In this document: positions 1 through 64,000 of the stretch, piece after piece | Layout: each line of letters begins with the position of its first letter | Position numbering within the stretch: the stretch's first letter is position 1 | Origin: an uncultured Chloroflexia bacterium | GTDB taxonomy: Bacteria; Chloroflexota; Limnocylindria; Limnocylindrales; CSP1-4 | Direction of reading: 5' to 3' | Assembly: GCA_963833225.1 (NCBI GenBank) | Contig: CAWHXD010000007.1 | Coordinates: forward strand, 32,001-96,000 | DNA length: 64,000 nt | Translations under genes and position numbers: made by a program | Notes under the pieces: generated by a model | Databases searched by the model: none | What the model was told of the DNA's origin: nothing | Seen by the model: the letters and a program-made list of their open reading frames with translations, nothing else

Positions 1-645
1 CCTCGCCCCATCGAACACGAGGCCGATCTTGACCTCGAGCTCGGTCCCGCTCGCGCGGTCGTGGACCATCGTGCCGTCGACGCTGACCCAGGCGGTGCCG
101 CCGCGTCTTGGCCGGTCGCGTCGGTCGGGATGGGCGCCCAGCAGGGCCTCCGTCTCGGCGGCCCTCGCTGCCTCGAGCGCCGCACCCTCGCTCGCCACCC
201 AGCGGTGGAGCTCGCTGCGCCCGATCGACCAGCCGCGCAGCTCGCCCGCGGTCTCGGCGGCTTTCGCATAGCTCATCTCGGTCACCAGCCACAGACCGCG
301 CTCGCGGACACCGAGGGTGTGCTGGGTCCGGGACTCGAGCCCGAGGGCGACATCGAGCGGCACGGTCTCGGTCCCGCACCCGGTGCAGCGGTACCGGCGG
401 CGCCGGAGCTCGACCTCACCCGTGAGCGTCACCAGCCGCCGCGGCGCCCGACCGTTCGCCTTCACGGCCCCGCCACAGCCCTCGCATGCGGCGGGTGTCG
501 GCAGAGACGCCTCGAGCTGGGTCACGAGGGCCCGCCACAGGGCGGTCCCGACCTCGGCCAGGGCCGCGCTCACGGTGCGCTCCAGCGAGCCGACGTCCGC
601 GTGGTCCGTCGCGAGATGCACCTGCACCGGGACCGTACACTCCAT
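1..645 (-). CDS. ISKra4/ISLre2 (UPF0236-like) transposase, N-terminal part; runs off the window
   Basis: Manual minus-strand translation from ATG 645: MECTVPVQ...CEGCGG...RRRRYRCTGCG (CxxC..CxxC)...EMSYAKAA...WVSVDGTMVH...EVKIGLVF, typical of this Mutator-like DDE family. Confidence 0.7.
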   Translation of the reverse strand, partial: MECTVPVQVHLATDHADVGSLERTVSAALAEVGTALWRALVTQLEASLPTPAACEGCGGAVKANGRAPRRLVTLTGEVELRRRRYRCTGCGTETVPLDVALGLESRTQHTLGVRERGLWLVTEMSYAKAAETAGELRGWSIGRSELHRWVASEGAALEAARAAETEALLGAHPDRRDRPRRGGTAWVSVDGTMVHDRASGTELEVKIGLVFDGAR

Positions 646-746
646 CGCGAGCCCCTCGTCACTGCTGCTGATGTCAGAACCAACAGCGTGACCGAAGGGG
701 CTCATCTCGTTCCGGCCGGCCCAGCACAGACGTTGGGATGCTTACC
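646..746 (-). mobile_element. Probable left end of the ISKra4-like element
   Basis: Imperfect hairpin GAGCCCCTCGTCAC...GTGACCGAAGGGGCTC at 649-703; candidate terminus GGTAAGCATCCCAAC (minus strand) near 746; the partner end is outside the window. Confidence 0.4.
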
Positions 747-762
747 TGCCCGCCGGACAGGC

Positions 763-804
763 TTGACGCACCAGGCACAGACACGTACGCTAGGACGTAC
801 GTAC
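763..804 (+). promoter_or_regulatory. sigma70-like promoter/operator of yefM-yoeB
   Basis: TTGACG(763)-17 bp-TACGCT(786), overlapped by CGTACG palindromes. Confidence 0.55.
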
Positions 805-818
805 AAGGGAGGCCGACC

Positions 819-1061
819 ATCACCACCGTCACCGCAACCGAAGCGCGCAAGCAGCTCTACAAGCTCCTTGACGACGTGTCCAACTCGCATGAGCCGGTCC
901 AGATCACCGGCAAGCGCGGCAACGCAGTGCTGGTCGGTGAGGATGACTGGCGCGCCGTCCAGGAGACCCTGTACCTCGTGTCCATCCCGGGCATGCGCGA
1001 GTCGATCATCGAGGGCATCGGGACGCCCGTGGAGGAACTCGACGGCGAACTCCGCTGGTGA
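819..1061 (+). CDS. yefM: Phd/YefM antitoxin
   Basis: TVTATEARKQLYKLLDDV...HEPVQITGKRGNAVLV...ETLYL; RBS AGGGAGG followed by ATC rather than ATG. Confidence 0.85.
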   Translation: MTTVTATEARKQLYKLLDDVSNSHEPVQITGKRGNAVLVGEDDWRAVQETLYLVSIPGMRESIIEGIGTPVEELDGELRW

Positions 1062-1321
1062 GCTGGAGCCTTGTCTACACCAGGCAGGCCCAGAAGGACG
1101 CCGAGAAGCTCGCCGCAGCCGGCCTGAAGCCCAAGGCCGAAGCCCTGCTGGCGATCCTCGCCGGGAACCCCTACCAGACGCCGCCCACCTTCGAGAAGCT
1201 CGTGGGCGACCTGTCGGGAGCGTACTCCCGGCGCATCAGCCTTCAGCACCGCCTGGTCTACCAGGTCCTCGACGATGCCAAGACCGTGAAGGTGCTCCGG
1301 ATGTGGACGCACTACCAGTAG
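1058..1321 (+). CDS. yoeB: Txe/YoeB toxin
   Basis: FEKLVGDLSGAYSRRISLQHRLVY...LRMWTHY; 4-bp overlap with the antitoxin. Confidence 0.92.
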   Translation: MSWSLVYTRQAQKDAEKLAAAGLKPKAEALLAILAGNPYQTPPTFEKLVGDLSGAYSRRISLQHRLVYQVLDDAKTVKVLRMWTHYQ

Positions 1322-1400
1322 GCCAGCCGCGGAGTCACCCGAGGCGCACCGGCAGCGGCCAAGCGACCGGGACAAAGAGGTCGGTGCCGGTGGTTTGAGA

Positions 1401-1416
1401 CCTCTCGCCCCGACCA
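1401..1416 (+). repeat. att-like core copy (type A arm)
   Basis: Exact CCTCTCGCCCCGACCA followed by GATCGACC, as at 3988 and 14025. Confidence 0.9.
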
Positions 1417-1559
1417 GATCGACCTTCTTCGTGCTCAGAACAGCCCGTCTCGAGGCCCTCGGCCAACGCCCCTGGTCACCCCAATGGTCTGGGCGCGCCG
1501 CCATGGCCAATCCCCCACGATCCATGCCAACCTCGGCCTTGGCTCAGCGGCGCGAATGC

Positions 1560-1880
1560 TCAGTCGGGCCTGACGCTTATCACCACATTGCCCTTCTTAT
1601 GCCCCTTCTCGACGTACTCGTGCGCCTCGCGAACGGCCTCGAGCGGATAGGTCCGATCGACCACCGCCCGAAGCGAGCCCGCCTCGAGCATGTCGCGGAG
1701 GTACCAGAGGTCGGCGAGCTTCTCGGTGGTGCTCGAGCGAACCGACCAGCGTCCGCGGCGACATCGTCACGTGTGTAGTCGATCACTCGCTCCGCGCCCA
1801 ATGACCGCACGAGGTCCAGGTCGGCCGTGCTGGACACCCCGGTGACGCGGGCACCGACAAGCCCCACAACCTCCATTCGA
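1560..1880 (-). pseudogene. NAD(P)-dependent zinc-type alcohol dehydrogenase/quinone oxidoreductase, C-terminal fragment
   Basis: GARVTGVSSTADLDLVRSLGAERVIDYT, then frameshift to AVVDRTYPLEAVREAHEYVEKGHKKGNVVI. Confidence 0.7.
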
Positions 1881-2000
1881 TCGTTGACAATGAAGACATA
1901 GGGGGACACGATCAACCTAAACCTTCAATCTCTTGGGGAGAATGAAGGCCTGCGAGGAGTGATTGCGGGCGGGGACGGCTCGGATCGATGGCCGCCGCCG

Positions 2001-2037
2001 TCGAAATCGTCGTCCTGAGTCGTGTCGCCCTGACAGA
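2001..2037 (+). repeat. Degenerate att copy (type B arm)
   Basis: TCGAAATCGTCGTC-CTGAGT-CGTGTCGCCCTGACAGA resembles the 10504-10541 and 15122-15159 copies. Confidence 0.65.
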
Positions 2038-2067
2038 TTGCGGATCTGAGTATGCGCCGCTGGCTGT

Positions 2068-3610
2068 TCACGGATGGCTCGCCGTGACCTCAAAGAGTTG
2101 CCATTCGCCCGGCACCCCGCGCAGTGCATGTTGTCCCGCGTCCTGCATTGGCACATCGGGAAGTGCGGAGGCCAGGTCTGCGGAGACGAGGATGTCCCCC
2201 GCCCCGGCTGTTCCCATCACCCGCGCGGCCGCGTGGACAGCCAGCCCGCTCACCTGTTCGCCACGCATCTCCACGTCGCCCAGGTGCAGGCCCGTTCGGA
2301 CGCGAAGACCGAGCCTCCCCACGCTTCCACGCATCGCCACCGCGCAGCGGATCGCGTTGCCCGGTCGATCGAAGACGGCGAAGAAGGCGTCGCCGGCCGT
2401 ATTGACCTCGCGGCCACGATACCGCGCCAGCTCCTGGCGCACCGCTGCCCTGTAGGCGTCAAGGACCTCCCGCCAGCGCTCGTCGCCCAGCGTGACGATC
2501 GCCTGGGTGGATTCCACGATGTCGGTGAACAGGAGGGTCAACCGGCTGCGCGCGGGCAGTGCTCGGTCGACGATCGGCCGCAGTCGATGACGCACCGGGG
2601 CGAAGGCGAGCCCGGCGGCCAAGCCCACTGCGGCCGCCATCAGATTGGAGCCCGACCGAACCTTGCCTGCAGTACGTTTTGCGCCACCACGTTTGCCGCG
2701 CCGAACACCACGAGCAGCACCAGGCTGACGGCCCCGTAGAGGGCAGTCCGGTTCAGGAACAGGTCAAGGTCGTAGAGTCGATAGCGAAGCATTGCGACCG
2801 CGAAACCGAGTGGCATGGCGATCCCGAAGCCGGCAACCGTGGTGACCGTCACCAACACGTTGACCTGGTCGAGTGGGACGATCAGCAGCGCGCCGACGTT
2901 GAGGCCAACGTTCAGGAACACCGCGAATGCCGTCGACCATGCGATCCAGCGCAGCTGCAACGCCTCCTCGCCCTGCGACCGCCTCAGCCGGAGCACGATG
3001 GCCACGCCGGCAGCCGCCACGATGCCCAGACCGGCCAGGTACAGGACGATGCCAAGCGGCGAGAGCGCCAGGCCCTCGAGCTCCGGCACGCCGGTCGGGT
3101 TGGGGGCGCCGGGCAGGGTACGGAGCTCGAGCCCGCGCGGGTCCAGCACCGTTGCGATCACCAGGAGCACGGTGACGGCCACCGCCGACCGCGCCACCCA
3201 CCGCCAGCGGCGCGACAGCAGCCGGCCATTCGGAACAAGCAGGAGGACGATCGGCGCCAGCCCAGCGGGGTACACCAGCGTGAGGGCAACGCTGCCGAAC
3301 CACGGGATCCATGACGTGAAGGGTGCCTGCGGGTTGGTATCGAGGGCGTAGCGCGTGAACTGCGTGGCTGCGCCGTTCAAACCCATGACCAGCGCCATCG
3401 CCAGGAAGATCCAGCTGTGGCGTTCCCGGTCTGGCGCGACGCGACCAGGGCGCCGAGGATGCCGAAGCTGACGGGCAGCACGATCTCGGCCGCGCTTGTC
3501 TGATCGAGCGTCTGGATCGACGCGCGATTGACGAACGCGAGCAGGGCGGTGCCGGCCGCGGCCAGCAGCGTAGCGACGCAGATCGACCACGCGAGGAGAC
3601 GGGCGCTCAC
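2068..3610 (-). pseudogene. Multi-TM membrane protein with class III adenylate/guanylate cyclase domain, split by two frameshifts
   Basis: LLFTDIVEST...AGDAFFAVF...RTGLHLGDVE...GLAVHAAARV in 2068-2640; hydrophobic segments in 2640-3420 and 3377-3610. Confidence 0.75.
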
Positions 3611-3830
3611 ACGGGGATGCTAACGGACGCGCTCCGCGCAGAGGAACCCGAAGATGACTGGTTCTGGCTGGTCTTCAGGGCGCCACATTCCGCGAGCATG
3701 TGAGCCGGCACGACGGGTACGAGGCGTCTGGGGCCGCAGCCGGCGTGTGCTAGGCAAACCGCTCGACGCGACCGCCGCCTGAGCCACCGCCCACGATCCT
3801 GATGGTCAGTTGGGAATTGCCGCAATGACT

Positions 3831-3846
3831 CCTCTCGCCCAGACCA
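3831..3846 (+). repeat. att-like core copy (1 mismatch)
   Basis: CCTCTCGCCCAGACCA. Confidence 0.8.
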
Positions 3847-3888
3847 GCTCGCTTCAGCACCGGATTCGTGCGTGGATTCATGCCCAGG

Positions 3889-5290
3889 TCAGGCAGTGGC
3901 GCTGCTGACCCACCGCTCCGTGCCCGTCAGAGCGAGCTCCAGCGGCCATGAGACCGGGACACTAGGGTCGGTACTGGTGGTTTGTCTCCTCTCGCCCCGA
4001 CCAGATCGACCAATCGAGATTGATTGGTCCCCAGCCCCGAAGGCTGCATCCCATCCGTGGGCCTTCGCGCTGGCGGTCAGCGTGAACGAGAAGTCGGTCG
4101 CCCCCAGCACGTCGATCCGCTCGAACACGGCTTCCGCGATCGCGTGCCGCCCGGCATCCGAGGTCTTCGCCCACAGCTCTGGCAGCGACTCCAGGTACTC
4201 CCGCGCCTCGGCGGCGGTCGGGATGCGTGACGGGCGGACCACCGCAGCCTGAGCCTCGGCGTCGAGCCGCGCCATCGTCGCCTCCAGCCGACCGAGGTCG
4301 CGATCCTTCGCGAACCGCAGGGCCGCCTGGTCACGCTCCCTGGTGATGCGGGCCTGGGCCAGGACGTCTCCGTTGTCGGGCTCCGGTCGCCTGGCCAGGG
4401 CGACCGTGCTGGCCTTGAGCGTCGACGAGACGGCCACGTGCTTGAATGCGAGGCCGATCGCGTCCTCGTACACCTCGACCTTGTAGGACTCGCCCTTGAC
4501 GCGGTGGTCGAGGTTCGTCTTCGCATTGCGCCGGTGGCGGCGCGGGGCAGCCGCCCGAAACGCCTCGCAGGCGTCCAGATGGCGGTACCGCCCGACGTGG
4601 CCGGTCAGGCGGCGGCCGCAGGCCGCGCAGGCCAGGAGCCCGGCAAGGCCGTACTGGCGGCGGTTGACCCCGCCGCGGTGCCGGCGGCTGTACCGGGCGC
4701 GCATCGCCTGGACGTGCTCCCAGGTGCCGGCGTCGACGAGCGCGCCCAGGGCTGACGGCTCGCCGGTCCGGAGGCGCCCCACATAGAAGGGGTTGGTCAG
4801 CACCTCCGCGACGTGCGTCGGCGCGAGGCCCGTGGCCTTCCCGACCTCGCGGTCGGTTCGCCCGCCTGCCGCGAGCTCGTAGGCGCGGCGGACGAGGCAA
4901 GCGCTCCTCGTCGACGGTAATCGTCCGGCCATCCCGCACCGTCCCCAACGGCGCCTTGTTGCCGCCCGGGACGCCGAGCCGCCGGCGCTTCGCCGCATAG
5001 CCCTCCCGGATCCGCTTCGCCAGCCGCCGGCTGTACGCCTCGGCCTCGACCGCCTCTCGGGCCCAGCGCTCCCACTCGTCCTCGTCGGTCGAGAGGACCC
5101 GCTCGTCGGCGAACAGGATCACCGCGCCTCGGGCGTGGAGGTCGTGGCGGGCGTTGACCGCGGTCCGCAGGTCCCGGGCGAAGCGGCTGACATAGCCGAC
5201 GACGAGGACCTCCCAGTCCTCGCCCGCGCCGGCGAGCATCTCCGCCCACTGGCCGGTCGCCGCGATCGTCCGCCCCGAGTGGGCAACCTC
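3889..5290 (-). pseudogene. Large serine recombinase (resolvase + recombinase + Zn-ribbon + coiled coil); N-terminus missing, frameshift near 4900
   Basis: HSGRT...VGYVSRFARD (resolvase SR..R motif), EAEAYSRRLAKRIREG, EVLTNPFYVG, LAGLLACAACGRRL; the att core sits inside its last ~40 codons. Confidence 0.85.
3988..4003 (+). repeat. att-like core copy within the LSR 3' end (type A arm)
   Basis: Exact core; the minus strand reads GRSGRGERRQTTSTD across it. Confidence 0.92.
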
Positions 5291-5370
5291 GTGGGGGTCA
5301 GAAACCCCGATTCGATCACGCAGCGACTCGGTCGTGCTCGTGGATCAGGCCGCCGAGTGCGGACTTCATG
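5291..5370 (-). mobile_element. 3' end remnant of an rve-type (IS3/IS481-like) IS abutting the truncated LSR
   Basis: LGGLIHEHDRVAA* followed by GGGGTTTCTGACCCCCAC. Confidence 0.55.
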
Positions 5371-5531
5371 GGTTTTGGCCACCCGGTTTCACGGCGGGTT
5401 CCACCCGAGCGCCGAAGCACTGCGAGATGGTTAGGCACTTCTCTTTGGCCTGACCCTCACGGGTACGACTTGCACAATAGGGAGAGGCAGCCTACTATAG
5501 CGTCATTACTGGCACTATTGTAGGAGCAGCC

Positions 5532-6167
5532 ATGGACCTGGGTCGGCCGATCCGAGCCGTCGTTCCGTCGCTCGACGGGCCCGTGCTCGAGGTGCTCGCG
5601 GGCACGTCGCGACCGCTGACCATCTTCGAGGTCCAGCGTCTCGCGGGCGTCGGGAGCCCTTCGGGGATCCGTAAGGTCCTCGAGCGCCTCACGCGCGAGG
5701 GCGTGGTCGAGGTCGACCGTCGCGCCAATGCCGCCTACTACACGGCCAACCGGGAGCACCTTGCGTGGCCCGCGGTCGAGATCCTCGTCGGGCTGCGGAG
5801 CGCGCTGTTCCGGTTGCTGGCGTCAGAGATCCACGCCTTCGCGGTCCCTCCCGTCCATGCCTCGCTCTTCGGCTCCGCCGCTCGGGCCGACGGAGACGCG
5901 GAGAGCGACATCGACGTCCTTCTTGTCAAGCCCACCCTCGATGACGTCGCCGAGGAAGCCTGGGCCTCGCAGCTCGACACGCTCCGTGCGCGCGTCCTCA
6001 CGCGCACCGGCAACCGCTGTCAGGCGTTCGACCTCTCGCTCTCCCGGCTGGCCGAGCACGTCGGCGCCGACGACGCACTCCTCCGGTCCTGGCTTGCCGA
6101 TGGCGTCCTCCTGTTCGGGCAGCCGCTCTCGGACCTCGTCGATCAGGCAAAGGCGGTGGTCGCCTGA
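5532..6167 (+). CDS. HTH + minimal nucleotidyltransferase (MNT-type antitoxin)
   Basis: N-terminal wHTH; SLFGSAARADGDAESDIDVLLV (GS..DxD). Confidence 0.8.
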   Translation: MDLGRPIRAVVPSLDGPVLEVLAGTSRPLTIFEVQRLAGVGSPSGIRKVLERLTREGVVEVDRRANAAYYTANREHLAWPAVEILVGLRSALFRLLASEIHAFAVPPVHASLFGSAARADGDAESDIDVLLVKPTLDDVAEEAWASQLDTLRARVLTRTGNRCQAFDLSLSRLAEHVGADDALLRSWLADGVLLFGQPLSDLVDQAKAVVA

Positions 6168-6586
6168 TGGCGCGGGCGAGCGGACGGACCGCGACGTGCG
6201 GGCGGGCCGAGGCGATCGCGCGCCTGCGCCAGGCGCGCGCATTCGTCGAGGTCGCCGAGCTCTGTCTCGCCGACGTGGACAACCCGGACCTGCCGCTCCG
6301 TGGGGTCGCGGGTGCGCTCGCCGCGCTCGGCGGGATCGCCGCGTCGGACGCCGCATGCTGCGCACGACTCGGGCGACGCTCGAGGGGCCAGGATCACGCC
6401 CAGGCGATCACGCTCGTCGCCACCGTCCGCCCCGATGGCGAGCGGTTGGCGCGTGACCTCGGTCGACTCATCGCGATCAAGGACAACGTCCACTACGACG
6501 CGATCATGATCTCGATGACCGATGCGAAGGCTGCGGTCGCTCAGGCAAAGCGCATGGTCGGGATCGTCGACGAGCTCCTTCGCTGA
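6167..6586 (+). CDS. HEPN-like protein, partner of MNT
   Basis: Helical 139 aa, coupled to MNT; GIAASDAAC and LIAIKDNVHY (K instead of R in the Rx4-6H motif). Confidence 0.65.
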   Translation: MARASGRTATCGRAEAIARLRQARAFVEVAELCLADVDNPDLPLRGVAGALAALGGIAASDAACCARLGRRSRGQDHAQAITLVATVRPDGERLARDLGRLIAIKDNVHYDAIMISMTDAKAAVAQAKRMVGIVDELLR

Positions 6587-6843
6587 CGACCGCGCGAACG
6601 CAGTCAGGCCTGCGGCTGCACCACCACCGGGAGCGCGCGTGTGCGCGCATGGAAGGCTTGGCGATTTCCTGCCGATTCCAACGGGGCCGGGACAGGCTCC
6701 GCGTCGGCACGAAGCTGGATCGATACCACAGCGCCGCGCTCGGCGAGTCACGCCGCGGCGGACGGCAGGGCTTTGGGCCCGCCGACGCGGATCGGCAAAG
6801 GCCACGTGATCGGGACGTCAAGGTCGGTCGTGGAGGTTTGTCT

Positions 6844-6859
6844 CCTCTCGCCCCGACCA
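6844..6859 (+). repeat. att-like core copy (type A arm)
   Basis: Exact core; 6811-6861 is identical over 51 bp to 22269-22319. Confidence 0.95.
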
Positions 6860-7097
6860 GAACATCCGTTCGACGGATCCGGCCGTGCCCCCTGTCAGCA
6901 ACAAAGACGACGCAGGCGGGCCTGATCCGGATCGTGCCCGTGCCGCCGCCGACACCAGCGATGGTCGTGCTGCTATCCACAACGACGGCCGTCGGTCCCC
7001 AGTCGGGTCCCGATGGACGGTCGGATCCTGCTGGACGCGTGCAGCCTCCGATCATCAGCGCCAGAGCGGCAGCGAGGACCAGCCGGGAACCGGTCAA
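6860..7097 (-). pseudogene. Putative lipoprotein N-terminus that runs into the att core
   Basis: MTGSRLVLAAALALMIGGC lipobox-like signal. Confidence 0.45.
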
Positions 7098-7290
7098 TTC
7101 AGGAGCACCTGGTACTGAGCTCCAAGCCCATCGTCGGCCCAGACCAGCTTGCTGAAGACGGGATGGTTGTTGGCAACAAGATAGCCATGTGTCACGCCAA
7201 CGCCCTTGTGGTCAATGAACCACGGGCTTCCGCTGTCACCACCTTGGACCTGGCCGGGCGTGTCCATCTCGACCATCTCCATCTGGAGAC
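7094..7290 (-). pseudogene. Trypsin-like serine protease C-terminal fragment
   Basis: GGDSGSPWF catalytic-Ser motif; upstream catalytic residues not seen. Confidence 0.5.
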
Positions 7291-7494
7291 CACCGTTGAG
7301 GATCAGTACCGCCGGCCGGCGCTGTCGTCGGGCCGGCTCCGGTTCTTCCCCGGCCGGGCGACGCCGAAGCCGTGTCGGTTGCCATCTGTTGTGCGACCAA
7401 CCGCCCGCGACGGGGGATCGACCGGCACTTGATCGCTCGGCGCCATTGTTCATAATTTGGATGTACAACATGAGATTAGTTCCGAGGCAACCCG

Positions 7495-8058
7495 GTGACA
7501 ACGGCTCAGCAGCATCCAATCCACAGGTCCGACGCCGTGCGGCGCCCGCCGCCGGATCGCTGGCGACGGCTGAGCATCGTCGTGGCCGGCATCGCACTGG
7601 TCGTGTTCGGTGCGGCCTGGATGCACGTCGGGGCAGGGGCGGGCACCGGGATCATCGCGGCCGCGAACGGTGGCATCGATCCGCTTTCGTACCTTGACTG
7701 CAAGTTCGACGAGACCGGGTGTGTCCGGACGCCGCTCGCGGTCGGGGACGGCTTCCTCGTCATCTGCGAGAACTTCACCGCGAACACGTCCCCGGGGGGC
7801 ATTGCGCGCGTCGTCTCCGTGTACGGGCCTGGTAACCCGGTCCTGGAGGAGTACACGGGCGCCCTGCCCATGGCCCTCAAGTGGGGCGACAAGCTCGAGG
7901 CCGTGATCAAGGCGATGGGTCGGCCGAGCCGGATCTCCGACCTGTACGGCCCTCCGACGTTCGTCTACACGTTCACCGGCGAACGATATGGATCGCTCGA
8001 GCTCCAGTTCGACGCCGAGGACCATCTCGTCCGGATCAACGCGGGCCTGACCCGCTGA
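7495..8058 (+). CDS. Hypothetical membrane-anchored/exported protein
   Basis: Single N-terminal TM, 187 aa, protein-like composition. Confidence 0.65.
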   Translation: MTTAQQHPIHRSDAVRRPPPDRWRRLSIVVAGIALVVFGAAWMHVGAGAGTGIIAAANGGIDPLSYLDCKFDETGCVRTPLAVGDGFLVICENFTANTSPGGIARVVSVYGPGNPVLEEYTGALPMALKWGDKLEAVIKAMGRPSRISDLYGPPTFVYTFTGERYGSLELQFDAEDHLVRINAGLTR

Positions 8059-8179
8059 CCAGCTGGGGTTCCCACGGGCCCCGGCGCGTCTTCTCTCGTG
8101 TGCCGGCCAGCGGTTGAACGGTCAGGTGTGACTCTGTCTGCGCCGCCTGGCGGCACGTCTGTCGGGTGGCGAGCGGCGC

Positions 8180-8736
8180 CCGCGGTTGTAGTGCTCAGCG
8201 TAGATGCGGAGCGTGCCGTCGAGGTGCCGCCGACCGAGGATGAGGGTCCAGTCGAGGCACTCGGTTCGCATCGTCTCGATGACCCGTTCCGCGTAGGCGT
8301 TCGCGTTCGGAGCCCGGACCGGGGTGCGGATGACCCGGATCCTCTCCGAGCGCAGCACCGCGTCGAACGGGCCGCTGAACTTCGCGTCCCGGTCCCGGAT
8401 GAGAAACTGGAAAGCCGGTGACCGACCGTCGAGCCCGAGCGCGAGGTTGCGGGCCTGCTGGGTGACCCACGCCGCGTCGGGGTGCGCCGTCGCGGGGCTG
8501 AGGTGGATCCTCCGGCTGCCGAGCTCGATGAACACGAGGACGTAGAGGGTCCGGAGCCAGGCCGTCTCGACGGTGAAGAAGTCGCACGCGATGATGCCCT
8601 CCGCCTCTGCCCGCAGGAACTCGGTCCACGTCGGGCCTCTGCGCCGGCGGGCAGTACCCAGTCGCGCCGACCGGAGCAGGGTGCGGATCGTCGTCGCACC
8701 CACTCTGAAGCCGAGTTTGCGGAGCTCGCCCCCGAT
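8180..8736 (-). pseudogene. rve integrase-core (IS3/IS481-like) transposase fragment
   Basis: IIACDFFTVET...LIRDRDAKF...PNANAYAERVIETMRTECLD...HYN. Confidence 0.85.
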
Positions 8737-8857
8737 CCGTGCAGATCTGGCTCCGGTGATCGGTGCCGTGGTGGACGACCTGCGCGAGTCGGAAGCCAAG
8801 CGGCGAGTGGAAGTCCCAGCCGTCGCCGTGCTCGACGATGTCGGCATCGCCGTCGGG
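8737..8857 (-). pseudogene. DinB-family fragment, near-copy of 37675-37795
   Basis: DIVEHGDGWDFHSPLGFRLAQVVHHGTDHRSQICT. Confidence 0.75.
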
Positions 8858-8970
8858 TCTCGCCGCGAGCAGGCCTCGGCAAGCACGTGGCACAGCTTCT
8901 CGTAGAGGATAACGGCTTGGGGAAACGCTTCGAGCCCGTCCCCGAGAGGGCGAGATCAGTCTCCATTGTG

Positions 8971-9639
8971 CTAGCTGTCGTCGTCCTCGAAATCCGGCCA
9001 GGCCGCGATGTCGACGCCGTGGTTCTCGGGCGAAGCAAGCGTCCACCATTGGGGCGCGTGTGTTTCATCGGCCAGGCGCCCGCCCGCGGCGAGAGCCGCC
9101 GCGACTCGTGCCTCTGCCTGATCCGCGGGCACGCTGACGTCGATGTGCGTGCGGCCGCGGCCAGGCTTGGGAGGGCGCAGGCGTTGGAACGAGACGTGTG
9201 GATTGCGCCTGTGTCGATCGACAACGTCCTCATCCGCGCCGAGGCTCTTGTACCCGAGTACGGCGGCCCAGAACGGACCAACATCGCTGCCGGCATCCTG
9301 CGCCACGGCGATGCCGATGACCTGGACCTGGGAGGGGTCTGGCTCGACCTGCAACCGCCGAGCCTCGACCGAGATCCGGCGGGCCAGATCAACATCGCGC
9401 TGGCTCAAGGCCCCGTACTCTCCGGAGGCTGTGCGGACAGTCACTCCCTCCGGCCGCAGGTCAACGTCGGGGAAGTGGCCAACGGCCTCGGCAACCTCGG
9501 CGATTGCCGCCACGAACCTGGCGCCGTGCTCGAACGACCTGACACGGAAGTAGGCGTGTGCGCCCGAGAACAGGACCCGCCAGTCCTCGACTCCGTCAGC
9601 GTCGTGGAAGGCTCGGGCCGTCGTTCTCCTCTCGCTCAT
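8971..9639 (-). CDS. Pterin-4a-carbinolamine dehydratase + VOC/glyoxalase-like fusion
   Basis: AEAVGHFPDVDLR; FWAAVLGY...RTHIDV...WWTLASPENHGVDI. Confidence 0.8.
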   Translation of the reverse strand: MSERRTTARAFHDADGVEDWRVLFSGAHAYFRVRSFEHGARFVAAIAEVAEAVGHFPDVDLRPEGVTVRTASGEYGALSQRDVDLARRISVEARRLQVEPDPSQVQVIGIAVAQDAGSDVGPFWAAVLGYKSLGADEDVVDRHRRNPHVSFQRLRPPKPGRGRTHIDVSVPADQAEARVAAALAAGGRLADETHAPQWWTLASPENHGVDIAAWPDFEDDDS

Positions 9640-9740
9640 CCAGGAACCATAGACCTCGCGGACCCGGGAGGTTCACCAGGAACCGAGAGCTGCGTATACG
9701 AGTGCGTCTTGCGCTCCGCGCGATCCTGAGCAAGACTGCT

Positions 9741-9795
9741 GACCGTCTTTCACGGGGACGACGCTCGCCCCGAAGGCCGCGTCCCAGCCCTGGCG
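9741..9795 (-). pseudogene. Short LSR C-terminal remnant (att right arm, core eroded)
   Basis: TTCACGGGGACGACGCTCGCCCCGAAGGCCGCGTCCCA aligns with 14053-14090 (GWDAAFGA). Confidence 0.65.
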
Positions 9796-9846
9796 CCCAT
9801 CGCCGAGCGGCACCAGGTCCGCTCATCGTGATGCTATGATGCGCAG

Positions 9847-10068
9847 ATGACGAAGGTGCGGACGACCCTGACCATCGACCCCGAGGTGCTGCGCGCGGTC
9901 AAGGTGCGTGCCGCGCGTCTGGGCAAGGGCGACAGCGACGTGATCGAGGAGGCCCTCCGCCGGGATCTCGGGCTTGACCTGCTCGACCGGCTGTGGGCGG
10001 CCAATGACCTCGATGAGGCCGAGGCGCTCGCGCTCGCGAGCGAAGCCCAGCACCGAACGCGCGCCTGA
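9847..10068 (+). CDS. Ribbon-helix-helix antitoxin
   Basis: KVRTTLTIDPEVLRAVKVRAA...SDVIEEALRR. Confidence 0.8.
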   Translation: MTKVRTTLTIDPEVLRAVKVRAARLGKGDSDVIEEALRRDLGLDLLDRLWAANDLDEAEALALASEAQHRTRA

Positions 10069-10080
10069 CCACGCCGCCGC

Positions 10081-10488
10081 GTGCGCGCCGTCCTCGACAC
10101 CAACGTCCTCATCTCGGCGATTCTCTCACCGCGCGGGACACCCGCCCGGCTTCTGCTGGCCTGGCAAGCCGGAGCGTTCGACCTCGTCGTTTCGCCGGCC
10201 CTCCTGGCGGAGCTGCGCCGGGCGCTCGCGTATCCGAAGCTCGAGCGGCTCGTCTCGCGGTCGGATGCCGATTCGTTTGTCGCCTGGATCGGCCATTCGG
10301 CGGTGCTCGCCACGGATCCGGAGGGTGAGCCGCCCGTCCACGCGGCAGATCCGGCGGACGACTACCTGCTCGCCCTCGCGGCCTCGGAGCGGGCGGTGCT
10401 CGTGTCTGGTGACGCCCACCTCACCGTCCTGGGCAACCGGTTCCCGGTCCGGACGCCGGCCGACTTCCTGGCGTCGCTGGAGACGTAG
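10081..10488 (+). CDS. PIN-domain toxin
   Basis: MRAVLDTNVLISA...ELRRAL...DPADDYLLALA...VSGDAHL. Confidence 0.9.
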   Translation: MRAVLDTNVLISAILSPRGTPARLLLAWQAGAFDLVVSPALLAELRRALAYPKLERLVSRSDADSFVAWIGHSAVLATDPEGEPPVHAADPADDYLLALAASERAVLVSGDAHLTVLGNRFPVRTPADFLASLET

Positions 10489-10523
10489 GGCCGCCAGCAC
10501 GTATCGAAATCGTCGTCGCCAAT

Positions 10524-10539
10524 CCTCTCGCCCCGACCA
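10524..10539 (+). repeat. att-like core copy (type B arms)
   Basis: ATCGAAATCGTCGTCGCCAAT-core-GATCTCATGACATGTCGAAGCCG. Confidence 0.93.
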
Positions 10540-10804
10540 GATCTCATGACATGTCGAAGCCGGACCCCTGCGGTCCGGCTTTCTTGTTGCCGGGCGGGTG
10601 GTCCTCCGAGCAGTCGCAACCGTAGGTCATCCGCGACCGGGAGGGCAACGCAGATGTGTACGGTCCTGATGAACCCGCACCCGGACCGCCGGCGTGGTCC
10701 GCCGCACCGTTCATTCTGTGGTTGACATTGAAGGGTTAGCGGACCAATCTTCAGCTATCCCTTCATTCTCGGCGGCCGAATGAAGCAATACGACTGGAGA
10801 CGGC

Positions 10805-12115
10805 ATGCCACGGTACGTCGAGCGGACTTGGGCGGGCGACCCGGGCGCGATGGGGGGACGCCGGGCACGAACGTCGTTCCGCTTCCGAGCATTCGTGCCG
10901 GACGACATCGCCGGACTGGCGCCCGTCGTCCCCTTCGAGGTGGCCGGCCTGGCGGCGGATGCTGAGGCCACGATCCGGGCCCTCAACGAGCGTGCCTCGG
11001 TCGGCGGCCTTGAGGCGATCGGCCCGTTGCTCCTCCGGGCGGAGGCGGTCGCCTCGTCGCGCATCGAGGGCTACGAAGTCTCGTCGCTCAACCTCGCCCG
11101 GGCGCTCGTGGATCCCCGAGCCGCGCGCGGGAGCGCCCGAACGGTGGCCGCCAACGTGTCGGCGATGGAGGAGGCGATCGCCATCGCTGACGGCGACCGG
11201 CCGATCGCGATCGACGACCTGCTAGCGATCCACGCGATCCTGATGTCCGGCGACGAGCGGGCACGGCCCGGTAACCTCCGCGACGAGCAGAACTGGATCG
11301 GCGGCCGGCTGGACAGCCCGCGCGACGCCGCATTCGTGCCCCCGCCGGAAGACCTGGTGCCCGCGTTGCTCGAGGACCTCGTCGCCTTCATCGCGCGGGA
11401 CGAGCTGCCCGCCGTCGCCCAAGCCGCGATCGTCCACGCGCAGTTCGAGACGATCCACCCGTTCATCGACGGCAACGGGCGCGTCGGCCGCGCGCTGGTC
11501 CACGTGGTCCTGCGCCGGCGGGGGGTTGCCAGTCGGTTCGTGCCCCCGGTCTCCATCGTGCTCGCGGCTCGTCCGGCGTCGTACATCGATGGGCTCACCG
11601 CCTTCCGCGAGGGACGGCTCTCCGACTGGATCGCCTCGTTCTCCGGGGCGGCGGCCATGGCTGCCACGGTCTCGATCGACCTCGCCGACCAGGTGGCCGG
11701 GCTGCAGGCGGCGTGGCGCGAACGGGCCGGCCGACCGAGGGCCGGTTCGGCGGCGGCGAAGCTCATCACCCTGCTGCCGGCACTCCCCGTCCTCTCGGCG
11801 CCGACGGCCCGCGTTGCCATCGGTGTGAGCCAGCAACAGACGCTCGCTGCGCTCAAGGCGCTTGCGGACGCAGCTGTGGTGCACCAGATCAGCGGCGGCT
11901 CGTACGACCGGCAGTACGCGGCATCCGAGCTGTTTGACCTGCTCACGGCATACGAGGCCCGGGTCGTCAGCAGGATCGGCCAACGGGGATGGGGTAAGGA
12001 CGGGGCGACAGACGGGGCGACAGGTCAGATGACACCGCAGCCGCCAGCGAGCCGGGATATTGAGGTCGATCGTGGAGGTTTGTCTCCTCTCGCCCCGACC
12101 AGATACGCCAGTTGA
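10805..12115 (+). CDS. Fic family protein (ORF extends through the att arm)
   Basis: HPFIDGNGRVGR Fic motif; N-terminal EAVASSRIEG. Confidence 0.9.
   Translation: MPRYVERTWAGDPGAMGGRRARTSFRFRAFVPDDIAGLAPVVPFEVAGLAADAEATIRALNERASVGGLEAIGPLLLRAEAVASSRIEGYEVSSLNLARALVDPRAARGSARTVAANVSAMEEAIAIADGDRPIAIDDLLAIHAILMSGDERARPGNLRDEQNWIGGRLDSPRDAAFVPPPEDLVPALLEDLVAFIARDELPAVAQAAIVHAQFETIHPFIDGNGRVGRALVHVVLRRRGVASRFVPPVSIVLAARPASYIDGLTAFREGRLSDWIASFSGAAAMAATVSIDLADQVAGLQAAWRERAGRPRAGSAAAKLITLLPALPVLSAPTARVAIGVSQQQTLAALKALADAAVVHQISGGSYDRQYAASELFDLLTAYEARVVSRIGQRGWGKDGATDGATGQMTPQPPASRDIEVDRGGLSPLAPTRYAS
12086..12101 (+). repeat. att-like core copy (type A arm)
   Basis: GAGGTCGATCGTGGAGGTTTGTCT plus exact core. 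Confidence 0.93.
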
Positions 12116-12266
12116 TGCGCTTCGTGCTCAGAATCGCCACGCCGGGCTCTCACAGGCCAGTCCCATCTTGCCCCGCCGTACCTGAATGTCCCGCTGCCTG
12201 GTTCTGAGCCCCCCGATCTTGCAAGTCTGGCGACCCCGAAGCCCTGCCATCTCGTAAACTGACGGC

Positions 12267-13667
12267 ATGTTGACGCGCGACCAGGTCAATGCGCTGAACC
12301 CCTGGTGGAGTGATGCGGGCTGGCGTCCGGCGGACGACCTGCACCTCGCCGCCGCTGACGAGGCCCCGTTCCGCTGGGATCCGCGCCCGTTCGATCCAGA
12401 CGACCTTGCCTCAGGCGCCGTGTTCACCCTGCGCGGCCTCCGCCAGAGCGGCAAGACGACGCTCGCCAAGCGTCTCATCGCCGATCGCGTCGCCGCGGGC
12501 CACGGCCGCCGCACCTGCTTCCTCACACTCCAGACCGTCACCACCGCCGACGAGCTGCGCGAGGCCATTGAGCTCGTCCTGCGCCTCTGGCCGGACGCTC
12601 CCGGCGAGTGGCTGTTCGTCCTCGACGAGCTGACGTTCGTCCCGGACTGGGCGCGCCCGATCGTCTACCTGCGCGAGCACGACCGCGCGTTCCGCGCCGC
12701 GACCGTGCTCCTCATGGGATCGTCCGCGTATGATCTCGCGTCGTCGGCCGACCTCCTCCACGGCCGGCGCGGACGCTGGCACCGCCCGCTCGACCGGCTG
12801 CACATGCCGATGAGCTTCCGCGACTACACGGCCGCCCGGAGCCTGGCCGCGGTGCCGGAGGCGAGCATCGGTCTGGCGGACCTGCTCACCCCCGACGGAC
12901 GCGCTGCGGTCGATGTCGCGAGCTTGCGCACGGCCGAGCTCGACCAGTACCTGGGCGAGTACGTCCGCTGCGGCGGCCTCCCGGCCCCGGTCACCGACAT
13001 GCTCCTCGACGGGCGCGTCGCCGATGCCACGGTGACCGAGCTCTGGAGGGGGATCTCCGCCGACGCGCGGCGCCTGTCGCGCAGCGACCTCGTGCTGCGC
13101 AAGCTCCTCGCCCGGGCGGTGGTCGCGCTCGCCTCGATGACCGACACCGGGACCCTCGCCCACGAGCTCGATGTCAGCCGCCCCACCGCGGGCGCCTATG
13201 TGGACGTCCTCGCCGCGTCGTTTGCCCTGATCGCCCTCTACCAGCGCGACGCCAAGCGCCAGGACGGGCCAGCCCTGCGCCGGCCGCGCAAGCTCTACCT
13301 CGGTGACACGGCCCTGACGGCGATCCCGGGTGTGCTCGGCGGTCCGGCTCCGGTCGAGGGCGCCCTCGTCGAGAACGCCATCGCGATCGCGCTCCTACGG
13401 GCGGACCGGGCAGCGCTCGAGGGCTTCGCGCACCCCGATCACCTGTACTACTGGCGCAGCGCCGATGGCCGGGAGGTCGACTTCCTGGTCACGGATCCCG
13501 CACTCGTCGCGGTCGAGTCCAAGTACGCGACGCACCGCACCGGCAAGGACTACGAGAGCATGACCAAAGCGTTCGGGCGGGGGATCATGGTCAGCCGACG
13601 GGACATCGAGCTGGACCGGGAGGTCGTGACCGTGCCGGCGGGCGTGCTTCTGGCTCTGCTGGGATGA
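12267..13667 (+). CDS. AAA_14 ATPase with DUF4143 / PD-(D/E)xK-like C-terminus
   Basis: NPWW; GLRQSGKTT (Walker A); FVLDE; GGLP; RKLYLGD; YYWRSADGREVDF...VESK. Confidence 0.88.
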   Translation: MLTRDQVNALNPWWSDAGWRPADDLHLAAADEAPFRWDPRPFDPDDLASGAVFTLRGLRQSGKTTLAKRLIADRVAAGHGRRTCFLTLQTVTTADELREAIELVLRLWPDAPGEWLFVLDELTFVPDWARPIVYLREHDRAFRAATVLLMGSSAYDLASSADLLHGRRGRWHRPLDRLHMPMSFRDYTAARSLAAVPEASIGLADLLTPDGRAAVDVASLRTAELDQYLGEYVRCGGLPAPVTDMLLDGRVADATVTELWRGISADARRLSRSDLVLRKLLARAVVALASMTDTGTLAHELDVSRPTAGAYVDVLAASFALIALYQRDAKRQDGPALRRPRKLYLGDTALTAIPGVLGGPAPVEGALVENAIAIALLRADRAALEGFAHPDHLYYWRSADGREVDFLVTDPALVAVESKYATHRTGKDYESMTKAFGRGIMVSRRDIELDREVVTVPAGVLLALLG

Positions 13668-13680
13668 GGAAGGCTTGGCG

Positions 13681-13800
13681 ATGACCGGCACCTGGCTGTC
13701 GATCCGCGTCGACCTCGTCGAGGGTCGCGGGGAGCGCCTATGGCCGCGACCCGGACGGATCTTCGCGGCGGCCCGGAGCCACACGTTCGCCACCCTCCGA
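13681..13800 (+). pseudogene. N-terminal fragment of a conserved hypothetical (pRiA4b ORF3-like) protein
   Basis: MTGTWLSIRVDLVEGRGERLWPRPGRIFAAARSHTF, then similarity is lost. Confidence 0.5.
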
Positions 13801-13922
13801 TCGCACGGCGCACGGACGGAAGCGCAACTTCACGAAGCTGCTGGACAACGCACGATGGTGACGGCTCCGGCATAGATCGTGCCCGGCGAGGTCGCCAGGT
13901 GGGAGGCGTGCACGAGATCCGG

Positions 13923-14349
13923 TCAGGCGATGGAGCGGTCGCGTAGCCACCGTGCCGAACCAGTCAGAGCGATGCTCAACGGCAAGGAGACCGGGACATT
14001 AAGGTCGGTCGTGGAGGCCTGTCTCCTCTCGCCCCGACCAGATCGACCTTCCTTCACGCGGACGACGCCGGCCCCGAAGGCCGCGTCCCATCCCCGGGCT
14101 TTCGGTTGGGCGGTCAGCGTGAATGTGTAGTCGGTCACTCCCGGGACGTCGATCCGCTCGAACGCGGCCTCGGCGATCGCGTGGCGGCCGGCGTCCGAGG
14201 TCTTCGCCAACAGCGCCGGCAGCGACTCCAGGTAGGCGCGTACCTCGGCGGCCGTTGGGATGCGTGACGGTCGGACCACCGCCGCTGCGGCCTCGGCGTC
14301 GAGCCGCACCATCGTCGCCTCGAACCGACCCAGGTCGCGATCCTTCGCG
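13923..14349 (-). pseudogene. Second LSR C-terminal fragment
   Basis: RLDAEAAAAVVRPSRIPTAAEVRAYLESLP...GWDAAFGAG...GRSGRGERRQ, close paralogue of 3889-4320. Confidence 0.9.
14025..14040 (+). repeat. att-like core copy within the second LSR fragment (type A)
   Basis: Exact core. Confidence 0.93.
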
Positions 14350-14450
14350 TGTGCGTGGTCACGCCGGCCACGTGCACGCGCCGCGAGTTCGACGAAGATC
14401 AGGATATCGGGCGTGGTGTTAGACTAGTCGCAGACCAGATGGAGAGGCGA

Positions 14451-14690
14451 ATGCGACGGATCGGTGCGTATGAGGCGAAGACCCACCTTCCCCGGCTGCT
14501 GGACGAGGTAGCCGGCGGGCAGGCGATCACGATCACGAAGCACGGTGTCGCGGTCGCGGTGCTGGGACCTGTGTCGGCGTCCCCGACCCGGACGCCGCAC
14601 GAGGCGATCGCGGGCCTGCGGGCCTTCCGCGCCGCCCACCCCCTCGGCGGGCTGTCGATTCGGGAGCTCATCGATGAGGGCCGGCGTTGA
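14451..14690 (+). CDS. Phd/YefM-family antitoxin
   Basis: MRRIGAYEAKTHLPRLLDEV..G..ITITKHG. Confidence 0.9.
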   Translation: MRRIGAYEAKTHLPRLLDEVAGGQAITITKHGVAVAVLGPVSASPTRTPHEAIAGLRAFRAAHPLGGLSIRELIDEGRR

Positions 14691-15097
14691 TGTTCGTCGT
14701 GGACGCCTCCGTTGCGCTCGCCTGGTGCCTGGCCGACGAGTCATCCGAGCTCGCTGGGCGGGCCCTTGATCGGCTTGAACAGGACGAGGCGCTGGCCCCG
14801 GCGATCTGGCCGCTCGAGGTCGCGAACGGGCTGCGCACCGCGGAGCGGCGTGGACGGCTCGATCTCGCCGACATGGCGCACGTCCGCGAGTTGCTGGTGT
14901 CGCTTCCCATCGAGGTCGAGAGCGTCCCGCTGGACGTGGCGCTGGGCGAGGTGACCGAGCTCGCCCGCCAGCTCGATCTGACCGCCTACGACGCGGCCTA
15001 TCTCGCACTGGCGGCGCGACATGGGGTTGCCCTGGCCACGGTCGATGCGCGGCTCAGGCGCGCCTGCGAACGAGCCGGCGTCGAACTCGTAGGCTGA
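14687..15097 (+). CDS. vapC: VapC PIN toxin
   Basis: FVVDASVALAW...WPLEVAN...LTAYDAAYLALA...TVD. Confidence 0.9.
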   Translation: MMFVVDASVALAWCLADESSELAGRALDRLEQDEALAPAIWPLEVANGLRTAERRGRLDLADMAHVRELLVSLPIEVESVPLDVALGEVTELARQLDLTAYDAAYLALAARHGVALATVDARLRRACERAGVELVG

Positions 15098-15141
15098 GCG
15101 GGTCGGCCGTTCGCTGAGTCATCGAAATCGTCGTCGCGATT

Positions 15142-15157
15142 CCTCTCGCCCCGACCA
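15142..15157 (+). repeat. att-like core copy (type B arms)
   Basis: ATCGAAATCGTCGTCGCGATT-core-GATCTCATGGCACATCGAAGCCG. Confidence 0.93.
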
Positions 15158-15312
15158 GATCTCATGGCACATCGAAGCCGAACCAGGCACACCGACGTTC
15201 CTGTTCCTCGGTTGTGGCACTCGACCCGGACACAGGAGCGAAAGCCCCGGGCGTGCGGCACGGGCGCTTGTGTGCGACACGCGCCTGTCAGTTTGCAAGC
15301 CCGAGCCGGGGC

Positions 15313-15705
15313 CTAGGGTCGAACCTCGACGAAGCCCGCCGCACTGAAGTCGCCGTCGAAGGCCAGTGCCTCCCCGAGGCGCTCCCGGCGCATGACGACG
15401 AAGCTCGCGGCATCGACGAACGAGTAGACCCGCTCGTCGTGGCGCCGGAGCCAGGCCCTTGCCTCGCGCTCGATCCCCTCGTCCACATGCACGACGGTGA
15501 GCCAATCTGCGGACTCAACCGCGTCGAGGAACGCGACGGCCCCTGGGTGCCCGTCGCGCCGGCGCAGGAACGTCCAGGTCTCGCCGACGACGTGGTTGGT
15601 CGTCAGGAGCGCCTGACCGGGCGCCCAGAGGCGGACTGCGTCCGGGTGATTGGCATCACGCCGGAGCCGGAGCGCCACCCAGTAGGAGGTGTCGACGAAC
15701 CTCAC
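15313..15705 (-). CDS. vapC: VapC PIN toxin
   Basis: FVDTSYW...VVGETWT...SFVDAASF...FDGDFSAAGF. Confidence 0.9.
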   Translation of the reverse strand: MRFVDTSYWVALRLRRDANHPDAVRLWAPGQALLTTNHVVGETWTFLRRRDGHPGAVAFLDAVESADWLTVVHVDEGIEREARAWLRRHDERVYSFVDAASFVVMRRERLGEALAFDGDFSAAGFVEVRP

Positions 15706-15914
15706 GAGCCGTAGACGACGTCGTCGACGGGTTCCGGCGCAGCATCACTGCCGCCGATCCAGTCGCGGAATGGATCGACCGTCGGCTCTGCCTCGCCGAT
15801 CGAGCGTCGGACGGCGTCCCGGATGAGGGCCGCCTTGGACGTATGCGTTCGACGCGCCCGGGAGGCCAGCGCGTCGTCCAGCCCCTCCTCGATGTAGATC
15901 TGCAGTCGCTTCAT
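15702..15914 (-). CDS. CopG/RHH antitoxin
   Basis: MKRLQIYIEEGLDDAL...SKAALIRDAV...VDDVVYG. Confidence 0.85.
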   Translation of the reverse strand: MKRLQIYIEEGLDDALASRARRTHTSKAALIRDAVRRSIGEAEPTVDPFRDWIGGSDAAPEPVDDVVYGS

Positions 15915-15987
15915 TGTTGGAGTATACATCTAACGACAGCGTATACGCCACCATCCCTCGCGGCTTGCACTGTCGCGGGACTCGCGG

Positions 15988-16848
15988 TCATTCATGAAGA
16001 AAGGCGATGAGGGCTGAGGCAAGTTCGGCCGGAGCGTCCTCTTGCACAAGGTGGCCGGCCCGTGCAATGAGCCGCAGCTGTGCGCCCGGGATGCGTGAGG
16101 CGAGTTCGAGGCCCTTGGCCACCGGAATCCAGGCATCGTCCGCGCCCCAACACACCAGGACCGGGATGTCGATCGCGCCGTACCGATCTTGAATCTCGTC
16201 GGTGTGGCCTTGCTCGGCCTGGGCGATCTGACGGTAGAAGCTTGACTGGCCGCTGCCACCCAGCCAGGGTTCGACGAGCCGGTCGAGGGTCGCCGGAAGG
16301 AGTCCCCGACAGCTCGCCGAGCTGATGTATTCGCGAACCAGGGCACGATGGAGGGTTGGCGGGAGTCGACTGAACACCTCCGAGTTTTCGCGGACCAGCT
16401 GGAAGAACGGCGATCCCCACGGCGCCAGGGCGACCGCGTCGACCAACGCGAGTTTGCGGTATCGAGCGCCATGGAGCAGGTAGGCGCGGAGGGCGACAGC
16501 GCCGCCGAAGTCGTGTGCGATCACCAACGGTTCCGCCAGCCCCCAATGCGCCAGGAGCTCGGCGAACACCCGGCCCTGAGCGGCGAGCGACACATCTTGT
16601 CCATCGGCCTTTTCCGAGGCTCCATAGCCGGGCATGTCCCAGAGGAACACCTGGTGATCTCGGGCAAGCGAGCGGGCGATGCCACGCCAGACGTAGGAGG
16701 AGAAAGGAGTGCCGTGCAGGAGGACGACCGGTTCTGAGCCCGCCGTTCCTAGGGAGTCCCAGCAGACTCGGCCGGAGGCGCTGCTGTAGTTCTGGTTCAG
16801 CTGCCCATCGATCACCGTTGGCCGTCCCCCGAGTGAACGTTGACCCAT
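15988..16848 (-). CDS. Alpha/beta hydrolase (start uncertain)
   Basis: LLHGTPFSS, DMPGYG, AHDFGG, AGHLVQED. Confidence 0.85.
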   Translation of the reverse strand: MGQRSLGGRPTVIDGQLNQNYSSASGRVCWDSLGTAGSEPVVLLHGTPFSSYVWRGIARSLARDHQVFLWDMPGYGASEKADGQDVSLAAQGRVFAELLAHWGLAEPLVIAHDFGGAVALRAYLLHGARYRKLALVDAVALAPWGSPFFQLVRENSEVFSRLPPTLHRALVREYISSASCRGLLPATLDRLVEPWLGGSGQSSFYRQIAQAEQGHTDEIQDRYGAIDIPVLVCWGADDAWIPVAKGLELASRIPGAQLRLIARAGHLVQEDAPAELASALIAFLHE

Positions 16849-17345
16849 GTCAGGTGCCGGTGGTCAGTCTCCGGGTTCATCAATGCGCCCTTTCTGAGGC
16901 TCCTGACACCGTGTCGACGATCCGGGACTTGGCTCACCCTACCCAGTATCACCATGAGCCGATAGTGGGTTCTGCGGCCGCGTCTGCGAGGCACGGCGCG
17001 GTGTTCGCGAGCGCTCGCGTCGATCCCCCCGTCCGGCTATGTCACGCCGGCTCGCCCACCGAATCGCTTGCCAGTTGCGCCGCCGTCAGTTGAACGATGA
17101 GGCGGTCGCGGCGATCCATCACCTCCGATACAAGGCCGCGAAGATCTCTTGTTGGCTCGAGGTCTCGGCTGGATGGGCGCATACGATCCGGCGGTAGGCG
17201 GCCGTCGGGCTGCGGCGCGTCCGGACGGCGGCTGAGCCGGCCCGACGTGAGCGCCGGTGCCCGGTCCGCGTCGAACGGCGCGCCGCCAGCGGCGAGCGGC
17301 ATCACGTGGTCGAGTGACAGCGGTTCCGCCCATCATACTCAGCCG

Positions 17346-17879
17346 ATGCCGCCGCCTCGCCCATCGCTCGCCGCACAGTTCGCCGCCTTCCTGCGCTTGG
17401 GAGCATTCGCCTTCGGTGGCCTCGGGGCTGCGCTCGGACTGATCGATCGCGATCTGGTCGAACGCCGCGGCTGGGTGGCTGCCGAGGACCTGCGGGCCGC
17501 CCTCGCATTCACCAAACCGCTGCCCGGCTCAACGGTCGTGCAGGTCGTCGCCTTCCTTGGGTGGCGACTCGGTCGCTGGCCTGGGGCCCTCATCGCGTCG
17601 GTCGCGTTCGTCCTCCCGTCGGCTGCGCTGATGATCGGCGCGGCGGTTCTGTTGACAGCTGCGCCCGGCGGGCGCGTGCTCGAAGGAGCGCTTCTCGGCG
17701 TCCAGATCGCAGTCGTCGGCCTGCTCGCCTCGGCCCTCGCCCGGCTCTCGGGCGATCTCCCCACTGCCCGGCTGCAAGGACTTGCCCTGCTGGCCATGGT
17801 CGCCGGTCTGTTCTCGATCAACGCAGCCGTGATCGTCGTCATCGCCGGCCTCGTGTGGATGGTCGTCCATGCTCCTTGA
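17346..17879 (+). CDS. chrA: Short-chain chromate transporter, subunit 1
   Basis: FLRLGAFAFGG...LPGS...GALIASVAFVLPS. Confidence 0.85.
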   Translation: MPPPRPSLAAQFAAFLRLGAFAFGGLGAALGLIDRDLVERRGWVAAEDLRAALAFTKPLPGSTVVQVVAFLGWRLGRWPGALIASVAFVLPSAALMIGAAVLLTAAPGGRVLEGALLGVQIAVVGLLASALARLSGDLPTARLQGLALLAMVAGLFSINAAVIVVIAGLVWMVVHAP

Positions 17880-18396
17880 ACTGGTGCTCCGGTTCCTGGT
17901 CATCGGCGCCGTCGCCTTCGGAGGTGGCCAGGCGGCGCTGCCCCTGGTGGAGCGGCTGGCTGTTGGCGAGATGGGCTGGCTCAGCCCGTCTCGCTTCGCG
18001 GTCGGTGTCGGGCTCGCCTATGCGACCCCGGGACCGGTGCTCATCCTCGCCGCGTACGTCGGCTATGCCGTTGCGGGGATCGCCGGAGCGCTGGCGGCCA
18101 CCGTCGCGGTCTTCGCCGTCCCGGTGGCGCTGGCAGCGAGCGCCGCGGCAGTCGTCACGCGGCTCGAAGCATCGCCACGCTTCCGTCGGTTCGCGGCGGG
18201 CGCATCGGCCGGGGCTGTCGGGCTTCTCGGGGTCACCCTCCTGGCGTTGGCCCGACCCGTCGGCGTCGTCTCCCCGGTCCTACTGCTGATCTCAGCGATC
18301 GTCTTCCTCGCGGCCCGACGAGTCTCGCCCGTCGCACTGCTGGCCGTGGCCGTCGTGGCCGGCGGCCTCATTGGAGCCGCCACGGGAACGCCTTGA
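17869..18396 (+). CDS. chrA: Short-chain chromate transporter, subunit 2
   Basis: IGAVAFGGG...ATPGP...YVGY. Confidence 0.85.
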   Translation: MLLELVLRFLVIGAVAFGGGQAALPLVERLAVGEMGWLSPSRFAVGVGLAYATPGPVLILAAYVGYAVAGIAGALAATVAVFAVPVALAASAAAVVTRLEASPRFRRFAAGASAGAVGLLGVTLLALARPVGVVSPVLLLISAIVFLAARRVSPVALLAVAVVAGGLIGAATGTP

Positions 18397-18627
18397 GGCC
18401 CGCGAGTCGTCGATGTCCCGCCAGGGCAGAGACGCCTTCACCGCTGTGTATGCCCTTGCGGGTTGGAGGGCATCGCTCAGAATGGCTCGAGACTCGGGAC
18501 CAGGAGCCAGCCACCGGCCCGTCCTGCCGCCCGGTCCCCGCGGGCAGTCGCAGGGTGCGGGACTTGATCGTCATGGACGGCCTCCGGTTCGTGGAGCGGT
18601 GGCCCACGATGCGGGCAGTGGACGCCC

Positions 18628-19062
18628 TCAGTGCTCGGCGGGTGCGGGCGTCAGCAAGACGAGGGCGATCGGTCGCGCGGTGAGCTTCTGGTAGCCGTCG
18701 TATCGCCCGTGGTTGACCTCATTGACGAGGCGCCAGAGTCGCGGATAGTCGACGTCGCCAGACTCGACGATCCGGGCCCCGGCCGCGGCTCGCCGCCGGC
18801 CGACCTGGATAGTGACCTCGGAATTGGCGCTCACGTTGTGGAGCCATGCTGGAGGCCGGTCCTGCCCGCCGTTCGAGGCGACAACGACGTACCGGCCCTC
18901 ATCGATCCCGTACACGAGCACAGCCACCCGCGTCTTGCCCGTGCGGCGTCCGGTCGTGCGGAGGATGAGCGATGGCACGCCGATCATCCGGTGCCCCAGC
19001 CTCCCGTCGCTGCGCACGTAGACGGCCTGGTGGAGTCGGAGGAAGGGGTCGGAGATGGACAT
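18628..19062 (-). CDS. Deazaflavin (F420)-dependent nitroreductase family
   Basis: LRTTGRRTGK...VVASNGG...PAWLHN...YQKLTARPI. Confidence 0.85.
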   Translation of the reverse strand: MSISDPFLRLHQAVYVRSDGRLGHRMIGVPSLILRTTGRRTGKTRVAVLVYGIDEGRYVVVASNGGQDRPPAWLHNVSANSEVTIQVGRRRAAAGARIVESGDVDYPRLWRLVNEVNHGRYDGYQKLTARPIALVLLTPAPAEH

Positions 19063-19132
19063 GGCCGACAGGGTACGCTCGGATCCCGTAGGCACGTTGA
19101 CGACGGCGGTACCCGGCTCGGGCAGCGCGATC

Positions 19133-19161
19133 TTGACAGGAGAGCCCGAGAGGGTTATATA
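19133..19161 (+). promoter_or_regulatory. sigma70-like promoter for the PadR operon
   Basis: TTGACA-17 bp-TATATA, followed by ATATATCG repeats. Confidence 0.6.
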
Positions 19162-19235
19162 TCGCTCCACGATATATCGCCTGTCGCTATTGCTCGCCGG
19201 CGGACGCGCTGGCAGGCATGCCACTGGAGGACACC

Positions 19236-19574
19236 GTGACGTCCGGCCTACTCGACCTCGGCCGCTTCGCAGAGCCGTCCATCGCCATCCTCATCTCGCT
19301 GAGCGAAGGCCCCAAGCACGGCTACGCGATCATGGCCGATGCCGAGGCGACAACCGGCCAACCCCTGGGCCCGGGCACCCTGTACGCGGCGCTCGGGCGG
19401 CTCGAGCGGCGGGGGCTGATCGAGGCGCTCCCGCCCGAGGACCGGCGGAGGCCGTATCGCCTGACAGGGCTCGGCGCCGCGACCCTCCGCGCCCATCTCG
19501 CCCAGCTGGAGCGACTTGTTCAGACGGGCTTCGTCCGCCTGAACGGGTTGGCCGGCGCTGCAGACGGGTCCTGA
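19236..19574 (+). CDS. PadR family regulator
   Basis: GPKHGYAI...GPGTLYAALGRLERRGLI...RRPYRLT. Confidence 0.9.
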   Translation: MTSGLLDLGRFAEPSIAILISLSEGPKHGYAIMADAEATTGQPLGPGTLYAALGRLERRGLIEALPPEDRRRPYRLTGLGAATLRAHLAQLERLVQTGFVRLNGLAGAADGS

Positions 19575-19578
19575 CCCG

Positions 19579-20406
19579 ATGGCTGCGTCCCCGAGTCCGA
19601 TCTCCCGCCTGATCCCAATCCTGGTGCGCCTGTATCCGCCGGACTGGCGAGCTCGCTACGAAGAGGAGCTCGCATCCCTCCTGGCGGACACGGTGCTCAC
19701 GCCGTCGGCCGTCCTCGACATCGCGCTCGGTGCGCTCGACGCGCGCATGAGCCGCGACTACCCGTCCGAGGCGGGTGCCGGCAGAAAGGTCCGCCGTCCC
19801 ATGCTTGACCGTCTCGCGCCGCTCGCCATCGTCCTCGGTGGCGTGTTCCTGGCCATGTTCATCGCTGTCTTCCTCGCCGCCGGGTCGCCCGAGGGTTACC
19901 CCAGCAGCGGACTCATGCTGCTCCTTTTCTACATCGTGCCGATCGCGGTGGGCATCTTGGCGATCGGCATCGCCGGGATCTCCCTCAGGCGGCTGAGCGA
20001 CGACCCGGTCGCGCGCGGACTTGGCCTCCTGGCGTCCGCGTTCGGGCTCGCCCTCGCAGGGGCCATCCTCGCCCTGTTCTTCGTGGGCGGTGTCGCGTGG
20101 GCCTCGCTGTCGCTGCTGATGCCGACCTTCGCGCTGGCTAGCGGCCTGCTCGGCCTGCGGATGCTCGTCGCCAGCCCGGGGGCGCGTCTGAAGGGCCTGC
20201 TCCTGACCGCTGGCCTAGTCGCTGCCTTCGCCTGGACGGTCGGCTGGTACCTGGAAGGTTCCTCGGTCACGCGCAGCGCCCAGGAGATGGCATCGCTCCT
20301 CCAGACCCTCGGGTTCGGCGTGCTGTTCGTCGGCTGGCTCGCCGTCGGCTTGCTCGATCTCCGGGGCGACAGGGTGCCCACGGCCGGGCGGGTCTCCGCG
20401 ACCTAG
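19579..20406 (+). CDS. PadR-associated membrane protein
   Basis: LYPPDWRARYEEEL motif followed by ~6 TM segments. Confidence 0.75.
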   Translation: MAASPSPISRLIPILVRLYPPDWRARYEEELASLLADTVLTPSAVLDIALGALDARMSRDYPSEAGAGRKVRRPMLDRLAPLAIVLGGVFLAMFIAVFLAAGSPEGYPSSGLMLLLFYIVPIAVGILAIGIAGISLRRLSDDPVARGLGLLASAFGLALAGAILALFFVGGVAWASLSLLMPTFALASGLLGLRMLVASPGARLKGLLLTAGLVAAFAWTVGWYLEGSSVTRSAQEMASLLQTLGFGVLFVGWLAVGLLDLRGDRVPTAGRVSAT

Positions 20407-20484
20407 CGCGAACCAGCCGGGCCGGCGACCAGACGTCGCGGACCCTGTGCGATCCGGGCGGCGGGTGATGGAGACGGGAGGGCT

Positions 20485-20925
20485 GTGATGTTCCGCGTGA
20501 GCGAGACGGTATCGGTCAGCAGGTCGCCCTCCGACGTGTTCCAGTTCGTCGCGGACCTGCGCAACTTCCCGGAGTGGCGGGCGAACCTCGCGTCCTCAGC
20601 GGTCGTGTCCGAGATCTTCACGGACGTCGGGGCCCGGTGCGACGAGCAGATCCAGATGGGCCCGCTAACCATCCCGGCCTCGTGCGAGATCACCGCCTTC
20701 TCGGCAGGGCGGAGTCTCTCGTTTCGGGCGCTGTCCTCCGGGCTCGTGTACGACGGGAACGTGGTCGTCGAGCCGGAACCCGGCGGGAGCACCTTCACCC
20801 TGTCGGGGGAGGTCCGCCTCAGTGGGCCCCTGCGACTGCTGCAGCCCGTCATCAGGGCACGCATGCAGGACGGCGTGCGCCGGGAGGCAGCCGCAGTCAA
20901 GGCCCGGTTTGAGGCGCTCGCCTGA
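20485..20925 (+). CDS. SRPBCC family protein
   Basis: VSRSPSDVFQFVADLRNFPEW. Confidence 0.8.
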   Translation: MMFRVSETVSVSRSPSDVFQFVADLRNFPEWRANLASSAVVSEIFTDVGARCDEQIQMGPLTIPASCEITAFSAGRSLSFRALSSGLVYDGNVVVEPEPGGSTFTLSGEVRLSGPLRLLQPVIRARMQDGVRREAAAVKARFEALA

Positions 20926-20930
20926 ACGCG

Positions 20931-21176
20931 TCAATCGTCCGAGTACTCCCCGCGCTCGGGCTCGGGCAGCCGCGGCGCGAGAATCCACACCTGCTGCGCC
21001 GTCGTCGTCACCCCCACCTTGGACCGGGCGTTCGCCAGGTGGTGCTTGACGGTCGAGTGCGAGATGCCGAGCCGGGCGGCGGCCGCCTTCTCGGATCCGG
21101 CAACGAGGACCGCGGCGACCACGACGACCTCGCGGTCCGTGGCGCGCTCGGCGGGGCGGGACGGCCGTCTGGTCAT
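20931..21176 (-). CDS. Small LuxR-type HTH protein
   Basis: TDREVVVV...KAAAARLGISHSTVKHHLANARSKVG; start overlaps the stop of an att-arm tail. Confidence 0.75.
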   Translation of the reverse strand: MTRRPSRPAERATDREVVVVAAVLVAGSEKAAAARLGISHSTVKHHLANARSKVGVTTTAQQVWILAPRLPEPERGEYSDD

Positions 21177-21256
21177 GCGCTCTGGAGCCATTCGGAATGC
21201 TCAGGAGGCTCGGCGAGACGCATGGTGATCGGAAGGTCGTTGGCGGCGGGCCTATG

Positions 21257-21272
21257 CCTCTCGCCCTGACCA
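21257..21272 (+). repeat. att-like core copy (1 mismatch)
   Basis: CCTCTCGCCCTGACCA. Confidence 0.8.
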
Positions 21273-21518
21273 GTCCCTTGGTCGCAGACACGCGTTCAGC
21301 CGACTCGGGCCAGCGCCGGCAGGTGATCGCGATCTCTGCCACTGGCTCTAACCTTCCGACCGCTGGACACTCCCGCGCGCGAACGATGCGTTCCATGCGT
21401 GGGAGGTGCCGGGAAATGCAGGACCCCGATCCGCTATGGAGCTGGCCGGCATCGCCGGCGCGTTCGTGGGCTTCGGGGCGCTCATCGCCGTGCGGGGTGG
21501 TGTGGTCGCCTGGCTATG

Positions 21519-21534
21519 CCCCTCGCCCCGACGT
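21519..21534 (+). repeat. Possible degenerate att core
   Basis: CTATGCCCCTCGCCCCGAC, sharing the CTATG context of the 21257 copy. Confidence 0.4.
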
Positions 21535-22301
21535 CGACGGCAGGGGTTGCCAGGCCGACGGAGGCAGTCCGTGACCAGTGCCTCTGGCGGGGGTGGTATA
21601 ACGCAACGAGACTCCGCACCCCACGGGAGGCTCTGGCGCGGCTCGAACCCTGGCCGCCGGAGCCGCGCCGAACCACTGGGAGGGACCAAGTGACGGGCTC
21701 CATGTCATCCGGGTCAGTCCAGGTCCAGTCATGACGGCAGGCACGCCAGACGCGTCGCGGGGCGAGGCGTTAGCCAGTAAGGGGCGGTCGATCTGCCAGC
21801 GCGCCTTGGCCGCGGCGTTGCGCGTCCTCTGCGATGGCACGGGCGGCATCGACGACACCAAGCTTCCCTCGGGTTACGCCGCGCCGTATCAGCGGGGTAG
21901 TCGCATGGTTCGCAACCTCTGGCACCTGCCTTTCTGACCCCAGCGGAGCGCTGCCGAGGCGGGTTGTACGTAGGCTCGAGTCTGGCAGTCAGATCGTCGA
22001 GTCCCTCCGCGCCGCCCGTGAGCCGCGTGTGATCGGCCCGTCCTACCAGGCGCAGCGCGCCGGCCGCGAGGCGCCCGATGGCTGACGCCCGAGGCGCTGG
22101 GCCGCCTTCGCCGATGCCGCGCCGGAGCTTGCTGCCCTCGAGCGCGAGGGCTTTGGCGAGCAGAACCTGACGGTGGGGAGTTGAGACCCATGGAGACTGC
22201 GCGATGCAAGTTGCGGTATGGCACGTTGGGGATCACGCGGCGAGGCGGATCGGGAGCGACCACATCGCCGGGACGTCAAGGTCGGTCGTGGAGGTTTGTC
22301 T

Positions 22302-22317
22302 CCTCTCGCCCCGACCA
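22302..22317 (+). repeat. att-like core copy (type A arm)
   Basis: 51-bp identity with 6811-6861. Confidence 0.95.
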
Positions 22318-22421
22318 GACTGACCCCCACCACCGTGGGTCCGAGTCGCCGATCCCAGCGCAGCCATTGGTGTCGAGTCGCGCCCGTTGCCATGCCCGGT
22401 CGGCTGCTCTATGCTTGACTC

Positions 22422-22670
22422 ATGACAGCAAGAGTCAAGCATCGTCGACGCGGCTATACCCGGGTCAGCGCGAAGCACCAGGTGACGCTCCCGGTGGAGG
22501 CCCTGCAGCGGGCTGGCATCCGGACGGGTGACACCCTGCGTGCCGAGGTTCGAGGCCCGGGAGAGGTCCTCCTGGTCCGGGACGTCGATCCCGTGACCCA
22601 GTTCGCCGGCGTGCTGACCGGTGTCTACACGCCCGCCGAGCTCGACAACCTGCGCGACGAGTGGGACTGA
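22422..22670 (+). CDS. AbrB/MazE-type antitoxin
   Basis: TRVSAKHQVTLP...GIRTGD...LRDEW. Confidence 0.85.
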   Translation: MTARVKHRRRGYTRVSAKHQVTLPVEALQRAGIRTGDTLRAEVRGPGEVLLVRDVDPVTQFAGVLTGVYTPAELDNLRDEWD

Positions 22671-23074
22671 CCGTCCTCGACGCGGGCGTCGTGATCGCGG
22701 TCCTCGATGCCGGCGACACGCACCACGCGGTCGCCGCGATGGCGCTGACGGACGCGCGCGATCGGGGCGACGAGCTCGTCATCCCGGTGTCCGCCTACGC
22801 CGAGTGCCTCGTCTCGCCCAGTCGGACTGGGCAAGCGGCCGTCGTCACGGTGGACCGGTTCCTCGACGGCCTTCCCGCGCGTGTCGAGCCTGCGACCCGC
22901 GTCATCGGCGCCGCCGCGGCCGCCCTTCGGGGCGCGCATGGACCTTCTCTGCGCCTGCCGGACGCCCTGGTCGTCGCCACGGCCATCGTGCTCGACGCAA
23001 ATCGCATCATCACGACGGACGCGCGCTGGCCGGCACTCGCCGTCAGTGTCGAGGTGCTCAGCAAGGACGGCTAG
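22661..23074 (+). CDS. PIN-domain toxin
   Basis: VLDAGVVIA...YAECLV...LRLPDALVVATA...TTD. Confidence 0.88.
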   Translation: MGLTVLDAGVVIAVLDAGDTHHAVAAMALTDARDRGDELVIPVSAYAECLVSPSRTGQAAVVTVDRFLDGLPARVEPATRVIGAAAAALRGAHGPSLRLPDALVVATAIVLDANRIITTDARWPALAVSVEVLSKDG

Positions 23075-23089
23075 AGCCCGGGCATCGAT

Positions 23090-23374
23090 GGGCTCGGTTC
23101 TGCGGGGACGACTCGTTCGGCTGCGGGTGCACCGCGAGCAGCTGGGACCCCTGGACGTCGACCCGAGTGAAGATCTCGTGCAGCGCCTCCTCGCGCAGCC
23201 GGTCCGGGACTGCCGGGTTCCGCCAGAGGGTGCCGAACTCGGCCAAACGCTTGCGGGCGCGACGCAGCCGGGGCTCGTCGGGAAGCGCCGGACCCGAGAC
23301 CACAGGGCGCTCCGTGCGACGCCAGGCGCGACTGCACGCCTCGATCGTGAGCTTGCCGGCCGCCACTTCCCGCT
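23090..23374 (-). pseudogene. Fragment of a divergent LSR C-terminal region, interrupted by IS110 (continues at 24807-24850)
   Basis: LAEFGTLW...EEALHEIFTRVDVQG parallels LESLPELW...HAIAEAVFERIDVLG in the 3889 LSR. Confidence 0.55.
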
Positions 23375-23392
23375 AGATCCCATAGGGTCTTG

Positions 23393-24583
23393 TCAAGCCT
23401 CGGCCCCCCAGTCCGGGTCGAAGTCCGCTCCGTTGCGCCAGACGCCCCAGACGATGCTCAGAGCCTTGCGCATGCAGTGGCCGAGCGCGTTCATCTTGCT
23501 CTTGCCGGCGGCCCGCTTCCGGGCGTAGTGGGCAGCGATGACCGGGTTGTGCTGGACCCCGACGACCGCCATCCGGTACGCCGCTGCCCGGAGGTTGGCG
23601 TTGCCGGCCTTGCTCATGTGCCAGGAGGTCTCGGGGTTCGCCCCCTTGCGGCCCGAGCTCCGCTCGGCCGGGTGGACGCCGGCATAGGCGAGGAGCTGGT
23701 CGAAGTCGGTGAAGCGCCCGATGTCGCCGATCTCAGCGAGCAGGGTGGCGGCGATCGAGGGCCCGACACCCGGGATGGTCTGGAGCCGGCTGGCCGTCTC
23801 GCCGTCGAGGAGTCCCGCGACCCGCCGGTCGGCGTCGCCGATCTGGCGTTCGAGCAGGTCGTACTGGTCGAGCAGGAGGTCGACCTCGAAGGCGATCTCG
23901 GCGTCAAGCCCGGGCACCGCGATCGAGTCGGCCGCAGCCGCCTGGAGCCACTCCGCCTTCGCCGTCCCGAGGCGTCGGTGACCCGGACCGGCATTGGCGT
24001 TGGCCAGGGTCGACGTCCGGCGACGGGTGGCAGCGCGTGCCGTCGGCGCGATGCGCAGCACCTCCCGGGCCGTTCGGCAGGTCGGGTCGTCGAACAGCTC
24101 GCCGAGCTCCGGGAAGCCGAGCTCGACGAGGCGGATGAGGCGCTGGCAGACCCTGGCCTGCTCGGTCACCAGGGTCATCGCGAAGCGGGCCGCCTGGCGC
24201 AGCTCGGCGCCGGCGAGCGGATCGCGGGTGTCGGGCGTGTCGCGCATGGCCATCTCGGCAAGGCTCCGGGCGTCGGCCGGGTCGGACTTCGTGCGGCCCA
24301 GGCGGCTCCTCGCAAAGTACTTCGCCGCGAGCGGGTTGACCACCGCGACCGGGACATCGCGCCGCCGCAGGTGACTGGCCAGCGGCATCCAGTAGTGGCC
24401 CGACGACTCCATCGTCACGAGCGTCACGGGTTCCGGCTGCTGCTCGAGCCAGGTGTCGAGGGCAGTGAAGCCCGCTCGGTCCTGGCTGACCCGGAGGATC
24501 TCCCGGTCGGCCCGGGACTCGCCGTCCCGGCAGCGGGCTGCGACGTGCGTCCGTCCCCCGATGTCGATCCCGATCGTCGTCAT
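23393..24583 (-). CDS. IS110 DEDD recombinase/transposase
   Basis: GIDIG, MESSG, KSDPADA; IPGVG...AYAGVHPAERSSG. Confidence 0.95.
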   Translation of the reverse strand: MTTIGIDIGGRTHVAARCRDGESRADREILRVSQDRAGFTALDTWLEQQPEPVTLVTMESSGHYWMPLASHLRRRDVPVAVVNPLAAKYFARSRLGRTKSDPADARSLAEMAMRDTPDTRDPLAGAELRQAARFAMTLVTEQARVCQRLIRLVELGFPELGELFDDPTCRTAREVLRIAPTARAATRRRTSTLANANAGPGHRRLGTAKAEWLQAAAADSIAVPGLDAEIAFEVDLLLDQYDLLERQIGDADRRVAGLLDGETASRLQTIPGVGPSIAATLLAEIGDIGRFTDFDQLLAYAGVHPAERSSGRKGANPETSWHMSKAGNANLRAAAYRMAVVGVQHNPVIAAHYARKRAAGKSKMNALGHCMRKALSIVWGVWRNGADFDPDWGAEA

Positions 24584-24599
24584 CCTGGCCAGCCTCCTT

Positions 24600-24792
24600 C
24601 GGCGGACCTCAAGGGGGTCCCGGACGCCCCGGCCGACGTCACCTGACGGGTCCGATCACCGGTCAACTGCCGCAGGATCCCGATCACCGTTCACGGCCGA
24701 AGGTCGGGGGCCGGACACTAGCGACAACGGTCATCTGCCGGATAGGGCTGCGCCGGTCTCCCCGTGGAGGTCGATGTCATGATCGACCCACA
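24600..24792 (-). ncRNA. Candidate IS110 bridge RNA
   Basis: 5' hairpin at 24769-24788, then segments matching the target (24743-24749, 24718-24723) and donor (24676-24681, 24643-24646) in the expected order. Confidence 0.65.
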
Positions 24793-24923
24793 AGGCGGTA
24801 TATCAGGGCTCTGCGCGGGCCGCCTCCACGTCGACCGGATGCGGACACGATCGTGCGGAACGCTGTCGACGACCCCGCCGGATTGGGCGGTTCTCCAAGC
24901 CCACTGAGCGCCCACAGGCCTAG

Positions 24924-26744
24924 GTGGCCGGTGTGAAACGCGCGTTCTGACGGGCTGACGGACAGGCTCGGGCGCAGCGACGATTCTCCCTGGCAGGAGC
25001 TGCCGGGCTGATCGCAGGAGCACACCGATGTCGCAGGGATCCGCACCCCGCCAGGCCGACCTGTTCCGCGACACCGCGAGCTTCGTCGGGCCGCTGGTCC
25101 GATCCGACTCGATCCATGCCCTGCTCGCCCGAGAGTGCCACGCGCTGTTCCCTGACGAGCTGTTCAGCGACCTGTTCGCGGCGGGCGTCGGCCGGCGCTC
25201 GGTGCCGCCCCTGGTCGTCGCGGTCGTGATGGTCCTCCAGCGCCTCGAGGGCCTGTCCGACCGCGAGGCCGTCGAGCGGTACACCTTCGACGCGCGCTGG
25301 AAGTACGCCGCCGGCGGCCAGCCCTTCGATGCCCCGGGCTTCGCCCACACGGTGCTCGTCGACATGCGGGCGAGGCTCGCCCGCTCGGAGCGGCCCAACC
25401 GGATCTTCGAGCGCACGCTCGAGGTCGCGAAGGGTGCGGGGCTCCTCGGGGTGCGCCGGGTGCTCGACTCCACGCCCCTGTACGACGCGGTCGCGACCAT
25501 GGACACGGTCACCCTGGTCCGCTCGGCGATCCGGGGCGTGCTCGCGGCATCAGGCGAGCGCGAGCCCGGCCTGCGCACCGTCCTCCGGCGCGACGACGAC
25601 TACCGCCAGGGCGGCAAGCCCGCCGCGGACTGGGATGACGCCACCGCCCGGGCGGCCCTGGTCGACGCCCTCGCCCGCGACGGGGAGGCCGTGCTCGCCG
25701 GGCTCGAGGGCGAGCCGCTCGAGGCTCCGCTTGCCGAGGCCGCGGTCCTGCTCGCCACGGTGCTCGGCCAGGACCTCGAGCCGGGTCCGGACGGCCGGGT
25801 GCGGATCGCCCGGCGGGTCGCCCCCGACCGGGTGATCAGCACGGTCGATCCCGACACCCGCCACGGCCACAAGACGCAGGCCCGCGGGTTCGACGGGTAC
25901 AAGGGCCACGTCGCGATCGACCCCGACCATGAGCTCGTCACCGCGACCGCGGTCACCCCGGGCAACGCCGGCGACGCGTCGATCGCCCTTGCGCTGCTCG
26001 CGGACGACCTGGCGGACGCCGCACCCGCCACCCCGCCCGTCGTGTACGGCGACGCGGCGTACGGGACGGGCCCGCTGCTCGCGGCCCTCGGGCAGCACGG
26101 TGCCGTCAGCCGCCTCAAGGTCCAGTCGCCGGCCGGCATCGGGGGCCACTTCACCAAGGACGACTTCACGATCGACCTCGCCGCCGGCACGATCACCTGC
26201 CCGGCGGGCCGGACCGCGCCGCTGATCCGTCATGCCCCAGGCTTCGAGGCCCGGTTCCGGTCCGCCTGCGCCACCTGCCCGCTGGTCAGCCGGTGCACGA
26301 CCTCGGCTCGCGGTCGCTCGATCGCTGTCGGCCCGCACGAGGCGCTTCTCACTGCCGGCCGCGCCGACACGCGCGACCCCGCCTGGCTCGCCGACTACCG
26401 GGCAACGCGGCCGAAGGTCGAGCGCAAGCTCGCCCATCTCGTCCGCCGACGACACGGCGGGCGGCGGGCTCGTGTCCGCGGCAGGCTGAAGGTTGGCGCC
26501 GACTTCGCCCTCCTCGCCGCCGCGGTCAACCTCGCACGCCTCGCGGTCCTCCGGGTGACGGGATCTGGCGGGACCTGGGCGGTCCGGCCAGCCTGACGGA
26601 GGGCCAAGGCCCGCCTCGGGGAGCAGCCGGAGCACGCTCGGGGGACGGTTGCCGCATGATCCGGGCGCCAATCACCTGATCACATCCACAGACCACACGC
26701 GGGGTCCCGTCAGCCCGTCAGAACGCGCGTTTCACACCGGCCAC
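24924..26744 (+). mobile_element. IS1182/IS5-like element
   Basis: Perfect 38-bp inverted repeats at 24924-24961 and 26707-26744, flanked by CTAG at 24920-24923 and 26745-26748. Confidence 0.9.
25028..26596 (+). CDS. IS1182-family DDE transposase
   Basis: GRRSVPP..LQRLEGLSDRE; LDST; DGYKGH; YGDAAYG; CPAG..CATCPL..C; RPKVERK. Confidence 0.9.
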   Translation: MSQGSAPRQADLFRDTASFVGPLVRSDSIHALLARECHALFPDELFSDLFAAGVGRRSVPPLVVAVVMVLQRLEGLSDREAVERYTFDARWKYAAGGQPFDAPGFAHTVLVDMRARLARSERPNRIFERTLEVAKGAGLLGVRRVLDSTPLYDAVATMDTVTLVRSAIRGVLAASGEREPGLRTVLRRDDDYRQGGKPAADWDDATARAALVDALARDGEAVLAGLEGEPLEAPLAEAAVLLATVLGQDLEPGPDGRVRIARRVAPDRVISTVDPDTRHGHKTQARGFDGYKGHVAIDPDHELVTATAVTPGNAGDASIALALLADDLADAAPATPPVVYGDAAYGTGPLLAALGQHGAVSRLKVQSPAGIGGHFTKDDFTIDLAAGTITCPAGRTAPLIRHAPGFEARFRSACATCPLVSRCTTSARGRSIAVGPHEALLTAGRADTRDPAWLADYRATRPKVERKLAHLVRRRHGGRRARVRGRLKVGADFALLAAAVNLARLAVLRVTGSGGTWAVRPA

Positions 26745-26748
26745 CTAG

Positions 26749-26890
26749 GGGCGGCCGGATCGGCTCCAGGCCCGGCACCACCAGCCACCCCTCCGCCCGC
26801 CCCTGGTAGATCAGCTGCTCGGTCATGAGGCCCGACCGAGCCCGCAGGTCGGCCAGGCGGCGCCTCACTGTGCTGGGCCGGATGCCCACA
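26749..26890 (-). pseudogene. Second small LuxR-like HTH fragment, cut by the IS
   Basis: GIRPSTVRRRLADLRARSGLMTEQLIY. Confidence 0.5.
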
Positions 26891-26971
26891 CCTCGACCCG
26901 GCGTGGGGCCACAGCGGCCGACCCGGCGGTCCGGCATGTTGGCGGCGCGGGACCTGCGGCAGATCGGGGCT

Positions 26972-27700
26972 TCAGGCAGCGAGCCCGATCACCAGCCACA
27001 TGAACGCAACGCCCAGCACCGTGCAGGCAATGGTCAGCCGGCTGGGGTGGTGCGCGTGGGCCTCGGGCAGGATATCGGAGGTCGCGAGGTAGAGCAGGAT
27101 CCCGGCGAAGAACCCGAGATAGAGGCCGAGGGCCGAACGGGGAAACGTGAACAGCAGGGTGCTCGCGGCCCCGACCACTGGGGCCAGCGCGTCGAGGGCC
27201 AGCAGCGTCAGCGCACGGCGGCGGTTGTTGCCGTACAGGGACGTGATCGTGTAGGTGTTGAACCCGTCGGCGAAGTCATGGGCGATGACGGCCACCGCAA
27301 CCGTAACCCCGACGGTCGCGCTTGCCTGGAATGCCACGCCGATCGCGAAGCCGTCCATCACGCTGTGCCCCACGAGCGCCGATCCGGCAAACAGCCCGAT
27401 CCCGGGCCTGTGCTGGTGGGCCGACCACTCGTCCTCGTGCGCGCGGTGGACCCCCATCCAGCGCTCGATCAAGTGCAGCACGAGGAAGCCCGCCACCAGC
27501 ATGATGAACGGAGCCTGGACGTGGAACCACAGAGCGGGTTCCTGGTCCAGGGCCTCGGGCAGCAGATCGAAGCCCACCACGCCCAACATCAACCCGGCGG
27601 CCAGGCCCAGCACGAGGTGCTGGTGGTCGCGGATCCGAAGCGCCGCCCATCCCCCGAGGAGCGTGGTGGCGAACGAGCCAAGTGAGACGAAGACCGGCAC
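26972..27700 (-). CDS. ZIP family metal permease
   Basis: LAAGLML...LLPEA; HSVMDG; AHDFADG; His-rich loop. Confidence 0.88.
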   Translation of the reverse strand: MPVFVSLGSFATTLLGGWAALRIRDHQHLVLGLAAGLMLGVVGFDLLPEALDQEPALWFHVQAPFIMLVAGFLVLHLIERWMGVHRAHEDEWSAHQHRPGIGLFAGSALVGHSVMDGFAIGVAFQASATVGVTVAVAVIAHDFADGFNTYTITSLYGNNRRRALTLLALDALAPVVGAASTLLFTFPRSALGLYLGFFAGILLYLATSDILPEAHAHHPSRLTIACTVLGVAFMWLVIGLAA

Positions 27701-28220
27701 GGCGATCTAGCCTGCCGACGGGCGGCGGGGCCGGAGATGCGGCGATGCCCGATTCGCTGGCGCGACCGCGCCACGAGGAAGCCGACGGTGCACGGTTCCA
27801 TTCTGCGCAATTCGGCGGGCGTCAGCGGCCGCCCGCCCGAACGAAACCACGAATGGACCGCTGCGCCAGTGCCCCCCGACCCGCGCAGGCTGATGACGAG
27901 CTCGGTGTCCTCGGCCACGAGCTCCACGCGCTGGCCGCGGATGCCCGCCGACGCGGTGTGCCGGGCGCTGGCGAAGCGGACCGTCGAGAGCATGTCGATC
28001 TCCCACGAGGTGCTCGACGACGCCCTCGGACTCGGGACGGGCGGCCTCGCAGGAGTCGGGCCTGCGGCCGCACCCCGACCCGACCTCTGCTCCGTCGCGG
28101 GGTCGCCTACGACCCGACGGCCTCGGTGGACTGGCTGGAAGCTGCCTTCATCCGCTATCCCCGTGGTGACACAACTTCTCAGAGTCGGAAGCCTGACCAA
28201 TCGATATCGTCGTCGCGACT

Positions 28221-28236
28221 CCTCTCCCCCCGACCA
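28221..28236 (+). repeat. att-like core copy (type B arm, 1 mismatch)
   Basis: TCGATATCGTCGTCGCGACT-CCTCTCCCCCCGACCA. Confidence 0.85.
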
Positions 28237-28516
28237 TGAACAGCCGCCGAATCGCGTCACGAACCGGTTCCTGCGCGGGGCATCCGATCGCGCGGGGTTC
28301 AACCCCCACGGGATCTGTGATGCGGCTGCGCCCGCTGCGCCGCAGGCGGAGACCCGCGGGCTCCCGATGATGCGGCGATCGCCGACCCTGCTGGCCCGAG
28401 GTGGGGCCGTATGAGGCCGTGATCGCCGGATATGCGGGTGGCCTCATCGAGATGGCAGTCGAACTCCGGCGGTTCGGCCCTGAGCCACCGATGGTGCGGG
28501 GGCGCATCATGACCTC

Positions 28517-28819
28517 ATGACGAACCTCCAGGATCGGCGACGACCGAGGACCCAGGATGGACGGATCCTCGGCTGGATCTCTGGGCTCAGCCTGCTCCTC
28601 GCCCCATGGATCGTTGCCGGCGTCATCAGCACCTTGACGCCGGATCCGGAAGCGGCCTTTCCGTGGGGCTATGCATTTGGCCTTGTCGCCATGGCGGCCT
28701 GGATCGGCTTCGGAAGCTGGCGCATCCCCGGCTTCAGGAAGGGCGGTCTGATGGGCTCGGTGATGGCGCTTGGGGTCTTCGCCGTCTTGTTGGGCGTTCT
28801 GTTGCTGATGCAGCCCTGA
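28517..28819 (+). CDS. Small membrane protein
   Basis: Three hydrophobic segments. Confidence 0.6.
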   Translation: MTNLQDRRRPRTQDGRILGWISGLSLLLAPWIVAGVISTLTPDPEAAFPWGYAFGLVAMAAWIGFGSWRIPGFRKGGLMGSVMALGVFAVLLGVLLLMQP

Positions 28820-28934
28820 GTCGTCGTCACCCGGTTTGGATGGGCGTTCAGCCGAATCGGTATGCGCCCGGGCGGCGAGCGCTCTCTGGGTCCCCGGTCG
28901 AGACCCACCGGGCAGTCAGGCGAGCGGCGCCACT

Positions 28935-28967
28935 GGCAAGTACTTGACAACTAGGACAGTACTTGCC
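28935..28967 (+). promoter_or_regulatory. Inverted-repeat operator overlapping a -35 box
   Basis: GGCAAGTACT-13 bp-AGTACTTGCC with TTGACA at 28944. Confidence 0.65.
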
Positions 28968-29005
28968 ACACTCGCGCCAACAGGTCGCAGAAGAGGTACG
29001 AGACC

Positions 29006-29482
29006 ATGACGAATGCCCTGGAACCGGCCGAGGCCCGGGAGGCACTCGCCGAGATGGAGCGGCGCCAAGAGCAGGTCATCGAAGGGACGCTCGTTCCAGG
29101 TTGGTATTGGTGGGCCGTGGCGCTCCTGACCGTGGGCCTTGGTGTCGGCGTCGATACGCGCGACCCGGCTGCCATCGCAGCGACCGCCGGCATCTTCGGG
29201 GTGGCCATCCCGCTGCTCACCGTGTGGATCGCGTTTGGCGGTCGCCGCCACGTGAAGGTCCATGAGCGGCTCCTCGGCTCACGCGGTGCGGGCCTCATCC
29301 TTGGCTTCGTGTGGCTCGTGGTTGGTGGCACCCTTGCGCTGGCGTTCGCCCTCCAGGCCGCGGACGTCCGACCCGCGGGGACGATCTCGACCCTCGCCTG
29401 TGCGGCCGTGCTCGTCGTCGGAGGTCCGGTCCTGATGCGGCGGCTTCGCGAGATGATGCGGCGCCAGGCGGGGGTCGGTTGA
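29006..29482 (+). CDS. Membrane protein
   Basis: 4 TM segments; RBS GAGG. Confidence 0.75.
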   Translation: MTNALEPAEAREALAEMERRQEQVIEGTLVPGWYWWAVALLTVGLGVGVDTRDPAAIAATAGIFGVAIPLLTVWIAFGGRRHVKVHERLLGSRGAGLILGFVWLVVGGTLALAFALQAADVRPAGTISTLACAAVLVVGGPVLMRRLREMMRRQAGVG

Positions 29483-29874
29483 TGGCCACGCCACGGTTCG
29501 ACGAACTGATCCATGCCCGGACCCGGTTGTCGATCGTCTCACTCCTTGGCGCCTCGGACTGGGCGGAGTTCAGGTTTCTCCGCGAGTCCCTCGGTCTGTC
29601 CGACTCGGTGCTGTCGAAGCAGCTGACGCTGCTCGAGAACGCCGGCTACGTGAAGATCCGAAAGGCGTTCGTCGGCAAGCGACCCCGCACGTCGGTGAAG
29701 CTCAGCCCGACCGGGCGCCTCGCGTTCGAAGGCCACGTCCTCAAGCTCCAGGAGATCGCCCTGCAGGGTGGGACTTCGCTCGCCCGCGACGACAGATCGA
29801 CGATCGCGGACGATCCTCAAAGGCCCCCGGATCATGCAACAGCGTCGTCGCCCAGGGCGGACGCCAAGGCCTAG
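29482..29874 (+). CDS. Winged-helix transcriptional regulator
   Basis: FDELIHARTRLSI...LSDSVLSKQL..LENAGYV...GKRPRT. Confidence 0.85.
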   Translation: MATPRFDELIHARTRLSIVSLLGASDWAEFRFLRESLGLSDSVLSKQLTLLENAGYVKIRKAFVGKRPRTSVKLSPTGRLAFEGHVLKLQEIALQGGTSLARDDRSTIADDPQRPPDHATASSPRADAKA

Positions 29875-29948
29875 CGTTTGAAGGCCGCCGCCATCTGGCA
29901 CCACACCTGCAGGCAACTTCCCGCGGTGCGGGAAGTGTCGGTGCGACT

Positions 29949-29964
29949 CCTCTCGCCCCGACCA
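29949..29964 (+). repeat. Last att-like core copy (candidate right boundary of the array)
   Basis: Exact core; no further copies seen from 30 to 64 kb. Confidence 0.88.
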
Positions 29965-30165
29965 ACACCGATCTCTCGAGCGGGCCCGCTGTTCCGGAGG
30001 CCTTCTCTTCCATCGTATGCGCGAGCCAGGTGGCCGTTGATCATGCCGCCCGCTGCCCTGTCGCGTTTGGGGACCGCTTCCACGCCGCTCTCGTTTCGTC
30101 GCGACTGCATCCCGATCGCGCGCCAGACGAACCGGCGACTCGCGCCAGCGTCCGCCACCGGTCGC

Positions 30166-31374
30166 TCAGACCGGCTCGTCGGGCACCCAGCTAACGTCGT
30201 ACACCGGTGCCGGGCCGTGCGAGTCCGGTCCCCGCTCAGCCTCGGGCAGGACGGCGAAGTGGCCCCGGATGCCGAGCGCCTCGCAGCCGATCTCCCAGTT
30301 GGCGCACCAGATCCCGGCGGCGACCGGCCCGTAGTACCTCGACGTGATCGACTGGTAGAGATCGAGGCGCGTCAGGCGGCCGCCATCGGTCACGGCCACG
30401 CCGCGAGTCGTCTGCCCGTTGTACGAGGAGGGGGCCCACTGGCAGATCTCGAATGTCCGGCCGAAGCGATCGAGCGGCGGCGTGTCCACCTTCAACGGCA
30501 CGCGCATGGCCTCATCCGCGAAGAACAGCTCGTCTAGAGGCATGCGCCGGCGCGAGAACCGGGCATTGAAGACCCGGATGAACATCGGCACGAACCAGGA
30601 CCGGTAGCCAACGGCGCAGACGCAGATGACGTGGTCGCGTGCCGGGTCGAACCGGTCGCCGAGGTGCCGCTGGATGCTCCGCTGGTCGGCGCCGGGGCCG
30701 ATCCAGCACGTCCCCAGGCCCATGCGCGTCGCATCGGCGACGATCTTCTCGAGGGTCCGGCCAACATCGATCACGGCCAGCTTGTCGTACTCGAGCGGCG
30801 CGATGGCCACGAGGAACTCGCTCGCGTTGACCGTCGGCCAGACCGTGAGCTTCTCAGAGACGTACTCGAACCTGACGGCGCGCGTTCCGATTTGCCCGGC
30901 CGCGCTGTGACGCTCGACGGAGGCCAGCAGCTCGTCACGATCCGCCGCCGCCAGCTTCCGCGTCTGGAACGATCGGCAGGATCGCCGGGCCCGCATCAGG
31001 CCGAACGCCCCCAGGCCGTCGAGTCGGCTGGGCCTGGGCTCGGGGGGTCGAATGCGGAACTTGACGGTGATGAGGTCGAAGACCTCGAGGACGAGCAATG
31101 CAACGCCGGCCAGCGCAAGGGTTGCTGCCACCGGCGCCAGACCGAGCAGCTGGGCAAGCCCTGCGATCACGAGGACGGCGAGCGCCACCAGGGCCGGCGG
31201 GACGTACTGCAGCCAGCCAGTGAACTGCAGGCGCAGCTTGACCCGCCAGAGCTTCTCGAAGGCTGCCCGGAGGAAGGGAATGGGGATCCTGTCGATGACC
31301 GCCTGCTCGTTCGCCGAGAGGGGCCGTTGGGCGGGGTTGGTGCTGGTGGCCTGCGGCAGACCCTGACCGGACAT
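30166..31374 (-). CDS. Nitroreductase family protein with N-terminal TM segments
   Basis: RRSCRSF; GLGTCWIG; WAPSSYNGQ. Confidence 0.85.
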   Translation of the reverse strand: MSGQGLPQATSTNPAQRPLSANEQAVIDRIPIPFLRAAFEKLWRVKLRLQFTGWLQYVPPALVALAVLVIAGLAQLLGLAPVAATLALAGVALLVLEVFDLITVKFRIRPPEPRPSRLDGLGAFGLMRARRSCRSFQTRKLAAADRDELLASVERHSAAGQIGTRAVRFEYVSEKLTVWPTVNASEFLVAIAPLEYDKLAVIDVGRTLEKIVADATRMGLGTCWIGPGADQRSIQRHLGDRFDPARDHVICVCAVGYRSWFVPMFIRVFNARFSRRRMPLDELFFADEAMRVPLKVDTPPLDRFGRTFEICQWAPSSYNGQTTRGVAVTDGGRLTRLDLYQSITSRYYGPVAAGIWCANWEIGCEALGIRGHFAVLPEAERGPDSHGPAPVYDVSWVPDEPV

Positions 31375-31392
31375 GACAGCGGACTCCGTGTG

Positions 31393-31455
31393 CTGATTGC
31401 AACCTCTTGCTTGCAATCAGACTACGGCGGAGCCTATTGCAAGTCAATACTTGCA
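31393..31455. promoter_or_regulatory. Two palindromic TetR operators in the divergent intergenic region
   Basis: CTGATTGCAA-8-TTGCAATCAG and TGCAAGT-4-ACTTGCA. Confidence 0.7.
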
Positions 31456-31491
31456 TCGAGTACGCTCCGGTCGATCGAGAGCGGAGGACGC

Positions 31492-32073
31492 ATGCCGAAG
31501 GTCGTGGATGAGGCCGGGATATTCGCGGCGGCGATCGAGCGATTGATGGCCCGCGGCTACGACGGCGCGACGACGAGGGACATCGCGGACGCGGCTGGCG
31601 TCAACGAGGTCACCCTGTTCCGCCGCTACGGGAGCAAGGCGTCGCTGTTCGAGCAGGCCATTGCCAGCCGGCTCGCGGAGACGCCGCTCAGTCGACTGGC
31701 GTACACCGGCGACCTCGAGGCTGATCTCCTGTCAATCGTCCAGGCCTACCTGCTGACGAACGAGGCGCACGGCGACATCATCCCGATCATCCTCATCGAA
31801 ATGCCCCGGCATCCGGACCTTCGATCGTCGATGGGCGCGCCCTGGAAGAACCTCCAGGGCGTCATCGGGATCGTCCAGCGCTACCAGCACGACGGTCTCC
31901 TCGGCGCGGAGCACCCGCTGTCCGTCATCGGCTCATTGCTGGGACCGGTCATGATCAGCCAGATGTTCCGGCGGGCCAACCTGGCGCTGGAGGCGCCGAC
32001 CGTCGACCCCAAGGCGCACGTCGACGCATTCCTTCGCGGGCGGGAGCGACACCTGCCGATCCCTGCCGGGTGA
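31492..32073 (+). CDS. TetR family regulator
   Basis: GYDGATTRDIADAAGVNEVTLFRRYGSK. Confidence 0.92.
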   Translation: MPKVVDEAGIFAAAIERLMARGYDGATTRDIADAAGVNEVTLFRRYGSKASLFEQAIASRLAETPLSRLAYTGDLEADLLSIVQAYLLTNEAHGDIIPIILIEMPRHPDLRSSMGAPWKNLQGVIGIVQRYQHDGLLGAEHPLSVIGSLLGPVMISQMFRRANLALEAPTVDPKAHVDAFLRGRERHLPIPAG

Positions 32074-32523
32074 GCGCTCCTTGAGGAGCGCCCTCGCTGG
32101 CGTGGCGCCATGAGCGACCGCCTCGAACTGCGCGTTGGTGCAGGGCTCGGTGCCGGTCGGGAGCGCCGTGACTGTCGTCATCTCACGCTCCTCCAGAAGG
32201 CCGAGGCCTCGAGCACCCGCAGCGCGAGGATCGCGTCCGCGGCACCGATCCGGGCCGAGCTGTAGGCGTCGGCCCGGACGCGCTCGGGGGGAGCGTCATC
32301 CCTGCGCTCATCGCCCATGCCGGCGCAGTCGGTCAATCCAGGCAAAGGGCACGGGCTTGTCGGTCCGCGAGTTGGCGAGGCAGGCCGCTCAGCGCATCGC
32401 CCGAGAGAAGGCGCTGACGGCACAACGCCAGGCGCACGAGCGTGTTGCCGGGGCGTGGGCGAAGGGCCAGCCAATCCTTGGTCTGACCGACCAACGGCAG
32501 GGCGACGACGATGCCGCCAGCCC

Positions 32524-33009
32524 CTACCTCGAGCCGATGGCCCAGGGTGTCGCCGGCGGCCCCTCGCTGTGAAGGCGCTCCACGATCTCGACCAGTCCTT
32601 CTGGAAAGAACCTGTCCGCCGAGAGCCGCAGATCAGCCAGCGGCCACCAGCGATGCGCCGCGACCGCGGCGGCCTCGTTGTCGCCGGGACGACTCGAGCG
32701 GATCTCCGGTCGATCGACGCGTCCAAGGAGATGCCACTCGTCCTGGTCGAAGAGTCGACCCCCATACGCGAACTGCGCCCGCCGACGAAGAACGACCGGC
32801 CCGAGGCCAGGAACATCAACGCCGAGCTCCTCGTTCAATTCTCGACGCGCCGCTGCCTGGGGCGACTCGCCATCCTCGATGCGCCCGCCGGGGGGATACC
32901 GGTACGCGCCCCGTTCGGGATCTGGATCAAACAGGAGCAAGAGGCGATCCTGCTGGTCGAACAAGAGCACGCGCGCAACCTCGCGCTGGATCACCGGCTG
33001 TTGCTTCAT
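32524..33009 (-). CDS. NUDIX hydrolase
   Basis: GGRIEDGESPQAAARRELNEELG. Confidence 0.9.
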   Translation of the reverse strand: MKQQPVIQREVARVLLFDQQDRLLLLFDPDPERGAYRYPPGGRIEDGESPQAAARRELNEELGVDVPGLGPVVLRRRAQFAYGGRLFDQDEWHLLGRVDRPEIRSSRPGDNEAAAVAAHRWWPLADLRLSADRFFPEGLVEIVERLHSEGPPATPWAIGSR

Positions 33010-33173
33010 CGTGCCGAAGTCTTGGCGTCAATGGCGTCGGCGTCAATCAAGCCCACCCGCTGCCGAATGAGATACACACTCGGCGCGTCAGGAACCAGAA
33101 TGGCTCTGTCATCGACCGGATCGACAGCGGCTGAGGGCCTCCGCAGCAGTGGCGACGCACAGGAGGGTCGGGG

Positions 33174-35468
33174 ATGAACAGGAAGACGCAGGCTCCGAGC
33201 CAGCTGCAACGGTTGTCGAATGCGATCGAGGGCGAGGTCGCGTTTGGTCAGACCACCTGCCAACCAGCGCCCGCCGCAAGGCCGGTCGGTGACGCGACCA
33301 CAGGCGTCGTCTTCGTGCACGGCATCGGGGACCAACTGCGGGCCGACACTCTCCTTGGGTGGTCCGGCGCGATCACCCGGGCCGTCGCAAGCTGGGCCGC
33401 TGCCGCGAGCCCGGAAGGGGTGCCGACCGGGGACCAGGTGATCAGGAGCGAAGTCGACTTCGAAAGCTCCGACCTGCCGCTGGTGATCATCCGGGTTCCT
33501 GCCGCGACCGTGAGCGAGTTGACCCTTGGCGAAAGGACCTTCCTGCCGCAGACCTGGGTCATGACCGAAGCGCGCTGGGCCCAGGATGTCAGGCCCCCGA
33601 GCCTCGAGACGATGATCGACTGGTGTGGACCGCGTGGGGTGGTCGCCAGCGTGGTCGGACGGATCGTCGGTCAGGGGATCGCGTCGCCGGACCCAACGAC
33701 CGGAGGCTGTCTGCCGCCCGCCGCGCCGCCACCCGCCGCCGATCCGGCGCGGGGCCTGCTGCGGGCTCTGGCCGAGGTGGGCTTGTCGACGTTCGTGTCG
33801 GTCGTCGTGACGGCCGGGTTGCTCGTCTATGCGGTGCTACGGACGCTGGCCGGGATCGTTCCGTACCAGCCCCTCAAGGATGCGATCGACCGGATGTCGC
33901 TCGACACGTTCCTGACGACCTGGTGGGGCGATGTCTATGTCCTGCTCGACGACCCCGTGCAAGCGGCGAACATCCGTGGTCAGCTGGACCGGTCGATCCG
34001 TGCGCTGCGGAAGTTCGGTTGCAATCGAGTGGTGGTGGTCGGCCACTCCGGCGGCACGATCGTCAGCTACATGGCCCTGTCTGATCCGGCCCTGTCCGCG
34101 TCCGCCGACACCCTCGTTACCCACGGTCAGGCCATTCAGATGGCGCGCGCCATCTACCGGGCAGAGGGGTCATCTCCATCGAGTCCCGCGGTGCGACTGG
34201 CCGTCGGGGCGACGCTTCGTGGAGTGACCCGGTGGCACGACCTGCACGCGACGCACGACCCGGCCCCGGCCGGCCGACTCGATGAGGCGGCCACCGCAGG
34301 CGTCGGCACAGCAGGGTTCTGCGATACCGAGGTGTGGAACAGGCTGAGCATGACGGGCGACCACGGTGGGTACTTCGAGAATGATGAGGAGTTCCTGGAG
34401 GCTTTGCTATCGGACATCGAAACGACGGGTGACCCGGGTGCCCCATCGAGGTTCGAGGGCGGACGGCAGACTCGGATCACGCGTCGTCGCCAGCGCGTCT
34501 ACATCCTCGCGCTTTGGAAGCGGCTGATGTACGTGCTCCCCCTGGCCGCGATCTTGACCGCGTTCCTCGTGCCGTGGATGGGGCTCATCCCGGTTCTGCG
34601 AGACGTCGCGGCGGCGATTGCCTCCGCCGCGGCGACGATCGTGGCCGTGGCCCCCGGATCGACCGAGCTCGGCGAGATGATCGCTTCGGCTCCTTCGATC
34701 CGGGTTGAGGGCCTCGTGACGGCGGCAGCCTCGGTCGTCGCGACGTTCTACATCTTCGCCATCGCCAAGGCGATCATGCCGATCGGCCGGATCGCGATCT
34801 GGTCGGGCGCGCGGAAATGGTTCTTCCTCATGCTCGACTTCGGGGTGTTCCTCGTGGCCGTTGCCATCGCCTGGCTCGCCCCGGCGTCGCTCTCGGGTGA
34901 CCCATTGGCGGCCTTCCGGGATCTCCGCGATCGAGTCGTGAACGATCCGGCGGTCCTCTCCGCGATCCTTGTCTCGGTGGTCGTGGTCGTCGTCCTCGCC
35001 GTCGGGCCAATCCGGACGGCCGTGGTCGAAGCCAGCACCGGCCACTATCGAGCGACGAGGCTCACCGTCTTGGGGTTGGGCTCGGCCGTCCTCTGGCTGG
35101 CCGCCTACGGGATCGTTGTCGATGAGGGCATCCGAACGATCGTTTCGGCGACGGCGGTCGCGCTCCTGGGTTTCGGGGTCCTGGGCAAGATTGGCACCTG
35201 GCGCTGGGACCGATGGGACGTCGCCGAGCGGACCGTTGCGCGCGAACGCAAGGCGCCGTTCCGGCGGCGCTGGATCTGGCTCCAATTCCTGTTCCTGGGC
35301 GGGGTAGGTGTCGCGGCCGCGATCGGGATCGCGGTCGGACTCTCGTCGTTGCTGATCCTCGGCGGGATCGCGCTCGTGATCGCGCTCGTTGTATTCGTCA
35401 TCGCGGATGTCGCGGTTCTCAAAGAACCGGGTGTCCCGAACCCGACCGTCGGGGCGGGTCAGGCGTGA
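33174..35468 (+). CDS. Membrane protein with lipase-like alpha/beta domain
   Basis: VFVHGIG, VGHSGG, HDP, DHGGY; about 8 C-terminal TM segments. Confidence 0.7.
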   Translation: MNRKTQAPSQLQRLSNAIEGEVAFGQTTCQPAPAARPVGDATTGVVFVHGIGDQLRADTLLGWSGAITRAVASWAAAASPEGVPTGDQVIRSEVDFESSDLPLVIIRVPAATVSELTLGERTFLPQTWVMTEARWAQDVRPPSLETMIDWCGPRGVVASVVGRIVGQGIASPDPTTGGCLPPAAPPPAADPARGLLRALAEVGLSTFVSVVVTAGLLVYAVLRTLAGIVPYQPLKDAIDRMSLDTFLTTWWGDVYVLLDDPVQAANIRGQLDRSIRALRKFGCNRVVVVGHSGGTIVSYMALSDPALSASADTLVTHGQAIQMARAIYRAEGSSPSSPAVRLAVGATLRGVTRWHDLHATHDPAPAGRLDEAATAGVGTAGFCDTEVWNRLSMTGDHGGYFENDEEFLEALLSDIETTGDPGAPSRFEGGRQTRITRRRQRVYILALWKRLMYVLPLAAILTAFLVPWMGLIPVLRDVAAAIASAAATIVAVAPGSTELGEMIASAPSIRVEGLVTAAASVVATFYIFAIAKAIMPIGRIAIWSGARKWFFLMLDFGVFLVAVAIAWLAPASLSGDPLAAFRDLRDRVVNDPAVLSAILVSVVVVVVLAVGPIRTAVVEASTGHYRATRLTVLGLGSAVLWLAAYGIVVDEGIRTIVSATAVALLGFGVLGKIGTWRWDRWDVAERTVARERKAPFRRRWIWLQFLFLGGVGVAAAIGIAVGLSSLLILGGIALVIALVVFVIADVAVLKEPGVPNPTVGAGQA

Positions 35469-35625
35469 CGAGGCGCCGGAGCGCGTCGACGACGAGCTGG
35501 CCCATACGGGGATCCTCCGTGCGAAGAGCGGCGGCGACAGGGTCTCGATCTCTATTCTGCCGTGTGGGCCACGGTTTCGGCGCCCTGAGAACCGAAGCCA
35601 ACATCTGCTCGTCTATACGGGCACC

Positions 35626-36198
35626 ATGGGAGCACTCGCGTACGTCCTGACGCGGCCAGTTGGGGAGATCGAACTGACCGGGAGACGCACCGACGCTGGG
35701 CGGCAGATCCTCACCGCGATTCGTGCCGGGCTCGACCGGCGCTACCGGCTGGCGGGTCTCCTGCTGGGGAACGCCGCCGACGCCGAGGACGCAACTCAGG
35801 AGGCGATGCTCCGCGCCTGGCGATCGGCCGATTCCTTGCGCGACCCGTCTCGGGTGGATGCCTGGCTTGACGGCATCCTCGTCAATGTCTGCCGGGATCG
35901 GCTGCGACGTCGGAGGATCGTTCGGTTCATTCCCCTCGCGGATGGTGCAGCCGGCCCCGCCCGTGACCAGTTCCAGGGCGTCCTGGATCGGGACGAGATC
36001 GTGCGAGCGATGGGCAGCCTCGACGCAGACCAGCGGATCGTCGTGGTCATGCACTACTGGGGCGGACTGACGCTCGAGGGCATTGCCGACCGCCTGGGGT
36101 GGCCAGTCGGGACAGTGAAGTCGCGACTCCACCACGCCTTGCGTCGAATGCGCGCCGCCCTCGATGTCCCGCTCACCCATCCTGACGCGTCTTCATGA
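35626..36198 (+). CDS. ECF sigma factor
   Basis: DAEDATQEA..RAW; IADRLGWPVGTVKSRLH. Confidence 0.9.
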   Translation: MGALAYVLTRPVGEIELTGRRTDAGRQILTAIRAGLDRRYRLAGLLLGNAADAEDATQEAMLRAWRSADSLRDPSRVDAWLDGILVNVCRDRLRRRRIVRFIPLADGAAGPARDQFQGVLDRDEIVRAMGSLDADQRIVVVMHYWGGLTLEGIADRLGWPVGTVKSRLHHALRRMRAALDVPLTHPDASS

Positions 36199-37398
36199 GC
36201 GACGATCTCGACCGGCGATTGCGTGAGAGCCTCGGCGATCTACCCCTGCCGGAAGCGCCGCACACCCTCCACGACGCCGCGGACCGACTCGAAGCCGAGC
36301 CGGTTCCGCCACGAACTCGTGCTCGACGGCTGATTCCTGCCTCGGTTGCGGTGCTCGTCGTCGCGTTCGCCGCGACGACGGTGCTCATCGGTGGGAGCTC
36401 CCTCCCCCACATGCCGGCGTCAACTCGTCGCCAACGGCGAGCCAGCCTCCAGGCTCGTCCCAGCCCGCGAGTGCTGCGGCCGCCACGCAGAGCTCCGCCG
36501 GCGACGCCAGCCGCCAGTGGCGTTCTCAGCGCGAGTGACAACGGGCTCTCAATGACGGTCACGCCCGCCAATCCCTCGGTTGAGCCCGGCGGCAGCGTCA
36601 CGGTCACCGTGACCATCCACAACGGCCGCTCGGGTCCCGTGGTGCTCCAGACTCAGCGGTGCGGAGCGCCGGCCCTGATGAGCTTCATGCTGCCGTTCCC
36701 GGTCGACCCGGCGGGGCGGGTCTGGACTGGGATCGCCGGCGAGTACAAGACCTTTGCCCTCGGTCAGGCGGAGCGCTCGGGCGGCTTCTTGCAGCCCTGG
36801 TACGCGGACGCCAAGCCGTGCCCACAGGACAACGGGTGGGTCCTGACAGTCCAGCCCGGCGAGACGAGCAGGGCAACGCTGGTGTGGACCGCGGAGCTGG
36901 TGGAGGGCGTCCCGGCATTGCCAGGCGACCTCGACTTCACGGTGACGGTCGGCCATGACCCGACGTGCAGGCCCCCGCCCGGTCGAACGTGCGGCCCGGT
37001 CGGAAGCACGGGTGGGACCGTCTTGAGCTGGCCCTGGACCTTCGAGGACATGACGGCCTCCGGCGGCGTGCTGCGGATTGCCGGGGATGCCCACGAAGGT
37101 CGTGACAGCCGGCGAGGCGATCGACGCCCTGCTCTCGAGCCAGCGGTTCACGGACTGGCTGACCGAGCAGCCTGCCAGCACGTGGAGCGTCGCAAACGTG
37201 TTGCTGCAGAACCCGGGCAAGGCGCAAGGCATCGTGCCTGGGGGTCCGTCCTGGGAGGTGGGGCTCACCCGCAAGGTGGGCGTACAGGACGAGTGGGCGA
37301 TCGGGTACGTGGATCCGTTCTCCGGGAAGGTGCTCAGTCTGTCGTTCTGCTACCCGCCGTCGCAATCGGGACCGGGCGGATCGTGCGTGGGCTCCTGA
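36195..37398 (+). CDS. Anti-sigma-like membrane protein (frameshifted)
   Basis: MSDDLDRRLRESL + TM + extracellular region; final part in the 37078-37398 frame. Confidence 0.6.
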
Positions 37399-37585
37399 GG
37401 TAGTCCCGCCGGCGAGCGCGGTCACTCTTCTCGACATCACGGCCCTCAGCGACAGATCACGGCCCTTTGCGACCTGTTCGCGCGACTCCGGGCTCGAGCC
37501 AGGCCCGCGCCGCTCACGTCTCTGTGGGCCTCCGCCCTGACCGGGTCATCAACTCCCGTGAAGTCGATCGGGGCCGCGCGGGTCG

Positions 37586-38087
37586 TCACAGCCTCTCGAC
37601 CCGCGTGCGGCCGGTCGCCTCGCCGAAGGCCCAGAGGTCGATCTCGGGCGGGGTCAGGCCGAGGCTCGTCAACGCCGTGCAGATCTGGCTTCGGTGATCG
37701 GTGCCGTGGTGGACGACCTGCGCGAGGCGGAAGCCGAGCGGCGAGTGGAAGCTCCAGCCGTCGCCGTGCTCGACGATGTCGGCCTCGCCGTCGGGACCGG
37801 CCGCGAGCAGCTCCATCCACGCTGCGCCGTTCGCCGTGATCGCCGACCGTAGCTCGGCCAGGGTCACCACGGCTTGCTCGTCGATCGGTGCGGGCTGTTC
37901 GCGGAGGAACGACAGGTACCAGCCATCGCTGCTGACGAGATGCCGGAACGTGTCGATGACCGAGCCGTAAGTGCCGGGCGCCGGAGCCGCCAGCTGCTCG
38001 GGTGTGAGCGCCGCGCACACGTCGATGCAGTCGCTCGGTCGCCCACACGTGATGGGCGAAGACGTCGTCGAGCAGCGAGGCGGTCAT
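37586..38087 (-). CDS. DinB family protein (frameshift near 38030)
   Basis: FAHHVWAT; FRHLV; VVHHGTDHRSQI. Confidence 0.8.
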
Positions 38088-38806
38088 CGGGCACCCCCGG
38101 CCTTCGTCGCGATGTCGCCGATGATCGCCGCGGTCTCCGCAGGGCGCGACCACATCGGCCAGTGGCTCGTCGGCAGGTCGATCCAGGTGACGTCGCGCAG
38201 CTCCGCGATACCGGCGAGGAACGCCCAGTCGGGGTGCTCCCTCGCGTACGTCTGGTAGGCCTCGGAGGTGTAGCCCAGTCGCGATGATCGTCGAGGGGAT
38301 GTCCCTGCGGGCGTCGTTCGTGAACTCGTGGACATCGCGCAGGAGTCCGGCTGGTTCCGCGACCGCCCGCTCGCCGGAACGTCGCCAGCTGCGGCTCGCT
38401 GAGCCCGTCGAGGTTCTCCTCCGCCTTGATCTCCTCCCAGATCGAAGGGCTTCTCAACGCCCTCGAACTCGGGGTCCGGCGCCCCCTTTCCTGGGGCCGT
38501 GTCGACGTAGACCATCGGCGGCAATCCGGTCCGGGATGACGTCGCTCGCGGCGTAGCCGGAGAAGCCGGTGGCGCTGTGCAAGGCGAGCACGACCGGCGC
38601 GCCCGGCCGCCTCGACGGCGTTGACGATGGCGTCGACATGGTCCTGGCAGGGTGACCCCGGACCGGTCGGCGTCGGCCAATTCGAGCCCGGGCAGCGTCA
38701 GCGCCGTGACGTCGTGGCCGTCGGCGCGGAGCTTCTCGGCCACCTCGTCCCACGCCCAGGCCCCGAGCCAGAACCCGGGGACCAGGATGATCGGTGCGCT
38801 CGTCAT
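38084..38806 (-). CDS. Alpha/beta hydrolase (multiple frameshifts)
   Basis: LVPGFWLGAWAW; LPTSHWPMWSRP. Confidence 0.75.
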   Translation of the reverse strand: MTSAPIILVPGFWLGAWAWDEVAEKLRADGHDVTALTLPGLELADADRSGVTLPGPCRRHRQRRRGGRARRSCSPCTAPPASPATPRATSSRTGLPPMVYVDTAPGKGAPDPEFEGVEKPFDLGGDQGGGEPRRAQRAAAGDVPASGRSRNQPDSCAMSTSSRTTPAGTSPRRSSRLGYTSEAYQTYAREHPDWAFLAGIAELRDVTWIDLPTSHWPMWSRPAETAAIIGDIATKAGGAR

Positions 38807-38932
38807 GTGCGATTCCTCCTCAGCACGTCAGGCGTGGGCGGTCAGCGTGGACGTGTCGTCGGTCCCCTTGAACGTAGCGTCCAGGCTCCGCGCCAGCGGA
38901 TCCTCCAGGGGACCCAACCCCGCGGCACGGGG

Positions 38933-39652
38933 TCAACCGAGCTCGGCGTCGACCGCGTCGGCGAAGGCGGCCATCGACGGGAACGCCCAGTCGGGCGTGA
39001 CCGGCGCCTGCGGGTCGGGCGTGGCCCCCCAGCCTGGCCGGGCATGCCGGCGGTTGATCCACACGGTGGGCAGGCCCACGGCCTTGGCCGGCACGTGATC
39101 GTGGAACAGGCTCTGCGCCACGTGCAGCAGCCGGCCCTCACGGACGCCGAGCCGCTCCCGCTCGACAGCCAGCGCCTCGAAGTTGCGAGGCGAGGGCTTG
39201 TAGGAGCCGACGTCCTGCGCGGTCACGATGCCCGTGAACGTCACGCCGAGGCGCTTGTTCGAGCCCGCGAACGAGATCCGGTCGACGTTGGACAGGATGA
39301 TCAGCTTGTAGCGCTTCGCGAGTCGCTCGAGCGCCTCCGGCGAATCAGGGAACGCCGGCCAATTGGGGACGGAGGCGCCGAACGCCTCGGCCTCGCCGTC
39401 GCTCACGGGGACGCCGAGCTGGGCCCCGAGCGCCCGCATCGACCGGGCGAGGATCTCCGGGTAGAGGGCGGTCGGGTGCTCGGCCGCCGCCTTGGTCTCA
39501 TGCGTCGAGAAGGCGGTGAGGAGCTCCTCGTCGCGCATCGCGAGGGCGCGGGCGTCGGCCCACGGCCGGAGCACCGCAGCGATGCCGGTCTCCCAGTCGA
39601 TGAGGGTGCCGTAGCAGTCGAACGAGAGGGCATCAAAGTCGGCGAAGTTCAC
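38933..39652 (-). CDS. Haloacid dehalogenase type II-like
   Basis: SFDCYGTLIDWE; LSN; YKP; HVAQSLFHD. Confidence 0.9.
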   Translation of the reverse strand: MNFADFDALSFDCYGTLIDWETGIAAVLRPWADARALAMRDEELLTAFSTHETKAAAEHPTALYPEILARSMRALGAQLGVPVSDGEAEAFGASVPNWPAFPDSPEALERLAKRYKLIILSNVDRISFAGSNKRLGVTFTGIVTAQDVGSYKPSPRNFEALAVERERLGVREGRLLHVAQSLFHDHVPAKAVGLPTVWINRRHARPGWGATPDPQAPVTPDWAFPSMAAFADAVDAELG

Positions 39653-40583
39653 GCTGTGCGCTCCTTGATGAGGTGGAGGAACGACCGTGCCCCTCCTCAC
39701 CCCCCCAGGAACGTCGAAGTCGGCGTCGATCGCACCAGAGGACCGCGAGGATCGCTAGCTGGTGGCGAGCGCCTGACCGGGCGGCGTCGCGCGAATGCCG
39801 AGCAGCGATGACCGCGACCCGGCCGGGAGCCCCGCGGTAAACGAGACCTGGAGGAGGTCATCGCGGCCGGGAACAGCACCAGCCGGCTGGCTCGCCGCCC
39901 GAGCAGGCCGACGACCACGAAGACGGTCACAGCGACCACCAATGAGGCAGAACGCCCAGACTGCGTGTCCTCGCTCGCCAGTCCCGATTTGCCAGCACGA
40001 GCGCGCCGGCGATCAGCCCGAAGCAGAGAGGTCGCGGCACCCGTGACGTGGAGTCCGCGAGGACGCGGTGATGTCGGTCGCCGATCTCTTTCGTGGTTCC
40101 CGGTGGATCGCCGGAGACCGGCTGCGTGGGGACGGGCCGGCCAAGCAAGCCGTCTCCGGCGCGAGCTCGAGCGCCTGCGCCGGGCCGCCGACGCCTGAGC
40201 CCGACGGCGGGAGTGGTGTCGGCCCTGTCGAGCGCGCTACGCGTGGGCTCGGCGGTCTGCGCCAGGAAGCCGCAAGGACGTCATGCAGCCGGCCTCACCG
40301 ATGCTGAGGAGGCCCACCTGGTGCCGCAGCGGGTCGTAGCCGGGGCCGCGTCGCCCCCTCCAGCAGGTAGATCACGCTGAACAGGAGCTTGGCGACGACC
40401 CCTGCCCACAGGACGGCCGGCACGCAAACGCGGCTGAGCACGGGGATATGGTCCACGCCGCCGCGGCGCGTGACAGGGGGCAATGGAGGGCGAGTGACTG
40501 TCGTCGGCCGAGCCGTATAGCGTCTCGCTGCGCGCCCGGGACCGGAAGGACGTCCCTCCGGCCGACGGCATCGTCAGACCGGC

Positions 40584-41204
40584 CTACGGGGCCGGCAGGG
40601 GGTCACCGCAGTCGGTGAACCAGGAGACTGCGCCGTCCATCGGCGCAACGTGGACCTCCCGGCTGGCGGTCGCGCCCAGGGTGGTCACGTTCGCATCCAC
40701 GGCCCACGCCTGGTCGATCGTGGTCGTCCGGCCGTCCGTCACGTAGTCCCATGGCGCCAGCGGGTGGACCGCGACGATGTCGACGGCAAACGTCGGGTCG
40801 GCCACATCCGACGCAAGCTTGGCCTCGCAGGCGGAGGCCCCGTAGCGGTCGATCACGGCGCCGTTGAGCCGTGCTCCCATGGACTCCTCATTGCCGGCCC
40901 GGACGGCCGTCACGAGATCGCTGAAGAAGCCTCGCACCGCGGCCTCGGGGTCGGTGGTCGGGCTCGGCGTCGGGACGGGCGTTGCGGCGACGGTCGCCGT
41001 CGGTGTCGGAGCCGCCGTGGGCAGCGGGGATGTCGTTGCCGTTGCGATCGCCGCGGAGGCTGTCGGGACCCCAGATGCCCCGCCGTTGGCGGTCGTCGGT
41101 GACGTGGCGGCTCCGGCCACGGTGACCAGCCCGACTGCCCCGACGGCCACGAAGCCGAGGCCCACCACGACCAGCCCGGCACCGATCTGCCTTCGCGCGT
41201 CCAT
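40584..41204 (-). CDS. Hypothetical exported protein with T/P linker
   Basis: TM/signal segment, PTPT linker, small Cys-pair domain. Confidence 0.65.
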   Translation of the reverse strand: MDARRQIGAGLVVVGLGFVAVGAVGLVTVAGAATSPTTANGGASGVPTASAAIATATTSPLPTAAPTPTATVAATPVPTPSPTTDPEAAVRGFFSDLVTAVRAGNEESMGARLNGAVIDRYGASACEAKLASDVADPTFAVDIVAVHPLAPWDYVTDGRTTTIDQAWAVDANVTTLGATASREVHVAPMDGAVSWFTDCGDPLPAP

Positions 41205-41380
41205 GGTCGCAAGCCCTCCCCGGTACGGCCCGGTAACCGACCGCGCGAGCATACCCGGGCAGTCCACCCGCGACCATCCGCGGAGCTCGGCGACCGCGCT
41301 GCGGCACGCGGGATGGGTTGCCATCTGCTTCCCAAGCGGCTACGTTGCGCGGACTGGAGCCACCTGGGGAGCGGCTGTTG

Positions 41381-43959
41381 ATGACTGGCGGCGGGGCCAG
41401 GCGACGGGACGCGCGATCACGCCGAACGGCGGGCGGCCGCTCGCGCCCAGGCCCCGCGATTCGCGCGAGCGCGACGTTGGTCGCGGTCGCGGTCGCCATC
41501 GCCGCCCTCGTGGCCGGACCGATCGCCGCGCCGCGAGGCGCCGCGGTCCGTGCAGAGGACCAGGACCCGTTCTTCGCGGTCGTCAGCACGCTCGCCGCGC
41601 TCAACGGCCAGCAGGTCACGGTCAGCGAGGGCGGCCTCGTCACGATCACCGACCCCCTGGGCGACGTGACCGGAGCCCCCGACGATGCGACCGACGTCAC
41701 CAACGCCGGGTTTGGCTATGTGCCCATGGTCCCGCCGTGGCTGCTCGCCGCATTCGGCTGTGGGATGCCGGACACCGCGTGCCCCCGCGGCGGGAGCGAC
41801 GATGCCGCGTTCAGCGATGGCGCGTACCTCTTCTACGAGCGGGTCGCCTCGCCGCTTGCCGACGCCATTGCCGCCGGTGAACGGCGCGAGATCGGCGCCG
41901 TCCTGGCGCTCGATGGGTACCCGACGGCGCCGGCCACGCCCGGCAACCCGTTCTCGCACGCGTCGCACGCGATCATCACTCGGGTCGAAGGCGATATGCG
42001 CGAGGTCCTGTACTTCGCGAACTCGGCGGTTCGTTCCAGGAGTTCGCCACCAACGCGCGGACCCTGTGGAGCGGCAACGACGTCCTGACCATCGTGCCCA
42101 AGGCCAAGGAGATCCAGACCCCGATCAATGCGTGGGACGTGTACTCGTACTGGTCGCGGGGGACCACGGGCCGCACCGGGCGTGACAACCTTCGTGGCTT
42201 CAGCGGCGAGCCGATGATGCCGGTGACGATCATCCCCCACATCGAGTTCGCGTCCGCGCCGGCCTCGCCGACGCCATCTCCCACCCCGACCCAGCGTCCG
42301 CCCGCAAGCGAGACGCCCACCGCAACGGCCACGCCGACCGCAACGGAGACGCCCACCGCAACGGCCACGCCCCAGTCGTCGAGCTCGGGGCCCACCACCT
42401 CCGGTGACGGCCTCCCGTGGGCCGTCCTCATCGTCGTGGGCGTCGTGCTCGCGGTCGTCGGAGCCGCGCTGCTCCGGGGCCGCGGCGGGACGACCGGCGG
42501 CACGACCGGCGGCGGGACGCCGAGCGGCGAGCCGGGTGGGAGCCCGGCCGGCGGTCCGGCGATTGCGGTTGGTGTCCCGCTGGTCAGCCCGTGCCCACCG
42601 TTGATCGCCGCGGCCAAGGCAGCCAAGGTCGCGTGTGAAGCGGCTCGAAGCGCGGCGGTGACCGCCGCGGATCTCGCCCGGACCCGGGCCGCCGAGGCGG
42701 AGGCCGCCCGGCGGGACCTCGACGGCGCGCGCAGGGCACGGGAGGCCGCGGAGAAGGAGCTCGCACGGCGTCAGAAGCCTCCCGACCGGGGCGGCTCATC
42801 GGCGTCGAGCTCGTTTGGCGGGCGCGACGTCCACGAGGACTCATATGACCTGCACCTGCTCAGAGAGGCGAGGGCTGCCGCAAACGACGCCTGGGAGGCG
42901 GCGAAGGCGGCCGCCACCACGGAGGCTGAGCGGAAGGCGGCGGACGACGCGTGGCAGGACGAGCTGCGGCGGCTCGACGGCCCCGATGGGATCGACGAGA
43001 TCCGCAGGCGTGACAAGGAGGGCCGCGCCAAGTGGGTCAGGGAGGCCGAAGACGCGCTCAAGACCGCGCAGGAGGCCGAGACGTCCGCGAAGGCTGCGCT
43101 TGATCGCGCGGTCGAGGCGTCGGATGCGGCCGCGGCCGCCGCCACGGCGGCAGGGCAACACGCCGACGAGGCCTGTGCCCGGGCCGACGCTGCGAACAAG
43201 GCCGCGATCGATGCCGGATGTCTGACTGCCGACGGCCGCGTGCCGCAGCCACCGGTCACGCCATCGCCTCCGCCGACACCCCCGACATCCCCGCCTGAGC
43301 CGCCGACATCTCCCCCGGAAGAGCCGACACCGCCAACACCCCCAACGCACGAACGACCGCACGACTGCCCAGACGGCGCGGCGCCGAGGGTCACGGAGCG
43401 CAACCCGATCGATGTCGACCTGTTCATCATCTCCGAAAGCCAGCTCAAGATCGACAGCAATTACCCCTACGGGGACAACGTCGACGACGCGCTCGACAAC
43501 CTCGACAGCACCTTGAAGGGCGTGTCTGCCGTGATGTCGCTGCCGGGCGCCGTCACCAACCCGGTTGGCTCGCTGCTCGGCACGGCCGGGCTGCCGGGCT
43601 TCGACTCGGTGACGACGAAGCCGGCAGAGGCTGCGGCCAAGAGCCTGCGCAAGCTCCGCGAGCGGATGGAGAAGTTCCGACGGACCGGGACGTGGTCGCT
43701 GAGCGTCCCGTTCCAGCACTATCGCTTCTTCTGCCGGATCACCGAGGAATGCCAGGGGGGCCAGTGGGTGGTGACGAAGCGTGAGCTCATCGGCGAGCGA
43801 GTGGGCAAGCCCACCTGGCACCACAGCCCGCCGTACGAGGTCCAGGACGTCGCCTTCGATTCCGGGCACGCGTGGCGCGCCATGACCGCGAACTACGTGC
43901 GGAGAAACGCGCAGGCCGAGCGCCAGATCGCCCAGGCGGCCACCGCCTGCGCCGGTTGA
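41381..43959 (+). CDS. Large exported/membrane-anchored hypothetical protein (frameshift near 42030)
   Basis: Signal peptide, TP repeats, TM, Ala-rich coiled coil, Pro-rich linker, C-terminal domain. Confidence 0.6.
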
Positions 43960-44024
43960 CCCGGGCATCGCTCGCCGGCTGGCGTGGCAGCTGGCCAGAC
44001 CGACGCCGCCAAGCCTTGCGAGCC

Positions 44025-44558
44025 TCAGTCGTCGATGCGGAAGACGGGGTAGGCGCGGGCGATCACCTCGAACGCCTCGATGGCGGCCGCGGGATCTACC
44101 GGAATGTGCGGGCGCGCTCCGATCGCGCGGGCCAGGTAGGCCCTGATCACTGGGGCACGCTCGTCCGGCGGCACCTCGACGAGGTGCACCGTGCGTCGCC
44201 GGCCGTGTCGGATGACGGCGAGCCCGCCGGCGGCCCGGACGTTGCGGACCCAGGGCGAGCGCTCGCCGAGCATCGAGACCAGGTACTGCTCGCCCTCATG
44301 CTCGCCGATGACGAGCGGGATGGAGGAGACTCGTCCGGTGCGGTGGCCTGTGGTCTCGAGCGCGACTGCCCACGCGGGTCCCAGGCCAGGGCCCCCCGCC
44401 GCGGCATACACCCGGCCGACCGCGCGCCCGGCGAGATTCGGCCGCCCGTCCCGGTAGAAGAGGCGATTGCCGTTGCGGTGGGCATCGCTTCGCAGGTAGA
44501 GCGCGTAGGCACCCACCAGCCCAACGACGCCTGTGAAGAGCAGGCGCGAGGTTCTCAT
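44025..44558 (-). CDS. Deazaflavin-dependent nitroreductase-like protein
   Basis: LETTGHRTGR...WVRNVRAAGG...YPVFRI. Confidence 0.8.
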   Translation of the reverse strand: MRTSRLLFTGVVGLVGAYALYLRSDAHRNGNRLFYRDGRPNLAGRAVGRVYAAAGGPGLGPAWAVALETTGHRTGRVSSIPLVIGEHEGEQYLVSMLGERSPWVRNVRAAGGLAVIRHGRRRTVHLVEVPPDERAPVIRAYLARAIGARPHIPVDPAAAIEAFEVIARAYPVFRIDD

Positions 44559-44966
44559 CGGTCCCAGCGATGGTACACAGGCGCGCTGGGACCGGGCATT
44601 GGCCGAGTGGCGCTTCACGGCCGAGTGCGGGTCGATCCCCTCGTCGCCCGAAGCGAGTAGGCAGCGCATCGACATATCCTGCTGACATGCGCAAGAGGAC
44701 CATGCAGGAGGCGTCCCGGGTCCAGTCCAACGCGGCGACTGCGCTCGCGCGGCTCGATGCGACCAAGGCAGGCGCCAAGTGACCGACGTCGACGACCTGG
44801 AGCGGCGCTACCGCCGGTGGCTGAGGTGGTATCCGACGGCGTTTCGGCGTGAGCACGAGGAAGAGATCCTCGGGGTGCTGTTGGCGGGTGCCGACGATGG
44901 CCAGCGCCACCCGCGGCCGACGGACTGCCTCGACCTGATCCCCAACGGTCCGCGGAGCGCCGCTCC

Positions 44967-45944
44967 ATGAGCGATGGGCCTGGCTTGCGCTCGTCAGGCG
45001 GTGAGTGTCGCGACCCTGCGCTATCGGTCGAGCACCTGTCCAAGCGATTCGGCGACCGCATGGCCTTTGACGACGTCTCGTTCGAGGTTGGGCGCGGTGA
45101 GGTGTTCGGATTTCTCGGTCCGAACGGAGCCGGCAAGACGACGACGGTGCGGACGCTCGGAAGCCTCATCGCACCGACGTCCGGCTCGGCCACGGTCGCC
45201 GGCTATCCGCTGACCCCGGAGAACGGCGAGGAGATCCGTCGACGGATCTCGATCATGCCCGAGGCGCCGGGCCTCTACCTGCACCTCAGCGTCTTCGAGA
45301 ACCTCGAGTGCTTTGCCGGTCTGTACGAGGTGGCCGACCCGCGCGATCGCATCGAGCGAGTGCTCCGGGCGGTCAATCTCACTGACCGCGCCCGGGATAC
45401 CGGCAGCACGCTGTCGAAGGGGCTCCGCCAGCGGGTCGCCCTGGCGAGGGCCCTGCTGAACGATCCGGAGGTGCTGTTCCTCGACGAGCCGACGTCGGGC
45501 CTCGATCCGGTGGCCGCACGGGAGGTGCACGACCTCATCGTTGGCCTTCGCAAGCAGGGCGTCACCGTCTTCCTCACCACCCATCGGCTCGAGGAGGCGG
45601 AGCGCCTGTGCGACCGCGTCGCCATCCTCAACACCACCCTGCGCACGATCGGGCGACCCAGCGAGCTGCGGGAGCGGCTGTTCGCCAAGACGCTCACGGT
45701 CAGGACGCTTGCCCCGATCCCCAATCCCGAGAACGTCTTCGGCGGCTTGCCAGCCGTGGAGGGCTGGAGTCTGGACGGCGGCGACTACGTCCTCGCCGTG
45801 TCCGACCCGGTGCTCGCCGCGCCCGCGGTCACCCGGGCGCTGGTGGCCGCCACCACCGACGTGCTCTCGATCAGCGAGTCTCACCACTCGCTCGAGGAGG
45901 TCTACCTCGAGCTGGTCGACCAGGATGCGGAGGCCACGCGGTGA
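44967..45944 (+). CDS. ABC transporter ATP-binding protein
   Basis: GPNGAGKTT, LSKG, LFLDEPT. Confidence 0.93.
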   Translation: MSDGPGLRSSGGECRDPALSVEHLSKRFGDRMAFDDVSFEVGRGEVFGFLGPNGAGKTTTVRTLGSLIAPTSGSATVAGYPLTPENGEEIRRRISIMPEAPGLYLHLSVFENLECFAGLYEVADPRDRIERVLRAVNLTDRARDTGSTLSKGLRQRVALARALLNDPEVLFLDEPTSGLDPVAAREVHDLIVGLRKQGVTVFLTTHRLEEAERLCDRVAILNTTLRTIGRPSELRERLFAKTLTVRTLAPIPNPENVFGGLPAVEGWSLDGGDYVLAVSDPVLAAPAVTRALVAATTDVLSISESHHSLEEVYLELVDQDAEATR

Positions 45945-46663
45945 GCATCAACAGGCGGAGGGTCCGGGCGGTTGTCCGCAAGGAGCTCCGCGAGTACCGG
46001 CGCAACCGCTCGCTCATCTGGTCGATGGCCATCTTCCCGTTGATCTTCTGCATTCAACCGTTCATCACGGTGTTCATGCTGCCCGCCTCAGCATCCGGCG
46101 CGCTCGCCAACGAGCATGTGCTCGTCTACCTCCTCGGGATCCCGGCGCTGGTGCCCGTGTTCATCGCCGCGTACGCGGTGGTCGGCGAGCGTCAACAGGG
46201 CACCCTCGAGCCGGTGCTCACCACACCGATCCCTCGTGAGGAGTTCCTGCTGGGCAAGGCGCTGGCAGCCCTGCTGCCGTCGCTCGCGGTCGCCTACACG
46301 GTCTTTGGCCTGTTCCTCGCGTGCATCGGGCTCTTCGCGCAACCGACCATCGCCGTGGCATTGATCCAGCTGCCCGACTTGCTCGCCCAGGTGCTCTTCA
46401 CGCCGCTCCTCGCCGTGTGGTCCATCTGGGTCGGGATCGCGATCTCCGCCCGATCGAGCGACATCAGGGTGGCGCAGCAGCTCAGCGTCCTGGCGAGCCT
46501 GCCCTCGGTCTTCCTGGTGGTGCTCGTCGCGCTCAACGTCATCCGGCCGACGCTCGGCCTCGCGGTCTGCCTCGCGGTCGTCTTGCTCGTCCTCGATGGA
46601 CTCGGGTGGCGGATCACCTCGCGCTTGTTCGACCGGGAGCGCCTCGTCACCGGCTCGAGGTAG
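45941..46663 (+). CDS. ABC-2 permease
   Basis: VRKELREY; GERQQGTLEPVLTTP. Confidence 0.88.
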   Translation: MSINRRRVRAVVRKELREYRRNRSLIWSMAIFPLIFCIQPFITVFMLPASASGALANEHVLVYLLGIPALVPVFIAAYAVVGERQQGTLEPVLTTPIPREEFLLGKALAALLPSLAVAYTVFGLFLACIGLFAQPTIAVALIQLPDLLAQVLFTPLLAVWSIWVGIAISARSSDIRVAQQLSVLASLPSVFLVVLVALNVIRPTLGLAVCLAVVLLVLDGLGWRITSRLFDRERLVTGSR

Positions 46664-46754
46664 TCCGGGGCTTGACGGCACCGCGCACCACGTGCGCACT
46701 CTCGAAGGTGCCGCCCGAGAGTGACGGCCCGCTGGCGAGCCCCCCGCCGCCGGC

Positions 46755-47501
46755 GTGACGACGACGCCGATCGGGCACCGGATAATGCTCGTCATGGGAG
46801 CGTCAGCGGTCGTGGACGAGCTTGAGGACGCCCGCGTCGTCGACTTTCCCCTGCGCGGCGAGTGGACGGCCGTGCACACGCCTGCCAGCCGGATTCCGAG
46901 CCACGGCACCGACATACTGGGCCAGCGCTACGCGTTCGACCTCATCCGGTTCGATCCGAGGAAGGGTTCCCGCTACCACCCCGCCGGTGGCCTGCGGACG
47001 CTGCTCCTCGGCGTCCCCACCCGAGAGTGCCATGGCTGGGGCGAGCCGATCCATGCCCCGCTTGCTGGGGAGGTGGTGGCGGCCCGCGACGGGCTCGAGG
47101 AGCGCGGCTGGATCCACCCTGTCCGGGAGCTCGGGCTCGTCCTCAAGAACGGCCTGACCTTTCGCCCGACCCCACGCCACCTGCATCGCGTCATGGGCAA
47201 CCACGTCATCCTCAGGTGCGGTGACGTCTACGCCGGCTTCGCTCACATGATGACCGGCTCCGTGACGGTCGAGGCTGGCCAGCGGGTGCGGGTCGGCGAG
47301 GTTCTCGGCCGGGTGGGGCACACGGGCAACTCGACGGCCCCGCACCTCCACTTCCAGCTCATGGACGGCCCTGACCCGCTGACTGCGCACGGGATCCCGT
47401 GCGCCTTTCGCGAATACGAGGTCTGGCACGACGGTGGCTGGCATCGGGTCGAGCACGCTATTCCGAAGAGCACGGACCGGATCCGCTCGGTGTCGGGCTG
47501 A
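46755..47501 (+). CDS. M23 family peptidase
   Basis: YAFD; GNHV; AHM; GHTGNSTAPHLHFQ. Confidence 0.88.
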   Translation: MTTTPIGHRIMLVMGASAVVDELEDARVVDFPLRGEWTAVHTPASRIPSHGTDILGQRYAFDLIRFDPRKGSRYHPAGGLRTLLLGVPTRECHGWGEPIHAPLAGEVVAARDGLEERGWIHPVRELGLVLKNGLTFRPTPRHLHRVMGNHVILRCGDVYAGFAHMMTGSVTVEAGQRVRVGEVLGRVGHTGNSTAPHLHFQLMDGPDPLTAHGIPCAFREYEVWHDGGWHRVEHAIPKSTDRIRSVSG

Positions 47502-47688
47502 TCGACGAAATGCGTGGAGCACCCGGGCCTGCCCCCAGGGGCCGCTGACCGGCGGGGACCGAGCGAGACTGCCCTCATGACCGCCAATGATCTCCAGCTC
47601 GAGGCCGCCGAACACCTTCCGCCAGCGCGGACCTCCAGGGATTCTTGCTCGCTCCGCGTACACTCAACGGCGGACAGGGGGTAGCGAC

Positions 47689-49191
47689 ATGGACGCCCAA
47701 CGAGCGCCGCGAGCGCGGGCCGCGGCACCGCTTGGCCTCAGCGCCGAGCCAGTGCTCGACGCGAGCCCGGACGTCGTCATCGCCGTCGACGCACGCGGCC
47801 GGATCGTGTATGCGAGTCCGAAGGTCGAACAGCTGGTGGGTTGGTCGCCCGACGAGCTCCGTGGGGAGCCAATCGAGTCGCTGGTCCCTTCACGCCTGGC
47901 CGAGCGGCATGCCGAGCACCGCTCCGGGTATCTCGTTCACCCGACGCCCCGTCCGATGGGCAGTGGGCTGGAGCTGACCGCTCGCCGCCGCGATGGCACC
48001 GAGCTTCCCGTGGAGATCAGTCTCGCGCCGGTGCGATCGCGGCGCGGTCCGCTCGTCCTCGCGACCGTGGTCGACATCACGGCCCGGACGAACCTCCAGG
48101 AGCAGCTCCAGCAGAGCCACGAGGACCTGCAGCGCCACGCCAAGGAGCTTGAGCAGCGCGGACGAGAGATGTCGTTGCTCGCCCAGATGGGGGAGCTGCT
48201 CGCCGCGTGCCAGTCGCTCGACGAGGCATATGGGGTCATCCCTCGGGTCGCCGAGCCGCTCTTCGAGGGCGACGCTGGGGCGGTGTATGCGCTCGCGTCG
48301 TCGGGCAGCGGGGTCGAGGCCGTGGCGACGTGGGGAAGTCCGCCGCCGCTCCGGAGTGTGTTCTCCCCGGCCGACTGCTGGGCCCTTCGGCGCGGCCGGC
48401 TCCACGTGGTCCACGACGAGGACCCCGAGCTCAAGTGTCCGCACGTCGAGGAGCCGATCGGGGTCGGTCTGCTGTGTGAACCGCTCGTCGCCCAGACCGA
48501 GACCCTGGGGCTGCTCCACGTCCAGGTCCGCCGACGCAGCAGTGGCAGGGCGGCGCGGGCGGCCGTGCTCGTGGATCGGGAACGCGTGGTCGAGACGCTC
48601 GGTGAGCACCTGGCTCTTGCCCTGGGCAACATCCGACTTCGTGCCACCCTTCGGGAGCAGTCGGCGCGCGATCCGCTGACGGGCCTGTTCAACCGCCGCT
48701 ACATGGAAGAGTCGCTCGACCGCGAGATCCGACGGGCAGCCCGTGAAGGCTACGGTCTCGGCCTGCTCCTCGCGGACCTCGACAACTTCAAGCAGCTCAA
48801 CGATGCCTTCGGTCACGCCGCGGGCGATGCGGTGCTGCGGCGGATCGGGCGCTTCCTCGGAGGCGCGGTCCGGGGCGAGGACATCGCCTGCCGGTACGGT
48901 GGCGAGGAGTTCGTTGTCATCCTGCCCAAGGCGTCGCTCGATGACACGTACCGCCGCGCGGAAGGGCTGCGCGAAGGGATCAAGGCGCGCTCACCGGACG
49001 AACCGGCCGACCACTATCCCACTCCATCCATGTCGGTCGGGGTGGCCGCCTTTCCGGAGCACGGAACGTCCGCTGCGCAGCTCATCCTTGCTGCCGACTC
49101 GGCGATGTATCTCGCCAAGGCGCAGGGACGGGACCGCGTCGTTGTCGCCGAAGGAACGGAGGGCCGGCCGGTCAAGGTCCGCGCGGAATAG
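47689..49191 (+). CDS. PAS-GAF diguanylate cyclase
   Basis: PAS (RRRDGTELPVEISL), GAF, DPLTGLFNRR, RxxD I-site, GGEEF. Confidence 0.93.
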   Translation: MDAQRAPRARAAAPLGLSAEPVLDASPDVVIAVDARGRIVYASPKVEQLVGWSPDELRGEPIESLVPSRLAERHAEHRSGYLVHPTPRPMGSGLELTARRRDGTELPVEISLAPVRSRRGPLVLATVVDITARTNLQEQLQQSHEDLQRHAKELEQRGREMSLLAQMGELLAACQSLDEAYGVIPRVAEPLFEGDAGAVYALASSGSGVEAVATWGSPPPLRSVFSPADCWALRRGRLHVVHDEDPELKCPHVEEPIGVGLLCEPLVAQTETLGLLHVQVRRRSSGRAARAAVLVDRERVVETLGEHLALALGNIRLRATLREQSARDPLTGLFNRRYMEESLDREIRRAAREGYGLGLLLADLDNFKQLNDAFGHAAGDAVLRRIGRFLGGAVRGEDIACRYGGEEFVVILPKASLDDTYRRAEGLREGIKARSPDEPADHYPTPSMSVGVAAFPEHGTSAAQLILAADSAMYLAKAQGRDRVVVAEGTEGRPVKVRAE

Positions 49192-50130
49192 GGGCGGGCC
49201 GTCGCGCTCGGTCGTCCGCGTCAGGCCACCGTGAAAGCAGGTCCTCGGGGTAGGCCATGACCTGCGGTTGGAGTGTCCGCTTGCGCCGACCCGCGGATCG
49301 CGACCGGCGAGGGCGTCGGTGGCGGGCTGGACGTTGGTCGGGGTGTTGGCGTCGGCGCAAGGCGAAGGCGTCGGCGAGGGCGTGGGCGAAGGCGTCGGCG
49401 TGGGCGAAGGCGTCGGCGTGGGCGAAGGGGTCGGCTCGAGGCCGAGCATCCGCTCCACGGTCACGAACTTGAGGCCGCGCGCCCGGTACGCCTTGATCAC
49501 CCTGGGCAGGATCCGCACCGACGTCGTCGGGCCGCAGTGCAGCAGGATGATGCTGCCCTTCGTGCCGCGCATCGCGTGCCGGAAATGGGCTGCGTCGCTC
49601 ATCGTCGCCGTGTCGGCGAAGGTCGTATCCCACATGACCACGTACTTGACGCCTGCGACCCTCGCCGCACGCAACGTGTTCGCGTTGTAGGACCCGTAGG
49701 GGGGACGGAAAAGCGGGAGCATCGTGCGACCGGTCCTGGTCCGGAGGATGCGCTTCGCACGCTTGATCTGGCTCAGCTGGTCCGTGTATGACAGCGTGGT
49801 CATGAACGGGTGCGACACCGTGTGGTTCGCGATCTTGAACTTGGAGCTGATGTATCGCCAGGTTGCCGGCGCGTTCCTGATCACGCGTGCGTAGGGGAAG
49901 AACGTCGCGGGGACGTGGCGGGCGACCAGGATGTCGGCGATGCGTCGACAGTTGGCCGAGCTGTAACCGTCGTCGATCGTGAGCGCGATCCAGGACCGAT
50001 GGCGCGAGCCGTGGTAGACCACCTTTGGGTCAGCCGCGGCCGCCGATGGAAGGGCGGCAGTCAGCAGCAGCAGGGCGAGCGTCACCACCGCCACGGTTGC
50101 CATCCGGGACGTCCCAACCCGAATACTCAT
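48991..50130 (-). CDS. Exported polysaccharide deacetylase (true stop probably earlier)
   Basis: ALTIDDG, NHTVSH, FRPPYG, ILLH; PTPS repeat tail. Confidence 0.85.
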   Translation of the reverse strand: MSIRVGTSRMATVAVVTLALLLLTAALPSAAAADPKVVYHGSRHRSWIALTIDDGYSSANCRRIADILVARHVPATFFPYARVIRNAPATWRYISSKFKIANHTVSHPFMTTLSYTDQLSQIKRAKRILRTRTGRTMLPLFRPPYGSYNANTLRAARVAGVKYVVMWDTTFADTATMSDAAHFRHAMRGTKGSIILLHCGPTTSVRILPRVIKAYRARGLKFVTVERMLGLEPTPSPTPTPSPTPTPSPTPSPTPSPCADANTPTNVQPATDALAGRDPRVGASGHSNRRSWPTPRTCFHGGLTRTTERDGPPLFRADLDRPALRSFGDNDAVPSLRLGEIHRRVGSKDELRSGRSVLRKGGHPDRHGWSGIVVGRFVR

Positions 50131-50414
50131 GTTGAACCCCTGGGCTGACGCTACACGGCGCCCGGGCGTTGAGGAAGAACCGCGACGCCCCGTTCAGCGG
50201 TCCGAGCGGCACCCGGCCGCTTGCAGGCGGACCCGCCGGCAACAGCGCGTGCCCATCAGGGAGGCGTGGCTGCTGCTGAGCCGATGCTGGCCTGCCGAAC
50301 GGGGGCGCTCGCCGGGATCAGTACTCGCTCTTGATCACGAAGAGCAAACGGCCGATGGTTCCGGCCAGCTTCGACTACTGCCGTGCGAGCTTGAACCGCG
50401 AGCGAATTGCAGGG

Positions 50415-50978
50415 TCAGTTGCCCCCAGCCGACGCCCTGTGGTCAATCCGCTCCGCATCCCTGCGCGATCCAGGACGGTCCTCCTCCGGTGCGGTTGGCG
50501 CTGCGGCTCGCAGCTCGTCAACCACACGCCGGAGGAAACGCCGGATCACCGTGCGCTCGGCATCGTCAAACGGCGCGAGAGCCGCGTCAACGGCCTCACC
50601 CTGCCAGCGGTAGGCACGCTCGACCTCGGCGATCGCCGCGGCCTGGAGGCGGATCTTGACCACGCGCCGGTCGTCGACCATCCGCTCGCGCTCCACGTAT
50701 CCGGCCTGCTCCAGCTCCTCGACCACGCGGCTTGCCCAGCCAGGCGAGATGCCCAGGCCCGATCCCAGCTGGCCAATCGTGACCTCACCCTGCTGGTACA
50801 GCTGGATCGCCGCCCGAATTGCCTGCGGCGACACGCGCACGCCGCTCGATCCCGGTTGCGCCGCGGCTCCGGATCGTCGCGTCGCGTGGCCGCTGTTGAG
50901 CAGCTCGACGATCAGCTTGCCGGTCTCGATGGCGTCGTCGCTGAGACGGCCGGGGGTGTCGGGCCTGGTGGTTGACAT
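50415..50978 (-). CDS. MarR family regulator
   Basis: SRVVEELEQAGYVER..DDRRVVKIRL. Confidence 0.85.
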   Translation of the reverse strand: MSTTRPDTPGRLSDDAIETGKLIVELLNSGHATRRSGAAAQPGSSGVRVSPQAIRAAIQLYQQGEVTIGQLGSGLGISPGWASRVVEELEQAGYVERERMVDDRRVVKIRLQAAAIAEVERAYRWQGEAVDAALAPFDDAERTVIRRFLRRVVDELRAAAPTAPEEDRPGSRRDAERIDHRASAGGN

Positions 50979-51038
50979 GTCCCCAGCATACGCGATAGCA
51001 TCGCGGCACAATAGGTGCGTAACGAAACAGGTGTGCAA

Positions 51039-52712
51039 GTGAACAGACTTTCCGCGGCGGCCACCGCGCCGTCACAACCGTCCGACATCGGCCGGCGCCG
51101 GTGGCTGGGCCTGGTGATGCTTGGCCTCGGGCTGTCGATGATCGTCGTCGACGCGACGATCGTGAACGTGGCCGTCCCGAGCATCGTTCGTGACCTCAAG
51201 CTCGACGGCTCCGCGGCGGAGTGGATCGTGTCGGTCTACCCGCTCGTGTTCGCGGCGCTGCTCATCACCTTCGGACGCTTTGGTGACCTGGTCGGGCGCC
51301 GGCGTCTCCTGCTCCTGGGCCTCGGGGTCTTCGCGCTCGGGTCTGTCCTCGCGGGCCTCGCTCCGAGCGGCTTGATGCTCATCGGTGCGCGCGTCCTTCA
51401 GGGGGTCGGCGGTGCCGCGATCGCGCCCGCCACCCAGTCCATCCTCAACACCACGTTCCGGGGTCGCGACCGGGCGATTGCGTTCGGCATCTACGGGTCC
51501 GTCATCGGCGGCATGGCCGCCCTCGGCCCACTCCTGGGCGGCTGGCTGACCACGAACCTGAGCTGGCGCTGGGCGTTCTACATCAACGTGCCGATCGCCC
51601 TGGTGGTGATCGCGGGCTCGCTGCTCTGGATCCGGGAGTCGCGCGACGAGGATGCACGTGCTGGCTTCGATCCGGCCGGTTTCGTCCTAATCACGCTGGG
51701 CCTCGGCGGGATCATCTTTGCCCTGATCGAGGGCTACCGGTACGGCTGGCTCGCACCGAGTCGGCCGTTCCAGGTCATGGGCCTGACCTGGCCGCTCAGC
51801 GGGATCTCGATCATCCCGCTGGCAGTGATCATCGGCCTCGTCAGCCTCGTCGCGTTCGCGGTCGTCGAGCTGCGTCGCAAGCAAGCCGGCGCGTTCTACC
51901 TGTTCGACTTCGACCTGTGGCGCGAGCCTTCGTTTCGATTCGGGAACCTGACCGCCACCATCGTCTCGCTCGGCGAATACGGACTGCTGTTCGCCCTTCC
52001 CCTCTTCCTCCAGGCGGTCATCGGCTATACGGCGTTCGAGACCGGCCTCGTCTTCCTGACCCTGGCGGCGGGCTCGTTCGTTGCCGCACCGCTGGCCGGG
52101 ATGCTGGCCGGCCGCTTCGAGCCTCGACGCACCGTCCAGATCGGCATGCTGCTCGAGACGCTCGGGATCCTTGCCGTGACCCTCCTGCTCTCGAGGACCG
52201 TGGCCGGAATCGCCCTCGCCGCGCCGTTCTTCCTCTATGGCATGGGCGTCGGGTTCAGCACCGCCCAGCTGGCCAACGTCATCCTCGCGGACATCCCACC
52301 GGAGCGCTCGGGGCTGGCATCGGCCACCAACTCAACGATGCGCCAGATTGGGACGGCCCTTGGCAGCGCGGTCCTGGGGACCGTGCTCCTGGTGGGCCTG
52401 AACACCGGCACGCATGACCGGCTGGCGGAGGTCGTGGGGCTACCGGCCGGGCAGCAGCAGGCGATGGCCACCGCGATCGAAGACAGTGCCGGCCAGGCGC
52501 TGATCGGCCTGCGGTCGGAGCCGGCCGCGGCGGCCGCCGTCGGGCCCATCGAGGATGCCTTCGTCGCGGCCGCACGCACGGTCGGGTTCGCGGCCGCTGC
52601 GTTCATGGGCGCGGGGCTCGTGTTCTCGCTCCTGCTGCCGCCGTTGCGTGCGGTCGAGCCGCGCGGGGCTGCCGAGCCCGACGAGGCTGCGACCCGCGCC
52701 GCTGCGGCCTGA
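51039..52712 (+). CDS. DHA2 MFS efflux transporter
   Basis: DATIVNVAVP; GRFGDLVGRRR; GPLLGG; WRWAFYINVP. Confidence 0.92.
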   Translation: MNRLSAAATAPSQPSDIGRRRWLGLVMLGLGLSMIVVDATIVNVAVPSIVRDLKLDGSAAEWIVSVYPLVFAALLITFGRFGDLVGRRRLLLLGLGVFALGSVLAGLAPSGLMLIGARVLQGVGGAAIAPATQSILNTTFRGRDRAIAFGIYGSVIGGMAALGPLLGGWLTTNLSWRWAFYINVPIALVVIAGSLLWIRESRDEDARAGFDPAGFVLITLGLGGIIFALIEGYRYGWLAPSRPFQVMGLTWPLSGISIIPLAVIIGLVSLVAFAVVELRRKQAGAFYLFDFDLWREPSFRFGNLTATIVSLGEYGLLFALPLFLQAVIGYTAFETGLVFLTLAAGSFVAAPLAGMLAGRFEPRRTVQIGMLLETLGILAVTLLLSRTVAGIALAAPFFLYGMGVGFSTAQLANVILADIPPERSGLASATNSTMRQIGTALGSAVLGTVLLVGLNTGTHDRLAEVVGLPAGQQQAMATAIEDSAGQALIGLRSEPAAAAAVGPIEDAFVAAARTVGFAAAAFMGAGLVFSLLLPPLRAVEPRGAAEPDEAATRAAAA

Positions 52713-53051
52713 TGACGCCTGCCAGCGGATGACCCGACGCGGCCGTGGAGTTGCCCGGGGTCGCCCCCAGCGCCCCAGATGACGCCCCGTCATGACGCCG
52801 TCGGTTCGCGACCACAGACTCGTGTCACGTCTCGGAGTCCGCTTGGACGAGAGGGCTCGAGCCTTACCCGAGCTCCGGAGCCGGCGACGCGTGCACCGCA
52901 GCCAGCGGGCTGTCGGAGGCGAGCCATCGTCCCGCCGCTCCACCGGATCGTCCGCTAGTGTGTCGATCCTCTGGACACCCCGAGGCGATGCGGCCGAAGT
53001 GACGCTCTCGTGGCGAAGCTGGCGCGCGGCCCACCCGGATGGAGCTCTCTG

Positions 53052-53465
53052 ATGGCCCTGACCCATATCAATCCCGCTACCCTCCACCACAACCCGGCGT
53101 TCTCGCAGGGCGTCGTCATCGAACCTGGCAGCCGCCTGCTCATCGTGGGCGGCCAGAATGGCGTTGACGCCACGGGCGCCGTCGTCGGCCCCGGGCTTGG
53201 CGAGCAGACCGCCCAGGCGCTGCGAAACGTCCTCGCCGTTCTCCATGAGGTCGGGGCGACGCAGGACGACGTGGCCCGGCTCACGATCCACCTGGTCGCG
53301 GGATCCGATGTCCAGGCGGCCTACGAGGCGTCACGGGAGGTGTGGGGCCTTCGCGCCACGGCGATCACCGTGCTCATGGTGGCGAGCCTGGGCCGGCCGG
53401 AGTGCCTCGTGGAGATCGATGCCCTGGCTGCTGTGCCCGGGGCGGCCGGCCTGATCAACGACTGA
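53052..53465 (+). CDS. RidA/YjgF family protein
   Basis: FSQGV; GGQ; LVEIDA. Confidence 0.85.
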   Translation: MALTHINPATLHHNPAFSQGVVIEPGSRLLIVGGQNGVDATGAVVGPGLGEQTAQALRNVLAVLHEVGATQDDVARLTIHLVAGSDVQAAYEASREVWGLRATAITVLMVASLGRPECLVEIDALAAVPGAAGLIND

Positions 53466-53629
53466 TGTCGGATCGGACCGGGTTCGCCTCGACCTGACGT
53501 TCGCGCCAGGCGCCCGGCCGTTCGGACTGTATCCTCAGCCCCCACACTCACGAGGACGGTCATCGCGTCGGCCGAATCTCCTTGTGAATTAAGGCCGCGA
53601 AGCACGGGAAGGGACAGCGCTGGACGACG

Positions 53630-56383
53630 CCGGCCTCCTGCTCGAGACCAAGCTCTACGCCCCAAGGGTGCGACGCAGCCTGGTCGCGCGCCCGCGGCTG
53701 ATCGAGCGGGTGAGCCGTGGGGCCGAGTCCAAGCTGATGCTCGTCTCGGCGCCGGCCGGCTTCGGCAAGACGACGCTGGTGGCCGAATGGCTGGCCGCGG
53801 CTCCGGCCGGCGGACCGTCCGCGGCGTGGCTGTCTCTCGACCAGGCGGACAACCAGCCTTCGTCGTTCTGGCCCTACGTCATCGCCGCGCTGCGAACCGT
53901 GGCGCCGGGGATCGGCACGACCGCGCTCTCCCTCCTGCAGGGTCCCCAGCCGCCCCCGATCGAGACGATCCTCGCGACGCTGCTCAACGATCTCGGTGCG
54001 GTGCCGAACGACATCGTGCTGGTGCTCGACGACTACCACGAGGTCGATGCGCCCGAGATCCAGGGCGGGATGGCGTACCTGCTGGAGCACCTTCCTGCGC
54101 AGATCCATCTCGTCATGACCGACCCGCGCCGACCCGGCGCTGCCGCTGGCCGCTGCGGGGCGCACGGCGAACTCACCGAGTCCGGGCGGCCGACCTGCGC
54201 TTCACCCCGGACGAGGCCGCGGCGTACCTCAACGAGACGATGGGGCTCGACCTGACGGCCCGGGATGTCGCGGCGCTGGAGGCCCGCACCGAGGGCTGGA
54301 TCGCCGCACTGCAGCTGGCCGCGCTCTCGATCCAGGGGCGCGACGACGTCGCCGGCTTCATCGCCGGCTTCGCCGGGGACGACCGCTACATCGTCGACTA
54401 CCTCGCCGAGGAGGTCCTCCAGCGTCAGCCCGAGTCGGTCCGGAGCTTCCTGCTGCAGACATCCATCCTGCGACCGGCTGAGCGGACCACTGTGCGACGC
54501 GGTCACCGGCCGGGACGGCGGCCAGGCCATGCTCGAGGCCCTCGATCGCGCGAACCTGTTCCTGGTCCCGCTCGACGATCGTCGCCGGTGGTACCGCTAC
54601 CACCATCTCTTCGCCGACGTGCTGCGCGCGCACCTGCTCGACGAGCAGCCCGGACCGCGTCCCCGAGCTCCACCGACGGGCGAGCGACTGGTACGAGCAG
54701 CAACGGCGAGCGGCCCGAGGCCATCCGCCATGCCCTCGCCGCCGCGGACTTCGCCCGAGCGGCGGACCTGATCGAGCTAGCCATCCCGGCCATGCGCCAG
54801 CAGCCGGCAGGAGTTGGTCATGCTCGCGTGGCTCGCAGGCGCTGCCGGACGAGTCATCGCCGTCAGGCCCGTGCTGAGCGTCCACTACGGCGGGGCGTTG
54901 CTGCTTCTGCGGCCAGCTCGAAGGCGTCGAAGCGCGCCTGCAGGATGCGGAACGATGGCTCGACACGACGTCGGATCGGCATGACGGCCCAGACGGAGAC
55001 GTCCGGGCGCGATGTCGTCGTCGACCAACAGGAATTCCGCGCGTCTCCCGGCGCGATCGCCGGCTACCGTGCCGCGCTGGCCCTGGTCGCGGCGATGTGT
55101 CCGGCGCGATCCGACATGCAGGCGGGCCTCGCCCTCGCGGGCCACTGACGACCACCTCGGCGTGGGTCGGCCGCCGGGCTCCTCGGCCCTCGCCTCCTGG
55201 ACGACGGGGATCTCGAGGCCGCGCACGGTTCCTAGGCCGTGTGCATGACGAGCCTCGAGAAGGCCGGGCACATCGCCGACTTCCTCGGCTGCGCCATCGC
55301 GATGGCCGACATCCGGATCACGCAAGGGCGACTCCACGATGCCATGGACACCTACAAGCGGCGTCCTGCGGCTCCTGACCGGACGCAGGTGCAGCCCGTG
55401 ATGCGCGGCGCGGCCGACATGCACGTCGGGCATCGAGCGAGCTCCTGCTACGAGCGGAACGATCTCGATGCCGCGCGGCAGCAACTGCAGACGGCGCCGA
55501 GCTGGGCGAACATCTCGGCCTCCCACAGAACCCCTACCGGTCGCGCGTCGCCGCAGCCCGAATCCGGGAGGCCGAGGGAGACTTTGGCGCAGCCCTCGGC
55601 CTGCTCGATGAGGCTGACCGCCTGTACGCGAGCGACTTCTTCCCGAATGTCCGTCCGATCGGCGCGCGGAAGGCCCGGCTGCTGATCGCGGCGGGGACGT
55701 CTCAGGCGAGGCGGCAACGTGGGCCCGCGAGTGCGGCCTGACTGCCCGAGGACGAGCTCAAGCTACCTGCGCGAGTTCGAGCACATCACGCTCGCAAGGG
55801 TGCTCCTGGCCCGAGTCGGCACGGGGTCGCGCCGACGGTGCCGTGCTCGAGGCGGCGGATCTCCTTGCGCGCCTCCTGGAGGCGTCAGAAGCCGGCGGGC
55901 GATCGGGAAGCGTCATCGAGATCCTGCTGCTGCAGGCACTCGCGCATCAGCGGCTCGGTGAAGCCCGCGCTGCTCAGGATCGACTGGAACGCGCGCTGGC
56001 GATGGCCGAGCCAGAAGGCTACGTCCGGGCGTTCGTCGATGCGGGCCCGTCCGTGGCGCCCCTGCTGGAGGCGGCCGCGAAGCGCCGGGTGGCACCGAGC
56101 TACGTTCGCGAAGCTCCTGGCAGCCTTCGGCCGGGGTGCGAACCGAGCGCCGATCAGTCAGGGCCTGATCGAGCCCCTCAGCGAGCGCGAGCTCGATGTG
56201 CTCCGGCTGCTCGCGATCGGATCTGAATGGGCCAGACATCGCTCGCGAGCTCGTGGTGTCCCTGAACACGGTGCGGACACACACGAAGAACATCTACGCA
56301 AAGCTCGGTGCCAACAACCGTCGGGCGGCCGTCACGCCGGGCCGTGGAGCTCGACCTGCTGTCGCGAGCCCGACGACCGCTGA
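53630..56383 (+). pseudogene. MalT-like LuxR regulator with many frameshifts
   Basis: LETKLY; SAPAGFGKTT; LDDYH; TEGWIAALQL; YRYHHLF; LSERELDVL; SLNTVRTHTKNIYAKL, spread over at least 6 frames. Confidence 0.85.
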
Positions 56384-56418
56384 GCCGGCCGGGAGGCCGC
56401 TCGCGTCCGCGTCGACGA

Positions 56419-56464
56419 GAATCACCACATGAATCACCACACGTGGTGATGCCCGCTCACCACA
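56419..56464. promoter_or_regulatory. TCACCACA repeat/palindrome operator
   Basis: GAATCACCACA twice, palindrome ATCACCAC-AC-GTGGTGAT, third TCACCACA. Confidence 0.65.
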
Positions 56465-56524
56465 TCCGCTTCTAGCTTCGTGATCACGCCGGCGACGGAT
56501 CGCAAGCCCGGTGGAAAGGAGCAG

Positions 56525-56773
56525 ATGAGCGGAAGAACGAGAGGCAACGTCGATCGCCACGAGCCCGGACGCTACGAGATCCGCCTGAGGGGACATCTCG
56601 AGGCCCGATGGGCCGCCTGGTTTGACGGGCTGAGCCTCACCCGCGAGCACGACGGCACGACCGTCATCCACGGCCAGATTGCCGACCAGGCCGCACTGCA
56701 TGGCCTGCTCCAGAAGGTCCGGGACACGGGCCTGCCGCTGGTATCGGTCATCTGCGTCGAGCCCGAGTCCTGA
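56525..56773 (+). CDS. Conserved small hypothetical protein
   Basis: YEIRLRGHL..RWAAWFDGL...DQAALHGLLQKVRD. Confidence 0.8.
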   Translation: MSGRTRGNVDRHEPGRYEIRLRGHLEARWAAWFDGLSLTREHDGTTVIHGQIADQAALHGLLQKVRDTGLPLVSVICVEPES

Positions 56774-56842
56774 CCCGAGCTACGAGCCGGTCACCTGAGA
56801 CAGCTGGGTTTCCAGCGTCCCTCATCAATGAAGGAGCCTGAA

Positions 56843-57565
56843 ATGACATCGCGAAACATCGCCCGCGCCACCGGAATGCTGTTCATCCTCACGTTCATTA
56901 CGTCGATCGCCGGCGTGTTCGCCTACGGAACTGCCCTCAGTGACCCCAACTACGTCACCGGCGCCGGCGCCGATGCCCGCGTGTTTCTCGGGGCGTTCCT
57001 CGAACTGCTGCTCATCATCACCAACATCGGCTGCGCCGTCGTGCTGTTCCCGCTGCTCAAGCGCCAGAACGAGGGCCTCGCGCTCGCCTATGTCGCCGCG
57101 CGCATCGTCGAGTGCACCTTCATCCTGGTCGGCCTCCTGAGCGTGCTGGCGATCGCCACCTTGCGCCAGACCGCCGCGGCCGCGGATGCCGGCTCGCTCC
57201 TCACGGTGGGCAAGGCACTCCACGCCATTCATGACTGGACATTCCTGCTCGGCCCCGGCTTTGCGGACGGCGTCGGGACCGGCATGATCCTGGGCTGGCT
57301 GATGTACAAGTCCGGCCTGGTGGGGCGGCGCATGGCGCTCGTCGGCGTCGTCGGCGGCGCGATGCTCGCAACCTCCGGCATCGCCGTGCTGCTTGGCTTC
57401 ATCCCGCAGGGCGGCGCGGTGCAGGGCGTCGCGACCATCCCGGAGGTCATCTGGGAGGCGGTCCTGGGCCTGTGGCTCACGTTCAAGGGGTTCAAGGCGG
57501 CAGCCCCGATCCTCACGTCCTATCACCGCGATCAGGCGATCGCGCCGGCCTACGCGGCAGCCTGA
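56843..57565 (+). CDS. DUF4386 membrane protein
   Basis: ARATGMLFI; LFPLLKR; YKSGLV; WLTFKGF. Confidence 0.8.
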   Translation: MTSRNIARATGMLFILTFITSIAGVFAYGTALSDPNYVTGAGADARVFLGAFLELLLIITNIGCAVVLFPLLKRQNEGLALAYVAARIVECTFILVGLLSVLAIATLRQTAAAADAGSLLTVGKALHAIHDWTFLLGPGFADGVGTGMILGWLMYKSGLVGRRMALVGVVGGAMLATSGIAVLLGFIPQGGAVQGVATIPEVIWEAVLGLWLTFKGFKAAAPILTSYHRDQAIAPAYAAA

Positions 57566-57568
57566 CAG

Positions 57569-57601
57569 GACGGGCCCCGGAGCTGGTCTCCGGGGCCCGT
57601 C
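57569..57601 (+). terminator. GC-rich stem-loop
   Basis: 14-bp stem GACGGGCCCCGGAG/CTCCGGGGCCCGTC just after the stop; weak U-tract. Confidence 0.6.
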
Positions 57602-57671
57602 GTTGCCCAGCGGCGGATCGCAACTGCTGTTCCCCTGTCGCGCGCCGACGAGCGAGAAAGGAAGCGCCCCC

Positions 57672-58145
57672 ATGTCCGATGAGAAGACCGACACGATCCC
57701 GAGCGCCGCGACCGCGACTCAGAGCGGTGAACAGTCACGTCGCCTTCGACGGCACCATCTCTGGCTCATCCCCGGCATCGGGCTGGCCCTGTTCGCCAAT
57801 GCGCACGGCTCAGAGCTCGGCGTCGGGCTGGTCCCGCTCCTGGTGTTCGGCATCGCTCCCGACCTGCCCCGGTTGGGCGGCATCCGCCGGCCCGCGCTGC
57901 TGGGGCTCCACAACGCGATGCACCGGCCCGTGCTCGCGATGGCGGTGCTGCTCGGGGCGGCCGTGACCGGGATGTCGCCGTTCCTCTACGTCGGTGCGCT
58001 GGCATGGCTCGGCCATATCGTGGTCGGGTGGGGCACTGGCGATCGGATCAAGTCCGCAGTGGAACCCGGGACCGCCGGATCGCGAGGCGCCCGATCCGGC
58101 CGTCTCGAGCTCGCGCCCGGGGCAGCGGGGAGGACGTCGCGATGA
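57672..58145 (+). CDS. Membrane hypothetical protein
   Basis: APDL, LHNAMH, WLGHI. Confidence 0.6.
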   Translation: MSDEKTDTIPSAATATQSGEQSRRLRRHHLWLIPGIGLALFANAHGSELGVGLVPLLVFGIAPDLPRLGGIRRPALLGLHNAMHRPVLAMAVLLGAAVTGMSPFLYVGALAWLGHIVVGWGTGDRIKSAVEPGTAGSRGARSGRLELAPGAAGRTSR

Positions 58146-58645
58146 ATGATGCCGTCGTCTTCGTAGCCGCTGGCATCCTCATGGGCGTCACGGGCAGCGC
58201 CCTCATGGACACCTGGGGCCTCGTCCTTCGCCGGCGATTCCAGGTGCCGACGCTCGACTACGCCCTGCTCGGGCGGTGGATCGGCCACTTCTCAAGGGGT
58301 CGCTTGTTCCACGACCGGATCGCTGCCTCCGAGCCGATCCCGTGGGAGCGGCCGCTCGGGTGGGCGGCCCACTACTCGATCGGCATCGCCTTCGCCTTCC
58401 TGCTGCTCGGGATCTGGGGCCTTGACTGGGTCCGGTCTCCGACGATCTGGCCGCCGCTGGTCATCGGCATGGGGACGATCGTCGCGCCGTGGTTCGCCAT
58501 GCAGCCGGCGATGGGTGCCGGGTTCGCGGGATCACGGACACCCAGCCCGTCCGCGACCCGGCTCCGGAACCTTGGGACCCACGCCGTCTACGCACTCGGC
58601 TTGTACGTCAGCGCCCTGGTGCTGTCGTGGGTCCTCGCACGCTAG
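58142..58645 (+). CDS. DUF2938 family protein
   Basis: MDTW; LGRWIGH; GWAAHYSIG; QPAMGAG. Confidence 0.85.
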   Translation: MNDAVVFVAAGILMGVTGSALMDTWGLVLRRRFQVPTLDYALLGRWIGHFSRGRLFHDRIAASEPIPWERPLGWAAHYSIGIAFAFLLLGIWGLDWVRSPTIWPPLVIGMGTIVAPWFAMQPAMGAGFAGSRTPSPSATRLRNLGTHAVYALGLYVSALVLSWVLAR

Positions 58646-58768
58646 GCCGGCCGGGGGACGGCAGGCGTCGGCGAGGCGGTGCGCGGCGCTGACGAGAGGA
58701 AGGGCCGCCCGCCGAAGCGGACGGCCCCTGGAGCCGAAGACCGGGAGCGGCCCCGGCGTCCGTGCGGT

Positions 58769-59290
58769 TTACCAGATGGCGGCGCTGGCGAGGGGAATGG
58801 GGTGGTCGATGACGATGCTGCCGATTGGTGTGCCGTCCATCCGCATTCCCATCACCGTGTAGGTCCCGTTGCCGTTGTCCATGACCTTGGCCATGTCGCC
58901 TTCCATCCAGCCGGCCGGGCTGCCGAGCCAGGTCGAGATGCCTTCGGACAGCAGGCCGACCGTGCCCACGAAGTTCGGGTAGCTCGGGACGTCCTTGTAC
59001 AGGGCCCAGCCGGCAGGGATCTGGGCCAGGCTCGGGACGCTGACCGGGACGGTGATGTAGACCTTGCTGCCGCCGTTCGCCCCGCCCTTGGTGGGGACCA
59101 GGGCGTAGTAGGCGCCGTGGGCACCCATCACCCACATGCCGTGGTCGTTGTGCGTGGAGACCGAGGGGCAGATGAAGAACGTTTCCTTGACAGGGGCCGC
59201 GCTCCTGGCCGGCGCCGCCGCCGATGCCGCACCGGCGAAGACGGACAGCAGCAGGGATGCGGCCGCGAGGGATGAGAGAGCTCGCTTCAT
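58769..59290 (-). CDS. Secreted hypothetical protein
   Basis: Signal peptide MKRALSSLAAASLLL; RBS GGAG. Confidence 0.7.
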   Translation of the reverse strand: MKRALSSLAAASLLLSVFAGAASAAAPARSAAPVKETFFICPSVSTHNDHGMWVMGAHGAYYALVPTKGGANGGSKVYITVPVSVPSLAQIPAGWALYKDVPSYPNFVGTVGLLSEGISTWLGSPAGWMEGDMAKVMDNGNGTYTVMGMRMDGTPIGSIVIDHPIPLASAAIW

Positions 59291-59564
59291 GTAGATCTCC
59301 GTGTGCACGCATGTTGAGATCGGACGGGAGTGCGTCGCCCGGGCCGGGAACCCCGGTGCGACGCACGATGCGGCCAGCAGGGGGCCCGGTCTGTGGCGCG
59401 TGACACAGTCGCGCATCCGACGGATGCACCGGCGAACGGGGCGACGCTGAACCGCAACTTCGTCGTACCCCCACGGGTCGAGAGCGGCAGAGCGCGCTCC
59501 GTAACCATGTCCTCCTGCGGGTCCCCGGGCCCGGTGGTGAACCGCTGCGACCGAGGAGACACGG

Positions 59565-60920
59565 ATGCTTGCCACCCAACGCGACCCGGTTCGCACCGTC
59601 GCTCCAGCCGCGGCGCTGCTGGTCGCGCTCGGGCTTGCGATCGCCTTCGGGCTGGCGGACACGGCGGTGACGGTGCTGCCGCAACAGCCCCCCGTCGACG
59701 CGGGCGCCACGGCCTGGATGCTCACCTCGACTGCGCTGGTCCTGCTGATGGTGCCGGGCCTGGCGATGTTCTACGGCGGGCTGGTCCGGACCAAGAACGT
59801 CCTGGGCACGATGATGCACAGCTTCGCCGCCATGGCGATCATCGGCGTGCTCTGGGCGGCCGTCGGTTACGCGCTGGCCTTCGGACCGAACGTCTTGGGC
59901 GGCTTCGTCGGCTGGGACCCGGGTCTCCTGTTCCTCCACAGCATCGACAGCACCGTGAGCAGCAACGGTGTCCCGGACCTGGTGTTCGCCATGTTCCAGG
60001 GCAAGTTCGCGATCATCACCCCGGCGCTGATCGCCGGCGCGTTCGCCGAGCGGGTGCGGTTCCGAGGCTACGTCATCTTCATCGCGCTCTGGAGCCTGCT
60101 CGTCTACAGCCCGCTGTGCCACTGGGTGTGGTCGTCCGCCCCGGGTTCCGAGGGCTTCCTGTTCCAGCTGGGGGCGATCGACTTTGCCGGCGGGACGGTG
60201 GTGCACATCTCCGCGGGCATCAGCGGCCTGATCGCCGCGCTCTACCTGGGCTCTCGACGCGGCTATCCGCGCACGGCCATGCACCCGAACAACCTGGTCA
60301 TGGTGATGATGGGCGTGGGCCTGCTCTGGGTCGGCTGGTTCGGGTTCAACGCCGGCAGCTCCCTGTCCAGCGGTGTGAAGACGGCGCAGGCGCTCACGGT
60401 GACCCAGATCGCGGCTGCTGCCGGTGCGCTCGCGTGGATCAGCATCGAGGCCGTGCAGCATCGCAAGGCGACCGGCCTCGGCATCGCGTCGGGGATCCTC
60501 GCGGGACTCGTGGTGATCACGCCGGCGGCGGGGGTGGTCACGCCCGCGGGCGCCCTCGCGCTCGGCTTCATCGCCTCCCTCCTGTGCTACGGCGCGATCC
60601 TGGTCAAGAACCGCCTCGGCTACGACGACACGCTCGACGTGTTCGGCGTTCACGGCGTGGCGGGCATGGCCGGAGCGCTCCTCCTGACGTTCTTCGTGCG
60701 GGCGGGCGAGATGCCCGAGAGCCGCGCGGTCCTCGAGCAGCTCGGTGTCCAGGGGCTCGGCGTGGCCACGACGATCGTCTATGCGTCGGTCGTCACGATC
60801 GGGCTGCTGGTGATGGTGCAGCGGCTCTTCGGGCTCCGCCTGGGACCCACCGGCGAGATGGCGGGAATGGACCACGAGCTGCACGGCGAGCACGGCTACG
60901 GCCTGCTGAACCTCAACTGA
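59565..60920 (+). CDS. amtB: Ammonium transporter
   Basis: DFAGGTVVH, WFGFNAGS, DDTLDVFGVHG. Confidence 0.97.
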   Translation: MLATQRDPVRTVAPAAALLVALGLAIAFGLADTAVTVLPQQPPVDAGATAWMLTSTALVLLMVPGLAMFYGGLVRTKNVLGTMMHSFAAMAIIGVLWAAVGYALAFGPNVLGGFVGWDPGLLFLHSIDSTVSSNGVPDLVFAMFQGKFAIITPALIAGAFAERVRFRGYVIFIALWSLLVYSPLCHWVWSSAPGSEGFLFQLGAIDFAGGTVVHISAGISGLIAALYLGSRRGYPRTAMHPNNLVMVMMGVGLLWVGWFGFNAGSSLSSGVKTAQALTVTQIAAAAGALAWISIEAVQHRKATGLGIASGILAGLVVITPAAGVVTPAGALALGFIASLLCYGAILVKNRLGYDDTLDVFGVHGVAGMAGALLLTFFVRAGEMPESRAVLEQLGVQGLGVATTIVYASVVTIGLLVMVQRLFGLRLGPTGEMAGMDHELHGEHGYGLLNLN

Positions 60921-60942
60921 CCGGCGAGCGGGAGGCACCCAG

Positions 60943-61284
60943 ATGAAGCTGATCATCGCCATCATCCAGCCCGACAAGCTGGACGAGGTCCACCAGGCCC
61001 TGATCGCCGCCGAGATCTTCCGGGTGACGGTCAGCCGGGTCACCGGCCACGGCCAGCAGGAGGACCCCGAGCTGTACCGGGGCGAGGAGGTCGCGCCCAG
61101 CCTGATCCCGAAGGTCCGGCTGGAGATCGCCGTCAACGACGCGTTCGTGGAGGCGACGATCGATGCCATCCTGGGGGCCGCGAAGCACGGCCAGGGGTCG
61201 ATCGGTGACGGCAAGATCTTCATCCTGCCCCTCGAGGAGACCATCCGGATCCGCACCGGCGAGCGGGGCGGGTCGGCCATCTAG
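60943..61284 (+). CDS. glnK: P-II nitrogen regulator
   Basis: MKLIIAIIQP; YRG T-loop; IGDGKIF; RIRTGE; adjacent to amtB. Confidence 0.9.
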   Translation: MKLIIAIIQPDKLDEVHQALIAAEIFRVTVSRVTGHGQQEDPELYRGEEVAPSLIPKVRLEIAVNDAFVEATIDAILGAAKHGQGSIGDGKIFILPLEETIRIRTGERGGSAI

Positions 61285-61313
61285 GCGACGGCCAGGGCTC
61301 GAGGGGCCGGCGG

Positions 61314-62114
61314 CTACCCTGTCTGGTCCGCCCGCTGCCACCACCGCACCGTCGCCGCGAGGCCGAGGAGCGCGGTGACCACGACGATCGCGACGCCGCC
61401 GGCGGTCACGGCCTCGGCATCGGGGCCGCCCGCGCCCGACACGATGGCGGGGACTGACCACGGGAACCACGCACCCCAGCCGAGGACCGCGAGGATCTGG
61501 GCGAGGAAGACCGCGAACACGGCCCAGGCGAGGCCCGGGAGATACCCGCGACCGAGGCCCGCGAAGAAGGCGGTGTACGACTGCAAGGCGATCGTCAGGA
61601 CCGCGGCTGCGGCAGCTCCCGCCAGGCCGCGCAGCACGATCTCGCCTGACCATCCGGGCAGGCCGACCGACGCGTCGATGGCGAACCCGATCGCGAGCGC
61701 GAGGATGAGCACCCAGCCCACGATCGCGAGGGACCAGATCGATCCCACGGCGATCTTGGCGAGAACGATCGCCGAGCGCGAGGTGGGGCAGGCGACAAGA
61801 TCCCGCACCGTTCGGTCCGCGAACTCCCGTCCGAAGAGCCAGGCAAAGAGGAACGCGAACAGGATCGCGCCCCCGATCGCGACGGCCTGGGAGATGAGCG
61901 CCACGAATGTCGGCCAGTCGGCCGTCCCCGCGGCCAGCTGCGCCTTGGCGCCCAGCAGGCCAAGCTGACGCGCCCGGTCGGGGTCCTTGAGGATGAGCAT
62001 GAACAGGCCGCCGACCACCGGGGCCAGGGAGAAGCCGGCGGCGATCGTCCAGGGCACCCTCGATCGGCGTGCCTTGAGCAGCTCCACGGCCAGGGCGCCT
62101 CCGAATCCGTTCAT
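61314..62114 (-). CDS. ABC permease (lantibiotic/bacitracin-resistance type)
   Basis: ELLKARRS; FGREFADRT; WFPW. Confidence 0.85.
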   Translation of the reverse strand: MNGFGGALAVELLKARRSRVPWTIAAGFSLAPVVGGLFMLILKDPDRARQLGLLGAKAQLAAGTADWPTFVALISQAVAIGGAILFAFLFAWLFGREFADRTVRDLVACPTSRSAIVLAKIAVGSIWSLAIVGWVLILALAIGFAIDASVGLPGWSGEIVLRGLAGAAAAAVLTIALQSYTAFFAGLGRGYLPGLAWAVFAVFLAQILAVLGWGAWFPWSVPAIVSGAGGPDAEAVTAGGVAIVVVTALLGLAATVRWWQRADQTG

Positions 62115-63085
62115 GCGGCGGCCCCGGCCCGGTCATGCGGGCGGCTCGGCTCGGGCGCAGCACCCGGCTGGGCGGTGAGCCGCATGAAGTGGTCCTCGAG
62201 CGTCTCGCGCCCGAGCGCGAGATGCGTTGGCGGCGAACCGGCCTCGACCAGGATCCTGGCGATCTCGTCCGGCGCGGCGATGGCCCGTGGCTCGCGGAGC
62301 TCGAGGAAGGCTCCGTCGGGGCGTCGTCGCTCAGGGAGGAAGCCCGCCTTCCGCAGCGCGGCCTCGCCGGCGGCAGGGTCGCGCACGCCGATCTCGAGCC
62401 GTACGTCCCGGTGCCGCTCGAGCGCCTCGCTGTCGAGCTCCTCGATGAGCCGTCCGCGATGGATGATGCCGATGCGCGTGGCGAGGCGATCGACCTCGGC
62501 GAGGATATGGCTCGAGATGAACACCGTCATGCCGCGTCGCTGCGTGAGCTCGTGGAGGAGGCCCCGGACCTCGACGACGCCGGCCGGATCGAGCCCGTTC
62601 GCGGGCTCGTCGAGGATGAGCAGCTCGGGCTCGTGGAGGAGCGCGCGGGCAAGGGACAGTCGCTGCAGGTTGCCGAGCGACAGGGTCCCGGCCCGGCGGT
62701 CGGCGTACTCGTCGAGCCTGAGCTGCTCGATCAGGCGCTGGATCGATGCCCGATCCTCCACGCCCTGCAGGCGCCGGGCGACCTCGAGGTTCTCGCGGAC
62801 GGTCAGCTCCGGATACGCGGTGGCGCTCTCGACGAGGTGGCCGACGCGACGCCACACGGCCGGAGCCTCGGCACGCACCTGTTCCCCGAACAGCTCGGCG
62901 TGGCCGGCCGTCGGCGCGATCATCCCGAGCAGCATCCGGATGGTGGTCGATTTGCCCGCTCCGTTCGGGCCGAGGAACCCGTAGATCTCTCCTCGGGCGA
63001 CCCGCAGGTCCACGCCGTCGACGGCCAGGACGTCGCCACGGAAGCGCTTCGTGAGCGCATGGGTCGCGACCGCTAGCTCGCTCAT
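62111..63085 (-). CDS. ABC ATP-binding protein (BcrA-like)
   Basis: GPNGAGKST; LSLGN; LDEPANGLDP. Confidence 0.92.
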   Translation of the reverse strand: MSELAVATHALTKRFRGDVLAVDGVDLRVARGEIYGFLGPNGAGKSTTIRMLLGMIAPTAGHAELFGEQVRAEAPAVWRRVGHLVESATAYPELTVRENLEVARRLQGVEDRASIQRLIEQLRLDEYADRRAGTLSLGNLQRLSLARALLHEPELLILDEPANGLDPAGVVEVRGLLHELTQRRGMTVFISSHILAEVDRLATRIGIIHRGRLIEELDSEALERHRDVRLEIGVRDPAAGEAALRKAGFLPERRRPDGAFLELREPRAIAAPDEIARILVEAGSPPTHLALGRETLEDHFMRLTAQPGAAPEPSRPHDRAGAAA

Positions 63086-63696
63086 CGGGATCCATCTCCT
63101 CGATACCCGAGCCCGCGGAGGATGAACGCGTTGAGCTCGGAGGTGACCTCCTTGACGCCGGTCTCATGACCGACCAGGTCGTGGAGCGACGTGAACGTCG
63201 CGAGGACGAAGCCCGCGGCCAGGTGTGCGTCCTGGTGGGCGAACTGCCCCTCGGCGATGCCGTCAGCGACGATCGACTCGACCGTGGCGATCACCCGGAC
63301 GAGGATCCGTTCCGTGAGCCGGTCGTGGATCGCGCGGTTCTCGGGCCGATGGTAGACGTCGATGAGCTCGCGCTCGTTCGGGTCGGTGCCGACCTGGCCG
63401 ACGGATTGCCCGAGGGCGAGCAGGCGCTCAACGGGGGACAGATCCGGCGTGGCGGCGGCCGTCTCGAAGACCCCGACGACGCCATCAACGACGCGCTCGG
63501 CGACCGCATCGACCACGTCGTCCTTGCTCTTGAAGTACAGGTAGAAGGTGCCCTTCGCGACGCCTGCCGCCTCGACGATGTCGTCCACCGACGAGGCGGC
63601 GACGCCCTTGGCCATGAATACGCCGAGGGCCGCGTCCACGAGGGCTCCGGCGCGAGACTCACGGCGCTCAGCCGACCTTGCTGAAGTGGTAGCCAC
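63082..63696 (-). CDS. TetR family regulator
   Basis: VDDIVEAAGVAKGTFYLYFKSK. Confidence 0.92.
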   Translation of the reverse strand: MATTSARSAERRESRAGALVDAALGVFMAKGVAASSVDDIVEAAGVAKGTFYLYFKSKDDVVDAVAERVVDGVVGVFETAAATPDLSPVERLLALGQSVGQVGTDPNERELIDVYHRPENRAIHDRLTERILVRVIATVESIVADGIAEGQFAHQDAHLAAGFVLATFTSLHDLVGHETGVKEVTSELNAFILRGLGYRGDGSR

Positions 63697-63709
63697 TCAA
63701 CACCTTAGG

Positions 63710-63730
63710 TATGACTGACGGTCAGTCATA
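63710..63730. promoter_or_regulatory. TetR operator palindrome
   Basis: TATGACTGAC-G-GTCAGTCATA. Confidence 0.8.
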
Positions 63731-63770
63731 TTACCACGGAGACTCGGTTCCAGGGATCGGCGGCCCAGGA

Positions 63771-64000
63771 TCAGGCGGCGGGCTCGACCGAGCGTCCGGG
63801 GCCGTTGGTGTTGTTCGCGAGCAGGACCACCGCGCCGCAGATGAGGGACATGAGCGCGAGGATCGCGATGCCGTAGGCGGCCACGCTTCCGTAGCCGCCG
63901 TTGGCAGGGTTGATGAACGGATACGGATACCAGTCGACGAGCGCGCCACGGACCAGCGTGTAGACAATCCACACGGCGGGATAGCTCAACCAGAGCAGAC
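63771..64000 (-). CDS. Pr6Pr-like membrane protein, C-terminal part
   Basis: WLSYP..WIVYTLVRG..WYPYPFINP. Confidence 0.7.
   Translation of the reverse strand, partial: LLWLSYPAVWIVYTLVRGALVDWYPYPFINPANGGYGSVAAYGIAILALMSLICGAVVLLANNTNGPGRSVEPAA

Follow-up and report, generated by a model that had tools for sequence, protein, structure and literature searches.

Tandem modules bounded by copies of a tRNA-Pro(CGG) 3' end and associated with a serine recombinase family in 'Candidatus Limnocylindrales' (Chloroflexota)

The window analyzed here, a stretch of 64,000 nucleotides of contig C7 (window 3988 is C7:35988 and window 14025 is C7:46025), contains a short repeated core, CCTCTCGCCCCGACCA (16 nt). 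A word search allowing at most two mismatches recovers it 12 times, always on the + strand and at the same 12 places listed in the preliminary description. Nine copies are exact: 1401..1416, preceded by an A2-type tRNA-like arm; 3988..4003, 6844..6859, 12086..12101, 14025..14040, and 22302..22317, each with an A-type arm; 10524..10539 and 15142..15157, with B-type arms at 10503-10523 (21 nt) and 15121-15141, respectively; and 29949..29964, the last copy. Three copies with one mismatch lie at 3831..3846, 21257..21272 (C-type tRNA-like arm), and 28221..28236 (B-type arm). The degenerate copies described near 2021 and 21519 are also present: the decayed core at 2021-2036 differs at 5 of 16 positions, follows a decayed B-type arm (2000-2020), and is found as the same decayed site in genome G019, and sequence comparison places the other at 21519..21534 (3 of 16 positions differ). 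As had been claimed, no match with up to two mismatches occurs past 29964 in the window. Shuffles give a chance expectation of 0.15 matches on average, and 0 of 100 shuffles reach 12.

Across the genome, 18 matches have at most one mismatch. Seventeen of these are the run of 16 copies on C7, all on the + strand, together with the 3' end of a tRNA-Pro; the remaining match is at C8:102263. Nine more matches, with two mismatches, are dispersed on both strands as chance would give, and nothing comparable to the C7 run exists elsewhere in 3.89 Mb, so that the motif forms a single run plus the tRNA end and is not scattered. The preliminary description had predicted a tRNA-Pro with a matching 3' end to the left of the window. 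An intact tRNA-Pro(CGG) on the + strand whose 3' end is the exact 16-mer does exist, but on contig C6, 4.5 kb from the contig end. We infer that C6 joins the start of C7 and that the tRNA heads the array. Our search for a relative bridging the C6 tRNA and the C7 array found none; the tRNA and an array lie on one contig, with the tRNA heading the array, in at least seven relatives. The arrangement is one of modules bounded by same-orientation direct repeats of the tRNA 3' end, with the intact tRNA gene at one end.

Sixteen closed modules of 0.14-13.7 kb lie between 17 same-orientation cores; two contain a full-length large serine recombinase (LSR), three contain LSR remnants, and the rest carry cargo only. 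The cargo is dominated by candidate defense genes and by toxin-antitoxin (TA) pairs, the latter no more than about 160 nt from a core, and the TA pairs, Fic, ATPases, transporters, and regulators named in the preliminary description are present. On the + strand, a Phd/YefM antitoxin and YoeB/ParE-like toxin pair (738..1321) ends 80 nt before a core, and an RHH antitoxin and PIN toxin pair, TA-2 (9847..10488), ends 36 nt before one and forms a separate 841-bp module in G013. Also on the + strand are a Phd antitoxin and PIN toxin pair (14349..15097), which is 95.8% identical in G010, and a MazE/AbrB antitoxin and PIN toxin pair (22422..23074), which starts about 100 nt after a core and has a 91.6% identical counterpart in G013, also directly after a core. 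A further RHH and PIN pair, TA-1 (15313..15929, - strand), is a separate core-bounded 0.9-kb module in G005 and G019. PADLOC identifies a nucleotidyltransferase (PDC-M05A) with a 139-aa partner (5532..6586, +), a Fic protein (SoFic; 10805..12115, +) that is a separate 1.4-1.7 kb module in G006 and G014, and an AAA_14-DUF4143 ATPase (PDC-S01; 12267..13667, +). A nucleotide cyclase domain gene and a 316-aa gene of unknown family (2068..3590, -) form a module that is 96.6% identical in G019. The C-type right end, which is conserved, includes an 86-aa helix-turn-helix gene (20931..21191, -) that may encode a regulator or directionality factor. One module (23393..26596) contains insertions of an IS110-family transposase (23393-24583, -) and a DDE transposase (25028-26596, +). 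Many modules are visibly decayed elements, not purpose-built cassettes.

A gene for a serine recombinase (32.5 bits for Resolvase, where the cut-off is 23.3) ends 12 nt after the tRNA and is followed by a Replic_Relax gene. A second copy, 92% identical at the protein level, adjoins the core at C7:9017, and three type-A remnants of 130-370 codons adjoin the cores at C7:25427, C7:35988, and C7:46025. Two of the remnants lie in the window. The decayed LSR at 3889..5293 (-) retains its C-terminal two thirds in frame (3889-4998), with a catalytic-domain remnant in another frame (4979-5293), and the C-terminal remnant at 13923..14351 (-) spans about 130 codons, with a frame at 13923-14312. The cores at 3988 and 14025, said earlier to lie inside LSR genes, do fall within these minus-strand frames, which share approximately 40% identity with the intact recombinase. 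Frameshifts are present in several recombinase genes; the one in the tRNA-adjacent copy, about 28 codons before the core, removes the C-terminus of the family. Current LSR activity in the present genome is uncertain given this frameshifted copy and the broken type-A copies, and assembly indel errors could be an alternative cause of the breaks. A profile search finds no PF00589 match on C6 or C7; the PF00589 genes of the genome are three on contig C17. The linkage of serine recombinases to the cores and the absence of an IntI-type enzyme from the array, both proposed earlier, agree with these results.

The association between LSR and core extends across the recombinase family. Among 18 homolog loci, 16 have a core, and at 15 of them no more than 100 nt separate it from where the LSR match ends; at eight of the 18, an intact tRNA-Pro(CGG) terminates in the core. 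A Replic_Relax gene neighbors the LSR at 12. An alignment of 30 homologs (47-92% identical) reveals C-terminal residues derived from the core (VGARG or RGER) in 29. Ten homologs end in RGERI/T with a stop supplied by the antisense tRNA, and four read on through the antisense tRNA; no selection on the LSR tail beyond the core is detectable. Resolvase (PF00239) matches all 30 members (P0001 scores 33 bits, the cut-off being 23.3), S29, the nucleophilic serine, does not vary within R-E-S, and the family profile matches the serine recombinase catalytic domains of PDB 3g13 (2.9e-11), 3guv, and phiC31 integrase. Recombinase (PF07508) matches 19 of the 30 at E<=0.01 (best 1.3e-6), with the copies of the window genome itself below threshold (E 0.025 and 0.005). 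A zinc-ribbon domain with an inserted coiled coil defines LSRs, and its non-detection by Pfam counts against this assignment: PF13408 matches 0 of the 30 members at E<=0.01 (the type-A remnant reaches E 0.012). C295, C298, H311, and C315 are invariant in the alignment. Based on these sequence features, we regard the family as probable divergent large serine recombinases.

Arrays of the core vary widely among relatives, with at least four exact copies in 43 of 151 family genomes (range 0-22). In G056, G141, G155, and G178, contigs as long as 4 Mb enclose arrays of 6-9 exact copies on a single strand. Relatives show synteny in the flank upstream of the tRNA but differ in their modules, and no conserved downstream flank was established. 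Sub-kilobase modules, among them TA and Fic, are found again in other species but arranged differently. Both module content and module order differ in relatives, and several breakpoints fall at cores. The closed 0.9-kb TA-1 modules of G005 and G019 align end to end (83.7%) with conserved internal flanks and different neighbors; the TA-1 pair has lost one boundary in G000, G010, and G014. The order of Fic and TA-2 in G013 is inverted relative to G000 and G014, and that of the cyclase module and TA-1 in G019 is inverted relative to G000. Module identity exceeds flank identity in G019 (96.6% vs 84.3%), G010 (95.8% vs 68-76%), and G014 (91.5% vs 82.9%). For the cyclase module, the right homology boundary coincides exactly with the right edge of a core, and the left boundary lies not at a core but about 10 nt left of the shared decayed arm and core. 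Cargo-only modules are directly beside the intact tRNA in G018 and G019.

The left arms of the cores are of several unrelated types, among which the A- and C-type arms look like the tRNA sequence starting at its anticodon arm. C-, B-, and F-type arms all occur at the ends of LSR-C elements, and an LSR-A element of G024 terminates in a C-type arm; recombinase and left-arm types are thus not paired one to one, which departs from a simple model of intact modules. In contigs of relatives (90-99% alike) from other metagenomes, the ends of two TA pairs are joined to B-type arms, and one contig has a C-type arm directly before core 22302, where the present genome has an A-type arm. We consider these contigs weak support for accretion.

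We posit, with a probability of roughly 0.8, that window positions 1-29964 form the distal portion of an array built by LSR-driven tandem accretion at the tRNA-Pro(CGG) 3' end. A divergent LSR family would integrate circular elements at this end; in intact elements, a Replic_Relax protein accompanies the LSR. Because the site on the incoming element would include the final 16 nt of the tRNA, integration would restore the tRNA, and the core copy displaced by it would persist in direct repeat at the opposite end of the element. Large serine recombinases join attP to attB at a central dinucleotide, with no branch migration that depends on homology; here the LSR presumably catalyzes these events, with crossover within the 16-17 nt that the sites share. 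Serial integrations, with later internal deletions and insertions of IS elements, would yield the present 16 modules, modules would be exchanged between species and reshuffled at cores, and the TA pairs may stabilize the array. Modules that lack a recombinase may be mobilized in trans, in the manner of integron cassettes. Serial accretion by a serine recombinase at a tRNA-Pro locus, as first proposed, is supported by the tRNA, the family-wide LSR-core association, and the variability between genomes, all of which we observe directly, as we do the anatomy of the array and the absence of tyrosine recombinases from C6 and C7. Neither a circle nor an empty site was observed as a recombination product; at most 0.13 of the words sampled were present in any one sequencing run.

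A less probable but still credible reading is that the locus is only a graveyard, in which serial LSR elements decayed and the small recombinase-less modules are inert remnants that never moved by themselves, with differences between genomes arising as entire LSR elements are gained or lost and as homologous recombination takes place between repeats of 16-60 nt. The LSR remnants at three cores, the decayed cores at 2021 and 21519, the IS elements inside modules, and the TA-1 pairs without one boundary all fit such decay, and a decay-and-accretion model is established for the CIMEs of tyrosine-recombinase elements in the available part of one account (PMC5704250). However, the closed TA-1 module sits between different neighbors in G005 and G019, both order inversions concern recombinase-less modules alone, cargo-only modules adjoin the intact tRNA in two genomes, and the recombinase-less cyclase module is far more similar between species (96.6%) than its flanks (84%).

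It is very unlikely that a tyrosine integrase or other enzyme, encoded elsewhere or lost, built the array with the serine recombinases as passengers. The A- and C-type arms are tRNA-like beginning at the anticodon arm, a resemblance common among the attP sites of tyrosine-integrase elements, and C17 does encode three PF00589 proteins. Tyrosine integrases are also the usual enzymes at tRNA 3' ends, according to the accessible text of the same account (PMC5704250). Yet PF00589 is absent both from C6 and C7 and from the 10 core-adjacent proteins scanned in relatives, and the LSR frame ends in or crosses the core in 29 of 30 members from many organisms, which is not passenger behavior. We give slightly less credence still to a chimeric array stitched at short repeats from several strains, even though the genome is a MAG of 20 contigs (86% complete, 3% contamination) with contig breaks inside repeated LSR elements and frameshifts in recombinase genes: the long same-strand arrays within large contigs, the tRNA-headed arrays of at least seven relatives, and the even composition across the array all speak against it. 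The core is short, GC-rich, and often intergenic, as a dispersed REP- or MITE-like repeat unrelated to site-specific integration would be; this idea has next to no probability and is refuted by the genome-wide scan, which finds no many-copy spread in both orientations. The core is instead restricted to a single locus, where it keeps one orientation, and matches the tRNA 3' end exactly, and the pattern read backwards, as a control, has 0 matches across all genomes searched.

The preliminary description called the array integron-like, which we retain as a functional analogy only. Chromosomal (sedentary) integrons are long one-orientation arrays of small cassettes that include many TA pairs and vary between relatives, and the array described here shares the orientation, the small modules, the TA pairs, and the variability. 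Unlike integrons, it has no IntI-type tyrosine recombinase (no PF00589 match on C6 or C7) and no fixed platform of attI and promoter, the recombinase riding in modules. Where integrons have attC hairpins, imperfect palindromes that recombine as folded single strands, the present repeats duplicate a tRNA end and have double-stranded arm types. Myxophage Mx8 and SSV-type archaeal viruses carry the attP core inside their own integrase gene, and integration alters or truncates that gene at its 3' end; the attachment core similarly lies inside the integrase frame here, although the Mx8 and SSV-type integrases are tyrosine recombinases and only the last few codons of the serine recombinase are affected. 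SCC/SCCmec elements enter the 3' end of the conserved gene rlmH by means of a large serine recombinase, short direct repeats bound the units, and tandem composites include recombinase-less units. These elements have a protein-coding target, two recombinases (CcrA and CcrB), Firmicutes hosts, and resistance cargo. They resemble our array in probable LSR integration at a 3' end, repeats, and tandem composites, and differ from it in target, recombinases, host, and cargo; they are also mentioned in the Dehalococcoides study discussed below (PMC3146451).

Nearer precedents than integrons are CIME/IME accretion and the tandem accretion of LSR islands at ssrA. The available text on CIME, ICE, and IME accretion (ICESt1 type) describes, for tyrosine recombinases, elements that integrate and decay while keeping attL and attR, a further element integrating at the retained site, and composites that can move together (PMC5704250). 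Serine-recombinase IMEs, by the same text, carry very short repeats and mostly insert into genes, disrupting them, whereas the 16-nt repeat here restores the tRNA. In the accessible part of the work on Prochlorococcus tycheposons, scattered partial tRNA copies, successive integrations that push older elements inward, fragmented integrases, and cargo-carrying modules are reported (bioRxiv 10.1101/2020.12.28.424599); the partial tRNA copies, serial integration, broken integrases, and cargo modules are features in common with our array. Those elements occur in cyanobacterial hosts at an average of 1-2 per genome, target several tRNAs, and mostly encode tyrosine recombinases (910 of 937; large serine, 27 of 937).

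The closest known case is that of the Dehalococcoides ssrA islands. As far as the available text goes, these are multiple tandem islands downstream of ssrA, bounded by a 20-bp repeat of its 3' end, with reductive dehalogenase operons as cargo and an integration module on the reverse strand beside attL that starts with a serine recombinase of about 500 aa, DsiB, and includes a small second serine recombinase and RecF-, ParB-, and Mom-like genes; 15 of 31 islands have no integration module and were proposed to be cis-mobilizable (PMC3146451). The two systems share the phylum, tandem islands, repeats of a stable-RNA 3' end (16 nt here), a reverse-strand integration module beside attL that opens with a serine recombinase, and units that lack such a module. 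A core inside the recombinase frame, as seen here, is not mentioned for the Dehalococcoides islands in that text (PMC3146451). Relative to this precedent, as described there, the differences are the target, tRNA-Pro rather than tmRNA; the pairing of LSR and Replic_Relax (12 of 18 loci) rather than a DsiB/DsiA module, the recombinases being compared by description; and modules down to 0.8-0.9 kb with TA or defense genes. A serine recombinase family thus appears to have stacked small mobile modules serially at the end of a tRNA-Pro gene, many of them carrying toxin-antitoxin or phage-defense genes.

The 16-nt word CCTCTCGCCCCGACCA, hereafter the core, matches the window at 12 positions, all on the + strand and each with at most one mismatch in a search that allowed up to two, and no match lies beyond position 29964 at that tolerance. 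Shuffled window sequence gave a mean of 0.15 matches and never reached 12, and the scan reproduces the preliminary description, which had listed 12 copies at these positions in one orientation and none beyond 30 kb. The two degenerate copies mentioned there are also present, one at 2021-2036 with five mismatches, behind a recognizable arm (the sequence to the left of a core), and one at 21519-21534 with three. When the scan was extended to the whole source assembly (G000; 3.89 Mb, 20 contigs), copies with at most one mismatch numbered 16 on the contig containing the window (C7; the window corresponds to C7:32001-96000), spread over 9017-61964 and all on the + strand, one at C6:370282-370297, and one stray at C8:102263, and nine two-mismatch matches were dispersed over both strands. 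Bar the stray, close copies of the repeat are thus confined to the run on C7, which we call the array, and to a tRNA: the C6 copy is the final 16 nt of an intact tRNA-Pro(CGG) identified by ARAGORN at C6:370221-370297 (+). Contig C6 ends 4.5 kb beyond this gene. In the simplest layout the end of C6 adjoins the start of C7, which would bring the array to ~66.5 kb; none of the relatives searched for a bridge joins the two contigs. Of the predicted tRNA-Pro ending in the core word to the left of the window, the gene itself, intact and on the + strand, was found, and its adjacency to C7 is what we infer. ARAGORN reports no tRNA in the window, and hence the partial tRNA copies go unannotated as pseudo-tRNAs; an Rfam scan of the window at gathering thresholds also returned no match.

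A serine recombinase gene at C6:370309-372120 (-) terminates 12 nt past the tRNA and exceeds the curated Pfam threshold for Resolvase; it neighbors a gene encoding a Replic_Relax protein. A tandem copy abuts the core at C7:9017, with 92% protein identity over 578 residues, and the two copies have 3.4 kb in common at 93% nucleotide identity. This is the intact kind, type C; type A is ~40% identical to it and survives as remnants located at C7:25328-26311, C7:35889-37293 (window 3889-5293), and C7:45923-46351 (window 13923-14351), all on the - strand and all running through a core. The family is known from metagenomes alone; of 8000 scored candidates, at least 361 proteins reach E<=1e-5, and the homologs are mostly 480-530 aa long. 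An alignment of 30 members, 47-92% identical to the query, has an invariant S29 and an invariant C-C-H-C set; Resolvase is matched by all 30 sequences, the Recombinase domain by 19, and the zinc-ribbon model by none at E<=0.01. The family profile matches serine-recombinase catalytic domains in the PDB, including that of phiC31 integrase, a result obtained with the profile only, as phmmer with a single protein gave no significant match there. Judged by these models, the predicted identity as a large serine recombinase (LSR) is well supported for two of its three domains. A helix–turn–helix gene of 86-89 aa, a candidate directionality factor, is part of the conserved C-type right end and, in a circle, would lie just downstream of the recombinase gene. 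Three smaller helix–turn–helix genes (75-82 aa, 76-84% nucleotide identity) occur in different modules, as we term the stretches between neighboring cores, at window 26710-26937 (-), C7:4591-4839, and C7:30799-31047, the last of which ends 90 nt before the core at C7:31137. Together with the 86-89 aa gene, they suggest small DNA-binding genes as a component of the elements' right ends.

The association of enzyme and site extends across the family. Among 18 loci encoding LSR relatives, the exact core is present at 16, is no more than 100 nt from the end of the recombinase match at 15, and forms the end of an intact tRNA-Pro(CGG) at eight. Core-encoded residues are found in 29 of the 30 aligned LSRs (VGARG in 13, from one frame, and RGER in 16, from the other), which places the attachment core within the last codons of the recombinase gene, a feature that a mere passenger would lack. 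The sole exception is the tRNA-adjacent copy of the source genome, which has a frameshift ~28 codons before the core; the C7 copy retains the C-terminal consensus. In ten aligned LSRs RGERI or RGERT is the C-terminal end, RGERI being the translation of the core followed by antisense tRNA (ATT TGA), and four of the 30 read through the antisense tRNA. The tail past the core varies with context. Protein-level selection on this tail was considered and dropped, given that the variability of the A-type arm is 0.226, 0.221, and 0.207 at codon positions 1, 2, and 3 in a test of 13 such arms, one of which (G006:21977) probably represents a different type of arm.

A second member of this recombinase family, with 45-47% identity across the catalytic region and with frame changes, is located at C14:12981-14490 and reads towards the 3' end of a tRNA-Arg(CCG) (C14:14415-14490). 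The last 16 nt of this tRNA have only one other exact copy in the source genome, at C6:1842, beside a stretch resembling the C-type right end (C6:1498-1857). This site resembles a solitary island of the array's kind at a different tRNA, and it suggests that C6 and C14 are joined at their starts. A more distant LSR relative (24% identical; extracted locus L021, 6001-7362), from an unrelated metagenome bin, adjoins tRNA-Ser(GCT), and the wider recombinase family may target several tRNAs.

Identity to the tRNA at the cores is limited to the 16-17 nt. The type A arm is ~45 nt long and the type C arm ~50 nt, the latter inside a conserved 330-nt end, and each is similar, allowing for indels, to the stretch of the tRNA that begins at the anticodon arm; the type B arm consists of 21 nt only, ATCGAAATCGTCGTCGCGACT and variants, and at least three additional types occur in relatives. 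The right-hand flanks also form families, two of which consist of recombinase-gene 3' ends. There is no one-to-one pairing of arm types with recombinase types, meaning either that several arms are acceptable to the enzymes or that fusion and exchange of modules have been extensive. A decayed B-type arm with its core, at window 2000-2036, is common to the relative G019 (locus L025, about 10700-10760), with nearly the same mismatches. Inverted GGTCG...CGACC motifs were spotted by eye at A- and C-type sites, ~22 nt to the left and 20-24 nt to the right of the left edge of the core, and closer in on tRNA-Pro; they are a lead only, and their spacing resembles the attP/attB half-site geometry of LSRs. 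GC-rich hairpins seen by eye after some cores gained no support from a terminator scan, which returned six sites against 4.9 expected and none at cores.

We compared the array with MAGs of 'Candidatus Limnocylindrales' or Chloroflexota. The core is present in 20 of 24 other genomes of the genus, at 1-13 exact copies each, and a survey of the family (151 genomes at least 80% complete, 41 genera, including the unpublished G112 with one copy) found at least one exact core in 127 genomes and at least four in 43, with a maximum of 22. Single long contigs in this survey hold same-strand runs of 6-9 exact cores, and in seven relatives the array is headed by the tRNA on one contig. Upstream of the tRNA, gene order is conserved, at 82-84% identity; the modules show no synteny between relatives. 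Module content and order differ between related genomes, in keeping with the preliminary proposal of serial accretion: the order of TA-2, an RHH/PIN toxin–antitoxin (TA) pair at 9847-10488, followed by Fic is common to G000 and G014 and reversed in G013, and the cyclase module (2068-3590) precedes the RHH/PIN pair TA-1 (15313-15929) in G000 and follows it in G019. In G005 and G019, TA-1 forms a closed module of 0.9 kb that has a B-type arm; the two copies align end to end at 83.7% and have different neighbors on both sides. One boundary of TA-1 is gone in G000, G010, and G014. Fic is a closed module of 1.4-1.7 kb in G006 and G014, as is TA-2, of 841 bp, in G013, and a cargo-only module directly follows the intact tRNA in G018 (HepT) and G019 (ATPase). 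Module identity exceeds flank identity for the cyclase module in G019 (96.6% vs. 84.3%), the Phd/PIN module in G010 (95.8% vs. 68-76%), and the LSR module in G014 (91.5% vs. 82.9%), a pattern that points to recent transfer between species. Homology of the cyclase module ends on the right at exactly the core's right edge and on the left ~10 nt left of the decayed arm and core common to G000 and G019, not at a core.

In contigs from four other metagenomes, which represent relatives and not this strain, two TA pairs have their ends linked to B-type arms, and one metagenome contig has a C-type arm before the core at 22302, where the source genome has an A-type arm; these joins lend weak support to module exchange at cores. 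None of the sequencing runs screened for sampled words contained more than 0.13 of them. A common ancestral downstream flank was not found at nine loci from genomes with a single exact core, seven of them with an intact tRNA-Pro, the sequence after the core being unrelated among them. In the window, the last core is followed by a nitroreductase-family gene (30166-31416), and 30166-32076 is 86% identical to a stretch of G001 that starts 13 nt after one core and has another core 14 kb on. The island may continue past 29964, or may have done so before losing its outer core here.

The modules of the window encode five or six TA pairs (Phd/YoeB-ParE, two RHH/PIN, Phd/PIN, MazE/PIN, and a nucleotidyltransferase pair), and each classical pair is within ~160 nt of a core. 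Other cargo includes Fic, an AAA_14-DUF4143 ATPase, a nucleotide cyclase gene pair, a chromate transporter, an F420H2-dependent quinone reductase, PadR, a ZIP transporter, hydrolases, and IS110, IS4-like, and IS3 fragments. PADLOC identifies Fic as SoFic (2.5e-67), the nucleotidyltransferase as PDC-M05A, and the ATPases as PDC-S01 (1.4e-163 and 2e-19). The two LSR elements outside the window also contain an amidase-LysM protein, an ECF sigma factor, a STAND NTPase, and IS copies. A palindrome-like element (GAGTATACATCTA ... CGTATAC) at 15930-15990, upstream of the TA-1 antitoxin gene and conserved in all five aligned genomes, is probably the operator of that pair. Two IS3-family (rve) copies, 97% identical, are found inside the second LSR element (C7:15343-16505 and C7:19653-20814), with an IS21 IstB-like gene and a Mutator-family fragment near them and related IS3 fragments at the end of C6 and at window 8122-8886; the modules are being reshaped by IS activity.

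We put the probability that this array arose by LSR-driven accretion at tRNA-Pro at roughly 80%, and the preliminary interpretation is upheld in its main lines. In the reading that the data favor most, circular elements bear an arm–core–recombinase end and the element's own LSR integrates the circle at the 3' end of tRNA-Pro, where the incoming copy of the core would restore the tRNA and the displaced copy would mark the element's far end. Repeated integration would build the array, and deletion and IS insertion would wear it down. The core is kept at all junctions and probably forms much of one half-site, so that junctions may remain substrates, which would permit modules to be inserted serially, excised singly or several at a time, and reshuffled. 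TA pairs stabilize chromosomal integrons, and stabilization of the array by its TA pairs is, like junction reuse and the crossover position, something we infer. We are cautious in extending accretion to the proposal that recombinase-less modules are mobilized in trans like cassettes, which we consider rather unlikely, and we are likewise doubtful that the array is a working serine-recombinase cassette system whose LSRs excise, exchange, and re-insert such modules in trans. Were it so, modules of sub-kb to 2 kb without a recombinase (TA pairs, SoFic, and PDC-S01 ATPases) would each carry their own 21-45 nt half-site (arm A, B, C, or others) next to the tRNA-derived core, the acting LSRs would be encoded by neighboring or incoming elements, and every junction would stay a usable target because it keeps the 16-nt core. 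Throughout a whole family of soil Chloroflexota, the locus would act in the manner of an integron that lacks IntI, attC, and attI, and the core's position in the final codons of the LSR gene would couple recombinase form to integration state. The array does not qualify as an integron: no tyrosine recombinase domain (PF00589) was found on C6 or C7, confirming the expected lack of an IntI-type recombinase at the array, and the three clear PF00589 genes of the source genome are all on C17.

Accretion driven by an LSR has a close precedent in the ssrA islands of Dehalococcoides, whose architecture, in the portions of PMC3146451 that describe it, is matched almost point for point: tandem islands lie downstream of a stable-RNA gene with a 20-bp 3'-end repeat, next to attL, the reverse strand encodes a ~540-aa serine recombinase, and an integration module is missing from 15 of 31 islands. 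The match is looser, on the passages concerned, with SCC composites (mentioned in PMC3146451), tycheposon islands (bioRxiv 10.1101/2020.12.28.424599), and CIME accretion (PMC5704250). The array differs from known systems in its tRNA-Pro target, its Replic_Relax partner gene (at 12 of the 18 LSR loci), its cassette-sized TA/defense modules, the core inside the recombinase frame, and its spread over at least 39 genera. The relevant section of a review of IMEs assigns integration at gene ends to tyrosine enzymes and integration within genes to serine enzymes (PMC5704250), and a limited search of the open-access literature found no description of LSR arrays at tRNA-Pro or in Limnocylindria.

In the usual picture, serine integrases insert inside genes and leave minimal repeats. 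The large, previously uncharacterized LSR family described here departs from this picture in that one tRNA 3' end is targeted and restored by a 16-nt copy and the enzyme's own frame ends in that copy, and the arrays it has built reach 22 repeats and are spread over many genera of an uncultured but abundant order of bacteria. TA and candidate anti-phage genes are concentrated in small cassette-like modules that appear to move between species. LSRs with a defined, conserved 16-nt target may be of interest in mining for serine-integrase genome-engineering tools. If LSRs act in trans on the modules, the array would represent a second, independent route to an integron-like gene-capture platform; if they do not, it would still be the clearest tRNA counterpart of the Dehalococcoides ssrA islands and would also show that such island building is widespread in Chloroflexota.

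Follow-up and report, generated by a model that had tools for sequence, protein, structure and literature searches.

A probable decayed array of serine recombinase elements at tRNA-Pro(CGG) and the proposed rewriting of the recombinase C-terminus across its core

In the window (the whole 64,000-nt stretch of DNA analysed), the core that recurs is the 3′ end of tRNA-Pro(CGG) read in antisense, comprising the 3′ half of the T-stem, the acceptor and the CCA, and among homologues of its large serine recombinases (LSRs) we find two classes of C-terminus linked to genomic context. The reading that we favour, with a probability of roughly 0.6, is a decayed array at tRNA-Pro(CGG) in which the LSR end is rewritten across the core, and in which the tail of the commonest arm family has been kept by selection.

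The tRNA-Pro(CGG) gene at C6:370221-370297 has a 3′ end identical to the core sequence. A search with an 18-mer core, allowing up to 3 mismatches, returned 12 copies in the window, all on the minus strand, and 16 reverse-strand and 0 forward-strand matches genome-wide, far above chance; the reversed control pattern had 0 matches in the whole genome. All 16 cores share one orientation and lie at C7:9017-61964. A shared 16-bp block, CCTCTCGCCCCGACCA, is the only part of att that can be defined, LSR att sites being 40–50 bp with a crossover dinucleotide at their centre. The window cores belong to a tandem array, now decayed, of small LSR-inserted elements. This genome has its intact tRNA-Pro on contig C6 and, on C7, the 16 fragments, and because these are different contigs we infer, rather than observe, that the array adjoins the tRNA. 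At a homologous locus (L017), tRNA-Pro occupies 7461-7537, a second core lies 3.8 kb off at 3628 and an LSR sits in between, giving the intact tRNA at one end and the displaced 3′ fragment at the other that define a tDNA island. An integron was rejected as the source of the repeats, which are tRNA 3′ ends and not attC, and no tyrosine recombinase was matched among the 37 window ORFs scanned.

The original prediction held that recombination exchanges the recombinase C-terminus, and a comparison of C-termini next to the tRNA with those elsewhere supports it. All 19 frame-0 homologues adjoining an intact tRNA-Pro(CGG) end in GRGERI, since the antisense T-loop supplies the stop, whereas about 25 homologues without an adjoining tRNA carry long tails (26–38 aa) of the same families as the window arms. 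Such an exchange follows from the position of the crossover core inside the reading frame. Among the 120 homologues listed, 35 have short ends (31 of them GRGERI) and 63 have long tails. Alanine is the last residue in 52 of these 63, compared with 18.5% of likely genes in the genome, so that the terminal Ala extends beyond the window; the common LSR endings are RSA, TA and IA, and each of the 10 tail clusters with more than one member has Ala as its last residue.

Within the window, the seven tails quoted previously were reproduced exactly when the minus strand was read in the G-R-G-E-R frame, starting at the core. Their mostly Ala-ended character held for six of these seven and for only 6 of the 12 window cores overall. 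None of the five cores absent from the earlier list (ends 10539, 12101, 15157, 28236 and 29964) has an Ala-ended tail, the last residues being R, R, R, L and R. Six of 12 nevertheless exceeds the 11.6% seen among short random frames in the genome (P = 0.0012, for window arms that are partly homologous and hence not independent). An in-frame recombinase lies upstream only at the cores ending at 4003 and 14040 (372 and 128 open codons); the remaining cores have 7–154 open codons upstream, with no recombinase similarity.

Both window LSR copies, on the minus strand like all cores and arms, are pseudogenes, and for this reason no tail is being swapped in the window today. In the first (3889-5239), the frame shifts near 4900 and the N-terminal ~60 aa with the catalytic Ser are missing, the Pfam Resolvase match covering model positions 64-142 only, with stops upstream; the last 37 codons of this copy (3889-4002) cross the core at 3986-4003 and a type A1 arm, and end in SSATA. 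The second is a C-terminal remnant (13923-14423), 76% identical to the first over 135 aa, that crosses the core at 14023-14040 and a type A1 arm and ends in RSIA. A degenerate core with 1 mismatch (3829-3846), 157 nt from the next core, leads into an arm (3750-3845) that reads GLGERSHCGNSQLTIRIV...ERFA and is not joined to a recombinase.

Three type A2 arms follow cores found by the 18-mer search. The arm at 1335-1415 (core 1399-1416, 2 mismatches) reads GRGERSQTTGTDLFVPVAWPLPVRLG, belongs to the tail family of homologue P0001 and has 20 open codons and no recombinase frame upstream. At 6748-6858 (core 6842-6859, exact) the arm reads GRGERRQTSTTDLDVPITWPLPIRVGGPKALPSAAA, and its stop and a GTG in the frame of ORF 6143-6805 overlap as GTGA; at 22233-22316 (core 22300-22317, exact) it reads GRGERRQTSTTDLDVPAMWSLPIRLAA and has a GTGA overlap with ORF 21889-22263. 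Neither ORF had a Pfam match. Type B arms, whose tails are unconserved, stand at the core 10522-10539 (ATCGAAATCGTCGTCGCCA, with a non-conserved tail reading DDDFD...), after a PIN toxin gene on the plus strand (10081-10488); at 15140-15157, after a plus-strand Phd/PIN toxin–antitoxin pair (14349-15097); and at 28219-28236 (1 mismatch), where the tail reads GRGERSRDDDIDWSGFRL. The core at 12084-12101 has a degraded type A arm, through which the LSR-frame reading continues for 292 codons. The last core of the array (29947-29964) gives a tail ending in AAAFKR. The type C arm GQGERHRPAANDLPITMRLAEPPEHSEWLQSA at 21173-21271 lies at a core with 3 mismatches (21255-21272, 18-mer search), and its TGA overlaps the ATG (GCATGA) of a minus-strand GerE/LuxR-type HTH gene at 20931-21176 (GerE 28.4 bits, cut-off 23.5).

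The catalytic domain expected of an LSR is present in the homologues: P0004 matches model positions 4-142 of Pfam PF00239 (Resolvase) with 43.4 bits, and the motif RWIREST hardly varies. Of the Recombinase domain, zinc ribbon and coiled coil that follow the catalytic domain in LSRs, the Pfam Recombinase domain scored 18.9, below its cut-off of 21.1. In Foldseek, the AlphaFold model matched the full-length serine integrases 9dxh, 9iu2 (Bxb1) and 9tep (PhiC31) with E of about 1e-13 to 1e-11, the alignment spanning the whole model (about 550 columns).

Type C, the commonest arm family, carries a clear coding signal outside the window. A scan with the core and the HTH gene as its sole anchors yielded 81 arms, 72 of which have an open tail of exactly 32 codons ending in SA. 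Over tail codons 8–23, pN/pS was 0.17 in the LSR frame versus 0.47–3.18 in the other five frames, values pooled over sequence pairs with no tree, which counts related sequences many times, and drawn from sets picked by length (the 32- and 37-codon sets, which dropped 9/81 and 3/15 arms). Over the same codons pS was 0.30, compared with 0.42 in the neighbouring HTH gene, a bona fide gene whose own pN/pS is 0.30, and third positions hold 70% of the type C nucleotide diversity (permutation p = 4e-5). AlphaFold placed a β-strand on LSITMRL (residues 500–506, pLDDT about 77) in the type C tail and a hairpin at 497–512 (pLDDT 63–82) in a second tail family, in models whose pTM is low (0.38 and 0.40); the final ~10 tail residues were predicted to be disordered (pLDDT 35–40).

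Because the strongest type C signal begins at an in-frame ATG, invariant at codon 17 in all 66 unique arms, a short leader peptide could explain part of it. The selected frame would then be a 16-codon peptide (MRLAEPPEP...RSA) coupled to the HTH gene through the ATGA overlap, in the integrated state as well. The drop in pN/pS to 0.07 in codons 17–23, against 0.34 in codons 8–16, fits this account, as do the ~65 of 81 arms that are intact without an LSR upstream. We nevertheless regard it as very unlikely: pN/pS in codons 8–16 is still lowest in the LSR frame, with a third-position share of 0.54 (p = 0.03), the frame is open from the core onward, Met is absent from the tails of many other families, and the predicted strand LSITMRL, which spans the ATG, is probably paired with the LSR body in the AlphaFold model.

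The codon signal foreseen in the original prediction is borne out in type C, but not in type A, which makes up most of the window arms and of the earlier list and where it is weak and non-significant. There, pN/pS was 0.82 (10 arms) and 0.73 (15 A1 arms), barely under the other frames, with a third-position share of 0.37 (p = 0.20). Type A arms can be aligned with the antisense tRNA (TSDLIVP versus TSTTDLDVP), the TGA having been lost, and this tRNA-like part (codons 6–16) has no codon signal (1.0–1.2). Twelve A1 arms use three synonymous codons for the final Ala (GCC 6, GCG 3, GCA 3).

The type A result favours an explanation in which the tails are functionless by-products, the arms being conserved as DNA (LSR half-site, tRNA relic and start of the next gene). 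Within type C, too, codons 31–32 have no synonymous change, or almost none at codon 31 (AGC in 64 of 66 arms), which points to constraint on the DNA itself, and pS is 0.195 in codons 8–16 and 0.443 in codons 17–23, a more than twofold difference of the kind expected from DNA-level constraint near the core. Between them, three LSR subfamilies use all three frames to cross this one core, and the common GRGERI forms are full-length except for the tail. However, a pN/pS below that of the HTH gene speaks against a peptide of no function, as does the open 32-codon frame kept in 72 of 81 arms, although, judged by eye, only ~16 of the 81 directly follow an LSR. Length differences among tail families preserve the frame and the SA end, and the three synonymous codons for the terminal Ala of A1, like the Ala endings of every multi-member cluster, also speak for the amino acid. 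We think it improbable that the tails are by-products.

The frequent terminal Ala raises the idea that the tail is a degradation tag, which would give the circle-encoded long LSR a short life and leave the short form made after integration stable. Precedent comes from the integration-dependent immunity of mycobacteriophage BPs, where the attP core lies in a reading frame and integration strips about 33 C-terminal residues with an ssrA-like tag from the repressor, altering its stability; the BPs integrase likewise bears a proteolysis signal (PMC4557955). Besides the excess of Ala and its synonymous variation in A1, the predicted disorder of the last residues would suit such a tag, and two window tails look ssrA-like, those at 22233 (..RLAA) and 6748 (..SAAA), in a genome whose tmRNA tag ends in ALAA. 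These are the only two, however, and the common endings are RSA, TA and IA rather than LAA. The last codons of type C are GCATGA in 60 and GCGTGA in 5 of 66 unique arms, followed by the conserved HTH ORF, and since the final GCA is tied to the ATGA stop/start overlap, Ala there does not cleanly point to a degron. Conservation in the tail, moreover, falls on the predicted structured strand and not on the terminus, and a role as a degron seems doubtful.

Under the reading that we favour, small elements would have been inserted successively at tRNA-Pro(CGG) by tRNA-targeting LSRs, each with the LSR gene at its edge and the final codons spanning the crossover core, read in antisense as G-R-G-E-R. 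As the LSR codons run across the core, the DNA beyond it would dictate the protein end. Beside a real tRNA, the antisense T-loop (ATT TGA) would give GRGERI and a stop; in an excised circle or next to a tandem neighbour, the element's other arm, probably a tRNA-3′-half-like sequence with the T-loop stop mutated away, would supply the 26–38 aa tail. In the commonest arm family, selection on amino acids would maintain this tail, which is predicted to add a β-strand to the small C-terminal LSR sheet. With its terminal Ala and a stop overlapping the start of the GerE-type HTH gene, it would make LSR and HTH one translationally coupled unit in the circle, which integration would break. The long LSR form is presumably made in circles, and the tail may alter folding, activity, direction or half-life of the enzyme. 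It is tempting, although rather unlikely, to see in the tail a built-in sensor of integration state. The long isoform, confined to circles and tandem junctions, would be integration-competent and/or short-lived, the tRNA-truncated isoform would differ in stability or direction, and the same junction would switch the co-translated HTH regulator, so that directionality would be partly written in the att DNA and not left to a separate factor.

Serine integrases owe their high value as genome-engineering tools to the simplicity with which their direction is set, and their control by natural elements is still being worked out. The whole LSR clade described here, found mainly in MAGs of Limnocylindria-type Chloroflexota, departs from the textbook picture in its tRNA targets and in a C-terminus probably rewritten with each recombination. 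Should the tail act on folding, half-life or direction, it would be a compact, self-contained switch. For annotation, the rewritten end explains the discrete length classes of these LSRs and the antisense-tRNA peptides at their ends. The target of myxophage Mx8 is tRNA-Asp. In the tRNA-targeting Mx8 (IntP/IntX), attP lies within the int coding sequence, and the recombinant gene created by integration has a different 3′ end (PMC6070905). The present system, a variant of known attP-inside-gene switches (Mx8 IntP, BPs repressor), likewise has its core inside the int ORF and a C-terminus that differs by context, but the enzyme is a large serine rather than a tyrosine recombinase, the integrated form is truncated by the antisense T-loop stop, and tandem arrays let neighbours donate tails. 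It shares with BPs a core within a reading frame and a C-terminus altered by integration; there, however, the affected gene is the repressor and the integrase is of the tyrosine type, whereas here the recombinase itself is affected, its endings are mostly RSA, TA or IA instead of an ssrA-like tag, and proteolysis is only putative. The 2015 Islander paper remarks that Mx8 and SSV integrases both extend across attP, and describes tRNA genes as not known to be serine integrase targets (PMC4383910). In the 'suicidal' archaeal integrases of SSV type, the recombination site lies within the integrase ORF, which is altered on integration (PMC7253208); that gene is split in two halves, whereas in the present system the exchange is confined to the last ~30 codons and the enzyme family is a different one.

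SCC-like composite islands are comparable to the present array. In the tandem accretion of integrative elements and cis-mobilizable elements (CIMEs), successive site-specific insertions at one att site leave direct-repeat-bounded arrays with many integrase-less elements (PMC5704250). The array here resembles these in repeated site-specific insertion at a single att site, but unlike CIME and SCC-like islands it probably stands at a tRNA gene and involves serine recombinases. Another LSR subfamily crosses the same core in the +1 frame and has its own tails, for example VGARGVATTISM...RSA.

The att-site core, TGGTCGGGGCGAGAGGAG, occurs in 12 copies in the window at up to three mismatches (1399 to 29964), all 12 on the minus strand, and ARAGORN detected no tRNA gene in the window, where G+C content is about 70%. 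Over all 20 contigs of the assembly (3.89 Mb), a 17-mer version of the core gave 16 reverse-strand matches, none on the forward strand and none for the reversed control; a looser scan placed 16 copies between positions 9017 and 61964 of C7, the contig that holds the window (C7:32001-96000), and one on contig C6 of the same genome. A whole-genome scan traced the C6 copy to an entire tRNA-Pro(CGG) gene (C6:370221-370297), of which it forms the 3′ end; this gene is situated 4.5 kb from where its contig stops. This identifies the core, by sequence correspondence, as the antisense of the 3′ half of the T stem, the acceptor strand, the discriminator base and CCA. The 3.4 kb past this tRNA is 93% identical to C7:9017-12427, and the two contigs are probably neighbours or else carriers of paralogous elements. 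Altogether, at least 16 att sites stand in tandem across 53 kb at a single tRNA gene.

In the frame of the large serine recombinase (LSR; frame 0), the core reads as G-R-G-E-R, a motif that is no more than the core translated in one frame. Because the core lies inside the reading frame, recombination exchanges the residues behind it, as the original prediction had proposed. With the in-frame portion of the window gene as query, 260 relatives were found in a protein search. Among the 120 listed, a GRGER-type motif lies near the end of 98, the other 22 being fragments or frame-shifted. The motif is followed by an immediate stop in 35 of the 98 (GRGERI in 31, GRGERT in 2, GRGERV in 1 and GRGERN in 1), and long tails (at least 15 residues from the first G) are present in 63. 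The outcome follows context: all 19 frame-0 recombinases with their core on an ARAGORN-called tRNA-Pro(CGG) end in GRGERI and a stop, and about 25 recombinases without a tRNA carry long tails that fall into the families of the window arms. Three loci (L028, L050 and L059) end in GRGERI and a stop without a tRNA call; the contig of the first stops 31 nt past the core, and the arm of the second retains a tRNA-like T arm. A +1-frame subfamily crosses the core as VGARG... and reads FEPPTSSSRTMRATKLRHAPTE at the tRNA, and a +2-frame subfamily crosses it as SGREDLNLRP.... These comparisons support well that the C-terminus swap is real.

The seven window tails quoted in the original prediction were all exact. 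Of the 12 cores, a recombinase frame precedes only those ending at 4003 and 14040, and both of these recombinases are broken. They correspond to the only two recombinase-like stretches in the window. The copy at 3889-5239 has a Pfam Resolvase match from model position 64, a frameshift near 4900 and upstream stops; 13923-14423 is a C-terminal remnant with 76% identity to it over 135 aa. With both copies broken, what the window contains are fossils of the system. More recombinase fragments lie upstream of the window (C7:25331-26314 and C7:22696-22842). A second recombinase type (39–42% identity), likewise outside the window at C7:9049-10440 and C6:370393-371500, reads through the core in +1 (MVGARG...). 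On C7 it appears intact, having 547 open codons and a RWIREST motif, and on C6, beside the true tRNA, it changes frame near ...TLFERI.

Many of the 120 listed relatives are 493–554 aa long with a Resolvase domain. The AlphaFold model of one homologue, P0004 (mean pLDDT 76.9, pTM 0.38), matched full-length serine integrases in a fold search (9dxh, E = 1.9e-13; Bxb1 9iu2, 8.7e-13; PhiC31 9tep, 1.4e-11), and a sequence search of solved structures gave weak catalytic-domain matches only (E about 1e-3). A genome-collection scan yielded 80 loci, nearly all labelled as Chloroflexota, Limnocylindria or Limnocylindrales MAGs. Distant relatives (39–43% identity; L073, L074, L078, L079 and L091) overlap antisense tRNA-Arg(TCG), tRNA-Arg(CCG) and tRNA-Lys(CTT), with the stop inside the antisense tRNA in 5/5 examined, so the whole clade seems to target tRNA 3′ ends.

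The main interest lies in a tRNA-targeting clade of serine integrases with a recombination-dependent C terminus. The review PMC6070905 describes, for Mx8, an attP within int; integration gives the gene a new 3′ end, the enzyme being modified rather than inactivated. According to the Islander paper (PMC4383910), the Mx8 and SSV integrases extend across attP; it also says in two places that no targeting of tRNA genes is known for integrases of the serine family. The open-access literature searched listed no paper on a serine integrase with a gene running across its attP, nor on one with a tRNA gene as its target, although supplementary tables of large recombinase surveys could include cases. In BPs, the repressor loses 33 C-terminal residues with an ssrA-like tag on integration, and a proteolysis signal is present in the integrase too (PMC4557955). 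Tandem accretion and integrase-less cis-mobilizable elements are on record in PMC5704250.

Three types of arm, the DNA beyond the core, occur in the window. Type A arms (core ends 1416, 4003, 6859, 12101, 14040 and 22317) resemble the stretch of the tRNA that begins at the anticodon loop and continues to its 3′ end: in antisense, the tRNA gives GRGERI, a stop and TSDLIVP, and the arms read GRGERRQTSTTDLDVP, with the T-loop altered, the TGA lost and six bases inserted in frame. Type B arms (core ends 10539, 15157 and 28236, with variants at 3846 and 29964) follow toxin–antitoxin cassettes and read DDDFD and then unconserved sequence. The single type C arm (core end 21272) reads NDLPITMRLAEPPE and ends in SA.

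For a codon-level analysis, type C arms were collected independently of the tail sequence, by the core, 190–218 free bases and a degenerate HSTVKHH motif of the downstream gene. A scan of metagenome contigs returned at least 81 arms in at least 80 loci, with a recombinase before the core in only about 16 (judged by eye from the upstream peptide). In 72 arms, the frame stays open for exactly 32 codons and closes with SA; the nine arms that differ were left out, giving 66 unique sequences. Among these, diversity summed over codons 6–32 was 4.06, 3.51 and 6.87 at positions 1, 2 and 3, with synonymous variation at Arg18 (CGC 32, CGG 27, CGT 7) and Pro23 (CCG 26, CCA 21, CCC 19). All pN/pS ratios here pool all pairs without a tree and are descriptive rather than formal tests. 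Over codons 8–23, the pooled Nei–Gojobori ratio was 0.17 in the LSR frame (pS 0.30) and 0.47–3.18 in the other five frames, with 70% of the diversity at third positions (column permutation p = 4e-5). The ratio was 0.68 over codons 24–31, and 0.30 (pS 0.42) for the adjoining helix-turn-helix (HTH) gene. The strongest signal begins at an invariant in-frame ATG: codons 17–23, from the ATG on, gave a ratio of 0.07, compared with 0.34 for codons 8–16. The selected product could, less probably, be a leader peptide started at this ATG rather than a recombinase tail. On the side of the tail, the 0.34 over codons 8–16 was still the lowest of six frames, with a third-position share of 0.54 (p = 0.03). 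Nothing convincing as a promoter or Shine–Dalgarno sequence was found by eye in the type C arm.

For type A, the main arm type of the window, the codon signal is less convincing than for type C. Ten type A arms gave a ratio of 0.82 in the recombinase frame versus 0.74–1.31 in the others. The type A arm start is present in 12 of 401 same-class genomes, including this one, and among the 15 type A arms of the remaining 11 genomes, 12 encode a 37-codon tail with Ala as its last residue. Fifteen 37-codon tails of subtype A1 had a ratio of 0.73 overall, 0.66 over codons 17–36 and 1.20 over the tRNA-like codons 6–16, with a third-position share of 0.37 (p = 0.20). The recombinase frame of A1 arms is nevertheless stop-free in 15/15 and constant in length, each other frame having stops in 3–13. 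On these codon ratios, a tail under selection is shown for the type C family; for the window's predominant family it is no more than suggested.

The Ala ending stressed in the original prediction, as part of a possible degron that might control enzyme stability or directionality, holds for six of the seven tails it quoted but for only 6/12 over all cores, the five omitted tails ending in R, R, R, L and R. Among the 120 listed relatives, Ala ends 52 of the 63 long tails, against 18.5% of 2108 likely genes and 11.6% of short random frames in this genome. At 50% identity, the 114 long tails of the two protein searches fall into 54 clusters; 29 of these, including all 10 with several members, end mainly in Ala. 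Tails with another ending are mostly singletons with the look of mismatched arms. Type C tails, by contrast, close with the codons AGC GCA TGA (AGC in 64/66; GCA in 60, GCG in 5, GCC in 1), and the stop helps to form the ATG or GTG that opens a conserved ORF of 80–105 aa, a GerE/LuxR-type HTH gene (in the window at 20931-21176; GerE 28.4 bits, cut-off 23.5). The same stop/start overlap occurs in other tail families ending in RSA. In A1 arms, the final Ala codon varies (GCC 6, GCG 3, GCA 3) without a start-codon overlap. The terminal Ala is therefore of mixed origin: in part it reflects the overlap of stop and start codons, and in part, for A1 arms, a feature at the level of the protein. ORFs after type A2 arms (6146-6751 and 21892-22263) have no Pfam match and are only candidates for a coupled downstream gene.

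One homologue locus, L017, suggests how arm and enzyme are joined. Its 3.8-kb element, bounded by the tRNA on one side and by a core with a type C arm on the other, runs in one direction as arm, GerE gene, RibD_C-like cargo, unknown ORF, recombinase and core, the stop of the unknown ORF overlapping the recombinase start. Circularization would make the recombinase frame continue into the arm, with the HTH gene directly behind, and integration at a naive tRNA would part the recombinase from both. A later insertion next door would give the resident recombinase the newcomer's arm. Tails are thus interchangeable in the sense of neighbour-donated arms, and such donation would account for mismatched tails like IAPPPTTFRS, which is how the +1-frame enzyme at C7:9049 reads a type C arm. 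Terminal overlaps that would mark circular contigs were absent from all homologue loci retrieved. Of the sequencing runs compared by sampled words, the best contained a fraction of just 0.16, and all were assembled contigs.

In the P0004 model, the tail segment LSITMRL (residues 500-506) is predicted as a strand, with a block pLDDT of about 77. It comes after a small C-terminal sheet of three strands (447-453, 457-462 and 479-484), and the last ten residues have a pLDDT of about 40. P0186, from an unrelated tail family, is predicted to form a hairpin (497-503/506-512, pLDDT 63–82) with a disordered end. An alternating hydrophobic pattern is common to many tail families (ITMRL, VTIRV, VIVRV, LILRL, TISM). 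From the strand order, we infer that the tail may dock on the C-terminal sheet.

Finally, Pfam searches of 37 window ORFs described the genes between cores. An integron-like cassette array was rejected, as none of these ORFs matched a tyrosine recombinase and the repeats are tRNA 3′ ends, not attC. Toxin–antitoxin and related genes are dense between att cores at 10081-15705 and 22422-22670: PIN_3 (10081-10488), Fic (10805-12115), an AAA/DUF4143 ATPase (12267-13667), Phd and PIN (14349-15097), PIN (15313-15705) and MazE (22422-22670). A 64-nt repeat that includes a hairpin closes the cassettes with type B arms (10503-10566 and 15121-15184, 91% identity). Further cargo comprises a glyoxalase/pterin dehydratase, an alpha/beta hydrolase, a polyketide-cyclase-like protein and a chromate transporter split into two neighbouring half-genes (17097-18396), behind which lie a minus-strand F420H2-dependent quinone reductase (18631-19224) and a PadR regulator (19218-19571). 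Two insertion sequences were found among the ORFs: one at 24919-26749 carries a DDE transposase gene (24959-26593) between terminal inverted repeats of 43 bp that match perfectly, and an IS110-family transposase (23393-24583) lies just before it. The ORF at 1-741 (minus strand), with a weak UPF0236 (transposase-like) match, runs past the window edge. A 136-nt direct repeat (8737-8872 and 37675-37810) has 93% identity across 29 kb, its first copy sitting in a minus-strand ORF (8125-8886) that matches the rve_3 integrase core, and two short arrays (42298-42369 and 49361-49432) each hold three to four copies of an 18-nt tandem repeat.
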